A DNA stretch of 62,179 bases, filler included, from Kipferlia bialata (taxonomy: Eukaryota), in assembly GCA_003568945.1 (NCBI GenBank). It is 4 parts of 4 records of this genome, joined end to end, with 100 filler letters (N's around TTAATTAATTAA, not from the genome) between each part and the next. Parts side by side here need not be neighbours in the genome. Positions count along the whole stretch, not along the records: positions 1 to 18,974 come from BDIP01000448.1; positions 19,075 to 31,868 come from BDIP01000450.1; positions 31,969 to 43,154 come from BDIP01000451.1; positions 43,255 to 62,179 come from BDIP01000452.1. One strand, written 5' to 3'. Made by a program: the position numbers and the translations under genes. Under the pieces are notes generated by a model, which was not told where the DNA came from, ran no database searches, and worked only from the letters and a program-made list of their open reading frames with translations. This document shows, piece after piece, positions 1 to 62,179 of this stretch. Numbering within the stretch: position 1 is the first letter of the stretch; every line of letters starts with the position of its first letter.

Positions 1-50
<50 letters not shown>
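1..50. repeat. (CT)n microsatellite
   Basis: Directly visible. (CT/GA)n, (AT)n and (GT/CA)n tracts recur throughout the introns. Confidence 0.95.
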
Positions 51-51
<1 letters not shown>

Positions 52-124
52 CTCTATCTATGTGTTTCTCGCTGCCTAACACCAAGTGTGTCTCCAGCAC
101 ATCCCCTTTGATCAGAGGCAGCGC

Positions 125-161
<37 letters not shown>

Positions 162-168
162 ACATCAG

Positions 169-576
169 TGTGTCTGCAGCACATACCCCTTGAGCAGAGG
201 CAGCGCATCATAGACCTCCAGCTGGCTGTGGATGCCATGCCCCTGCCGCACCCAACAGGTACACATATATGTAATGTATATATATAGTGTACTGAACTAT
301 ATATACATATTATTAGCAAGGGCTGTGGATGTCATGCCTCTGCCACACCCAACAGGTATATAGGCATATACATATATAGTACTATATATGTATATATATT
401 TGTATTGATATATATAGATATCTATACATTATGTAATATATGTATGTATAATGGCTGTGGATGCCCCTGCCACACCCCACAGGTACAATATATATAGTAG
501 TCGATAGTGTACTGAATTATATATATATACATTTTAGCATGGCAGTGGATGCCCCTACCACACCCAACAGGTACAA

Positions 577-612
<36 letters not shown>

Positions 613-3600
613 GTTATATATGTGTGTATATCATGGCTGTGGATGCCATGCCCCTGCCACACCCCACAGGTATATGATATAAATATGAATATAGAGTTTG
701 TGTATACTGCATAGCTCTTTATATATACTAATATGTAATTATAATCTTGTGTGTTTGAAGTATGTGTTTACGTATTGTCAACTGGCGCTCTCAGCAGGTA
801 TCTATCTTTATGTGTTGTTCATGTTGCTAACCCTTAGGCCCCCGTAACCCTGTCATCTCTGTCATCAAGGCCATCTATGACCCTGCCAGTCCATGCTGCT
901 ACAGGGCTATCCAGGTAGATATGTATACTGTATATTGGTACATAGTATATATGTGGTATATACTCTGATATATGACCCTGCCAACCCATGCTGCTACAGA
1001 GCCATCCAGGTAGATATGTATACTGTATATTGGTACATAGTATATATGTGGTGTATATATGTGGTTGGGTGTGTATACTCTGATATATGACCCCGCCAAC
1101 CCTTGCTGCTACAGAGCCATCCAGGTATGGACTCATATGCGCATACTCTTTATATAGTATATATAATACTCTTGGCAATATAGTATTGTCAGACACAAAT
1201 GGGCCATCCATGTAGATATGTATACTGAAAATTGGTACACACATATTATTGTGTGGTGTTTGGTGTATAGAAGGACCGTTGGTCATATGATTATGGTATC
1301 CTGCAAATACTGTTGCTCACCCCAGATCGTGACCCGGGTCAGCAACAAGCTAGTCACCAAGGTATACAAGTGACTATTATTAATAATTCAATTCATTAAT
1401 ATTTTACTCAATTTAACTTAACATAATTTTTTGATGTTATATTCTACTTAGCTAGTCAGTGACTAGTAGTCACCAAGGTAGGCAAGGGGTAGTGTTTCAC
1501 CTAGACATTTATTGCTGTGTATTCTTGACATACAGAATTCACTGAATTCATTTATGTGTTCTACTTGAATATTCTGAGATTGTGGTTGTTTGTGTGGGAG
1601 GCACTCTCTAACACTGCTGGTATATTTTATTTATATTTTTTACTTTTTTCTATATTTATACTAACCCCAGATCCGCAAGCAGATGCACAAGCCTAGATCC
1701 AGCACACCAAAGTCCAAGGTCACAGCCCCTCTGGATACACCCATGACGGAGGGAGAGAGGGAGAGAGAGGGGGAGAGAGAGAGGGAGAGAGAGAGAGAGG
1801 GGGGGAAGGGTAATGAGTCACTCCTCTTCCCAGTGCTGTCTCAGACACCCCCACTTGGCACTGTGTCTCTCTCTCCACCTACAGCCAAGGGGGAGAGAGA
1901 AGCAGAGGGAGAGGGAGAGGGTTCATTCACCCCCTCCATATCTCTGGATGAGTCTCCCTCTCCAAGGAGAGAGAGAGAGAGAGAGATGCCCACCATGGAG
2001 ATCGACACTGTTGTCGTCGACTCCACTGTGCCTGTGGATGTCAAGAGGCATGGGAGAGATGTGACACAGGCTAAGGCAGAGAGAGAGGGAGAGGGGGAGA
2101 GAGAGACTGTGTCCACAGAGCCAGTTGGTGATGTTGAGATGGTCACTAGAGAGACGGCTGAGCCTGTATCCACGGGTGTAGTTACAGCAGAGGATGCTTG
2201 TGAAGATGTGTCCATGGGTAGAGAGTCTGAGGGAGAGGCCTCCACCACGCTGGATCCTAAGGATGTGTCACTCCTTGCCCTGTGGCCATCCAGTGGCAAG
2301 TGCTGCTCCAGACAGTGTCTCTCCACATACCCCATGGGAGATGGTGTGAGCGAGAGAGAGAGGTCGAGGAAGAGAGCAGACCTCATGGGCAAGCGCATGG
2401 ATATGCAGGTATCTATCTACACTCATATGTTATGTACTCATATGTTCACCTTTGCATGAATGTGGACATGAAGAGACGTATACTATCTTTCTACACCTAT
2501 ACCCTCACCCCCAGTCCCTGTCCCCCAAGGATAAGGCACATACCATTGCACAGCTCTTCATAGACAGAGAGACGGGGGATACCATTGTCTGTCCATTGGT
2601 ACGTGTGGATACACTATATACACGATATCCCTCATTGTATCCCCCTTACTACTAGTATGTAACATAGACTCTAAATTATTACTAACCTTACATACTTTCA
2701 GTTGACATCTTGAATACTCAATTTGTAACACTAGGCCGTGCAGGTGCTGTCCAAGTCTACTCAGATGGCCACCAGATCAGCACTCAAGGATGGCAAGGCG
2801 AGGTATAGCTGAGTTGTCTCCATTCTCTGTATGATATATACATATGCGTTGATATATACATATGCTTTCAGTTTCGATTATTTAGAATTATTGTACTATC
2901 TGTCTCACCTCTCTAGCTGGGCCAAGGGCACCCTGTTTGGAGGGCTGAGACTGTCCCAGACACCACCAAGCAAGGAAGAGGAAAGGGTGGAGATACCGAC
3001 TCTCAACCCTCACACCCTCAACTTTGACAAGAGGTACATTCTCTGTTTCATCTCTATTACTGTATGTCAGTACAATCTCCCTCTGACACCCAGTCTCTCT
3101 GACTCCTAGGTACCTTCTCTCTCCCTATCTATTTGTAGTTTCTCATACCCAGCCTCCCTGCCTCCCTCTCCCAGAGAGATATGCGTCCCCTGACTGCCAG
3201 GGAGAAGGGCATCCACAGGGACGTCACAGGTAGGGAATATACGTGTTAATATGTAACTATTTATGTATGGGTATGTATAGTTAGATAGGCGACGGAGAGG
3301 GTATCCACAGGAACGTCACAGGTAGGGGAATACAATACACATATATATTTATTAATAGAAGTGTTCGTGTGTACGGCCATATACTATATGTGTAATATGT
3401 ATGCACTCACCCCAGCCCTGCTGGCCACTCTGTCAGACACAGATATATATATCTACACACACGCTAATATACGTATATACCTCTATTTACACTCACACCA
3501 GCCCTGCTAGCCACCCTGTCCGATGATGAGCAGGTGGCTGTGTTCCACCAGTGGATCAGAGACGCCAGGTGGGTCCAAGTGTTTAGAAAATCAACCATAT

Positions 3601-6600
3601 TATAAATATTATATCTGCATTTAGTATCTGGAAGCTCTTACCCCAGGGCGAAGAAGAGAGAGATTGCCGGCGGTGTGTCCACTGCAGAGGCAGAGTCTGT
3701 CAAGCGCGAGATGCCTGCTGCTGCTACCAAGCCAGTCGTTGGAGGCAAGAGGGAGAGAGAGGGGGAGAGAGAGAGACCCGGTGCCAAGAGAGTACCCAAG
3801 ACCAGCGCTGGCAAGCCTACTGTCAGTAAGGCTCCTGGTGTTACCAAGTCTGCTGTTACCAAGCCTGCTTCCAGTAAGCCTTCAGTTGCCAAGCCTGTTC
3901 CAAAGGTATGATAGTTACTGCATATTCATTCAGCTACTCCACTAAAGAATCAGTATCTAAAGTATGTATATGTTGCACTATTTAATGTATATATGGATAC
4001 ATGATTCTATTTTCTTTGCGGTCTGACTCTCCAGGTCCCCTCCTTCCCCACCACGCCCTGCTGTGTGGGTAGGCGCTGTCTGATATCCTATGGCACTGAC
4101 ACTCCATCTCCCATTAGGGCTAGGACAGAGCTCATGGCATCCATCCAGCAGCACCAGCTACAGGTGGCCAGGGAGTGCAAGGGGTCAACAAGGGCGGTGA
4201 GTCATAATATATATATGTATATATATATATAGGGTATGTTAGTGTATGTATCCAGCAGCACCAGCTACAGGTGGCCAGAGAGTGCAAGGGGTCCACAAGG
4301 GTGGTATGGCATATTTGTATGTATAATACACACACACACATGTATATATATATTTATAATGTTGTATATGCATCCAGCAGCACCAGCTGCAGGTGGCCAG
4401 AGAGTGCAAGGGGTCCACAAGAGCGGTATGGCATATTTGTATATATAATACACACACACACATGTATATACATATATAATATAGTATATGCATCCAGCAG
4501 CACCAGCTACAGGTGGCCAGAGAGTGCAAGGGGTCAACAAGAGCGGTATGGCATATGTATATATAATACACACACACACATGTTTATATATATATAATAT
4601 AGTATATGCATCCAGCAGCACCAGCTACAGGTGGCCAGGGAGTGCAAGGGGTCAACAAGGGTGGTAAGTCATATACATACATATATATATATATATATTA
4701 TTCATCCACCAACTCCAGGCCAACCAGTGTCGTGCTGCTGTTATTCTAGTATTAATAGTATTGCTTAATTCNNNNNNNNNNNNNNNNNNNNNNNNNNNNN
4801 NNNNNNNNNNNNNNNNNNNNNNNNNNNNNNNNNNNNNNNNNNNNNNNNNNNNNNNNNNNNNNNNNNNNNNNNNNNNNNNNNNNNNNNNNNNNNNNNNNNN
4901 NNNNNNNNNNNNNNNNNNNNNNNNNNNNNNNNNNNNNNNNNNNNNNNNNNNNNNNNNNNNNNNNNNNNNNNNNNNNNNNNNNNNNNNNNNNNNNNNNNNN
5001 NNNNNNNNNNNNNNNNNNNNNNNNNNNNNNNNNNNNNNNNNNNNNNNNNNNNNNNNNNNNNNNNNNNNNNNNNNNNNNNNNNNNNNNNNNNNNNNNNNNN
5101 NNNNNNNNNNNNNNNNNNNNNNNNNNNNNNNNNNNNNNNNNNNNNNNNNNNNNNNNNNNNNNNNNNNNNNNNNNNNNNNNNNNNNNNNNNNNNNNNNNNN
5201 NNNNNNNNNNNNNNNNNNNNNNNNNNNNNNNNNNNNNNNNNNNNNNNNNNNNNNNNNNNNNNNNNNNNNNNNNNNNNNNNNNNNNNNNNNNNNNNNNNNN
5301 NNNNNNNNNNNNNNNNNNNNNNNNNNNNNNNNNNNNNNNNNNNNNNNNNNNNNNNNNNNNNNNNNNNNNNNNNNNNNNNNNNNNNNNNNNNNNNNNNNNN
5401 NNNNNNNNNNNNNNNNNNNNNNNNNNNNNNNNNNNNNNNNNNNNNNNNNNNNNNNNNNNNNNNNNNNNNNNNNNNNNNNNNNNNNNNNNNNNNNNNNNNN
5501 NNNNNNNNNNNNNNNNNNNNNNNNNNNNNNNNNNNNNNNNNNNNNNNNNNNNNNNNNNNNNNNNNNNNNNNNNNNNNNNNNNNNNNNNNNNNNNNNNNNN
5601 NNNNNNNNNNNNNNNNNNNNNNNNNNNNNNNNNNNNNNNNNNNNNNNNNNNNNNNNNNNNNNNNNNNNNNNNNNNNNNNNNNNNNNNNNNNNNNNNNNNN
5701 NNNNNNNNNNNNNNNNNNNNNNNNNNNNNNNNNNNNNNNNNNNNNNNNNNNNNNTTAATAGTATTGTTTATGCTATATGTATACTAAGTCTAGGCCAACC
5801 AGCGCCGTGTTGCCCTGAGAGAGGCATTCATAGAGACACACTTCGTAGACACCACTACTAGGAAACTCAAGATGTGCAACCAAGCTGTGGCCACTCTCAG
5901 TACGTGTCACATATGTGTATATATGGTACTGAAAGTTTAGTTTTTAGTTTAATTATTATTAATTCATAATTATTAACCAAGCTGTGGCCACTCTCAGTAC
6001 GTCTAGAGATGTATATGTATCTGTGGATGGCTGTCTATTCTGTGGTACACATAAGATATATAATAGTGTCTCACCCAAGTGCAGTAATCTGCCCCTGTCA
6101 TCAGTAGCCATATATATCCATATTGTATATATATAAATATATATATATATATATTATTATTATTATATAGATAGGAATAGTGTCTTTGAGAAGTCTAGTA
6201 CTTATACCTCACCCAAGTGCAATGCTCTGTCCCTGTCATCAGCAGCCAAGTATATCCATATATATATATATATACTATTACTACTATTATTAATAAATAG
6301 ACTGAATAGTGTCTTTGATAAGTATTGTACTTATGTCTCACCCAAGTGCACTGCTCTGCCCCTGTCATCAGTAGCTCTCTCCTGAGTATCAACAGGAGAG
6401 CCAAGGCCACATCCAAGACAACTGACAAGGGGAGGGAGACAGACCGCAAGAGAGAGACTCTGAAGGGCCTGCTCAGGGACCCTCTACTGGAGGAGAAGAC
6501 AGCTAAGCCTAGTGCCCCTGCTACAGCTAGCACCGTGCAGAAGAGACCTGCAGGTGCCAGGAGGGTCAAGGAGGTCCAGTCTAAGGTGGACACCAGGAGG

Positions 6601-9600
6601 AAGGGGGGTAAGGCCAGCGCTGCCAGTACTGTCAAGCCTGTCAACGTGGCCAAGGGCACTATGGGCACCAAGATTGCCCAGTCTATCTCTCTCCCTGTCC
6701 ACAAGGAGTACCCACCAGTGCAGATCACCCTGATCCCAAGGTGAGTATGCCATTGCATTCATATATATGCACTCACATTCTTCACATATGATGATAAATA
6801 TTCTCACTACAAGCTCCCCCGTTTCAGACGCCTCTGAGTCTGAGAGGTCCAAGGACATGTCACCCGCAGCAGAGAGGCTGGAACTCGACATCCAACAGGG
6901 AGAGGTCACTCGCACACAGGTATATATAGTACATATATATAGTATATAGTATATGTGTGCAGTGAGTACTGATACCCAGGATCCAGAGGACTCTGCCAGC
7001 GATGTCTCCTCTCTCCTGCCCTCCCAGGAGATACTCTCTAAGACACTGGATGTGGGAGATGCCCTTCTAGACGATGTCATGGGTGGAGAGGGAGAGAGAG
7101 AGAGAGAGGAGAGTGCCGGGGAGGGGCTTGTTGAGGCCATACCCCAGTCTGATGCTAAGGCACAGGCTGTATCTACTGTTGGTACCCCTGCCCTGCCCTC
7201 AGTGCCGCAGATGTCCCCCCCAGAGACCACCTCTAAGGGCCAGGATGCCTCCTCAGTCAGTGATGTTGTGGATCCTAATGTAGAGGGGCAGAAAGAGACT
7301 GCAGTAGAGGCTGCATCTGACGTAGCAGTGGAGGCAGAGGCCAAGGAGGCTGCTGGGGATGTCGACATGGCACCCAGTGTTGAGGCCGTACCTGCTCTGC
7401 TCTCAGTGCCACAGGTAGCCCCTGCAGAGAACACCTCCGATACTGCTGTGTGTGAGGAGGGTGTTGTCGCAGCTCCCACTGAGGTTGCAGCCACTACTAG
7501 TCCATCATCCACCACCACCCACATATTGGGTAATGGTGACAAGTACACCGGTGGCTGGATGGACTGCCTACCCAATGGCCAGGGCACCCTGTGGCACCAG
7601 GATGGCAGGAGGTACGAGGGTGCGTTTGTGGCTGGTAGTATGGACGGGTATGGGGTGTGTGTCTACCCCGGCGGTGCTCAGTACGAGGGAGAGTGGAGGA
7701 ACAGCCTCCCCAATGGGGAGGGTACACGGGTAGATCCAGCTGGTACCTACACTGGCGGGTGGAAGGACGGACTCAAGCATGGGGTCGGGAAGCATGTCAC
7801 CAGCTATGGAGGTGTGATTGAGGGAGAGTGGAAGGCCGATAAGCTACACGGACATGCCAGTATCGTGTGGCCTAGTGGGGAGAAGTATGTGGGCCAGATG
7901 GAGGAGGGCAAGTACAGTGGGTTCGGGACCTTGTCCTACCCTAACGGGTCCAGGTATGAATTCAACTGTTGGTTACATTGATATGTGTTTCAGTGTGTTG
8001 ATTTGTACTTAGTAGTCACACTGACCCCAGGTAATAGTATAATATATATTGTCATATATACTGTCCCCAGGTATGAAGGCGAGTTGTAGTTTAAGAGACA
8101 CAGTGAATGACGTGTGCAAGAGTAGATTGTATCTGTATGTCATATATCAGTGTTGCTGACCCTCAGGTATGAGGGCGAGTGGGAGTTTAAGAGACGTGTA
8201 AGAGTGGACTATATCTATATATCATATATCTACTGACCCTCAGGTATGAGGGCGAGTGGAGTTGCTGAGGGCGAGTGGAGTTGCTTGCAATTTGTATTTT
8301 GTGGTATACACATATATATATACTGACCCCAGGTATGAGGGGGAGTGGAGGGAGGACATCAGGCACGGCAAGGGTACCCGCATCAAGGCCAGTGGGAAGG
8401 GGTACACAGGGATCTGGGTGGAGGGAGAGTGTGTGACCAAGAAGCCCCTCCCCACCCAGTCATCTACCACCACTCCCACTACCACTCCTGAGGACACACC
8501 CCTCATCACACGCCACACTCTGGTTAAGACTGCAGTAGCATCTGTAAGAACTGCAACAACTGTAGGAACTGATTCTGAGCCTATCGGGCAGGAGCAGACT
8601 GCCCCTCCCATCGAGACTGTTGTGCCTACCGGACCTGCCATGTCCGTCGAGTCCGTCGGGTCCGAGGCCTCCGTCAAGGCCAGTGTGTCTGCTGGCTCTG
8701 CATCTGTGACTACTACTGAGGACGACACTCCCCTCATCACCCGCCACTCCCTCCACGGCAGAGCACCAATATCATCTACTCTCAGTGCTGTCACAGCCGT
8801 GTCAGAGGGCAGTCAGAGAGAGAGAGAGAGTAGTCCTCTGCAGACCAGCATGTCTTCCATCAGTACCATGTCTGTTCTGACCGAGGAGCAGGGAGGGGAT
8901 GTGGAGATGACCGCCAAGGCCGTCGAGGACGTCGAGGACGTCGCTCCCGTCAAGGATGACGTGTCTATGGTCGTCGAGCCAGTGACAGAGACTACGTCTG
9001 CTGTGGCCCCTGTGGACGCTGCATCCTCTGTCGTAGATACCCCTGCAGATGCCTCTATGCCTAAGCAGGTGGAGGCAACTACTGATGCATCAGAGCCTAA
9101 GCAGATCAGGGAGATAACTGCTAGCTCTGAGCAACCTAAGGGTGCAGAGGTTGCGGAACTGGTCAAGTCAGAAGAGACAGTGATGAAGGCTGAGGCCCCT
9201 GCTGCTGGGGACACTGTGATGGTTGAGACACCCCAGGAGACAGAGAGAGGGGAGGCTGCGAATGGTGTTAAGACAGAGGCCCATGCCAACACTGTAGGGG
9301 AGAGAGAGGGAGAGAGTTCTGTCAAGACAGAGGATCAGGGACAGGGACAGACAGAGGCAGAGGCTACTCCTATAGAGCCTCCTACAGAGGCAAAGGCCGA
9401 GGAGGAGGAGGAGGAGGAGGGGTCTGACTCTTACTCTTACTCTGAAGGTAATGTAGTTTCAACAATGGTCCATCTCATTCATTATCAATACTGCTACACT
9501 ATTGATATAGTATATAGTATATGTGCTTCCTATCATCTCACCCCTCCAGAGTCTGAGACCCCCTATGAGACTGCCTCGAGAGAGAGGACAGAGCTGCTCC

Positions 9601-10346
9601 AGGCATCTACCCTGCCCAGCCACAGGTATGATCATTACAAGGGCTGGAATTATTCGCCAACTTCTTATATATATTGTATATATAGTAATATACATAGCAT
9701 TTTATAGGTATCGCTGCTCCAGGCATCTACCCTGCCCAGCCACAGATATATAATTATATAGTATAATTTACTAAATAACGATTCCACTGTGAATATGTCT
9801 ATATAGAACGCCTCTTGACATCTGACCCAGGTGGATACTTGATTATGGATATTATATCCGATATATATATACAATATATATATATGTATATAGTATTCTC
9901 ACCCCAGTGGTTATATGATTAAGGATATTTTATATTATATTAGCATATATATAGTATTCTCACCCCAGGTGGAGACTGACCCTCAAGAAGGTCGACATTG
10001 AGTCTATTGCATATACTATATCCTCTCATGTATATGAATATATATATATATTATTTATATAGTACTCTGACCCCAGGTGGAGACTGACCCTCAAGAAGGT
10101 CGACGAGTACATCATCACAGTGGTAAGTCGCAACATATTCTCTATCATATGTATATACTACTCCTACTTACCCACTTTCTTCTGTATTATTTCCATATAT
10201 TGTTTCATAATTCATTATTGTATTCATGTCTCATATTCCAGGCTAGGTTAGGCCAGGACCCCTCTGTCCACTCTGAGGAGTGGACCCAGCTGGTGGCCAG
10301 GGCATTCACAGACAAGAAGACAGGGGAGCAGGATGGTGCGACTCAT

Positions 10347-10380
<34 letters not shown>

Positions 10381-10466
10381 TGAGGAGGAGAGAGAGAGAG
10401 AGTGGACCCAACTCGTGGCAAGGGCATTCACAGACAAGAAGACAGGGGAGCAAGATGGTACGACTC

Positions 10467-10519
<53 letters not shown>

Positions 10520-13500
10520 TTTAGAGAGAGAGAGAGAGAGGGGAGAGGGTGGCAAGGGCAAATACATACAAGAAGACGGGGAAGCAGGACGGTACGGCAT
10601 GCATCAGTACAGCGTTGTCTGAATGTATGTGTCTTCGTGTTTGGTTCTCACCCCCAGTACCTGACTCTGTGATTGACCAGGTCATTGCCCACTCTAGGGT
10701 CATTGGGGCCAAGCAGGTGGAGGGGATCGAGAGGGCCCAGGTGAGATTAGCTCCATATGCCTTATGACTATATGAATATGTGTGTACACATTAACTTTGA
10801 TGCATATTATACGATATGAAGAGACTCAGACCAAGCAGGTGGAGGGGATCGAGAGGGCCCAGGTATGTAATAGTATACAATCCTATTACATGTAATAATA
10901 GCGAGTATATATATACAATAGTATGGGTATGGGAGCCAAGCAGGTGGCGGGGATCGAGAAGGGTCAGGTGCGTATACAGTTCCCTATGCCTTATGAATAT
11001 GTATAGATGGATACTGTGATTTGAAGTCTTCTATGTAGTACTCACTACAGGCCGACAGGCTGCGCAGGCAGCGGGAGAGTTTCAGAATACTAATAGTATT
11101 ATCTGATCACTATACCATATATACGTGTGTTCCTGTGTCATACTTACCATAGGCCGACAGGCTGCGCAGGCAGCGGGAAAGGGAGGAGAAGGCGTCCATC
11201 CGCAAGATGGAGACTGAGAGGAAGGAGAGAGAGAGAGAGGAGCGCTCCCGTTCCTCCAGCTCATCACCTCCCAAGTCGCAGAAGGCAGCCCCGAAGGTAG
11301 GATTTATTAACATATATATGTGTGGGAGAGTGTATGTGTGTATTTTCTATGCTACTCATCGCCTCCCAAGTCGCAGAGGGCAGCGCCTAAGGTTAGTCAG
11401 GATATGAGTTAACATATGTATATGTATGTTAATATATTTAGTATGCCATTTGCTAGTGCAACTCCATAGTACTGTATAAGTATACAGTCACACTTTCTAT
11501 ACAGTGGCACTGATGTATCTTAAGATGCCATCTTTTGCGTGTCTACAGTGTACAGTAACAACGTGTGATTCACAACCACACAATTATCTCTCTTCACTCT
11601 GCGGCTATGCCACATACCCTTACACTGCATGTTGCACCACACACTATCATGGTAAGTAAGGCGCACTTCTGTCACTGTGTAATATACTCTATTGGGTGGA
11701 AAGTGAGTAGAGATGTTATGTTTGGTCTCTCTTCTTATGTATGGCCTCACCCACCAGCCCAAGGCTGCCAAGGCCCCTATATTCTGTGAGGCGATAGTTA
11801 GATGTGTTATGTGTGATCTCTTCTCTAAATGAATGTCCTCACATCATCCTTGTATGTGTCTCTTTATGTAAGTGTTGGTATATGATATATCTCTCTGTAT
11901 TTGGCTGCCCTTACATCAGCCCAAGGCTGCCAAGGCCCCCACCCCCAAGGCTTGGTCTCTCTCTCCCTATCTCTCTATATCTATCTCTCTCTCTCTTTCT
12001 CTCTGTATGTATGTCCTTACATCAGCCCAAGGCTGCCAAGGCCCCCACGCCCAAGGCCGCCACCCGTGTCATCAAGAGGATATCAAAGAGCAAGAGGAAC
12101 GCCCCAATGACACAGGTGGGGCATTAAATACAACATGTATCTATACTGTACAATTGATTTTGCATGGAATACCACATGTATATGCACTGTTCAATGAGTA
12201 GATATATATATATATGGAGTATAATTAAATAGCAAGAGGAACGCCCCAATGACTCAGGTAGGGCATGGAATACAACATGTATATGCACTGTACAATTGAT
12301 TTTGCTTCATGCTACGCGAGTAGCTATATATATATATATATATGGTGTATGAGGAAAGAGCAAGAGGAACGCCCCAATGACACAGGTAGGGCATTGAATA
12401 GCATGTATCTCTTCTTGTGAAGTCGTTTGCTATATTATTATTCTTCTGTGTGATATACTAACCCCAGGCCGAGCTCTGTCTGACTGCTGCCCTTGGACTC
12501 AACCTGGGTATGGGTATCCTGCAAACGCGTATATATATATATAGTTATAGTGTATACATATTGTATAGAGTGTGTGTGCATCAGTAGTGATATGGATGCC
12601 CTTGGACTCAACCTGGGTATGTGTTAGTGGATGTATATATATAGTTATAGTATATATAGAAGGTATATAACGTTGGTGTATCAATGATGACATGCATGCC
12701 CTTGGACTCAACCTGGGTATGTGTTAGTGGATGTATATGTATACGCTATCAGTAACTATATAGATGTATGAAGTATGATATCAGTAATGACATGCATGCC
12801 CTCGGACTCAATGTGGGTATGGGTATCATGTGTATACATGGATAGATATAGTGGATACAGTAGTAGATGCAATTAGTATACGTATGTGTACATGTACATG
12901 TACATGTACATGTACATGTACATGTATATAATATCTCTGATCCCTAGGCCTGGGCCCCAGTGCCGCTGACAAGGAGAGGGAGAGGGAGAGGGAGGCAGAG
13001 GCAGAGGCAGAGAGAGAGAGACTTGCCGAGGAGGCCGAGAGAGAGAAGGAGAGAGAGAAGAGGCTCAGGGCTGCCAAGGACAGAAAGAACAAGAAGGAGA
13101 GAGAGAAGAGAGCGGCACTCAAGCTCAGACTGGAGCAGGTGGGTGACTGAGTGTTCTCAAGTATCTATTCACTTATCCACCCATTCTACTTACTCTCTAT
13201 TGTATGTGTATATACATACTATTGTCTCACCCCCAGAAGAAGGAGGCTGACCGCCTTGCTGCCGAGCACAAGGAGAAGGAGAGGGAGAGAGAGAGACAGA
13301 AGGAGGAGAAGGAGAAGGAGAGGGAGAGGGAGAGAGAGAGACAGAAGGAGGAGAAGGAGAAGGAGAGGGAGAGAGAGAGACAGAAGGAGGAGAGAGAGAA
13401 GGAGAGAGAGAAGGAGCGGCTGCGGAAGAGGGCGGCAGACAGAGAGAGGGAGAGAGAGAGACAGAAGGAGGAGGCTGAGCGTGAGGCAGCCTCCAAGTCT

Positions 13501-14912
13501 ACGAAGAGTCCCCACCTCTCTGCATACCCCAGGGCCAAGAGATCGGCACTGGTGGCAGCAATCGCTCAGCTGGAGGTAATAATGATACATATGCTCTTCC
13601 GCTGAACCCTTTATTCTCTCCTCCCTACACCCTTTAACTGTCAGAAGTGGGCCATGGAGGCTTTCGAGGATAAGGAGCTCAGACGGACCATCGGAGTGAG
13701 GTATATATATATGTAAAAATAGCATCACTACTCCCTCTCAAGACTACCTATAGTGGGAAGACTCTCTCCCTTTTTAGAAGTTACATTTTGTATATACATG
13801 TGTACTGATGTCTCAGGAAGAGAGAGTTCATTGCCGAGTGGTTCTGTGACCCTGTGTCCTGTGACATGCTGATACCATTGGATGATGTACAGGCTCTGAT
13901 GCACTGCAGTAAGACAGGTATGCTTAAAGTTTACACATGCATATGTATGTGTATTCATATATGGACCAATATATGTATGATACCATTGGATGATGTGCAG
14001 GCACTGATGCACTGCAGTAAGACAGGTATGTATATAATAATATAAAATCTAATAGGTATATATATATATATATTTGAGGATAACAGAGTCATATAGGGAC
14101 TAACCCCAGACTCAAGTGGTGCTGTTGAGATTGTGAGATCTATTGGATATATAACTAATATAGTCTACATATTTGTGCCTAATCTGTATCTAACCCCAGT
14201 CTGCAGTGACGCCGTTGAGATTGTGAGAATACTGATAAAGCAGAGAGGGAGAAGAGATACATAGAGCATAGTGTGTGTATATATGAGGCCTAACCCCAGT
14301 CTGCAGTGATGCCGTTGAGATTGTGCGGTCCAAGGCCAAGGCTAGCAGATCATCATCATCATCATCCTCCGCTAGGGTGAAGACGAAGGAGGAGAGAGAG
14401 AGAGGGTCCGGCACCAAGAGGGAGAGAGAGAGTGCGGACAGGCAGGCACAGCTCGAGGCATTCATGGAGAAGAAGAGAGAGGTATGTATCTTTATATCCA
14501 CTATGTGATTATTGTCGTCTTGACAACTTTGATTTCTACTTATTTCTGTCTCATATGATGTTCATTATGTATCCCTCACCCCAGAAGAAGGAGAGGGAGA
14601 GGCGGGGCAAGGACTACAAGAAGGACCCCAGGTTAGTGAGCTATCATGAGTATCCGTGTGACTGTGTCGTCGTTTCTCTCTCTCTCTCTCTCTCTCTCTC
14701 AATATATATATATATGAATATATATATCTCTATGTGCAAATCTATCCCCCTAGATACAAGGCCCTGTCTGCCATGGCCTATCCCAGACACAAGTTATCTC
14801 TCTCTCTCTCTCTCTGTCTCCTATATATACGTGTATATGTATCTAACCTAGGTACAAGGCCCTCTCTGCCATGGCCTATCCCAGGCACAAGAGAGCTCTA
14901 TCTCTCTCTCTC

Positions 14913-14943
<31 letters not shown>

Positions 14944-15409
14944 GTCTATAGATATATATATATACCTAACCCTAGGTACAAGGCCCTGTCTGCCATGGCC
15001 TATCCCAGACACAAGAGAGCNNNACCCTAGGTACAAGGCCCTGTCTGCCATGGCCTATCCCAGACACAAGAGAGCTCTGTTCATGGCTGCTCACGACAAG
15101 CTGCTGGTTAGTTGGAAATATACATAGGACATACTATATATATATATAATTATATATACATTAATATATATATATATCTATATTGTGCTTCTGTTCATGG
15201 CTGCACATGACTGATTATATATAGTGGTACATATGTATCGTATGCGTGTCGGTATCTATATTTTAAATTGATTATATACACTTACCCCCAGGCTGATCTG
15301 GAGACCATGCCCACATACTGTCAGCCTGGCCAGCCACACCCAAGGTATGTGTATGTATATATATATATATATATTCGTATATGTATTAGTATGTTTATAG
15401 CGTTAAGAC

Positions 15410-15457
<48 letters not shown>

Positions 15458-15946
15458 CAATATGCTCTACTGTCACTATGTTCTCATCGTCCTTCTCTCT
15501 CTCTCTGATACCCTTTCAGTGATATGTTATTTGTCTACGGTACTTACCATAAAGGTTAGGCCCATCTCCCCTCATCACTGTCATTACATAGACATTGTTT
15601 CTTTCATATAAGTATAAGTGGGTATGTGTTCTCTCATGCGACTCCTATTCACCTGTAGGGGTGAGGCCAAGCGCCACTTCATCACGGAGTGGTTCCATGA
15701 CAAAACTACAGGAGAGAGGGTGACCAACAACAAGACGGGCATCATCCACTTCATGCACACGAGGTGAGATATTGTAGTGGTTGTTGTATACTCTATATGT
15801 TCTGTATGCGTTTACTCACCCCCAGTGTTGTCATTGTGGATGATTCTGCACAGGCAGCGACAGAGGCTGCTGAGAGGAGGGCCCGTAAGAGGGCTGGGCA
15901 CTCTAGCAGTCGGAGTCACGGCAAGGGAGCATCCCGCAGAGACTAG
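169..15946 (+). CDS. Gene A: giant multi-exon (~30 exons) protein, 5'-truncated. Contains MORN repeats, ERERE/low-complexity linkers and ~6 copies of an unnamed module
   Basis: GT-AG exons join in one continuous frame. Examples: 169-258, 838-914, 1326-1361, 1671-2408, 2515-2598, 2735-2802, 3647-3905, 5794-5899, 6347-6740, 6814-6919, 6980-7953, 8333-9447, 9550-9625, 10077-10122, 10242-10335, 10658-10740, 11154-11296, 13237-13575, 13817-13917, 14300-14481, 15031-15106, 15659-15763, 15826-15946 (…GASRRD*). The gene spans an N gap at 4772-5754, so continuity there is inferred. Confidence 0.8.
1661..1670 (+). promoter_or_regulatory. Representative branch point fused to the 3' splice site (CTAACCCCAG); motif recurs at nearly all introns in the window
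   Basis: ctcaccccag (1316), ctaaccccag (1661, 33951), ctgaccccag (8323, 10067), and the reverse complement ctggggtgag in minus-strand genes. There is no polypyrimidine tract between branch point and AG. Confidence 0.85.
4141..4670 (+). repeat. ~110-120 bp tandem array: 5 copies of an exon 3' end plus GT donor plus AT-rich spacer
   Basis: The unit atccagcagcaccagctacaggtggccag.gagtgcaaggggtc.acaag.g.ggt occurs at ~4143, 4250, 4372, 4492 and 4610. Only the first copy is part of an exon. Confidence 0.92.
4772..5754. other. Assembly gap (N run) inside an intron of gene A
   Basis: Continuous run of N. Confidence 0.99.
7520..8440 (+). other. MORN repeat array (~7-8 repeats) within gene A
   Basis: Repeated Y-x-G-x-W/F-x3-4-G-x-G units: YTGGWMDCLPNGQG, YEGAFVAGSMDGYG, YEGEWRNSLPNGEG, YTGGWKDGLKHGVG, IEGEWKADKLHGHA, YVGQMEEGKYSGFG, and after the intron YEGEWREDIRHGKG. 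Confidence 0.93.
12887..12926. repeat. Self-complementary (TGTACA)n microsatellite
   Basis: Six or more perfect palindromic hexamers just upstream of an acceptor. Confidence 0.9.
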
Positions 15947-16442
15947 AGGTACTTGGGGTACTTGGGGTTCTTCAAGATCTGAGGGTTACTGATTGTTCCA
16001 TGATAGTTTCGGCGATAGTGTGGTACTGTCGTCAGAATCCGTTCCCCCTCGATATGAGTCTGCGCCATTAGGAGTGTCCATACATAACCACCACGAGGAC
16101 ATATCTCTATCGTATGTCCGGTAGTTTGGATACTGGCTTCGAGGGTCAAGGTGTCCGTTTGGAGGGATTCCGCTCCACCTCTGTTTCTGTAATCTGTTTC
16201 GACAGCATCATGTGGTATGGTTGTTTTCACTGGCGTCATTACATTACTCAGGCATTTTTGTTATCTATTTACGAGTGGACAATAGACTTGTGCCTGTTTC
16301 ACAGCTATTCTTGTAATGTCGAATTCAATACCGGCTATAATCGAGGCACTCTATTCTATAGCGTCCTGCACACTGTCAACAGGATATATGGATACTCTAG
16401 AGAGTAGAGTCACTCTAATCTATTCCAATTCTCATATAGATT

Positions 16443-18798
16443 CTATATGGTCCTGGACACTGTCAACAGGATACTTGGAACTACCGTGAGCTGGACTACC
16501 AACCCAACTATAAGAGCCCACTCCCACACTGGGATGAGAGTCTCATTAGAAAACTGTGAGTATAAATATAGAACCAAATCTTCCAAGGAAGATGCTAGGG
16601 AATGCAAAATATACACAAATTAGAATAGGTACCTGGGAGGCTAAGAATGGGACATGGGTCGCAGAAGACCTCCATAAGAGGGTATCTGGGGTTGGATATA
16701 TAATATACTACCGTAAATGATGACACAGCGGCTGATAACATACATTGACAGATGTAGTATAGAATCCAATTAATGATTGAAACCTACCTGCATTCTTGGC
16801 CTGGGGCATTGACCACCCACAGAGTGGTATACCCCACAAACAGGAGTGGCATGATGTTTTGAAGCACCAGGCAGAGGACAAAGCCAATGTTCACAGACGC
16901 CTTAGACTCAATGTGTTGGACAACAACAGTACCACTGTCATATAGTTCTACATTGGGGATCTCTTCCACATTCGTGTCCTCCTTTCCTCTTGTGAGGGGT
17001 GTGGTATCGATAAGAGTGTCTAGAAGTACACCTCTCTGTCTGACATCTGGTGCAGTGCTATCGCTATCCTTCCTTTCCTCACTCTTACTCTCGTCTCTTG
17101 TGGATACATACGACTGTTCAGTCGTGTCTGATACCGCATCCAACTCGACAGAGAGTGGCAGTGGTTCCTCTGTACAGAGAGCCCCACTGGTTCCTTCCTC
17201 ATCTCTACCTTCACTCTCCACGGCAATACTGATAGTCTCACACCCAGCCTCAATGACTGTGGTTATGACATCTCCCCTGGTTTCCTTACCTCTCTGTCTG
17301 AGTCTGAACATAGCAAGGGTCAGCCAGTGGAAGGGTAAGAGCAGACCATAGGAGAAGGTGAAGACCCAGAGACCGGACAGGTGGACATCCTACACCATCA
17401 GGTAGGATGTGGGCGGAGAAGACATATATGCACTATGTGTTGTTTAGATACCTTCCTACCTCATGCAAGACTGTGGCTCCGAACAGAGTGAACAATAGGT
17501 CCTTGCCATCATTGATGAGACCGACAAGCATGACACCAACGGCAGCGGCCTGGGACATCAGATGGGATCATAGTAGTGACTGCATTATGGGTTGCACAAC
17601 CAGTGCGAACATACTAACTGCACCTCATAGTGCGATAGAATATTCACTAGATACATACCGACAGCTCTACTGCCTCTGCACTCAATAGAGCCAGGTGCAC
17701 ACGAGTGGATAATGGAAGCTGCTTTGAAACGGGCCGGTTGGTTTCTAGTCCCTTTACTGCAGGCAGAGCATCTAGATGGTCAAACTGACCCCCTCTCCCT
17801 GCCCCAATGGCAAGTGTCTGCATGGAAGGCAGTAAGCACCAAGGATATAGAGCAAGAAAGGCTCCACCCACTGTTGTTAGTCTCTGATACAACGTACACC
17901 ACTATCCAAAACAACAGAACAGAGACAAAGAGAGGCGACAAAGGTGTGACACCACATAACAGTATGACTTTATACTATGTCGGCCCCGTGTACTGTGCAT
18001 ATCTAGAGATAGGCAATGCACACTGCAGTGGGTCCCTGACAAATTATATACGGTAACATACATAGTGTCAATATATTCTAGGGTTAAAAGACTCTTTTGA
18101 AAAGAGTGCACCTGACATTGTGATTGAGAATATCCACCAGTGTTCCGTATTGTCTGGGTTGCCAAGAGCACTGGGTGAGGGAGTATTTGTAAGGGAATGG
18201 TACAATACGCCGATATTTACCACACTGCATCATTCCTAATCACCAGCGGCGAGGAGGAGCAATTAGATGGGAGGAGGGGGGGGACTTGTAGTGCAGATAT
18301 TGTGCATACTCAGAGCATATATGTCATCTATGCACATGTCATCGATGGTGCCAATGCCAATTGGACTATAAGGAGCAGTGAAAGGCTTAACACCAAAGAC
18401 ATAGGAGAGAACACCAGGATACCTGATGAATCCATTGGTTACAGTGTATCGTTCAGGAGCATTCTGGTGATAAGTATCCTACGAAAGGGGTGAGGGGGAA
18501 GCAGCACAGGCACCAATTAAGGAGTGCCGATATAGTAGTATTGGTTATTCTCTAGCATGAGAATAGGGCACCACTGGGTAGAATTCTCTTGGTATAACAA
18601 TACACCACATACCTCTATGTTGTAGAAGTGGATACAGGTTGAGATGCCCAGTATCATGCCTGGAGTAAAGAGTGTATATCTGTATGAGGTCCAATATATA
18701 CACATACTATACGCATTTCGAATGTATTCATTTGACTATATACATACACAGAATAGGGTGGAAGAGCTGAAGTGACGCACCTCAGCACTTCCATATGC
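16443..18798 (-). CDS. Gene B: multi-exon, multi-pass membrane hypothetical protein (5' end missing at the contig join)
   Basis: Minus-strand exons encode hydrophobic segments: MILGISTCIHFYNIE, EHWWIFSITMS, VGGAFLALYPWCLLP, AAAVGVMLVGLINDGKDLLFTLFGATVLHE, GLWVFTFSYGLLLPFHWLTLAMF, IGFVLCLVLQNIMPLLFVGYTTLWVV, IPVWEWALIVGLVVQLTVVPSILLTVSRTI*. No family recognised. Confidence 0.65.
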
Positions 18799-18914
18799 CT
18801 GACTCATATGTAGAAAGGAATCATATATAATTATATAACAACGTAGTCCGAGTGTATAAGCTGTGCACTACATTATACTCCTCTACGTACACACTGTATA
18901 CGAAGTTTGAATAA

Positions 18915-18947
<33 letters not shown>

Positions 18948-18974
18948 AAAAATTTTAACAAAATTTTTAAAAAA

Positions 18975-19074
18975 NNNNNNNNNNNNNNNNNNNNNNNNNN
19001 NNNNNNNNNNNNNNNNNNTTAATTAATTAANNNNNNNNNNNNNNNNNNNNNNNNNNNNNNNNNNNNNNNNNNNN
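18975..19074. other. Artificial contig-joining spacer (N44-TTAATTAATTAA-N44)
   Basis: Exactly 100 nt, with stop codons in all six frames. Identical to the spacers at 31869 and 43155. Confidence 0.97.
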
Positions 19075-19222
19075 GAGGCATTGAGTGGCGCAAAATGGGA
19101 AATGGGGGGGGGGGGGAGTGAATAGAGAGTAAGAGTAAATCAACACCCACCAGCTATACCGTATCGTATTACAAGAAAATGTCTCTCCCAAAAACGACAT
19201 ACATACATACATACATATATAC

Positions 19223-22200
19223 CTGTCCTCTGTGAATGTGCATCTGGGACAGGAAGGAGTCTCTGAGGGTTAGAACACATCGGCCTGGTGTATTCACAAA
19301 CTAGTGTTACAATGAGCGCTCAAGTAGCCCAAAGATAGTCACTATGAGTACATTACCTCTCTTCGGGGGTTACGGTGTCTCTGAGCATCTGCTTCTCGAA
19401 GATAGCCAGAAGTGCTTCATCGGCCTTGCACTCCGCCACCACCCGATCATGCTCCTGCTGTGACTCAAGCATTGACTTGAAGGCATTGGCCTTTCTGTCG
19501 GTGAGAGCACCACGCAGGTTGTGACATAGGGCCACGTGCTCTTGACTGAGCTGCACGTCCTCGGCAAAGGTCCTTCTCTGATATAAGATATATGATATAT
19601 GATAGGTAGTCTGGGACATAATAATGTGTAAACATATCACCTGCATAAAAATGACTATACTGCCAGATATATATACCTGCATCGTCTGGGATGTAGTACT
19701 GACAGAGACAGTGCTTCTAGGGTTGACTGCACTGGCAGGTGCCGCAGTGGGCAGAGGGAGGGGTGACTGGGGTAAGAGGCTCGTGGAAACAGACATTTGT
19801 GGGAAGGTCACCCAACAATGGTGGTGTGTCACTGACCTGGGTGCTGGCAGGTGCTATGGGACCCTGGCCACTGACTGTATGGGCCCCGTCAGACACGTCT
19901 CCCCCTGGAGTGACAGCTGAAACAGAGGCAGAAGTAGCTGAGGGTGCAGAGGCACAAGCAGCTGTGGGTGCAGAGGCACAAGCAGCAGTGGGTGCAGAGG
20001 GACGTGCAGCTGTGGGTGCAGAGGCACAAGCAGCAGTGGGTGCAGAGGGACGTGCAGCAGTGGGTGCAGAGGGGGGTACGACATCAGCCGAGGCAGGGTG
20101 AGATTCCTGTGTATCGCCAGAGTGACTGTCTATACTGGAGACAAGCGTCACAGGTGCAACCTGATCCTGACATCAGACTCTCTTTCATATACACATTAGT
20201 AGTAGTACTAACGAACTATACTAAGTAGACCACGGGTCATGGGCCAAAAGACAGTGACACAGCAATACATATTTACATATATGTACCTTCGGTGCGGGAG
20301 CCGGGGCCCCGATGGACACGAAGAGCCCGTCACTGGACACTGGCATAAGAGTATACGCATTAGTGACATAATACTATTGATAATCCACACCTGATGACTT
20401 CAAGTTCTGTGCCATCCTCTCCTTGGCTGTCTTCACTGGTATCTGCAGTGGCAGACGCTTAGGGGGACCTTGGGTCACAGGTCCCTGAGGTGAGCGATCG
20501 GAAAGGACATCAGACAGTAAGAGAGGAATGAATGCTACTCACCAAGTGTCATACCCGGCGTATGAGACACACCACTGCATATTCACAAAGGAACCCCTCC
20601 AAACAAGTGTGCAAACACAAAACAAATGCTACTTTCACAAACAGCCCAATATATACTCATTATAGTACCTTGTCAGTGTTGCATGGTGCCCTTGGGCGCT
20701 TGGTGGGTCTCTGTGAGGGTGGGTCAGGCACTGACCGTGAGAACATGATATATATGTACACGGAGAGTGAACAACTACCATGAACAACAACCATGAATAG
20801 AGTGACATACCTGGGGTGGAGAGGGGGTCCCGGGCGCCAACAGTCGGGTCTCCCGTCAGTGACATCACAGCCCCATCATGGAAGCCGACTGGTGTGAGTG
20901 GGTATTGCGTACCTGGGCAAGGATACAGTATCACATATACAACACCAGTCTCCACTCACTCTGCGACTGTGTGTTCCGGGCCATATTGCGGACTGAAGCA
21001 GGAGGACGGACTTGATGTGAGAAATGTTGGCAACGTTATATAGAGTATCCGTGTACACGATGTAAAATCATTGATATGACACTAATGGCCAGAGTAGCAG
21101 GGTTGCTATACCTATTTCTCGTCGTGGCACGGTTGTGCGCTGCGGAAGGGAACCGGGGCACATGACCTGTGAGTAGCTCGAAAAGAGAACAATATCACAG
21201 GAATAATATGTATATGTGTACTATATAATTAACCCGTATTCAATGTTCCTATTATGATAAATAGAAGAAGTGAGCGATCAGACGAGCCAAAGTTATCTTG
21301 AACTACAATATAAAACGTACCCTCACAGTCTCCTTGCCGGAGTCGATACCAGACAGAGGGACAGTAGGTGGGGGCTGAGATCAGGGACTAGAAGAGATGA
21401 CAACAGGTCTGATTGAAATACAAGGCCTAGCAGTATAATGCAGAATGTGTACCACTGACCTTAACCTGGGTCCCACCGTCACTCTCCCCAAGTGCGTTAG
21501 AGACGGCCACGGAGCCTGGATAAGAGACACAAGTATTGAATCAATACTATTGATAGATATATATATATATGAGGGACCTTCTGAACAGGCAAGTATATAT
21601 AGGTAGCATATATATTTCTGAATCTCTGTGTGAGTATCTGTAGTAACGTTGAAGACTGACATACAGTAAAGTACCTGTGGACCCAGAGGGCACACCAGAG
21701 GGCAGAGATGCCGGTTGAGCCTGACGTCAGAAACTATAGAATGGCATGAGTGGGTATACTAGCACACATATGACGTTGCACAAGCCAAAATGTAACGGAA
21801 TACTAGCACTGACAGACACTGGCACACACACACACATATATATATATAAATATGTATGTATATACCTCCTGTGTCTCCTTGGGGACTATGTCTGTGGGGA
21901 CCGAAGCCCTCTCGGCAGATGGCACAGCGGATGGCACAGGGGATGGTGCAGAGGTCATGGTCACCAGGGGAGCTGTCTGGGCTGCCAGACCTAGGGTAAG
22001 GCGGGCAGCAGCAACACAGACAATACTACTGATACTGTGTTGTCGAGTCCAGAAGATTACACAAATAGTTGTGACTGACGTGGTTGTGTACCTTGGGACA
22101 TGACGTGTGTCGGTAAGAAGCCACCTGGATCAGTGAGTTGCGACACAGTGAGAGGGGTGAGGATCACATGGTGTTGTGGGATATGACACAAAGTAATATA

Positions 22201-25200
22201 TAGACACTAGTCAATACTCAATTCCCACAGCGCTTCTCTGCAATCACGTCATTCTCGTTTAATGAATTGACAGAGACAATGTAAGTATCACAGTTCATAT
22301 ACAACATACCTTCTGCACCTGGCTGACGCTGCCTGGGGAAGTACTCAGTGAGTTGCGCCTGCTATTGTGAGACACACCTATTCAATATATATTACAATCA
22401 TTGAATATGACAGAGCCAAGTAGAGTGGCAGGGGAGACGGTATAGAGTCAGCATGAGTCCCGGCATAGTATCATACGGTGGAACATATCATATGGACATA
22501 TTGTGCTGGGACTGACTCTACCTTCGTGTCCCTTGTCAGCAGGGTCTCGGCAATGGGGCCGAGGACAGAGACGACTGGGTGATCCTGGAGTCAGCCACCA
22601 AAGACTCAAGAGAGGGACGATAATAGGGTAGAACTGCAATATATAATACTACAGCGAGTAGGAAGAGAAGAACCCTCACCTTAAGGTCACTAGCGTCAGA
22701 AACGCCCTGGAGTGATACGAAGACCTGTTGGAGCACTGTAAGGGTCGACCCCTCTGTCCTGCTGTTAGAGATATGAGAAATCAGCCAAGAGAAGGAATAT
22801 ATACTTGAAGATTGGCAGTGTATTACACCAACGATATTTATCAAGTCGAGTGCCTCGAACAGACACAACTTGTAAACCCCTGATGCAATACATACATGCA
22901 ATACTACACTAAGTGCCATATCTCTATACATCTACCAGCCCCTACTCATGCACATGTGGTACCTCTCAGCCTCGGCCCAGGACAGGACCAGGCCGGGATC
23001 GAGGCTGGCACGGCTGTCCAGGTGGGTCTTGACCTAGAATGAATGGAAGAGACTGATGCCATAACACCTTAATACCAGACGGCAATGCAAGCCTGCTTTG
23101 TCAAATCCTATCATCAATACCTTGTCAAAATAGCACACAACCAGGCACACAAGGAACCGGCGCCGGAATCCTGTCATAAAGCCCTCAATTCTACTGGTGT
23201 GAGGAGCTGCATACAGTGTGGGTGGTATGTTCGTCTAAAAGTGTGTGTGTGTGATAGGAGTCAGCATCTGGTACCTCATGTGTAGCTGTGTGTTCTGGCT
23301 CGCCTCAGCTGCTAGGGCTGCATCATTGTGCTCATCGATACATGCTGTGTCAGATGAAATAGGGTCATACAAAAGACAGATGGCGGAACATAGAAATATA
23401 CGGGGTATCTGAAGTTCAACAAACAGTGTAACGGGCTATGATACACCTTTGATGTCGAGACTACTGTGCGCCAAGAACTTGGTCCTCTCAGACCCGTCTA
23501 GCAGGAGACTCTCCAAATACTGGCTTGTCAAATGGGGTTCTATGGAGGGTATAGAACACATAGTAATTACAAGATGTGTAAAGCCGAAGACAACAGGATC
23601 AGTACCTCGCAAGAAGCGCACTTTGTGAGGGAGAAGGTCACTGTCCCCTCCAGTCTCTTCACCTGTCGATGAGAGTATGTCATATATACATAGGATAGAT
23701 ATATAGAGGTGAGGAGTCATGCCTCAACGGCAACATATATGGATGTACCTTCTCAATGAGAGACTTCTCGGCGTCTCTTGCCTTAATCAAAGGCCTGGAA
23801 CACGCCTCAGCCTCTTGTAGCTGCTCCTTCAGCCACGGCTAGCGTTAGGGTTGCATATATATATATATATATACACTTAGGCTCATTCCAACTCTGGGGT
23901 GTGAGGTTACAAAATGAGTACAGATACTATCACTGACAACAATATAGAGAACAGTTACTATATTTCATAACTAAAACAGTCAGTGATACATCTTACCTCC
24001 AGGGTACAGTGCTGCCCTGGCCTGTCTCCACACATGGGGCAGGCATGCTTGGCTCTGCCTACCAAAAACCTCAGGATGTCAACGGCCTGGGTCATGAGAA
24101 GAGTGGCAGTTATGGCGGGGTCATTAGTGGAAGTGGACTTCATCTCATACATAGAACATGTATATACAAAGCAACCCATAGGCACATAGCTTACCTCTGC
24201 CATCTCAGAGACCAGGCTGTCCACCTCTTCCTCCCCGACAGAGGCATGAGAATCAGTCTCAACGCCACCCCCTTGGATGAGGGGCCTCACCTCCTGGGCA
24301 AGGTGGAGCACATGGTGATGCTGCTCAGTGATGGATCTGACGCAGTCACATACACCGGACACCCATTTACTCCTACTCGTTAGTAGACATGGGCTCAAAG
24401 ATGACTATAATATTAAATATGCCTAAGGGTTAGGAACCACAAGTAAAGTGTGACACTACTCAATGCATTACTGGCCATATATCATGGCTGCCTATATAGT
24501 ATATAGTATATAGTGTTGATGACATGTCAAGTGGGTACCTATCCTTGGCTGCATCGACACCCATTCTAAGCCTCTTGATACGCTCAGTGTAGCCTGATAT
24601 GTCGTCGTCTGGCCGGTGTCGCCCTAGAGTGAGAGACACCTCGGTTACGTAAGGTATATTGAGTATAAGGAGACACAACATTCACATACCGTGCCATAAG
24701 GACAGTGTGTCTAACACAGACAAGTACTGGCCGGCCTGGTTGAGCTCCAGCTGAGTGAGAAGGTACGTCAACGATACACTGTTACAAACACAGACGGGAC
24801 AGTACTGCTACAGAACAATACATCCCAAGGCCAAAATTATGAAGAGACGCTACCCGTACCTTCTTCGTTTCACTCTGGTGCTCAAGGAAGTCGCCTGGCT
24901 TGACGTCGTCCTCATACAGGGCAGCCACTGAGACCTATCATGAGAACAGGAAAATCACAAGAGTCAACACCTATCAAAGACACACGCCAACAACTGGATA
25001 GTCTGGATACCTTGTCGAACCGGAACTTGGTGTCAATATCAGTTAGTGCTACATCGAGAAAGGGGAGCACACGAACAAGGAAGGAGTCTAGTGCTGTCTG
25101 CATGTTAAAAATGTGGAAACAGGATACACACACATACACATACGTTCTAATATATAGTAACGCCGGGTCATATAGAGTATACCACAATATGTGAATACGT

Positions 25201-28200
25201 CTAGCAGCTCATCAATCCTATGGTCGATCTGAATCGTAGTACGGGATTATCTCGTTAAATATCAGTGTGTTAATGTACGTTATAGTCACCTGGAGGTGGT
25301 CTAGGGCCTCTTCTAGGGCATTGGACACCCTGAAGGTGAGAAAATGTCGCCACTGGAGGTATAGCAGTATATCACTGATTGGTCTGTGGTACTCTACACT
25401 ATACAAGCATGACCAATTCATGAATAGCATACCTTTCTAGACCAGATGTCTGGTGGGTGTTGCAGTGTTCCTCATTTGGATCCTCGGACCCCTGGGGTGA
25501 GATAGGACGTGGGTGTGTAGGTGTAGGTGTAGGTGGACTCCTTAACTATATGTGTAATGTAGAAGTGAACGGCTAACACCACGTACCTGGCCATATAAGT
25601 GGGTTGAGGGGCTGCCGCTGTCACCAAGCAAGGACTTACACTGGCTTAACAGCTGTACAATCACCTGACGTGAGACAATGCAATAACAACCAAGTGTCTG
25701 CATAGTATTGAGTAATGCTGTACCTGAAGCTCCTTGAGGGGGAGAGTGTCAATAGGCTCCTCACTCAGCATGTGTGTGAAACGGACAAGGCTGGCAGCGG
25801 TGGTGGTGGCCTTCTCAATGAGGCTGTCAGTCTCCACACTACCCTCTGTGCTGAACATCGTGTCATCAAGCTGGTATAAGGGGTAGTGCACAGAGAGGCA
25901 CAGAACCAGATCAAAAAACGCATTACCTGTGTGTCTGCTGGGGCCACCTGCACTGAAGAAGAGCCTACTACATGGGAGTCTGGAGCATCCTGTCAGTCAG
26001 ATCATACAGATGACCATGTGTATTTAAGGGAGTATATCCAATACTGTAACCATGCGATGCTGAGAGCATCATATCAATACACTATATGCCAAGCATGATA
26101 AAGTACCATCCACCATACACCAAAGACAGGGTGTGTGGTACCTCAGTGCCCTGTGAGATGGGACCTATGGGGTGTGTGAGTGGCATGTCAGTGGCGGAGC
26201 CCTCTGTCTGGATGGACTGGACAGGGGTGGGACTCTGGAGTGAGGCTGCAGTACATATCACGGAATATTACATATATTGGTGGTCTGAGGAACAGAGGGT
26301 AGTACCTATATCTAACATTGAACACAACTCGTAACACATTTCATCACACATTACAATATCATTATCCTACCTGGGTGAGACCGGAGGGTACCTCTATCTG
26401 AGGGCCCTCCTGCTTAGGGACACTGGTACTGGGGCTGGTCACTGGGTAAGAATGCACCACAGGGAAGTGTATTTCAATAGTAGACACACAAGGATAATAT
26501 AATGCATATAGCTCTATGGGAGACATGCACTGCCAGTATCGCATACCAGAATAGTAATCATGACCCGAATAGTCTAGAACCTCACATAGATGTATCCATA
26601 AACATCCGCAGTATATACATATGGTATCTGTACAACATTGGGGCAATATGTTTCAATACGGCAGAGATAGACCATACCCGCACATCTCTTCGGGTCTGGT
26701 GCTATGGGGGTGGCCTGGGCCCCGACTGCCTGGGCAACCACGGACAGCACCTGGAGTAGGGAGGGGGGAGGGAGGAGATACAGCAGATGTACAGTATACA
26801 GTCAAATGCCGTATATATATATATATATACCTGGTAGAAAAGATAGAATATATATCCTCTTCTTGTGGCATCAGTATCATTGTCAGTGTCAGTATATGTG
26901 TGGTGTCGGGTACCTGCTGAGGATGGGTGTTGGGCTCGGCCTCTGCGTCTGTGTCGAGAGAGTGTAGGGGCAGAGCACCTCTGTCTCTCTCCGAACCTGT
27001 CTCAGCAGTCTCTCCCTCTCCTTCCTCATCCCCCTCTCCTACCCTCTCCCCCTCTCTCCCACCTGCCTTCTCTCCTGCTGTCATCATTGACAGTCCAAGA
27101 GGGATCTCGGGATGCAAGTCCATGGGGTGGGACGCGACCTGGGGTGAATTAGATGATATCATCTACAATGAATAGTATACAATATACACAAACCGCGCAA
27201 AAGTACCCACAACTTAGAAGTATACATACACACTATGTGCAAGAGTACCTTGGGGGTCTGTGTGTTGGCAGTCATGTCTACCTCCTGTACCTCCTGTACC
27301 TCCTGTACCTCCTCTACCTCCTGTACCTCCTCCTGCCTGTCCACCCCCCCACACACACCCCTGCCCTTAGGCTGTGTCTGTGTCTGTGCCGGTAGGTCTG
27401 GCTCTGGCTGGGGTAAGGAGGTAAGTTACAAACACAATCTATCACATATGGTACAATGTAGAGTGTATACAAATGTCTACAAAATTCACAAACACTAACA
27501 TCATTGGGGCAATAGACACAAGTGTCATATAATCCTGTCGCAACTGTGGCAATCTACTACTACATATTAATACATATATGGTTTGGGAGACCAACCATCG
27601 TCATGTGTAATGAAAATACACATGTAACAATAGGAATGCCTGTCTACCGTATATATATATATATATCTATATCTATATCTATATCTATATATATGTATAT
27701 ATGTATATATCTATCTATCCATCTATCTATCTATTCATATATCTATCTATCTATATATATTTCCCACCTCTATGCCAGTGGGCCTCCGTGGGTGTGTCCT
27801 GCCTGTCCGTGACATCGAGGGGGTGGGGCGTCCCCTATTGTTAGTAATAATCATACTCTTATAGGGAGAACTATACACCATATCCTGATGACACTATGAA
27901 TACCTCTTATCTCCCGTGTGGAGGGTCTCAGGAGGGACGTGATCACGCTGAGTGCCCTGGGGTTATATTATATACAACACACACAACTCTAGCTAGACAC
28001 CCACTATACACAAAAACATACAAGAACCCTCACCAGCGTCTCTCTCTGTATGGGAGGCTGTGGGTCCTGACACCCATATCATATATATATATAGTGGGTT
28101 CAAGGATAAAAATGACAATATACAATACAGTGACACAAACCAGACCTTCATATTGTACCTAAAGACAAGAGTAAAACAGTATAACCATGTCAGTAGCAGT

Positions 28201-31200
28201 GTCAGCAGAATGTATTAATGCGTTCTACCTTGCGTATGTAGGGACTATGGCGCATAGGGGCCTTCTTTGCTATACAGGCCCTGTACTCTGCCCTACATAT
28301 CTCCTAGGATGAGGGACTGAATTATGAAGCATATTTACGAATGACAAAGTTATATTTCCTTGGTAACAGCGAACAAGACAACATGATATATAGGTGACGA
28401 TATATATTACCACAAAACACGACCCAAGAGACTATAGTTGGGTGAACACCCACCACAAATATCTCCCAGCGGCAGTGGCGGGTCTCGACACACTTCACCT
28501 CTCCCCAGACCTGAGGTCAGAAGAAGTAGAGTGAAGAGGGGAGGAGACAATGACGACACACTCCTATACCAGCTGACCACCACACACAGGGGACACCCAC
28601 CTGTCTCATGTGCTGCAAGTACTGATCCTCGTCCTAGTTATTAGAAGCGTGTATTGGCAACATTACGAGACACTGTCGATGACAGAGAAGCCGTTAACCC
28701 AGTATATAGGACAAATACACGATATATGCCTCTGTCGGGCAAAAAAATGAGTCTCACAATACTAATACTGTAAAAACTGAGACTCAGTATCAGTATCATC
28801 GCACCTCAGACCTAAGGCGATTCTCCTCATCTATGTCTCTAGCAGTCAACTCGCCAGTGTCCTAGAGTGAGAAGAAGTGGGATGGTGTTTATGGTGCAAT
28901 TTGTATTACTAAACAGAATAGTAAGGTGACAATACTAGTAAACGGCAGTAGTATACAACAACACATGAATATAGGATATGCCAAAGGATAAGTATAAGGG
29001 TAACTAGTATTGTATATCAATCAATCATCACTTTTAAGATCATTGTGTCACATGACACTAACACATATATGTGTATACAATCAGAGGACGACATAAAGCA
29101 CATGTATGTACCTTCTTCACGCTCAAGCGAATACTGCGGGCCTTCATGCAACCAACCTATTAATGAGATAAGATGAATTGGATGAATGAGAACACTAGTA
29201 TAATATGAGCTAAATCTATGTCTTAGCCGAGACCCATAGTAACATGCAGACATAGAATGTGGTATAATATGACGTAAGAAGAGACAGTCAGTATCTACCA
29301 GCCGAGTGTCATTGCTATCCCTTGGCACATAATACCAAACATACCTGATGCTCTATCTCCCTCTCGGATTTTCTCTTGAGAACATTTTGCATACGGGCTA
29401 TCTTCTCCTGATCTGAGTACATATTTGAAGGGATGTTGCAATAGAATATCACGTAAGCCAGCACCCTTGTCACAACCTAGTCAATCACAAGAAGCATCAA
29501 CATTACATACAAGCACAGTCATACCGTTGGCACATCCTCGGTCTCCCGGCTGGCCCACACATAATCATTGAGCCATGCCTAGTATCAGTATCATATGAGG
29601 AGAACAGTGCGCGTGAGGGTCGGGCTTCTCATCCAATGACGACATAAAAGCAGTATGTGAGGTGATATAAACATGTATAACACATATAGTACATATATAC
29701 AACAACGGGTATTTGCATGTAACTCACCTCTAGAGAAAGCACTGGAGGCACTCTCCGGTGTGTCCGGAGGGGGGCCTGGGAGTGAGTACACTAATGTGTA
29801 TATATATATCACACACACACATATATATATATATCTAGACCTGACACAGGGATATAACTTATGAATATGAACGCATTCAGAACAGACGATTGTTTGCAAA
29901 CATGGTAACAAGAGGGTCTCTTCAATATGAGGTAATTACTACACAGACGACATTTACGCAATTGCCCTACCTTAGCAGCAGATCCAGCCTTGTGCCGTGA
30001 CCTGTCGGTACCGCTGCTCTGCAGTGAGTGTAGGGTGGGCTTAGAGACAGGAAACTGAAGGGGAATAGAGGTAAGACATCACTTTGATTACCAAGCCACT
30101 TCATATCTTTGAGTCAATCACTATACACTACATATGTATACTATATGTATAAGTACATATGTATCATATCCACGTTCTGTTAACGTGTCAGTACATACCT
30201 TCACACGTCCTGTCCCTGGCTGTGTGTGTGGGTTACCCCGAGTCCCGAGGATAATGGGGGTATAGGCTCTCTGGGAGTTAGACAAATGGTGACCATGCAC
30301 GGCATTGTATTGTAATGATTATCAATATATGTATAATGTAATGATCATCAATATATTTGCTGACACCCATATGAGGAAATGTGTGTTAGCTGAATGAGTA
30401 TTGAATTCAGGTCCGCTTCTATAACTCTAGACAACACCTAGTAGTACCTGCACCACTGGGTTTCTCTCCCTTAGTGCTACATCTGCACCAGTCCTGGACA
30501 GGGTCTGAGTGTCTCGAACAGTCCGCCTTTCCTCGTCTCTCTCTCTCTCTCCATGGGCTCCCTTGACCTGACACGTGAGGCTATAGGGGTATGAGGGTAT
30601 ATGGGCATGAGGGGATGAGGGGATGAGTTAAGGATATATGAAACAGGTATCAGTATCAGTATCACTAACTGTATGTGAGTGAGGGGTAAATGAGTCAGGA
30701 GGAAAGGGACAAGCAATGCAACTATACTGCCACTCCCATACTCCCTATCCCAGTATCTAAGGAGAGAGAGAAATGAAATCAAAGGGAGCATATACAGTAA
30801 TGAGGCACAGTATGTTCGTGGTGGCATGTACCTGTGTACCAGTCTTCTTCCTTGCGAGAGGGGGTCAGGGTGCAGACGAGGCCTGGCATGAGACATCAAG
30901 GGAAGGGGGAGAGGGGGGGAAGTCACGGGTCAAATACACCAACGGTCCCCTATATATGATACATCCGCAAAGAAGGTTGCCAATGAGCAATAAAAAAATA
31001 ACTTGAAACATGGATTACTCACATATAATGATATGTTCTACCTATCCGCCACTCTCTCCCCCTCCCTCTCTCTCGTCATCTCCCCTGCCCCCCCCCCCCC
31101 CGCTCTCTATATGTCAATACAGCCTCATCATATAGCACCACTAACAATATGCGTATCAGCAGAGGTGTAGCACTACATCCATGTGCCTGGGCTCCCATAC

Positions 31201-31807
31201 CAGTACCAGTGTCAGTATCACTCAGCCCCCTTGCACTAGGTATACGGGTCATGGCTTCTCTCTGCCTGTCTCCCCTCCGTGCAACCTAGGCATGAGACCA
31301 GATCCATCTACTACATATCTGAACCCATACATTGACCATCAGAGACAAAGGGACACGTACAACATGAATACGTATGCATCTCCATATATATATACATATA
31401 TACATATATATAACCGATCACGCTGTCACTAGTGGTACTGGCTCCCATACCTGAGCCTCGGGGAAAGCTGCACTGTGGGAACCCCTCGACTGTGGTGCAC
31501 CAGTGCGTCTCGAGTCGGTTGAGGCCGTGGAACTGCCCTTGGGTCAGGAGTTAGAAGGAGTAGAAGAAGTAAGTAGCAGAGAGACAGATAGCAACACTCT
31601 CTTGGCTGCATCATACCCTTTCGACACGTGCTCTGACACACCTCATATTCACACACTATATGTGTACACACACTATACACAATATGTGTAAACAACCCCG
31701 ACCTGGGACTGGGCCACCGGGGTGGCATGAGTCTCACTGACCTTCACTTGGCCTTTGCGACCAGCGAATCGGCTCAGACGACTGAGAGACCTACTCATCT
31801 CGTCAAG
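19223..31807 (-). CDS. Gene C: very large multi-exon hypothetical protein (disordered N-terminal part, helical middle), truncated at both ends
   Basis: Dozens of minus-strand exons with ctcaccccag-type acceptors and GT donors, e.g. LDEMSRSLSRLSRFAGRKG (31.7k), DQEKIARMQNVLKRKSERE (29.4k), EICRAEYRACIAKKAP (28.3k), WRHFLTFRVSNALEEALDHLQ (25.3k), TALDSFLVRVLPFLDVALTD (25.0k), RRTFAEDVQLSQEHVALCHNLRG (19.5k), RDSFLSQMHIHRGQ (19.2k). No stop/start break was seen, but not every junction was checked, so it could be more than one gene. Confidence 0.6.
19936..20072 (-). repeat. 24-nt coding tandem repeat (SAPTAACA/SAPTAARP) in gene C
   Basis: Units of gtgggtgcagagg… repeat about 5-6 times. The ORF track shows PSAPTAARPSAPTAACASAPTAARPSAPTAACASAPTAACASAP. 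Confidence 0.9.
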
Positions 31808-31868
31808 CTGAGGTAAGGATGGCCATCAAGGGTAGGGGGGGGGGGGGGGGCCCGGGGGCCCTCCTCTA

Positions 31869-31968
31869 NNNNNNNNNNNNNNNNNNNNNNNNNNNNNNNN
31901 NNNNNNNNNNNNTTAATTAATTAANNNNNNNNNNNNNNNNNNNNNNNNNNNNNNNNNNNNNNNNNNNN
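31869..31968. other. Artificial contig-joining spacer
   Basis: N44-TTAATTAATTAA-N44, flanked by poly-G tracts. Confidence 0.97.
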
Positions 31969-32009
31969 TTTTTTTTTGTAGTTGTTGGGGGGGGGGGGGG
32001 GGGGGGGGA

Positions 32010-34024
32010 TGACGCAGGTCAAGCTTCACAAGGTATGCTTAGGAGGCATCCATATCCATGCCTTAACTATCACGTATTCAATTGCCCCTATCCCAGGTCA
32101 CATATACAGTATATATACGTTTTCTTTATATACATGAATGTATATACTTATGTGGGAGGGGTGGGGGGGGGACGACGCGCACGTCATGCTTCACAAGGGA
32201 TGCGTACCAGGCATCCATATCCACACACAGATTCACTAACATATATTCAATTGCCCCCATCCCATGTCATGTAAAATTATATTAATTGATAATTCATTGT
32301 ATGCATGAATGTATTGGGATATGTATTAATATGTACCCTCATCCCAGGTCCCACGTCCCAGAGAGTGCTGCCCTCAACGGTGTCATGGCCAGTAGGCCAA
32401 GACCTCCCAGGGTATGGTCAAATATAAGCTGTATATACAGTTACACATACAGATACGGATATATATTCATATGTATACTTTCTATTGTTGATATATACCA
32501 GTGCATGCAGGATTCCCCTCTCACCTCAGGTCATGGGCAGGAGTAGCAGTAGCAGCGGAGTAGCAAGGGACAAGCAAGAGACAGAGAGAGAGAGAGAGGC
32601 AGGGGTGCAGCGTGTGATGTCTGTTGGGTCTCTAGGTGCCAAGGGCCCAGTCAGAGAGAGACCATCCATACCCCTCCCCACTCCTCTCAACAGAAGGAGG
32701 AGGGAGAGTGCTCTACCACCCCTGTCTGTCAAGGGAGGGCCCCCAGCTTACTCAGTGCTACCCGGCATAGCATCCCACCCCATACCTGGACCTGCACCTA
32801 CTAGACAGTCTAGGGGTTCTGCACCGTCTATACCATACAGTGACCTACCCACCCGGGGCAGTGAGGGTGATAGAGACGTGAGTGCAGGGTTGAGCTTTGA
32901 GAGTGACGTTGTGTCACGGCCAGGCCGTGTGATAGACGAGACAGAGAGAGAGAGAGAGAGAGAGATGGACATGGACCTTGGATTGTTGGGGAGAGAATCA
33001 CCTACACCCGTGGCCTCACACCGACCCATGCGTTACTCGCCCATGCCGTCTCGGTCTGTATCCCCTGCACCTCTGGACACAAGTGGCCTGGTGGCAGAGC
33101 CTATCTCAGTCTCAGACGCACCGAGGGGGCTAGGTATATACTTATACAAGTATAGAGAGTGTTATTCCATAGTATATATATGTATATATATGTGTGTGTG
33201 TGTGTGTATACTTTGACACCAGGTGTGGATGACGGCAGGGTCGGGTCCAGACGCGGCACCCCTCGCTCCAGGGCACCTGGCCTACCCCGGCCCCACATAC
33301 CCCGGCCACCCCCACCTAGACGCACCAATAGTGGTGTGAGGGTGGGGGCACCAGGGGGTCCCAGAGGTGCTGAGCCACCCCTGGGCTCACCCTCCTTTGG
33401 GTCTGATGGTGCCAAGGGTAGTACTATGGGTGAGGGTGCTCCACCTGATGGACCTGCACCTGCTGTGCCGGAGAGTGTCATGAGACTCAGGAGACTGAGG
33501 TATGTAGTCAGTCGCACACTGTCCTTTGAACTCGGCATGTGATAACTCATCTCTGTATCTGGCTCCCTTGCCAAGGGAGACTCTCTATCTCTCTCTCTCT
33601 CTCTCTGTCTCACTTTTATCAATATTCATATTTGCAGTGGTTACACACTTCTTCCCTCACCCCAGGTCAGCTGCCCTTGCCAAGGGTGACTCTCACTCTC
33701 TCTTTCTCTCTATCTATCTCTCTCTCTATCTCCATTCTCTATATTCCTCTGTATGTGTATATTCATAATAGGTCAGCTGCCCTTGCCAAGGGTGACTCTC
33801 TCTCTCTTACTTGTCTCTTCGTATCTCTCTATACTATTGTGTCTCTCTATTCATGCCTCATTATAGGTCAGCCGCCCTTGCCAAGGGAGACTCACTCTAT
33901 CTCTATATCTCCATTCTCTCCTTGTAAACACCAAATGTATCCATCACTACCTAACCCCAGGTCTGCCGCCCTTGCCAAGGGTGACTCTGTGGCAGCCAGC
34001 GTGTCAGAGAGGACAGGGTGGTGA
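32010..34024 (+). CDS. Gene D: 3' part of a Pro/Ser/Arg-rich disordered hypothetical protein
   Basis: Exons ~32349-32411 (SHVPESAALNGVMASRPRPPR), 32530-33133, 33223-33499 and 33961-34024 (SAALAKGDSVAASVSERTGW*). The 5' end is lost at the spacer. Confidence 0.7.
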
Positions 34025-34202
34025 TTGTAACAATAGATAGATTAGCTGCTTGATACTTTAACTCTGAGGAGTGTCAACTCTTGAAAGAAGTAACACATAC
34101 AAAACCTGGTCTATTTGGGCCACAGACGAAACATACAAAACGAATAGAGACACAATATTGATACAAACGACCCTTACGACAGGCTACACCATTTGCTCCT
34201 TG

Positions 34203-37200
34203 TCACCGTGACATGTCGGCAAACAGGTCAGAGGGCATGGCCAGTGCGGGGGAGGTGGTGCCCTGGCGCAGAAGGGACCCCCTGCCCTTACCCCTAGCAC
34301 CTCTAGGCCCTCTGGTACCGACCCCGCCAGGCAGGGGAGGGGGGAGGTCCATACCCACCCCACCCTCTGCCTCTATAGTCACTTCGACTGTCTCAACAGG
34401 TGGCGCACGCTCACCAGCGAGCCTCGCCCCCCTACCCCTAGGAGCAGGGGCAGGCACACTGCCCTTCCTGGACAGACGTCTAGGGGGGGAGGGCATGGCC
34501 TGGGGGTGGGTGTAGTATATGTATACCAGCGCGTACAATATAATGGTATATATACATGAATAATTATATGTAAATATGAATGTGTGCCTAGGGGGGGAGG
34601 GCATGGCCTGGGGGTGGGTGGATGTGTGAACAAGGATAGTATATTCATGAGCGTCGTACACTGTGCAGTATATATGCCTAAGAGTGTATGACCCCGTACC
34701 TTGAGGTTGGATGACAGCATCGAGTTGGTCAGGCTGTCAATGTCACTACTGCGGCGCCTGAGGGTGAGATAACGAGTACACACCATATACAGTATATGTA
34801 TTGACTGATGTACGCACCTTGGCGTGACTGGTACCAGCACAGGGAGACAGAGAGGGGTCATTCATGCGGCTTATATACCTATATACAATACTAGTATACT
34901 CAGTAAATACTTCGCTACCTTGGCGTGACTGGCACAAGCACAGCCATCGACCTCTGCCTCTTGCTAGCCATACCCCCACCCATGCCTGGTCTGACAGGGG
35001 GTGCCTCGATGGCACCACTCCGCACTGCCTTCTCCTTCTTGCCCCTGGCACTCTGCTGCTCATCCTGCGTCTTGACCTGCATCGTTAGAGATATTGATAC
35101 ATAGTAATATATATATGTGTGTGTGTGTATGAGGTATGCAATAATGGCACTCTGCTGCTCATCCTGCGTCTTGACCTGCAAGGTTAGAGATAATAATCTA
35201 TAGTAATATATATATATGTGTGTGTGTGGTATACAATAGTGGCACTCTGCTGCTCATCCTGGGTCTTGACCTAGATGTAAGTATATACACAGTATGCTAT
35301 GCTACATCTAGAGATACACACTCTGTTGCTCATCTTGTGTCTTGACTTAGATGTGAGATGTATATACTTGGTGATATAGAGATGATATAAACGCACTAGA
35401 GTATGTATATAGTGTACATACAAGATGCACGTACCTGGTTGCTGAGTGCCGGGTTCTTGTCCAGCACCCTGGCCCCCAGTATGGCCAGTACCATACCGGC
35501 CACAGCCATGAACAGGACACCAACTAGGGCATAGTGCATCGTGACAGTCACGGCCTAGGGGTAAATACTGTAAGTATGCATATGTGTAAGTATTACTATG
35601 AATATATATGAATGTATACATACTGACAAGGGCATAGTGCATCGTGACAGTCACAGCCTAGAAATTAGTATACTATATAGATATATATAGATATGTGTGC
35701 AAGTATTACTATATGTATATATGAATATATACAGCGACCCGGGCATAGTGCATCGTCACAGTGACTGCCTGTTATATGAGTATCAGCATATCACTGTATA
35801 CATGTATGAAAGTAGTACTATGTATGTATATACATATATACAGCGATAGTGACTGCCTAGGTGTCAGGAGACATATATATACAGGCAAAATGGAAATATA
35901 ATCTAGACACCACCCATACCTCTGGCTGCAAGGGGAGTGACACAGGCAGTCTCACCGATGAGGGAAGGAACCTCAGGGAGGTGGCAACTGGAGACTCATC
36001 CTAGAGGTGAGTATGGCAGTATTTCTCTCTCTCTCTCTCACTCTCTCTCTCTCACTATATATATATATATATGAGTGTGTGTACCTGGTAGGAATTGGGC
36101 ACGAACTGCTTGGTGCCGTCACTCCAGACCGAGTACGAGAACCGTGTACTGTACTGCCTGAGCACCCCAAGTAGATTGGTGCAGCAGAGGACAGAGTGGG
36201 CAAAGGCGAAGAGGTACTCACTCAACATGTTGAAGCCAGACAGACAGGGCCTTCTAACCAATAGCACACATAGGTAGAGACCCGATGTGCAGACCATAAT
36301 GACAGCGGAATAGGAGGGGAAGGGGCCGAAGAGAGAGACACACCAGGCACACACCCAGGAGCGTGTGAGGGAGAGGAGGAGGAACCACCACGACTGGGTG
36401 CGGTAGGAGAGGTAGGCACACCCGACCCCCTTGTAGGATGTGACATTGTCCAACCCCCTTGCCCTGGCTGCTACCAGTCTCACAAACACAGAGAAGGGGA
36501 GTAACACCCCAAAGAGTGCCGCCCCTACTAATGCCACCACTGTCCTAGCACCATATGCAGTCATGGGTGCGACGGAGAGTGTCTCCTCAGCATCGTATGC
36601 ATAGGTGATGGTCAGGGAGTCACCTGTCAGCACCAAGGGGTATATGGATGTGCCTATGACAGTGAGTACGGGCAGCATGCAGACCATGATGTAGAAGAGG
36701 GTGGTGCCCCTGCGGCTGGCTCGCATCACACCCTTGGCATACTCACTCCGCCCTGCCCTCCCTCCACCGGCATGGGCTAGTTCGCCTGGGGGGTGAGGAG
36801 TTGATGTAGCATAGATAACAAAGTATATACTATATGGAGTATGTCACGCTGTACCTCTTGTGAGCCTGCACCTGGACACTGGCACTGCCACCCCCAGCGA
36901 CACTATGCACACTATCATGGGCCACGCCAGTCTGCCCGTCTCTGACACAGCGGTGTCAGAGGATACACACTCTGGGGGGACAGAGAGGGAGGGGTAGAGC
37001 ATGGGCAGGTCGAAGGCTGCTGCCACCCTCCTAGCCACTAGGGGGAAGTCAACCTCGAGGCGGAGGGAGAGGGCGAGGGTCTGGGGGGTCAGTCGAGTAG
37101 GGGACACTATATATATTCAAATATGTGTGTGTGTATGTACCTGCATGGATAGGATGGCTGGCAGCACTCCAGCTGCATATCTCTCGTTCCTGAGTGCTGT

Positions 37201-40166
37201 CATGACGCATGGGTATATGAACAGACCCCCCAGGGCAGTCATCACAAGGGACGTGGTAAGGGGCCAGGAGCCCGCCTGTGGTTATTGTTAGTGTAAGCAA
37301 GAGAGTATATAATGTAACTGCCAACACTATTGAACAAATGAATATATGTATATATAGTACCTCCTCTAAGTAATCTGACTGCGATGTCATCAGGGACACT
37401 CTCTCAGATATTGTACAATATATGTAGTACTTATACCATTATACATATATATGTGTGTGCGAATATACCTCCTCTAAATAGTCTGACTGTGAGGTCATCT
37501 GAGACACTCTCTCTGACGGTGTCAGCAGAGATGTCAGGTCGTCCCAGGGGGATGAGACACCGGAGGGGCAGGGGACACAGTGCGACATGCCTAGGATTAG
37601 AATGTATGTATACTGAGTAATATATGAGACTAGGATACCACTGGAAATATATTGTCTATAGTGGTATAAGTCAAGGGGGTAAGGGACACAGTGCGACATG
37701 CCTAGAATTTGACTATTGACTAGGGATAATACAATAGAAGACATATACTATAGTATACATATGGTATTGTACTTAAGTAGTATATATGCCAGAGGGGCAG
37801 GGGACACAGTGACATGCCTAGAGTCAGACTAGCATGTTGTAGTATATACACACCTAGTCTTACTATACATCTATACAAATAGTATAACACTACAAATGGA
37901 ATATTTACATACACACACCAAGAGGTCTGAAGTAGTCAGTATCAGTATCAGTATATATACTACATATATTACATACTATATATCACATCCATACACACCT
38001 AGAGGTCTGAAGTAGTCCTCTGAACACGCAGAGCACAGGGAGTGGGTGTGGCCTGGGGTGAGTACTGATATATACACATATTCACACATACACATATATA
38101 TAAGGGGGAGGGGGGGGGCGGAGAGAGCATAGCCACGTACCTGGAATGCACACCCCTTCTGCATCCACCGGTGCCACATATGCAGCAGAGTAGTACTCTG
38201 TGTCAACTGATACAAAGTCAGTGTTGACAGGGTCAGAGTCACTGTCCTTAACCATGTATGCAGCAGTGGAAGTGTCTGTTGTGATGGACGATATGATGCC
38301 ACCGTCGTCGTCTGTCAGGATACTGGGGTGAGGGTATACTATACACTGAGACATATACATATATATATATATATGTGGATATAGATAGATTGTCCCTCTC
38401 ACCTGTAAACCTCTGGGTTACCGCATCTCTCGTCCAGGATACCATACCCACACAGCGTCACTGCATAGTCTCTGTCTATGATACTCTCGACAGAAGAGGC
38501 GTCCAGCCAGTAGCCTGGGTCAGACATACATGTCTCTACAAGTACACCTAATTGTGGTACATATGGCAGAGTCTAGAATGACAGACAGTAGAAGTAGAAC
38601 AACACACTACATACCTAGTGTTGGTAGCAGTGTAAGTCCCCCTGGGCATGCCACAGCATCAGGGCAGAGGGAGCACACATTGTCATAGCCCACACTGAAG
38701 GGTGAGGGTGGTATATATGAAAATCCAAAGAGATTAATGACTTTCTAAATATGGATATGCATTTCGGGACACACATTGTCATAGCCCACACTAAAGGGTG
38801 AGAGGTAAATACAGAACAATAGAAATAGAATGGCGACTGTACATGTGAGTGTATACAATGTACTCTCTGAAGGGTGAGAGGGGAGTTAAAATCAATATCT
38901 ATATATGTTAATCACTCACCGTGTAGTGTCACACACGCACAGCTCACTGGACCCACTACCCTCTGCCAGAGTGGTGCTGTCTATGCATGGCACACACTCA
39001 GTCATGCCCAGGGAGGGCTGGTACTCACCTGGAGGTAAGGGAGCGTACCAATATAGAGAGAGACATAGTGTGTTCACTCACCCACTATACAGTCTAAGCA
39101 GTAGTCCTTGGATATAAACTACGTATAATACAACTACAATAACTAGTATTCAATAATAAGTATGTAAACTCACCCACTACACAGTCTAAGCAGTAGTCCA
39201 TGCCGACCTCTGGGCCATAGGTGCCTATGGGGCAGGGGTCACACACGGACATGCCTGGCATGAGTGACACACCAATAGAGAGTGAAAAAATAGACTTAAC
39301 TAAAGTTGATATATATGCGTACTCAGTACACATTGGAGGATTGCTTCAGAGACCGATGAGACGTGACACTCAATACAAGCCATACATGAATATACATGCA
39401 TACATATACCTGCCAATGGCTGCTGGTACCCCTCTCCACACTCGGTGCAGCCATCATATCTGGGGGGGGTAAGGCGAGAATAATTTTGGTGGGTGGATGG
39501 GAGTGCCGAGTAAGAAGGGGAATGAAAACTGAAATAGAATAGATACTCTTTACCTGTTACCAACCGAGCCGGGCTCACACTCACAGACAGCCTGGGGTCA
39601 GGTATCAATAGTACAAAGGTAGATAGTAGTAATATAAAGGAGAGGAAGCAATAATTGTTTATAGACATACGATTATATATGTCTACCTGTACGTATAGGG
39701 CGTCATCTGGGATGGGACAGCTGAACACGTTCCCAGTGATGTCGAGGAAGGTGAGTGCAGGGCAGATACCCGTGACAAGCAGGCCATCCAGACTGTTGGA
39801 AGCGAGTGACAGTGTGGACAATGTGCCCGATGAGGTGGCTGATGCACAGTACGTGTCTGAGTAGCAGTCGGCCATGATGCCACCTTCTAGGCTGTTATCG
39901 CTGAGGTCAGTAATACTATAATACAATATTAACATTTATACAGTATATGTAATAATAATTATATGAAACTAATACTGATACTGATAGCGATACCTGAGGT
40001 CCAGTGCAGTGAGGGAGGGGTGGTTGGACAGGATGCCCTCGGGGATGGAGCCTGGGGTGAGGGTGGGTATATTTAATATATATATATGGTATATATGGTA
40101 TATATGGTATATATATGGTAAATACCAACTGGACAGGATGCCCTCGGGGATGAAGCCTGGGGTTGG

Positions 40167-40210
<44 letters not shown>

Positions 40211-40740
40211 TATATATGGTAAACATGGTATATATCAACTGGACAGGATGCCCTCGGGGATGGAGCCCGGGGTGAGAGTGGGTATGTATGTAAAAAGTGG
40301 CCACAACTAGTACCTGACCTCTCTACAATATATATACAAAATAATACACTCTAACATGTAGCGAATTATATCCATCGTCTCTAGTGTACCTGACAGCTTG
40401 TTCCCCTGTAGATACACCTCCCTGAGCCCAGCTGCATCAGTACTGGCCAGAGTGTCAGGCAGGGACTCTGTGTACCTAGTATTAATATACATCTAGATAC
40501 AAATATATATATATATATGTATATATATATAGAGAGAGAGCGAGAGCGAGATACCCATTGTTCTCAAGGTGGATGGTCTCAATGAGGGGGCAGGAGAAGA
40601 GAGAGGAGGGCAGCTCATTCTGGAAGGCATTCCCAGACATGTCGATTGAGACAAGCTGGTGTTAAGGGTGTAGGGAGAGAGAGAGAGAGAGAGAGGCATT
40701 GCCAGACATGTCGATGGAGACAAGCTGGTGTTAAGGGTGT

Positions 40741-40772
<32 letters not shown>

Positions 40773-40870
40773 GCATTCCCAGACATGTCGATGGAGACAA
40801 GCTGGNNNNNNNNNNNGAGAGAGAGAGGCATTCCCAGACATGTCGATGGAGACAAGCTGGTGTTAAGGGT

Positions 40871-40910
<40 letters not shown>

Positions 40911-42940
40911 ACGTACCTGCGGCCATGCTGCAAATACGTCAGTGCACGTGGAGTAGAGGTTGTGAATTATATATATATATATATAGGTATGTGTGTATAT
41001 GTATATATGCACCAACCTCTGTCCAATCTGCAAACACGTCAGTGCACGTGGAGTAGAGGTGGTGAAAGTATCATATATATATATATATAGGTATGTGTGT
41101 ATATGTATACATGCACCAACCTGTGTCCATGCTGTAAATACGTCAGTGCACGTGGAGTAGAGGTTGTGTAATAATCATATATATATATATATATATTAAT
41201 GAGAAAAGTATATGAGTATAGTATATAAATATGAGATTATACATGTGCATACCTGCGTCCATCCTGCAAACACGTCAGTGCACGTGGAGTAGAGGTTGTC
41301 GGATATGTCAAACTCAACCAGGGAGGTGAGGCCTGAGAGTCAGGATCGGTATCAGTATCAGTATAGAGTAATGATACGTATCAGTATACAATAATGCCAG
41401 TGATGCCTGAGAAGTGGGAGGGTAGGGTGAGTATCAGCATCAGCGTATAATAATACGTCTCAGAATAAAATAAGGATCAGTATCAGTATCAGTATCAGTA
41501 TCTAAGATCAGCAGAGGTATATGTTCCGAAAATGAATTATAGTACAATAATGACACTGATACTATTATTAGTGTTACCTTCGAAGTGGGATGGCAGTGTG
41601 AGTGTGAAGTCATCAGTATCAGTACTATATAATAATATACCACATATAATATTGTGTTATTAGAGTATTAATGTACTAACTCTGATACCTTCGAAGTGGG
41701 ATGGCAGTGTGAGTGTGAAGTCATTGGCAGACAGGTCCAGGTGGGTCAGGGAGGTCAGACCCCCAAAGCAGTCGGGTAGGGCTCTGATCTGGTTGCCTGA
41801 GTTATTCATACATTAATATCACAAGTATATAATATATTAGTTCAATACAAGTAAATAGTAAGTATACTTAGAATCTCTCTTGCCTGATGCATTGAACACC
41901 TCGAGGGTGGTGGTGGAGCAGAAGCCCTGGGGTGAGAGGGGTATGTAACAATATTACACAATATACGACTCATGAACAAGAAAGTGTCGCACCTCTGGTA
42001 TCTGTCCATAGAATGTGTTGCCGGACACATCTGCATTCTGGAGGGAGGACATGGATCCAAGGGCAGCTGGGAGAGGGCCTAGGGTAATGTACATGTATAC
42101 TTAGAGAGAGAGAGAGAGAGAGAGAGGATATGGATCCAAGGGCAGGGAGGGGGAGGATATATATATACGTATACAGAGAGAGAGAGAATGGTCCCACCTG
42201 TGATCTCGTTCCCCGATACGTTGAGAGACACACACATGTATAGACCAAGGGGAGAAAACATTTGTATATTAATATATATTCAAGAATGGTATATGTGATA
42301 TATAATACTTGCCTGTGATCTCATTCCCTGACACATTGAGTGACACACATGCTGTCAACTGGCCAATGTGGTTGGGGATGTACCCAACCAGGTTGTTATT
42401 GGACAGATCAAGGGCAGTGATCCTGAGGTTAATGATATACATTGGAATGTATGTGTCCATATGGTTGATAAAGCGAATATAGTATAGTATAGTATATAGT
42501 ATATATCAGGGGCAGTGATCCTGAGTATCAAACCAAGAGGAGAGTACTAAGGCGGTCAAGGAGAAGACACAAAACCACTGATAACTTGAGCAGACAATAC
42601 ATACACGATTTACAGAAATATATTATGGGTAAAAGACTAGTATGTGCGATATATACCTGTATACAAACCCGTCTGCCGCCCTTACATATTTTAGGGTGCA
42701 CATAATTGAAAATACTATACACACCATGTAACCAAATAGATGAATGTGAGTGTACACACACCCATCTGCCGCAATGGCATATATATTATTAATATATTAT
42801 TAATATATATTATTAATATATACTAATATATACTAATATACATATATAATACATAGTATAACTATCAGTGTACCTGTACACAAACCCGTCTGCCGCACTG
42901 GCATCTACCTCCATGGCACAGGTCACGCCGGAGAAGGAGT
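34203..42940 (-). CDS. Gene E: LRR + Cys-rich (CxxC, TNFR/ephrin-receptor-like repeats) + multi-TM cell-surface receptor, 5'-truncated
   Basis: Plant-type LRRs: ITALDLSNNNLVGYIPNHIGQLTACVSLNVSGNEITGPLPAALGSMSSLQNADVSGNTFYGQIPE and LTSLTHLDLSANDF. Cys-rich repeats: CTECGEGYQQPLAGMSVCDPCPIGTYGPEVGMDYCLDC and GHTHSLCSACSEDYF. Multiple TM helices at 36086-37275. A Pro-rich tail ends …FADMSR*. Confidence 0.88.
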
Positions 42941-43154
42941 CTGGGGGTGAGTGGGTATTATACATGTACAAAAATATATACAATATCATATACAACGGTC
43001 ACGCCTGAGTCTGGGGGTGAGCGGGTATCTATATTTACACACATAATGCATTGTTCTACACCACTGAGAGAAGTTTGTCCGGTAAGAGAGAAAGAACTGG
43101 ACACATGGAGAGTGGGGGGGGGGGGGGGGGGGGGAGGGGGGGGGGGTCCCCGAG

Positions 43155-43254
43155 NNNNNNNNNNNNNNNNNNNNNNNNNNNNNNNNNNNNNNNNNNNNTT
43201 AATTAATTAANNNNNNNNNNNNNNNNNNNNNNNNNNNNNNNNNNNNNNNNNNNN
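43155..43254. other. Artificial contig-joining spacer
   Basis: N44-TTAATTAATTAA-N44, flanked by poly-G and poly-C. Confidence 0.97.
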
Positions 43255-43436
43255 TTTTTTTTTACCCTTTTTTTCTCCCCCCCCCCCCCCCCCCCCCCCA
43301 GGCTGTCTCCACAAACGCCCCTTCTAATATAATACTCATATATTCTATAACTGAACCACGATAAGAGTAAATGAATTATTGATCTATATATCATACCAGT
43401 GCATGTTATCCCCATTATCTCCCCGTCCCACCCCAG

Positions 43437-46349
43437 GCTGTCTCCACCAATGCCCTCTCCACTGTGTCGACACTCGCGCCAAAGACAAGGTACATCCATA
43501 TATTGTATATTGAGCACAATTGAAAGAAATACTCTACACGCATATATATTTGTCCCGGTGTCTTTCCTGACACTCACCCTAGGTCCCAGTCCCCTGACGA
43601 TGTTGCCCTCTTCCTACTGACCAGTGTGGATGTCAGGGCAGCCCTCTTTGGGTCGAGGTATAAGTGAATATACTTGTATATATATGTGTCTTCAATACAT
43701 ACTCATCTTTGTTAAGCATATTCTAGGATACAGTGTGGATGTCAGGGCAGCCCCGTTTGGGTCCAGGTACGATACATTATGTACCACTGTTATATATATA
43801 TATATATAAACATTGATTCTTTCATATAAGTCTGTAGAGTATCAATGTGTTTGTATAAACAGGTGTGTATGTGAGGGCAGCCCTCTTTGGATTGAGGTAT
43901 AGGATATATGATATGTATGATATACTCTCTGTACTCTACTCACTTGTATTGGATCGAGATATGATTTTCATTTGTAGTTCAAGACATTCTAGTTTCACTG
44001 TGTGTTTACCCCAGGTCCTATGGTTCTGAGGCTGACATGGCTCGCAAGCTAGCAGTCCTCGCCGTCAGTGACTGGAAGGCAAGGAACACTCGGTCAAGTG
44101 GAGTCAACGAGTCTGACAAGGTCACGGATCTTGCCAGTGAGGACCAGTGGGTGGTTGCACAGACTGAGGAGACTCTGCTGAGAAGGTGAGTAGTATTATT
44201 GTCGTTGGGAATCGAACCCAAGTCCTCTCACCTCTCAGGTCGTCCCACATTAGGGAGATGCTAGTGGTTGCCAATGAGGTGGCCACCCAGGACCTGACAC
44301 CGACAGAGTCCACACAGCCACACTCTCTCAGGTACTGTCTATCCTAATTCTCTCTACCCACCTTCCTCCTATCTCTGAGGCATTATCGTCTCTAATCATA
44401 GACTAGAGGTTCCCCCCTCCAACGCCTCCTCCATCAAGGGGTCTCTCTCTCTCTCTCTCTCCCCCCCCCCCTCACTCTCTAATCATAGACTAGAAGTGCC
44501 CCCCTCCAACGCCTCCTCCATCAAGGGGTCTGAGCCCTGGCGCAGTGTGTCTGTGTTCAACACCCAGCCCCCTAGTGCATTCACCACATCTGCAGCATCT
44601 CTGAGGGCATTCAACCCGGCCAATAACAGGTACGTATATATTTCTTTGCCAATGGATAACATGGCCAACAACAGGTTATGTGACAGTGTACATGTGTATT
44701 ACTATTTTGACATGGTAACCTCGGATTCTCTAACCTCTAGCTTTGATGCTGATGACACTGAGGGTGACGGCATCTCCCTGCCTGTGGACAGAGAGGCAGA
44801 GAGAGAGGCAGACGCAGACGCTGATAAGGGTGGCAGGTAGATATCACTATATATATATAGAGAGAGAGAGATAGAGAGAGGCAGAGAGAGAGGCAGACGC
44901 AGACGCTGATAAGGGTGGCAGGTAGAGTATTGTGCACTATATACACAGGGAATTGTCCATCATTCATATAAATTCATATATACCTCTATGTAGATACTGA
45001 CCCTGGAGTGCTGTCCATCGAGGAGATGCTGCTCACAGCCAATTCTCCATATTGCATATATACATATGTGTGTATGTACATAACTCAATGATCTATCACT
45101 CACTCTAGGGTACTGTCCATCGAGGAGATGCTGCTCACAGTCAATTCTCAATGTTGTATGAATGCATATATACATGTATATGTATGTACATACATCAATG
45201 ATCTATTACTCATTACAGGGTACTGTCCATCGAGGAGATGCTGCTCACAGCCACATGGGAGGACATTCAGGTATCTACACATGACTGTAGATATTTATAC
45301 ACAGTATTTCACTCCAGAACATTGGGTTGTCTTATGTTAAGTTTTATTTTTGTATTTGATTATATATATATACTTAATATCTGGAATATTTGTGTACACA
45401 TGTGTATACTGATATCAGGTCCAGGGTGGCAGACTGGGGTGTATCATAGTCTTTAATATATGTATACCATTTGTATTCTACACATATACATGTAGTGTAT
45501 ATGTTGACTGAAATTCTATACCTTTATGTGGAGTGTATATGTATGTGGACTAACATTAGGTCCAGGGTGGCAGACTGGAGGGAGAGAGAGAGCAGGAGAC
45601 CCGGTCTGGCCCTGCCCTAGGGGGTGTCATAGTGGGGAGGCTGCCCCCAGAGATGGTGGCAGGTATATATAATATATATAGTATATAGTTATATAGTTAT
45701 AATATAATAATAATAATATATATATATATGAGTATATGTATACACATGTGTATATATAGTGGGGACCCCCGGAAATGGTGGCAGGTATGGATATATACAT
45801 AGAGATATGGTGTATAATAGTAATGTATGCTCGTCTCTAACCCCAGCTCTTTCCAGCTTCCTTTCCTCATTGTATAAGTGCTTGATGTTTTTTAGTTACT
45901 TGTATTTACCCCAGCCCCCACCTTCCCCTCTAGATGTATAGATAAGTACATGTTTTGGATATCTTACCCCAGCCCCTTCCCGGCCCACCTTCCCCTCGAA
46001 GGGTGTGGACCAGGAGGTCGAGAGGGAGAGGGAGAGAGAGAGGGAGAGGATGTCTGCTGCCAATGCCTCTGCTGCCCTATATGCAGACAGAGAGAGGGAG
46101 AGGGAGAGGGAGAGAGAGCAGTACGAGGCAGAGAGAGAGGCACGGGGGAGGAGGCGTAGTAGGAGCAGAAGCAGGCGCCGTTCTGTTAGGTCACATGTCT
46201 CTAGACACCCCAGGGAGAGAGAGAGAGAGTACGAGCCGATAGGGGGAGAGAGAGATGGTATTGAGGGTGCTGCAGGGGGAGAGGCTGAGAATGGCGACGA
46301 CATTGCCGACCAGCTGAGACTGCTGCTCAGGACAATGTCGAAGCAGTAA
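43437..46349 (+). CDS. Gene F: 3' part of a hypothetical protein with an ERE/RS-rich C-terminus
   Basis: In-frame exons AVSTNALSTVSTLAPKTR / SQSPDDVALFLLTSVDVRAALFGSR / SYGSEADMARKLAVLAV… / VLSIEEMLLTATWEDIQ / …QLRLLLRTMSKQ*. Confidence 0.7.
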
Positions 46350-46549
46350 ATGTACAGTATATCACCGATATGATAGTCAGTATCAGTCATATGATAGTGA
46401 AACTGTATGGGGTTATCTGTAGTTAGTAAGTAGCCAAACCGAATAAACATCTCGATTTAGAATTTATATCTACTTTAAGTGCTTGATTTAGTGGATAAAT
46501 CAAGAAGGGCCATCTGCTACCACTAAGCTTATTGTCTCCCTCCTTCAAC

Positions 46550-47339
46550 ATGTCTACCATTACCCCTGCCCCTGTCAACACCAGTGACTTATCTGCTGTG
46601 GAGCTGAAGGAGCTGGTGAACAGTAGGTATGGGATATAGCAGTGAGGCAGTGTTTTACAATTGCTATATACTTGTGTATGTATTCTACTATATATAGATC
46701 TAGATGCAGATAAGTCAATAATAGAAGGTAGTATTCCCATGAGCTGCTGAACAGTGTGTATGGGACACATTGTAATACAATGACAATATACATATACTTC
46801 TCTCCGTATGCTACTATATATAGACGCAGTTAGGTATATTGTTACAGTTATTATACCCATCTGATGCTCTAGGAACAAGCAGTTGAGCTCTCTGGAGGAG
46901 GGTGTTGAGATGAGTGACAGTGATGGAGACAGGGGCCATGAGGAACATGACAGGCCATGTACATCCTCACTGGTACGTGTATGAGCAGTATATATAGGTT
47001 AAGCTTAGATGTATGTGTTTACACTATACATTTTGTATATGCGGCGAGAGGGACCATGAGGCAGAGCATGATAGGCCCTGCATATCGCTTACTCATGTGA
47101 CTGACCACATATACATACCCCCCTCTCCTCCCCCCCACAAACACATACAGCCACATCCACCCTCATTCCCCTCTCCACTTGCCTGTGGTTGGGTGTCTTG
47201 TTCACTATTGTATTCTATCCCACCACCGCGCTGTTCTGTAACCTCTACTCTCACTTTCTCGTTACTCATCTTACTCCAGGTAGCCATTGGTGTCCTGTTC
47301 ACACTGCTGGTGGTGCTATGGATCACAGTGTTGATGTAG
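46550..47339 (+). CDS. Gene G: 78-aa protein with a single C-terminal TM helix (tail-anchored)
   Basis: Exons 46550-46626, 46873-46972 and 47280-47339 total 237 nt: MSTITPAPVNTSDLSAVELKELVNSRNKQLSSLEEGVEMSDSDGDRGHEEHDRPCTSSLVAIGVLFTLLVVLWITVLM*. Confidence 0.75.
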
Positions 47340-49284
47340 TGGGGCATAGGTATGTATAGATAGAGTGTGTGTTGGTGCATATGTTAGGCGTATAGTATTT
47401 GTAGTATATTTGTAGAGACTGGTGCTCTCGATTACATTGTTCATGAAACTCAACAATAGGTATTCAAATGCCAAAGTGATTCAGAATATACTACAGTATA
47501 TATCGCTTGTATATCACTTGAATATATATATATTATATACTCATAAATATGTGTATGTGTTATTATTCCTTACTCCCAGTAATGTGTTCACTTGTCGAAA
47601 CAACACCACCTGTTCGTGTACACGTGGGACACCAACGTTTGACTGCGATACCGGGGTGCGTAGGAGGTATCCATACTCTCTGCATCAGAGTGTGCATATC
47701 GCCACATGATGTCCTGACATTCACCGACTCTCAGAGATCCGTACTGGCCACAATCGTTGTTGGCGATGTTCTCAACTGACCTTCCCTCCCTATTCTTCCT
47801 CTGAGATGACCCCCCCCCCCCTCCCCTCCCCCTTTCATTCTTCCTCTGAGTGATGTGGCATTGCGGGGATGCTGCAGGTTCTCTACTGGTCCTGATACAT
47901 GTGCTAGTAGAGCCCTCCTCCGCCCCCTACTTCGCATCCATCCTTTCCCACTGCTATGTTATGGATGGGTGTGGGCGGATATATATCATATAGGGTGCGG
48001 TGTGGTTGTATAGATACCTATATCGTCACATCTATTCCGGAGCAGGAGGGACTCCCCACCCCCCCCCACCCACAGTGTGGGTCCACACATACCCTATGGG
48101 TGCGGGCATATGTCTGACCTTTGACGTGTCTTGTATAGGGAGAGTGCGAAGCTTGAATGCTTTGATATGATATCAATAGACAGAGAGTGGTATTCAGCTC
48201 TTAGATCTAACCAAGGCATCAGACACAATGCTTTCGAGACATTATCCATACCCTCTGCAACACCATCCAGGGGGAAACCAAACCAAATTCTACGCGAGAT
48301 ACTCGAATCAATTCTCTGGTTCACACTGATTGGTGTTTGATTATAGATACAATGACGTTACTCTTATCATACTCTCTAAGCCACAATAGCTAAGATGACT
48401 GTTGCCACCGGAAAGAAGGTAGGAGGGACACTACCGAACCCATTATTAACAACACTGTAGACTTGCTACGAATGCTTCTGTACCACCATGTAGAGTGACC
48501 CGTGCAAACGTCGAGGATTTGGTATATTCATGTTACCTATTATACCTGGACATATATGTATGTATACTTACCCTTACGTGCTTCACTATGTGTTTGTGTC
48601 AGTATATTAGTTGTGATAACTGCCTGTGTTGCACACATATCCCGACAGACCATCTAGAGTGACTTCCTATTGTCCACTCTGTTCAATGTCATACCCGCCT
48701 GCGCTCTCTGGCAGACCTCTCTTACTATACTCCCTCTTACTGTCTATGTTCGTTCCCGTAGTGGTTACACTCATAGTTTCTGCCCCCCCCCCCCCCCCCC
48801 CCCTCCCCCCCCCCTCCCTCTCCCCCCTCTCCCTTCCTCTCTCTCTCTCTCTCCCTCTCTATATATGTATGTGGAAGTATTCCTTGTGTCCTTCTACACC
48901 TCTCCCATGTATATAGTAGGTCACGTTTGTGTACACTGATTGAACGAGGACCCGTATTCTCTCTCCTTCCTGCCGCAGAATGTATATGTATCTCTATATA
49001 TATCACACTGAATGCCATATACATATATTCATATCAGGTAGAATAGGGACCTGTGCCCCCTCTATCCTATATACACACCATGTCGTATTTATCGTCACCA
49101 TACAAGATATATTTATATCTGTAAATGTATATATATGTATACTTATGTGTCTGGATGTGTGTGTGTCGTGATACCAGGTGGAACAGGGAGCTGTGCCCCC
49201 CCCCTTCTGTTTGCATCTCATAATATATAGACTACTCCCACACTATAAATTTATATATATAATTAGCATATATAATGATTCCAG

Positions 49285-52200
49285 ATGGAACAGGGACCTG
49301 TGCACAATCCTCCCCCAACAGGATCTGATGAGACTGCCAAAGATGGGAACACACGCCACAAGAGAGCCCACAAGGGTAATTAGTTGTGTCTATGGCTAAA
49401 GAGTATTGTATACTGTTATAGTATAGTAATAATTACTATATATAAATATATATATGGGTGACTGATGAGGCTACCAAAGATGGGAACACATGCCACAAGG
49501 CTTCCAACCAAGGTTCAATACGATTATAATGGATATAATATGGTATTTCATACTCAGTACTATCTATAGTAATTCTCAGTTACGAGGCAACCAACCAAGG
49601 TTAAATATCAATAACCGTACTTGGCCTAGTATATTGCCAAGAGTATATGTGTTAGAGCGATAGCAGTTATAATACTGTATTGATGCAGAATACTATCATG
49701 TCACTAGGAGTCGACAGTATCAGAGCACTGTCAATGGTGTATTGAAGGAGAATCACTTGGCCTAGTGGTAACACTTACTAGTATAATTAGACAGTCTAAG
49801 TTGATTCACAGGTCACTGGCAGTGTGGAGTGGACGGTGCCAGAGGGAGATTGTGTTCAATAATTGTACATATTATTTAGAGATTATAATTATTTACAGTT
49901 CATGGTAATATTACAGAGAGACTTAACCATCAGGTCACTGGCAGTGTGGTTACAAGTAGAGTTAGATAGTCTATATTAACACTTAGGTCACTGGTAGTGT
50001 GGAGTGGACAGTGCCAGAGGGAGAGGAGAGAGAGAGAGTGGTGAGGCAGATAATGGCACTCAACCACCCAGACCGTACTCTGAACGGCACGCTCCAGAGG
50101 GTTGTGCTACCCAGTCCCGATGAGCCAATTACAAGTCTCCCTTACTATGACGGTATGACAAGCTATACTCAATTTTCGCCTCCATTCTCTCTCTCTCTCT
50201 CTCCCACTATTTCTGCATAAAACTACATTGTATATCAAGCTTGGATATCAGACTGAATCACCTCACCCTCAGGCCCCATCTTTGGCACCCTTGACGAAGC
50301 AGTGCAGCAGGTATAACAGTACATATATTATAAGTGTATATATATATACTATTGTGTGTGCTGATACTGATACTGATACAGACGAAGCAGTACAGCAGGT
50401 ATAATGGTATATGACTATTATGTATACTCTATTGTAGAATATGTACATTATATATACTCTACACTGAAACTGGAAGGCAAGTTTGAATCGTTTTGATTCA
50501 GTCATATGTATACTGTACTGATAGCAACACCTTACAACCACTGGATGCCAACTGGATAGATATCAGTATCAGTATCAGTAGATATGCTGACACATATATA
50601 ATGTATATATATACTGTTCTGATACTAACACAGGCACTGGATGCCAACTGGATAGAGTGCATATCTCTTTTGATATTGTGTATATAGTATGTATAATTCA
50701 CATATGTTGGATATTATGTGATATTATGTAAATAGTATGTATATTATAGACATGTATGTTGTATACTATATATATTTTACAATGTATTACTTATGACTCA
50801 CCCAGGCACTGGACGCCAACTGGATAGAGTGCATGTCCCGTTGATACTAAATGTATTATGCAGACATTGTATACTATATATAGAATAGATGTATTACTTA
50901 TTACTCACCCAGGCACTTGATGCCAACTGGATAGAGTGCATGTCCCCTATATCCTTCTGGCAGGAACAGGCATTGGGGACTAAGGTATCTCTCTCTCTCT
51001 CTCTCTCGCTCTCTCTTCTATAATATAATAGTATATTATTATTTGGTAGATATTGTTATCCCCCTTGTCCTTCTGGCAGGAACATGCAGCACTAGGCACG
51101 AAGTATATATGACCATACCTATGAATATATTGTATATATATATATTTATTATATTCTCTTATATTATATAGTAGAAGGGAGAAGGCATATTTATGAATCG
51201 AATAGTGAATTCAACATATGTGTATATGTATTCTATTACTCTTACTTTGTATACTATTGTGGCAGGAACAGGCACTCGACACAAGAGTGCTCTCATGTGT
51301 ATACATGCTTTGTCTATCTCTCCCTCACCAACTATACACATTGTACACTTATACTATAACACTTTTCGGGAGGCCCTCCTGGGGCTAACTGACACAAACT
51401 GACATGGGAAGTTTTAAGAATTGCTAACTGACAAACTGACTGACAAACTGACAACTGACCTGCCACTATTTCGAAAACTGCGGCCCCTGTACACTTTCAA
51501 TACCATACCATCTTTACCATCTATTTGTGTACTATTCTGTATAGTCTATGTCAGTTGACTTCTGGCCTATAGAGAGGGTCGGGAATGTATTCTAGGATTT
51601 GACCCCCTAAAGAGTTTGGACGTCATGATAGTATTACTAAAACACAGTAACCTCAGGCCTATAGAAAGGGCACCCTTAATACTTGTCATTATTTGGAATC
51701 GTCATTAGTAGTTTTTGTATATATTCTATTGACCTCAGGCCTACAGAGAGGGCAGGGGCGGGAGGGTCATGACACAGAAGCACTCACCCCTGGGTGATGG
51801 TGTCTATATACTACCAGGCCTAGTCAAACACAGGTACAGAAGTATTAAGTATATATGAATCTATGTATCTTGTTGCACAATGGATTATTATACTGTATAT
51901 ATGTATATGATTATATACTACCAGGCTAAGTCAAACACAGGTAAATATTGTATATAGTGTATATGTGTATGATTACATAATGGACCAGATAGATAGACTT
52001 CATATCAGATCGATTTCGGACACAGGTATTACTATGTCAGTTCTTTAACTATTTGTATATAGATACTGTATAAGTATGTGTATACCTACAGATACCTCTC
52101 TCTCTCTCTCTCTTTGTCTCATATACAGCTCTGTGCCCAACTGTGTCAGATGAAGGCTGGAAGACTCTCTCTCTCTCTCTCTCTCTCGTTGTCTCACCTA

Positions 52201-54923
52201 TAGCTCTGTGCCCAACTGTAGCCGGTTCTGTCTTGGGGACACCATGTTTGTGTATAGCACTGAGCCCATACCAGCTGGGACAGAGCTAGGGGTGCACTGC
52301 GGTTTTGACTGCGAGGTACTTTAGTATATAGGATATATACTAATGGTTTATAGTATAGATATAGCATTATTTCAGACCCAGGGTTCCAGGCATTGTGGAT
52401 AATACACATTATTTATAGTAATGTATACATTAGTAGTCATAAGTGTATGTATATATATTGGAGTGCTCACGGTCAGTCCCGGATGCTACTCACCCCCGCC
52501 CCCTCTGCTCCCTCTCCAGTTGAGGCACTGGTGTCAGACATACACGACGGGTATGAGACACTGGTGAAGCAGGTTGGAGTTACAAGTATATAGATATGAA
52601 GTACTTACTATGAATATGCTCTTATGCGGTATGTTGCTGACACACACGATGGGTATGAGACACTGGTGAAGCAGGTATATAGAGATAGACGGTATTTATA
52701 TGTTGGTATGTATAGGTAAGATATATATGTGTGGTTAATATATGAGTAGGAGACAGTGGCGAAGCAGTTAATAGGCCATATCCTCCAAATGACAGTAGTA
52801 TCAGTGGTATTTATGGTGAAGTAGTACCGATGCGTTTGACTGGTGATATGTATATGTATGTATATATATGAAGATTTGTATATGTGTGCATATTTCCCTC
52901 TAACCCCAGACCTACAGCTTGCAGCTAGGATTCGGTGGATGCTCTGAGGAAGAGTATGTTGCACAGGTATATAGCTATATATATAGTATATGTAGTATAT
53001 ACATATGTATGTNNNNNNNNNNNNNNNNNNNNNNNNNNNNNNNNNNNNNNNNNATACATATGTATGTGTTTATATATATACATATATTCATATGTCTGAG
53101 GAAGAGTATGTTGCACAGGTATATATCCACTCTTGGATGGGATTGGTCCGGAGTACACTCACACCAGTGCGGTGACATCCACGCAATGAACTGTATATTT
53201 TGCCTCATACCAGTTGATCCCTGTCTGACAAGCATCTATATAGAAAACACCAACATATATTTTGTATTCTTTCCAAGATGCTTCAGTACCTTTCCTGATG
53301 CCAGGTTGATTCGTTCTTGCCCCTTCTGAAGCAGCTGCCAGAGAAAACCATCCCCTTCTACATCGAGGTCATACTCACAGCGGCAAGGTATTATATATAT
53401 ATAATCATATATAGGTAGTACAGTATGGTATAGTATGGTATAGTATTGTATAGTATAGTATAAAGTATATAGTACATATATCAATATATGTGTAGTGTCC
53501 TTCCACATCGAGGTCATACTGACAGCGGCAAGTTAATAGTATATATATATGTTCATTATATATATATATGTTCATTATTATATATACTATATATAGAATA
53601 GTATAGACTATTGTCAATATACCTACAAATGTAATGTGATCCCCTTCCACATCGAGGTCATACTCACAGCGGCAATGTGAAGAGACAATAGAACACACAT
53701 GTATATATGTATATGCTGCATATTCTCACTCCAGGTTCAAGGAGAGCCTTGCCACACACTACCTGAGGGAGTCCTATGCACTGTTCTTCCACAGAGGCCT
53801 GAGGGCAGTGTTTAAGGTATATATATAGTGGTACTAGTATACACATTCACTCTTCATTTCATGTATGAAAGTATGTATATATGGCCTCTTCTTCCATAGA
53901 GACCTGAGGGCAGTGCTTAAGATATAGGGTATATAAGTGTTCAACTAGTTTCAACCAGAGGACGATGTGGCCTTCCACTTCGTTGATGGCATTATGTTTT
54001 AGGTCTACAGATATTGTATTGTTAAGTATACCAATATAGTATCAATTGTGTTATACTATATTTGTAAGATCTAGGTGTATATCCCTCTGTGTATATATCC
54101 TCGTCCTAGGATGATGAGGCATTTCGCTTCCAATGGAGAAACAGTATATACATATAGTATTAGTTTTCATAGAAATATATATGTATATGTGTGTAGATTC
54201 TCCTGTATATGCGCTGTCACCCTAGGACGACGAGGCCTTCCGCATCCACTTCATGGGCTGGGCCGGGGAGAAGATGACCAATGCATTGCCAGACATCAAG
54301 GACATGCTAAAGGTAATATATATGTATATAGATATATATATGTATTGAATATATTGCATCGATACCAGCTGCCAGAGATCAAGCTCATGCTCAAGGTGCA
54401 TACATATATATACACATATACTCGTACATAACTGGTATATTGTAATTACTATAACCCTTCTCAGGCAGGCTGCCTTCAACCGTGGCAACGATGCGTCTAT
54501 ATAGATATACCATGTATATATTTCTATGTTTGTACTCTCTCTGTACTCTCACTCTATATATACATGCTATCCCTCCTAATCCAGACTGCCTTCAACCGTG
54601 GCAAGGAGCGTGTCACCTACGACATGGCCTGGGTCAGACAAGAGATGGCTGAGGATAGAAGTGTGACCAAGGCAGTGAGCATAGAGGCAATGATGCGTAA
54701 AGCGAAGGTGAGTACTACTGTACAATATTTACTCTCATAGTATTTTGGCCCATGGATGCTCATGTCCTGATATCCCAGTCCATGCCAAGAGTGCACATAT
54801 ACACTAACATATACATAACTACAAAGTGTGTCTTATCTCCAGTCCAAGCCTGCCCCTGCCAAGACCCAGAAGGCCAAGAGAGGCCAGGGGAAGAGCAAGG
54901 CAAACAGGAGGAGGCGGAAGTAG
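49285..54923 (+). CDS. Gene H: SET-domain-containing (SMYD-like, degenerate) protein; 5' exons around 48.4-48.8 kb not resolved
   Basis: Exons 51739-51833 and 52204-52315 give GDGVYILPGLVKHSSVPNCSRFCLGDTMFVYSTEPIPAGTELGVHC, matching the SET C-terminal motif (NHSCxPN…IxxGEEL). A helical region follows, then a basic tail KAKRGQGKSKANRRRRK*. Confidence 0.72.
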
Positions 54924-56594
54924 AAGTGGGTTCTCCTCCCAACTGTGAGAAAGAAGATTACATCATAGGATTATATAGATCGTTACTCATGTGTGACTAG
55001 ACCTTCCCTATTTACATACACACTGTCGAAGAAACGCCATGATCCACAGGTAGTTTCAAGAGGGTGCATTTCAAGCAAAGGAGTCTCAATTCAAGTAATT
55101 TTGTGTGGTACAGTAATGAACCCAAAGGCTTCAAATGACATCAAGAAACAACAGCGGTATCGCACCTTCATACCCGAAGTATAGATACTCTCTAGCAGAT
55201 AGGGAAACACTATATATACTTATACAGTATACACCCTGTCCTACATCTCCCTGACAGTCCACGCACACCTCCACACCAAGAAAATGTAATACTTTATCAA
55301 GAGAGATAGAGTGCACACTCGAACTAGAAACCACTCTTATTACATAGTTTTCTGAGTATAGAGAATTAATGGTCAACTATGGAGGGAAGGTGGGTCTGAT
55401 AGTACTTCGCCACCTCTCCTACCCTCTGCTGACTGGTATCCACACTGGTATCCAGTGCTTGACCACTGAGTGAGGGTGCTTGTAGAAAGAGTTATGTTGG
55501 TGGAGTGTCAGACAAAGTAATCCAGTGACTGGACCAGTCTCTGTTACAGAGTCTGTACTTACTTGGACCGATTACAAAACCACTTACCTGTGAGAAACCT
55601 GTCTCTCTCTCATGGAACTTTGTACTCAGCAACTGGTCTTCTTCTTCCTGAAGAGAGTAAAGCTTCTCTCTATGTGCTAAGGAATACTATGGCTAGTCTA
55701 GTCTTAGCAAGATAAGACGTTGTGGTAGTACTGAGAACCTCTATACTGTAGAGAACACTTATTGAGTGAATACTTCTGAAGAGTCAGGGCTTGAGACTCT
55801 CATCTCCAGTGGAGTGTATCTCCACCGTTGACCCATGTCTTGAAGGCAAACAGTAGGCGTCGGAAGTAGATGTGTGTAGTTTCTCTTCACTAACAGGGGT
55901 CGCTTTGACGAGGTATGGAATATATTATTCTACTGGCATCCATTCATACATCGCAATTCATATACTACTAAAAGGGGCTAGGCTTGATAGCGCCAAAAAC
56001 ATCGTCGTCGCCTGTCTACCGTACGTGGCTACTAGAAGACATTTCTGCCGCCATATCGACCACCAGGTTCATTAGGACGCCGAAGTGAGGTAATATCGGA
56101 TACATGGACTTAGAACGGATTCGACTGGTTGGCAAGGATGTTGGTTGGCTGTGTCGGCATCACATATTGTTAATGTGTTACTGATTCGATATCTTGAGTC
56201 TGATGATCAGACTCTGATCTGGCAGATTGTGTTGCACAATGGTTCTTCAATTTCTAAATGTTGCTACCGCCATCCAACGTTGTTCTTGGTTACTGCTGTA
56301 GTAACTGTACAATACTCTCTCCCCTCTCTCCCCCCCGCCGCCACATCACTGGGCAGCTCTCCGTGCCTACATCTACTTGTGTGGTTTGATTGACTCTGTT
56401 CACTATGTATTTATCTCTCTCTTCTCTTACAGCCGTCTCCGCGCATATCTAATGTGTCATACGAGTCTGGCTCTTGTAGACTTCGTGTTTCCCTTGTTTG
56501 ACGTTCAGATATACACCTCAGCGGTGCCGTAGTCGTATGCCACCCCCTTGTCTTGTGTATAGGCCCCCCCCTTATCTATCCTATCTCACCTCAG

Positions 56595-57208
56595 ACATAC
56601 ACCTCAGCAGTGTCCTGGATATGCCACCCCCATATGTACCCACAGAGTGGTTATCCTCCACACCCCCTCTGACCCACGTGCCTGAAGAGGGTCTAGGCAC
56701 TGACCCCATACTCTCTGCAGTGCGTCTCTCAGACACTGAGATGCTCTTGATAAGGCCAGGTGTATACATATACAACATTTACATGTACTCTATATACTAT
56801 ATATTTAACCTATCTGTACATTTACTTATGTATACTTACATATACTTACACATACTTTACATGTGTCCTGGGTGTGTATACTCATATATATTTTATACAT
56901 ATATCCATATACTATCTATATATTGATACTATATATATACTCCTCAGGCCAGGATATAGCCAGAGAGTAGATATCCAGGACGGGGGTGGATACAGTGTGT
57001 GTGAGTCATACACCTGTACCATCAGTAAGACTGTCACCCCGTGCCCTGTCACTGGGGGTATGGGGGATGGCAGTGAGCACTCAAAGTGGCAAGATGAGTG
57101 GGGTATACCTACAGGTCACCGCCTCGGTGACAGGGTATACATCGCCCCTCAGCAGGTGGTGATGCTACACAATTGTATGAATGCATATGTATATGTATAT
57201 GTATATAC

Positions 57209-57248
<40 letters not shown>

Positions 57249-60200
57249 ACATGGCCCCTCAGCAGGTGAGGCTATTGGCATCGATATATACAGATTCTTG
57301 ATCATATATATATCTATAATAGATATACATCGCCCCTCAGCAGGTCAGGATGCATACATCCATATAGATATACATGTGTATAATATACACTGTATATAAA
57401 GTGTACAATATTGTTGTGTAAACACTTACACTTGTACAAAACATACTAGATAGAGGCATGATATCCAGCACGGGACTCTACAAATTGAAATTATACTCTA
57501 GTCTAGAGTCTAGAGTCTAGATATAGTGTATCTGACGGGATAATAGGATCACAATTCAATATGAGCGGGTGGATGAAAGACCTTCCTGTCATCTATGCTA
57601 TCACAACATCTCCTCCCTCGTACTTTAGTATGTATTATACATTATGCAAAGGTACTATTCTCTGACTCAGCCGTTTAGACGGTACCAATACGACATCAAA
57701 AACCCTATGGAGTCCCACACACCATTTTCGGACTTCATGCACTGGTATGACACAGAAGCACACTCTCCCCCCCTCTTGTGACACATATCTGGATATTTTC
57801 AATCTGGATACTGTCATATAACACCAGGTATGACCTGGGTACTGATACTTGGAACACCAGAGAGAGAAGAGAATGTGACACATGGCCAGGACTGACAGAG
57901 GAGGAGCAACATCAATACCCTGGCATGAGGTGCTGCGTAGTGAGTTCTACAGGCGACACCTTGGGTGAGTTCACCTCCCACAGGATCTATAACTATATTA
58001 GCTATTTGTTTTAGAGGCCCCCATTATTGAATTTCATGTGGTATAGTCTTACCCCCAGTTGTTCTGGTCAGAGCCTCCCGGCCAGTCTATGATAGGTAAG
58101 GACTCAAGTATACAGAATACTGAAATATAGAGTATGACTCTTTGCCTCAATTTCGATACCCTTGAAGGCCTCATGGCAGATATGACGAGACCAACATCAA
58201 CGCTGACTGCGTAACCTTTGCCTGGGAGTATAACCCTCTCAATGATGCCTGGGTGTCCCTAGGACCAAGCCCAGAGGAGACTGTGATGAGAGGAGTATAC
58301 CCAGCATATTACGTATCCGATGGCTACATGCATGTGTTCTGCGACCACCCACAGACTAGAGTGGCATCCTGTATCAGACTCTCACCTGCCAATGCAGAGA
58401 GATACACATCCGGTCACCTTCCAGCTGACAATTACGGTTATATACCCTGGCGTGACTCAAGGAGGATGGTCACAGTGGGGCATCTGCTCCTACAGTGGGG
58501 CAGTCGCCGGAACCTCTCCCTATGTCGTTTGGACGTACCCACTACTCCTCTCTGGCTTGTCGGAGGACAGGTGTCACAGAAACTTCCACTCGAGTCCTCA
58601 GCATGTCTCACCCCTATCAACCACTCCCTTGTCTTCTGTTATGGGGTCAGGGCACAGAGGTCAGACCCAGTCACCCCATACACTCCATGTTTCATACGGG
58701 TCAGCCCAGAGGTTCAGTCTATAGGGGCTAGACACCTGCTGGTGGGAGACGATGAGGGTGCCGCCAGAGACTGCATCCGCACCCTCACCACCCTGCCCCA
58801 CCACATGCATCTCTTGGCAGCTGTGGTAGCAGCAGGATGTGTCTGTGATGAGGGTATGCTAGACACTGTACACAGCAGGGTGGCCAGTATCACTGAGTAC
58901 TGTACTGAGGCAGAGTCACCACAAGACCCCCTTGAGGCAGCATGGGCCGCGGGTCTTGCACTGAGAGGTGTACACACCGCTCACTCTCTACCCTGGGGAT
59001 TCCACCAACTGGTCACCCTTGCATGTGATGTGTCTCCTTCTCTCAGAGAGGCGGCTGTCTCCATAGCTCATGAATCATTGACTAGGGCTATGACTGCCAC
59101 CGGGTCTATTCCCTTCAGTCTCAGTGTAAAGCAGCTGCTCAGCACCCTAGCGGAGATGTCGCCATTCTTAAGCGAGTGTAACCTCTGTGATATGTATGAC
59201 TCTGTGGTCCAGTGGATATGCTCCTACCTCACAAACGGGTCAGCCTCCCCTACTGGTACTCTAAAGAGATGTGGGAAGTTGTGCGACTGTGTGGACTATG
59301 CACGAGACTATACACGCTGTCTCTTGGACATGGACTGTGTCTATCCAGAACTTCACCCTGTTGAGTCCATAGTACACAAGGCAGTCTGTGCGGCAGAGGC
59401 GCAATGGTTCTACAGGGGTGCCGCTACTATGCGACAGAGGGGTTCTGTGAACTACAAGGGCTATTCTAAACTACTTGGTGGCCTCTGTGCCCAACTGTCT
59501 GAGATATGTAGTGGGCCAGAGGCAGATGAGGCAGTGATGGCCTATGACTACAGCCTACATACCGCTGAGTCAGCGGTGGTGTCCTGCCTGTGTAGCTCTG
59601 TCACTTCTGGAATGGAAGTGCCGTGTCTCTATCTAATGCCAACCATATCTCGTTCCCTTGAACTACCGGCACTGGGTGCAGAGCACTGTAAAGATGTAGT
59701 CCACCTGCTCAGGATGTCCCCTGTATCAACGGGATCACTCACAGTGCACATGGACTCTGGAACGGAGGATATGGGTATAGAACAGGCCCGAGAGTGGCAC
59801 TCCCACCTGAAATCTGCTGTCAAGGTGACCCCACGAGTAGCCCCACCTGAGAGGAGAACACGACGTACGCTATACGGGAGTCCAGATTCTTTGAAAGTAT
59901 GGGGCGGATTTGCAGATAGAAGGGATACACTCGTCTCACTGCAAAATGCGGAAGAGGCTGCAGGTTCTCTAGATGTGGTATCACCAGACCACCTGATACA
60001 CATTGGTCACCCCAAGGACACTCTTAGAGAAGACACAACAGTCTGGTCCAATTCACGGTTAGTGTTAAGATTCAGTCACGTCATTGAATTGTGTCAGTGG
60101 AGAGTATACTTCTTTTGCAATGTGCAATTTGCTCGATCTGATGTATAAGATAATTCTATGGTATCGTACTTACTAGTTATCGGTCACATCGGTACTCAGA

Positions 60201-61339
60201 TGCATTGTATCACTCACGTGTTGTGCCTCATATTCAGGAGAGTACTTCTCAGCATAGGGCACAACAAGGTGTTTTTCCTGGGTTGCACCGGTTCCCACAG
60301 CGTGGGTGGTGAGACTCTATGCTACGTAGTGGAGCCAGACGGAGACACCACTCTTTTGTGGCGGTGCCTACCAAGCCCGCCCTTCCACTTGGACTCCGGA
60401 ACACTATACAATGGTGTTGTATGTGGGGGTCTAGTATATGTGTTACATGGAAAGCAGGACCCAGGGGGAGACATGGTGGTAACCACACTGCACACGTTCG
60501 ACATTGCCACAGAGACATGGAGCAAGGAGGCAAGGTACATAGTTATTGGTCGATTCACTTATAATTAACGACCATGAGTGTAGTTGCCATGAGAGTGTGT
60601 TATTCTGGTCTGTATGTCGTTATTGTTTCCTCATGTCCAGACATGTCGCGGACGGTGTAGCACTATTGTCAGATACCATCGTCCGAGAGGGGCAACGGAT
60701 ATTGATACCGTGTACACATAAGACAAGTGCTTGTGGTAGGAATCCCGGGCTCTGGTGCTACAACCTCGAGACAGGTACTAAGTGACTGTATCTAGTTAGA
60801 TATGTGCCCTAAGTGCACTATCTCCCTCTAGGTACCATGATATCTCTGACACTCCAGGAGTCGAGACCATACTGCCTAGGAGCGTCATTCCCGAAGGAGA
60901 TGCATTTCTCTCTGCTTCTCTCTCCTTGAGTCCAGAATTCTATATTGGGATCCTCAGGGCACCTGGGACGGCTCTGAGTGCGTCAAGCGATGCACACGAA
61001 CCCACTCACCAGGACACGGACGTAGTATCCCTACCAGGTGGTGTCACTCTGCTGTGGGAGGTAGTGGGCGCCCGCCAGATCACCAACGCCGAAGAGGAGT
61101 TTGTTGGTATCAGGGTGCATGTGTGGGATGCAGTGGCCGGGGAGATGCATCTGATAGCAGAGAAGGCAACTCCAGTGGAAACAAGGGGGAATAGGATCTG
61201 CCAAGCGACTGTGCTCTCCTACGGCACAGACTCGTATGATGGCTGTACCCCTGTACTCAGACTGCTGCTGTGGAGAGGGGCAGATCCAGTGATGGTGACC
61301 ATCCCGCTTGGTGGGCCACTAGGGTACCTCTCCTGGTGA
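56595..61339 (+). CDS. Gene I: large protein with kelch-like beta-propeller segments flanking a helical region
   Basis: Kelch-type blade motifs: HRLGDRVYI, HWYDLGTDTW, VVCGGLVYVLHG…LHTFDIATETWS, LWCYNLETG. The long exon ~58263-60057 splices in frame (cg|gttagt…attcag|g) to 60238-60534, 60641-60775 and 60858-61339 (…GYLSW*). The start codon may be the ATG at 56621. Confidence 0.7.
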
Positions 61340-61821
61340 TGTATTAAGCATAACTAACGGTGTTGGCGGACCAGAGTACCGACCTGGACAGAAGTAGGGT
61401 GCCAACAACTGTTACCATATGTGGATGTGTCATAATTGATATAGTGTCATTGAACAGTGTTCAAACAGCGATGGTGGTGACAATACACCCACACAGAGTG
61501 TCAATGATTCAATCATTGTGATTGAGTAAATCTATTATCAAATTCTTCTGCTTATCAAATTCTAATTCCAACACATTTCTCCATATAGAATGGATACTTC
61601 CTACACCCTGTAACTATCCAACGGTATGTGTGACCTAGAAACGACAACTCCTGTCATGTCACACACACCTACATAACACGTGCACTCCCCCCCCTCTCTT
61701 TCTCTCTCTTCGTGACCCCACCTACCAACACTCTGGTAGAATGGGTACTTGGTACCCTCCTACTTGTAACAACTCTCTCTCTGCTTCTTTCTCTGCCTAT
61801 CTCTACATACTATGTATCACT

Positions 61822-62009
61822 CTACACCTCGTCTGAGTATGGTATGGCCTGGTACCGGTGACAGGCCTGGGGTCAGAGAGTATATACTCACCCGACATCA
61901 TTGCCATAATACATATATATGTATATATACATATATATACCAATACATACCTTAGCCTTTGTGGCCAGTGCCTGTGCCCTCTCCTTCCTGGCAAAGTACA
62001 CACGGGGGA
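61822..62009 (-). CDS. Gene J: last two exons of a gene that continues beyond the window
   Basis: Exons 62009-61951 (PRVYFARKERAQALATKAK) and 61866-61822 (ACHRYQAIPYSDEV*) with canonical splice sites. Confidence 0.6.
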
Positions 62010-62024
62010 CTGAAATAAGGGGCT

Positions 62025-62058
<34 letters not shown>

Positions 62059-62179
62059 GGAGAGAACACGTTCCTGGTAAAGTAGATACGGGAACGGAGT
62101 TCAGACAACACATTGATAGAGACAGACTAGGGCTCGCGAGTGACCCTTTATACGCAAAAATATCGACTCTCTTATGGAT

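Follow-up and report, generated by a model that had tools for sequence, protein, structure and literature searches.

In the window analysed here (that is, the whole stretch of 62,179 nucleotides of Kipferlia bialata DNA, filler included), about half of the introns in several genes hold one to four copies of the edge of a neighbouring exon, which raises the question of how these copies arose and how splicing proceeds past them. We use the term echo for a short copy of an exon edge plus its splice signal, located inside the adjoining intron.

Echoes and their placement

The original prediction had called for each intron to be compared with its flanking exons. Carried out in the window by local alignment on gene models built here (9 genes and 154 introns, the basis of all echo counts; one gene J intron, 60268-60458, is false when judged by the deposited protein and holds no echo), this comparison gave 107 matches, of which six were removed before counting (five adjoining N gaps and one chance match in gene C). 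The final catalogue comprises 101 echoes, 58 on the donor side and 43 on the acceptor side, which fall into 63 families and lie in 47 of the 154 modelled introns, and all 18 positions originally quoted carry the copies described for them. The features are listed below by position along the window.

169..15946, plus strand: gene A, 33 exons, an open frame of 2103 aa and MORN repeats with the outermost splice sites; echoes in 16 of 32 introns; junctions within 2114-6900 backed by the X2 spliced contig
321..672, plus strand: four donor echoes of exon 169-258, at 321, 452, about 541 and 634 (alignment; X1 contigs 179-570 and 632-938)
968..1240, plus strand: donor echoes of exon 838-914 at 968 and 1083, with a short remnant of a third at about 1201 (alignment; X1 contigs)
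3230..3501, plus strand: gene A intron with donor echo 3294 and acceptor echo 3416, spliced out whole in RNA
4197..5793, plus strand: gene A intron with donor echoes 4250, 4368, 4488 and 4606 and acceptor echo 4719, spliced out whole in RNA; a 983-N gap lies inside
5900..6346, plus strand: gene A intron with donor echo 5975 and acceptor echoes 6080 and 6218, spliced out whole in RNA
within 8167..11951, plus strand: further gene A acceptor echoes (8167, 8244, 9969, 11051, 11758, 11920) and donor echoes (9713, 10400, 10548, 10831, 10925, 11355)
12217..12811, plus strand: donor echoes 12217 and 12355 (exon ending 12115) and 12597, 12688 and 12788 (exon ending 12507)
13978..15211, plus strand: donor echoes 13978 and 15190; acceptor echoes 14115, 14200, 14755 and 14852
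16353-16386: stop-codon echo, a copy surviving at a non-splice boundary
19223..31798, minus strand: gene C, 59 exons, splice signals like those of other genes, echoes in 0 of 58 introns; internal control
32178..33893, plus strand: gene D, donor echo 32178 and acceptor echoes 33558, 33666, 33772 and 33867
34203..42940, minus strand: gene E, an LRR, cysteine-rich membrane protein; echoes in 13 of 26 introns; model equal to deposited KIPB_002624 at 1176/1176 residues
43731..47093, plus strand: genes F and G, echoes in 5 of 8 and 2 of 2 introns
49031..54496, plus strand: gene H, weak SET-domain match; echoes in 8 of 12 modelled introns, with two more acceptor echoes lying before the first exon of the model
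57245..57343, plus strand: gene J, two donor echoes upstream of its deposited portion

The exon part of an echo measures 16-58 nt, with a mean identity to the exon of 93% and a period of about 107 nt that has no frame preference (35/29/37). As had been predicted, the copies are centred on junctions and follow the orientation of the gene: the junction lies within 2 nt of the echo's end in 91 of 101 cases, exons of at least 110 nt gave 32 junction-side and two far-side matches (87 queries), and the inverted orientation gave a single match. Non-adjacent exons gave three matches in 1540 queries (0.6 per round), and wherever an intron holds both kinds (15 of 15 introns) the donor echoes precede the acceptor echoes in the direction of the gene. 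An origin from introners or transposon-derived introns was rejected because echoes match their own exon only (random intron pairs have an alignment score of about 0).

Copies also lengthen introns, as proposed: the median is 356 nt with echoes versus 98 nt without, and in genes A and D-H the innermost donor-acceptor pair leaves 56% of the intron bases outside it. That they build introns is not borne out, as the introns holding echoes already exist and the echo sites, wherever this could be checked, are passed over. The distribution is regional, with echo introns numbering 46 of 84 in genes A and D-H versus none of the 58 in gene C (p = 3e-14), 0 of 3 in gene B and 1 of 9 in gene J. The description of the process as genome-wide is not supported, gene C having no echoes. 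Runs of (TA)4 or more make up 5.7% of the sequence of echo introns, compared with 2.1% in gene C.

Contigs of X1 DNA cover 179-570, 632-938, 928-1033, 1023-1742 and 2114-3744 with 0 differences at a depth of 333-453, and within 160-6900 the echoes are present at single-copy depth in read-derived contigs; X1 may be the source data of the window's own assembly. Positions 4210-5559 have no cover in either run, and the four-echo array there is without X1 confirmation. Three identical pairs flank N gaps (14969-15075, 40762-40860 and 52943-53125). Because 14969-15020 and 15024-15075 are identical across three Ns, one copy is probably an assembly doubling, and the other two pairs are open to the same doubt. 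The acceptor copies predicted at 14750, 14845 and 14965 are all present, but 14965 may be the true acceptor.

Splice signals, codon pattern and flanks of the copies

Splice-site choice is model-based except within 2114-6900 and in gene E. We take X2 as RNA, its record carrying no RNA annotation, because its contig has GT..AG joints without counterpart in X1. In this one spliced contig (contig data being blind to rare isoforms), the first donor and last acceptor are used in three of three echo introns, and the deposited gene E protein matches the outermost-site model. The skipped copies nonetheless keep GT or GC in 49 of 58 donor echoes and AG in 36 of 43 acceptor echoes, and 37 of 58 and 22 of 43, respectively, score at least as high as the true site. 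Intron definition is the usual assumption for short introns. In this protist, which has short introns, decoys that score as well as the real sites are skipped and the chosen pair is the closest across the exon, which is opposite to that rule. Selection destroying decoy sites found no support (GT/AG lost in 7 of 77, p = 0.26). Tandem cassette or mutually exclusive exons were rejected, given that 0 of 101 echoes have both sites and an open frame, as was recursive splicing, given that by eye only some acceptor-echo exons start with GT. Echoes mislead gene finders; an unconstrained gene model converted many of them into false exons.

Differences between echoes and exons fall mostly at third codon positions (150 of 215), and 134 are synonymous versus 81 that are not, corresponding to a pN/pS of 0.19 (family bootstrap CI 0.13-0.27), or 0.18 with one echo per family and 0.15 in gene E alone; the wrong reading frames give 3.5 and 1.8. 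By our reasoning, a neutral self-copy compared with a drifting exon should have a floor of about 0.5. Changes are seen at 55 of 328 fourfold sites and at 25 of 644 second positions (p = 7e-4 against 0.5). Echoes with shared flanks differ from one another by 22 synonymous versus 14 other changes (neutral 27%). AT-ward decay as the cause of the third-position excess was rejected (33 S>W versus 32 W>S). Decay is seen as four stops and 16 indels, 14 of which are not multiples of three. With distance from the exon, pN does not rise (0.032, 0.040 and 0.023), and an age gradient by rank is absent; a proximal-distal synonymous gradient (56:24 versus 35:35, p = 0.019) may stem from effects at the ends of the alignments, and we draw no conclusion from it.

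The intron flank adjoining the echo is unrelated (its likeness does not exceed that of introns paired at random) for 75 of 100 echoes, including 15 of 21 near-identical ones, and homologous (above the 95th percentile of such pairs) for 25 of 100; some arrays have whole-unit homology that includes the intron part (for example, 4250-4545). Trends in distal versus proximal flank likeness (p = 0.074) and in synonymous share by flank class (p = 0.13) are below significance. Most acceptor-echo splice signals differ from the signal in use, and YTNAY plus AG occurs in 29 of 35 acceptor echoes, 137 of 154 true sites and 192 of 1156 background AGs. It is kept in 23 of 27 acceptor echoes that differ at two or more of ten positions, with the branch point in a shifted register in seven, and this retention departs from neutral decay (p = 3e-4 to 4e-3); a count of 0 changes in 46 branch cores is circular, given the way it was obtained, and was set aside. 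Donor echoes differ at +3 to +6 in 29-62% and at +1 and +2 in 5-10%.

Among seven arrays with at least three echoes, two violate the four-gamete test, on few informative sites, and the copies in intron 4197..5793 break it. Of the 63 families, 13 have repeat-type microhomology at their distal boundary, versus 2.8 expected. In 15 of 28 arrays the copies end at one and the same distal boundary, so most copies descend from one founding event. If tandem duplication were random and filtered by selection, 63 junction families should be accompanied by about 23 repeat families confined to introns, and we found three in 13.1 kb of echo-free introns and none in 4.0 kb of intergenic sequence, a shortfall that the low-complexity filter and fast intron turnover could in part produce; the predicted excess of junction-spanning copies is upheld by these counts. 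The synonymous bias together with the copies' independent splice signals is the most informative feature, and is absent from the original prediction.

Origin of the copies

Given that the differences lie mostly at silent codon positions, the copies likely came from other alleles by recombination, and each echo looks like a once-working junction of a diverged allele. Our best reading, which we believe and doubt in about equal measure, is that recombination begins in exon homology and leaves non-homologously in the intron. Since no second allele was seen (X1 and X2 hold no other letters at 92% likeness within 160-6900, as an allele or paralogue would give), this is what we infer. Relatives of gene E were sought in a metagenome scan (195 pattern matches, 0 confirmed) and in a protein search with a gene E exon, which gave no match at near length.

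Under this reading, an exon would break 16-58 nt from its edge, and one end would pair with the homologous exon of another allele, because only the exons would still be alike between alleles, copying across the junction about 60-110 nt into its intron. Rejoining to the other end may then have used a few bases of microhomology (often a TA, GA or ATACTG repeat), such that the incoming junction, joined to the exon body, would be functional and the resident junction would end up within the intron, where it becomes an echo. The copies could then have been multiplied and mixed by conversion and by unequal exchange, both acting between the echoes and the edge of the exon. Echoes may persist because the spliceosome picks the donor and acceptor touching the GC-rich exon body (shown in three introns), which would amount to an exon-definition-like rule. 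The pN/pS bias, unrelated flanks, retained diverged acceptors, four-gamete violations and distal microhomology support capture from other alleles. In the available text of PMC8516963, metamonads are without Ku/DNA-PK end joining and fornicates without Rad51A but with two Dmc1 genes, and Dmc1 stabilises mismatched base triplets according to the part of PMC6719624 at hand. Counting against capture are the flat pN, where outward displacement by age predicts a rise, the 25 of 100 homologous flanks, as simple tandem duplication gives, and the 15 of 28 arrays with one distal boundary; allelic introns would also have to be nearly unalignable at a silent divergence of about 0.15.

The distal boundary that copies have in common within each of those 15 of 28 arrays, the homologous spacers in several arrays (for example, 4250-4663), the microsatellite boundaries and the enrichment in (TA)4+ runs point to ordinary self tandem duplication (about 100 nt, by slippage or template switch at intronic microsatellites) with later allelic gene conversion of junction or echo. 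We consider this unlikely, though with a chance that deserves weight: conversion would bring the synonymous differences and foreign intron starts, diverged alleles would still be required, and intron-only or intergenic duplicates are far rarer than the roughly 23 expected. Without allelic input, random tandem duplication, selection for junction-spanning copies and faster-decaying AT-rich spacers would yield classical mirage minisatellites. This has the same layout, a unit size similar to amphioxus mirages (PMC3087553, as far as its accessible text goes) and the stop-codon echo in its favour, but is disfavoured, and in our estimate improbable, by a pN/pS below the floor of 0.5, unrelated flanks beside identical 31-47 nt echoes and acceptors that are diverged yet intact; the exon part also never exceeds 58 nt where 32% would be expected to, which selection could explain.

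Similarly slight is the chance that a staggered junction break was filled in to leave a long target duplication with new AT-rich filler between the copies (Daphnia-type repair). Spacers are indeed unrelated and microsatellite-rich, and the accessible part of PMC3443670 offers a break-repair model, but copies so made should match exactly at GT or branch-AG from birth, whereas these differ and are still functional; the synonymous bias would be unexplained, and metamonads are reported to lack canonical NHEJ (PMC8516963, same part). Selection on echoes in place, as minor translated exons or splicing elements, would account for the synonymous bias, kept signals and high motif scores, with rare isoforms invisible in contigs; we hold it to be an outside chance, as no echo of 101 forms an in-frame, stop-free cassette exon with a good partner site, periods lack frame preference, stops and frameshifts are present and the RNA contig skips the echoes. 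That assembly stutter produced the echoes is extremely improbable: three identical pairs adjoin N gaps, but the mean identity of 93%, the codon-patterned differences and the single-copy depth oppose it.

If capture from other alleles is right, Kipferlia introns are stacks of splice junctions from other alleles, in which exon-initiated recombination between highly diverged homologues, ended without homology, accounts for over half the intron sequence of the genes concerned; this reading as a whole we hold to be about as likely as not. A single clonal genome of a free-living fornicate would then preserve traces of genetic exchange and of former allelic diversity, at a silent divergence near 0.15, and amphioxus mirages could owe their origin to the same process. 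Outcrossing and past diversity would become measurable from a single protist genome, with echoes as the sequence record of genetic exchange in the K. bialata lineage, and intron growth would be tied to the unusual repair kit described for fornicates (Dmc1 only, no Ku).

Relation to known systems

In one-sided invasion, one end of a break is repaired by homology and the other is joined without it. This mechanism, or aborted SDSA completed by microhomology joining (for SDSA and MMBIR, the accessible text of PMC4888836), resembles our proposal in this respect and in its templated duplication; we found no application of it to splice-junction copies in the literature, and its action here is our suggestion. 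The Rogers model (available part of PMC3443670) likewise invokes local duplication that copies splice-like sequence, but in that model it is exonic AGGT that is duplicated and the sites so created go into use, whereas the Kipferlia copies are of junctions already present and their sites are skipped; intron gain by tandem genomic duplication was rejected because echoes include intron sequence and their sites are skipped. Staggered-break intron gain in Daphnia, in the same part of that source, shares direct repeats around unrelated AT-rich sequence, but there the repeats are short, lie on either side of newly gained introns and are ascribed to NHEJ, whereas echoes comprise 16-58 nt plus a splice signal inside old introns. 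Searches of the open literature gave no report of echoes in Kipferlia, and the string 'duplicat' is absent from the K. bialata genome paper.

The original prediction knew of no described system with this architecture, yet the layout is already described, within the accessible text of PMC3087553 and PMC3902484, as the mirages of amphioxus Adh3, the globins BflGb6 and BflGb9, PGBD5 and troponin C, the origin of which PMC3087553 calls unclear. Both systems have head-to-tail copies of 5' and 3' exon-intron boundaries inside the intron, in mirage units of 60-160 bp (globin, PGBD5), with AG/GT kept in most copies and normal splicing intact; echoes, too, span boundaries in gene orientation. Whole-unit homology, which marks mirages, is found in some echo arrays only, with 25 of 100 flanks above the 95th percentile. 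Mirages are known, in that text, from a few animal genes, with BflGb6 units 81-100% identical, whereas echoes occupy about half of the introns in six genes of a protist, and their intron part is mostly unrelated and their differences biased to synonymous sites (the word 'synonymous' does not occur in the accessible text of PMC3087553). What is new here is this synonymous bias, the unrelated flanks and the retained diverged signals, which, if the allelic origin is true, provide a testable origin for mirages.

Gene models and splicing of echo-bearing introns

The window, which is that of an intron-rich eukaryote (exon GC 51–61%, intron GC 35–42%), comprises four pieces with N-padded linkers between them; the linkers are piece joins, not biology. 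Most donors read GTA and a YTNAY branch point lies a few bases 5′ of AG, resembling the fused branch point and acceptor of diplomonads as described in the available text of PMC6679479. A small gene finder was trained on RNA-supported exons, after which nine genes were hand-curated; in two genes, one exon each matches a deposited K. bialata protein at 100% identity (KIPB_002630 and KIPB_002624). Many introns contain echoes (that is, copies of a flanking exon edge with its splice signal, termed donor or acceptor echoes by the junction copied), and joining the first donor to the last acceptor gave open frames throughout the modelled genes, except in gene D, which has a partial 5′ end. The gene E model equals its deposited protein at 1176/1176 residues across 13 echo-bearing introns, an agreement that is only partly independent because the prediction of the published gene set, to which we take this protein to belong, used transcript hints according to the accessible part of PMC5874029. 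A 4463-nt spliced contig from a sequencing run treated as RNA skips two, five and three echoes in three introns of gene A (joints 3229->3502, 4196->5794 and 5899->6347, respectively). Skipping is shown for these three introns, and we suggest a splice choice resembling exon definition.

Features of the pieces, genes and splice sites
18975-19074, 31869-31968 and 43155-43254: linkers N44-TTAATTAATTAA-N44, adjoined by poly-G or poly-C read ends
169-15946, plus: gene A, product of 2103 aa with first donor and last acceptor
7954-8332: intron in the MORN repeat region with CAG|GTATGA at each end, accompanied by several acceptor echoes that start with GTATGA; a candidate for recursive splicing or for an intron that arose when AGGT was duplicated
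34203-42940, minus: gene E, with two GC-AG introns at 42313 and 41884 (GCAAGT, GCAAGA)
42313, minus: used GC donor, supported by the deposited protein; its echo at 42198 carries GT

Catalogue and distribution of echoes

Exon-to-intron matching returned 107 matches, of which six were removed (five adjoining N gaps and one chance match). The remaining 101 echoes group into 63 families, of which 35 are single, 21 double, four triple and three quadruple. Their exon parts span 16–58 nt (median 31), with a median spacer of 73 nt and a median period of 107 nt (interquartile 96–122). Controls were low: 0.6 per round for the null, one inverted match, and two far-side versus 32 junction-side matches. 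Several arrays are matched without difference, at depth 333–453, by contigs from a DNA run that may be the source of the window assembly, which speaks against assembly stutter as their source, whereas three identical copy pairs adjoining N gaps are probably assembly doublings. The echoes reported in the original prediction are therefore real. They occur in 46/84 introns of genes A and D–H and in 0/58 of gene C, the region of which may be a low-recombination domain.

Junction-centred duplication, as originally proposed, also held against random placement. When segments of the observed period were dropped on gene C, 17% fell within introns only and 47.5% spanned junctions, so that about 23 intron-only families would be expected per 63 junction families; we found one in 49 echo-free introns, two in gene C and none in 4.0 kb of intergenic DNA, a count that low-complexity filtering biases against AT-rich repeats. 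Within echo introns there are 36 non-coding repeats, mostly spacer-to-spacer matches by eye.

Features touching the distribution of repeats
19223-31798, minus: gene C, 59 exons, 1615 aa, echo-free and poorer in (TA)n runs; its intron at 20340-20390 measures 51 nt
16353-16386 and 16440-16473, minus: the 3′ flank of gene B carries an echo of the gene's final codons, stop included; the boundary copied here is that of a coding region but not a splice site
41340-41630 and 50560-50580: ATACTG/CAGTAT hexamer repeat, recurrent in introns and often at echo boundaries
19923-20073 and 13270-13470: in-frame exon repeats (24-nt unit, KERERE-type units), together with numerous (GA)n tracts that read as ER repeats in translation

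Substitution pattern and possible origin

Differences between echoes and exons fall 25/40/150 on codon positions 1/2/3 and comprise 134 synonymous and 81 nonsynonymous changes (neutral expectation, 27% synonymous), giving a pN/pS of 0.19 (0.13–0.27). This low ratio survives end trimming, the use of one echo per family and restriction to gene E, and is lost in wrong frames; the three RNA-verified introns split 14 synonymous to 11 nonsynonymous. As a neutrally decaying copy compared with an exon drifting at silent sites should yield at least 0.5, most differences probably date from a time when both versions coded. Evidence from the introns points the same way: their flanks are unrelated in 75/100 cases, including beside identical echoes of 31–47 nt. 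Between acceptor echoes and the acceptor in use, 20–69% of positions -12 to -3 differ, yet 29/35 of these echoes retain AG and a branch motif, in some cases with the register shifted. Stops and frameshifts are present, and none of the echoes can be an in-frame cassette exon. In sequence, echoes thus look like junctions that once functioned elsewhere and are now decaying.

For this 'elsewhere', another allele would be the sole obvious option, and we suggest alleles and break repair as the source. As no paralogue or second haplotype was found at 92% likeness for 160-6900, alleles of the past would have served as donors. If a break fell close to the edge of an exon, it could pair through exon homology alone, and repair would copy across the junction before rejoining via microhomology; repeat-type boundaries are enriched (13/63 families versus 2.8 expected). 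Copies staying within an exon or spanning a whole one would be purged, so that only echoes of donors persist downstream of an exon and only those of acceptors upstream of it. Unequal exchange between copies at a later stage would account for the distal boundary common to copies in 15/28 arrays and for four-gamete violations in 2/7. We give such capture at birth from diverged alleles by recombination an even chance, and the fornicate repair kit reported in the available text of PMC8516963 and PMC6719624 is consistent with it. Against it count the failure to see any second allele, the absence of an age gradient among echoes, two predicted trends that were not significant, and the 25 flanks that are homologous. 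Initial self-duplication with allelic conversion afterwards, which is not separable from capture at birth, seems to us rather unlikely by itself, yet one or other of these two allele-based routes is probably correct.

The original prediction knew of no described system with this architecture. That claim fails, since mirages (exon-boundary minisatellites inside amphioxus introns) already have the echo layout, as set out in the available text of PMC3087553 and PMC3902484. Kipferlia echoes work like mirages but are not homologous over the entire unit, as the copies of a minisatellite should be. Their density, protist host and allelic signature were not found in the published literature searched.

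Follow-up and report, generated by a model that had tools for sequence, protein, structure and literature searches.

Tandem exon duplication that gives rise to mutually exclusive exons leaves paralogous exon sequence in introns, with low dN/dS. Tandem duplication can also lead to intron gain, the new intron being generated from duplicated exonic AG/GT. In the 37-bp VNTR in IVS7 of the human F7 gene, according to the part of the report available to us (PMC1557585), the first unit spans the exon-intron boundary, and splicing takes the donor furthest upstream while the pseudo-donors after it remain silent. In heterogeneous gene duplication, as set out in the accessible part of PMC6121789, two diverged alleles of one locus are placed in tandem, which yields copies that are unlike from birth.

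Partial copies of exon ends, here called echoes, occur in introns of the free-living protist Kipferlia bialata, for which 124,912 introns (PMC5874029, available part) and a reduced spliceosome with 87 of 174 proteins (PMC6679479, available part) have been reported. A description of such repeats was not found in the literature searched, which was mainly open-access; parts 1-3 of 6 of the text of PMC5874029 do not mention them, and the word 'Kipferlia' is absent from the main text of PMC9860276.

All echo counts refer to the window, i.e. the whole stretch of 62,179 nt (filler included) that was analysed. An echo was defined as a splice site together with about 30 nt of its exon end, and a frame-blind screen gave 110 of these, spread over 47 of 85 introns. 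The carriers comprise five genes plus two short gene models, with about half of the introns affected. Gene models were curated by hand, a self-trained gene finder having over-called tiny exons; genes B, C and D were checked against annotated proteins, and A, E, F, G and the control gene are predicted models.

169..15948, + strand: gene A, predicted model of 33 exons and about 2100 codons with MORN repeats, open spliced frame and AG/GT sites; 44 echoes in 16 of 32 introns
34207..42940, - strand: gene B, LRR and ephrin-receptor-like repeat protein KIPB_002624; 28 echoes in 13 of 26 introns
43437..46349, + strand: gene C, KIPB_002626; 8 echoes in 5 of 8 introns
49285..54923, + strand: gene D, SET-domain-like KIPB_002628; 22 echoes in 9 of 12 introns
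32348..34020, + strand: gene E, predicted model; four acceptor echoes (33558-33893) in a single intron
19353..31728, - strand: control gene, predicted, 49 introns, essentially echo-free

Gene A matches MORN (PF02493), and an N gap (4782-5754) lies inside one of its introns. The model of gene C agrees with P0003 over all 386 residues and that of gene D with P0002 over all 379, the SET match of the latter scoring under the curated cut-off. One borderline 13-nt match was seen across the 49 introns of the control gene, where a search for decayed echo signal found none (6/70 queries at p<=0.1). The splice-score matrices were trained on the echo-free gene.

An echo unit measures about 107 nt and consists of about 30 nt of exon end, a splice signal and an intron stub, stubs being 40-90 nt long. 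Within an intron, donor echoes always precede acceptor echoes, and a junction may have up to 4 different echoes. The coding comparison covers 108 echoes and 3277 aligned coding sites; echoes 14969 and 40805 were left out because both adjoin n-gaps. Differences from the working exon are synonymous in 151 cases and non-synonymous in 95 (61% synonymous), 168 of the 246 being at codon position 3, with a pS of 0.16-0.20 and a pN of 0.04. The preliminary description had held, on six hand-picked pairs, that the differences are almost only synonymous. All six pairs are present with the codon differences given there and the silent bias is real, but in view of the unbiased set the wording was too strong. 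The echoes at these six exons are the following.

10400..10465, + strand: donor echo of exon 10242-10335; 4 synonymous, 0 non-synonymous differences
10548-10596, + strand: second donor echo of exon 10242-10335; 4 synonymous, 4 non-synonymous
13978..14030, + strand: donor echo of exon 13817-13917; 2 synonymous, 0 non-synonymous, followed by unrelated intron
14748..15012, + strand: three acceptor echoes of exon 15031-15106
42197..42234, - strand: donor echo of exon 42422-42313; 5 synonymous, 0 non-synonymous
44389..44444, + strand: acceptor echo of exon 44489-44629; 2 synonymous, 0 non-synonymous
49462..49514, + strand: donor echo of exon 49285-49375; 13 codons with silent differences only

In the pairs themselves, the synonymous share is 4/4 for 10278/10400, 2/2 for each of 13872/13980, 15032/14853 and 44490/44403, 5/5 for 42349/42234 (- strand), and 4/4 over 13 codons for 49325/49462, which then has two amino-acid changes just before the GT (EPTR vs LPTK). 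Echo 42197..42234 has a GT donor where its working exon uses GC. Among the three echoes of exon 15031-15106, 14748 carries 1 synonymous and 3 non-synonymous differences including a stop, 14847 carries 2 synonymous ones, and the excluded 14969, beside an nnn gap, is identical to the exon.

The overall dN/dS is 0.19-0.26, depending on transition weighting, and 0.22-0.27 with alignments forced to the splice site. Removal of the six named pairs leaves 133:95 (dN/dS 0.27), and genes B, C and D alone give 73:48 with an unchanged ratio, while wrong reading frames give 2.2 and 3.5. The excess at 4-fold over 0-fold sites persists under trinucleotide stratification (odds ratio 6 crude, 11 stratified). 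If 6 nt are added past each inner edge the ratio becomes 0.59, the added bases mismatching near the random-sequence level. No trend of dN/dS with rank distance from the exon was found among the 108 echoes (0.17-0.23, 0.24-0.32 and 0.18-0.24 for rank 1, 2 and at least 3), so that the earlier idea that only distal copies decay is not confirmed; its two examples are uneven, 10548 having 4 synonymous and 4 non-synonymous differences and 452 having 2 and 0 with one 5-nt gap.

The value of 1 previously assumed for dead copies is not the proper null, which lies near 0.5 because the working exon probably goes on acquiring silent changes. Simulated single-lineage dead copies passed through the same pipeline indeed gave 0.49-0.60, and a simulated allele-capture model 0.16-0.26. 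The data reject 0.5, a value reached by 0/2000 and 0/5000 family bootstraps; the silent excess thus holds against this harder null too. It is improbable that the echoes are ordinary dead tandem duplicates whose silent bias stems solely from evolution of the working exon, plus rate and context effects. Such an origin would call for a mutation rate about four times higher in the exon than in the echo, and it leaves unexplained the context-stratified excess as well as the silent bias of echo-echo differences (dN/dS 0.26) and of changes private to the nearest echo (17 synonymous to 13 non-synonymous vs 27% synonymous sites, p 0.0005). In its favour are the echoes with similar flanking intron (22/106, dN/dS 0.31) and the capacity of assembly gaps to hide young identical copies. 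Simple exon-echo conversion on one haplotype was rejected by reasoning, as it would give 0.5-1.

Non-synonymous changes look random and unselected. Stops occur in 6 echoes vs about 4.5 expected, and the mean BLOSUM score of non-synonymous changes is -0.62 vs -0.67 for random ones; there is thus no sign of continuing protein-level selection on the echoes. Per-echo synonymous and non-synonymous rates are uncorrelated (rho -0.02), a figure of little weight because the detection threshold can hide a correlation. Somewhat less probable still is the view that a minor share of the mRNA includes echoes, in the role of small exons or alternative exon ends, and that protein selection maintains them. The splice dinucleotide is kept in 93/108 echoes, amino acids are unchanged in 55/108, and contigs lose rare isoforms, with three junctions seen; against this, each echo has one splice site, with a plausible second one in 6/59 donor and 1/49 acceptor echoes, none of 108 covers 80% of its exon, as whole-exon copies with both splice sites would, and stops and severity are at the random level. 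The option of alternative exon ends, raised earlier, also disagrees with the single spliced contig (run X2), which skips the echoes and uses the outer sites. Run X2 is presumed to be RNA, no run being recorded as such; its contig is spliced at GT..AG. It contains the gene A junctions 4196>5794, 5899>6347 and 6740>6814, involving two echo-bearing introns with these echoes:

4250..4671, + strand: four donor echoes of exon 4035-4196, with a mosaic of shared variants
5975..6246, + strand: one donor and two acceptor echoes within the 447-nt intron 5900-6346

The contig has exon 4035-4196's own version and not the echo variants, and intron 5900-6346 is spliced out whole as a single GT..AG intron (joint 5899>6347).

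That the assembler interleaved haplotypes, as was also proposed, finds little footing: an artefact in which haplotypes or strains were written in tandem is highly improbable. The species is reported to be diploid from k-mers (PMC5874029, available part), and echoes 14969 and 40805, at n-gaps, may be scaffolding overlaps. However, up to 4 differing versions exist per junction, an exact echo-exon match of at least 55 nt was found in 0/110, stops, gaps and lost sites are marks of dead copies, and the stub-to-echo junction is absent from any intact allele. One independent DNA contig (5780-6118) joins an exon and two echoes in tandem with 0 differences. Run X1 contains 0.97 of the sampled words of 5760-15020, a region in which 0.064 of the 31-mers come from echo inner junctions alone; X1 may be the assembly's own source and therefore tests the assembly, not biology. 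Read contigs covered 1156 bases; DNA cover is absent from 6119 on, an absence that proves nothing.

The splice signals and flanks of the echoes are informative about their past. Positions +3..+6 of the donor differ from the working site in 40/51 echoes, and positions -13..-3 of the acceptor in 35/40, some of these acceptor mismatch counts being inflated by 1-nt offsets. Nevertheless, echo donors and acceptors outscore equally mutated working sites by far (0/500 simulations each), and such valid but different signals are again not accounted for by dead duplicates. Flanking intron is significantly similar in 22/106 echoes (median identity 0.57), with an identity of at least 0.85 in 3/106, and unrelated flanks are found even beside exon-identical echoes. 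The four-gamete test is failed by 5/10 informative site pairs, among echoes 4250..4671 by 3/6.

Since the differences are mostly silent, the echoes likely once functioned as junctions in other versions of the gene, and the valid yet different splice signals, the unrelated flanks and the random non-synonymous changes with stops imply that an echo was long constrained and then dead. We propose, with a probability of about 0.5, that the echoes are tandem copies of junctions that likely once worked on diverged haplotypes and were moved next to the present exon by unequal exchange or repair between homologues. A long phase of purifying selection in another haplotype would account for a synonymous distance of about 0.12-0.16, and a subsequent short dead period for about 0.02-0.04 changes per site. 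In line with this two-clock view, which predicts equal pN and unequal pS between flank classes, pN is 0.039 for both similar and unrelated flanks, and pS is 0.123 vs 0.192 (p 0.04); when the flank classes are compared in their synonymous to non-synonymous ratio alone, the difference does not reach significance (p 0.22). Capture could start from a break in an AT-rich intron if repair drew on the homologue and the ends were then joined out of register. Echoes may be tolerated because splicing relies on the outermost sites, donor and acceptor alike, and selection would purge any copy that includes an entire exon or an entire intron. Some of the echoes are ordinary same-chromosome duplicates, a class that is under-counted because near-identical young units collapse or land in gaps; extra copies at 3-5.6 times depth are present beside the gap 4782-5754.

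Capture from haplotypes demands extreme allelic distance with unalignable introns. The archive of old alleles envisaged in the preliminary description survives to the extent that formerly functional versions fit the new tests; a diverged allele as their source is our inference, no second allele having been observed. A second haplotype was sought, and neither alternative letters nor exon-end loose ends were present on 339 DNA-covered bases or the spliced contig; protein searches, for longer proteins only, gave one protein each, and a metagenome scan for relatives yielded 195 pattern matches, 0 confirmed. The absence of a visible second haplotype is accounted for if neighbouring copies on one chromosome diverge from each other and swap roles in dynamic arrays: contraction promotes an echo to working junction, only clean echoes surviving, and later unequal exchange returns the former working junction downstream. 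Echoes would then, too, be junctions that once worked, deep allelic diversity being unnecessary. This process, which we consider unlikely but well above the other alternatives, expects nearly identical patterns, including valid splice signals, unrelated flanks, mosaics and random non-synonymous changes from the last dead phase. An idle copy would, however, have to avoid every harmful change before promotion, reordering would require exchange between haplotypes anyway, and a variant with ongoing second-order selection predicts fewer stops and milder changes, neither of which is seen.

Returning to capture between diverged haplotypes, it can tentatively be envisaged, at somewhat less than even odds, that junctions are recycled genome-wide, recombination of deeply diverged haplotypes repeatedly storing once-working junctions in Kipferlia introns. 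If so, a single assembly would contain dated samples of past alleles for introns in the tens of thousands and a record of cryptic homologue exchange in a free-living fornicate, and introns would grow and be replaced through junction capture. If the proposed origin holds genome-wide, the echo-exon pairs of one genome would reveal allelic diversity, the spectrum of neutral mutations and evidence of recombination in a lineage that lacks population data. They would also represent thousands of natural splice-site competition experiments, in which donors and acceptors of consensus grade, almost identical to one another, lie about 100 nt apart in a species whose spliceosome is reduced. The sharp contrast between the echo-rich genes and the one echo-free gene offers a handle on the site of exchange, and echo-bearing introns can mislead gene finders and spliced aligners.

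Compared with F7 IVS7, as far as its description was available, the first unit in Kipferlia likewise spans the exon-intron boundary, and the pseudo-sites are silent with the outer site used, as seen for two echo-bearing introns in one X2 contig, in which minor isoforms are invisible. The F7 array lies at one locus and is made of nearly identical monomers, whereas the units of Kipferlia include about 30 nt of coding sequence and are found at donors as well as acceptors, in about half of the introns in most of the genes examined; their intron parts are largely unrelated, and their codons retain a trace of past selection. Heterogeneous duplication, in the account accessible to us, concerns whole genes that both work and are selected as a pair; in Kipferlia it is junction pieces of about 100 nt, one of them dead and no benefit being implied, and the allelic origin is proposed rather than observed. 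Distant self-matches within the window are short and mostly simple repeats, unlike a dispersed intron family of the introner type. Echoes also differ from mutually exclusive exons in being partial, one-sited, stop-bearing and skipped in the contig seen. As in intron gain by tandem duplication, splicing neutralises a local tandem duplication that reaches into coding sequence; in Kipferlia, however, an existing junction is copied, the outer sites are used and the existing intron just grows.

The window is composed of four pieces, with N-TTAATTAA-N linkers between them (18975-19074, 31870-31968 and 43155-43254), and therefore represents more than one locus; runs of G or T beside the linkers look like contig-end noise. 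Gene models were hand-curated, starting from splice-site candidates:

169..15948, plus strand: gene A, an open frame of 33 exons, with three junctions present in a spliced contig
34207..42940, minus strand: gene B (KIPB_002624), matching the annotated protein along 1058 residues prior to correction of the last exons to an open frame
43437..46349, plus strand: gene C (KIPB_002626), equal to the annotated protein across all 386 residues
49285..54923, plus strand: gene D (KIPB_002628), equal to the annotated protein across all 379 residues
32348..34020, plus strand: gene E, which like genes F and G is a predicted, unverified model

Three exon queries gave one Kipferlia bialata protein apiece at 100% identity (KIPB_002624, KIPB_002628 and KIPB_002626). 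Since the models of genes A to D were checked against annotated proteins or the spliced contig, the reading frames are independent of the echoes, the intronic tandem copies of an exon end and its splice site.

Each exon end with its splice site was aligned to its own intron, the cut-off being set, per query, above the top score across all non-adjacent introns. The 169 queries yielded 110 echoes, distributed over 47 of the 85 introns or flanks, and 108 were counted after leaving out two that adjoin n-gaps. Compared with the working exons they carry 151 synonymous and 95 non-synonymous differences (124:89 for unique events), with dN/dS values of 0.19, 0.24 and 0.26 at transition weights of 1, 3 and 5. 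Donor and acceptor echoes do not differ in this, nor do verified and unverified genes; wrong frames give 2.2-3.5. Differences occupy 103 of 548 four-fold sites and 75 of 2122 zero-fold sites, an excess that persists inside trinucleotide contexts. Splice-site-forced alignments give 173:123 and a ratio of 0.22-0.27, and the ratio rises to 0.59 if 6 nt beyond the inner edge, which are no longer homologous, are added. Gaps occur in nine echoes. The six pairs hand-picked in the preliminary description were borne out as written, and the silent bias stands (dN/dS 0.19-0.27), but its wording that copies differ almost only at synonymous sites was too strong. Decay is also not confined to distal copies, as had been proposed: dN/dS shows no decay with rank.

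If a copy is dead and its neighbouring exon is constrained, the copy gathers every type of change while the exon gathers silent ones, leading to a ratio of about 0.5. Dead copies simulated with the same detection gave 0.49-0.60, and a model with extra constrained divergence 0.16-0.26. Since family bootstraps of the data (0.14-0.32 and, in a second set, 0.18-0.33) never reached 0.5, echoes compared with each other have a ratio of 0.26, and the nearest echo's private changes are rich in silent ones (17 synonymous to 13 non-synonymous; expected synonymous share 27%), the echo lineage was itself under constraint for a large part of its separate history. Ordinary dead duplicates fit poorly and are an unlikely explanation. 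Non-synonymous changes include 6 stops, against about 4.5 expected, and are of random severity. For a baseline ratio of 0-0.1, the constrained share of the separating tree is estimated at about 80-90%, with a dead time of 0.02-0.04 changes per site and a constrained synonymous distance of 0.12-0.16. The four-gamete test is failed by 5 of 10 informative site pairs.

The median echo unit is 107 nt, with an exon part of 18-47 nt (10th-90th percentile; maximum 58); no echo covers 80% or more of its exon. The stub between exon and nearest echo is at least 38 nt, mostly 53-93 nt, whereas introns lacking echoes measure 53-314 nt in all (median about 95). In all 18 introns with both kinds, the donor echoes come first and the acceptor echoes after them. 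Of 106 echoes compared, only 22 have a flanking intron that resembles the one beside the working exon, with 0.57 as the median identity; pN is 0.039 in both flank classes, and pS is 0.123 with similar versus 0.192 with unrelated flanks. The echo at 968 (within 915-1124) shows the reverse of the usual pattern, with four synonymous and one non-synonymous difference in the exon part, while 39 of the following 40 intron bases match their counterparts downstream of the working exon. Between echo and working site, about 44% of donor positions +3 to +6 differ, and about 34% of acceptor positions -13 to -3, some acceptor counts being inflated by 1-nt offsets. In score, the echo signals resemble real sites and exceed every one of 500 simulations in which the working site was mutated equally often. 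Such different but valid signals, absent from the preliminary description, are the splice-signal counterpart of synonymous change. KIPB_002624 has two GC-AG introns (42312 and 41883, minus strand); for the first of them, the echo carries GT at its donor.

Read evidence comes from contigs of one sample at one locus. Of sampled words from 5760-15020, 0.97 are present in the DNA-like run X1 and 0.36 in the presumed RNA run X2; wholly exonic 31-mers make up 0.395 of this region. An X1 contig spans an exon and two echoes in tandem (5780-6118) without a difference; an assembly artefact fits poorly and is very improbable. On 5760-6915, an X2 contig carries the working exon's variant and is spliced from 5899 to 6347, so that three echoes are taken out within one GT..AG intron; its upstream loose end has 0 differences from the working exon end at 4196 and 1-3 from the four echoes of that end. 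Minor splicing use of the echoes is likewise a poor fit, and quite improbable. Short contigs at 3-5.6 times the depth of the X1 contig occur beside the N gap 4782-5754, which suggests more near-identical copies inside it. Acceptor echoes lie at the flanks of this gap.

The echoes are tandem, skipped where tested, dead now and constrained before. Because two copies cannot both function in cis, we infer that their constrained history took place on another haplotype or involved a swap of roles. The best reading, with a probability of roughly one half, is that each echo functioned on a different, diverged haplotype before its capture into the present intron, through either unequal exchange or break repair out of register. 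Against this capture, the diversity implied is extreme, and no second haplotype was seen in the read contigs of 5760-6915, for which no other letters are listed. That copies exchanged roles via contraction and re-expansion is a more doubtful alternative. Since haplotype capture and role swapping both imply it, the echoes are quite likely former working junctions.

The echo process is regional or gene-specific, since a predicted minus-strand gene of about 50 exons in the piece 19075-31869 is almost echo-free: its 49 predicted introns gave one borderline 13-nt match and no decayed signal. Its introns differ from those of echo-rich genes in G+C (0.40 versus 0.36) and TATA/ATAT content (0.056 versus 0.10), and are longer. 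Elsewhere, the last codons and stop of gene D (54897-54931) have an 86% identical copy about 950 nt downstream (55843-55877), outside any modelled intron, and a long intron of this gene contains repeated short, branch-point-like units of ACTGAC/AACTGAC type (51385-51460). Short tandem-like repeats occur within long exons (7187/7391, 8478/8709, 19923/19995), and an open frame of 660 codons (58166-60145) has no Pfam match.

Junction-spanning repeats, heterogeneous duplications and intron gain by tandem duplication are already known. In this single window the echoes are dense, sit at donors and acceptors alike, have mostly unrelated flanks and bear a trace of past function in both codons and splice signals; no description of this combination was found in the literature searched, including a portion of the Kipferlia genome paper (PMC5874029). 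The use of the outermost donor in Kipferlia recalls the oriented scanning described for the F7 IVS7 repeat (PMC1557585), and by analogy such scanning may apply to the Kipferlia echoes, acceptors included.
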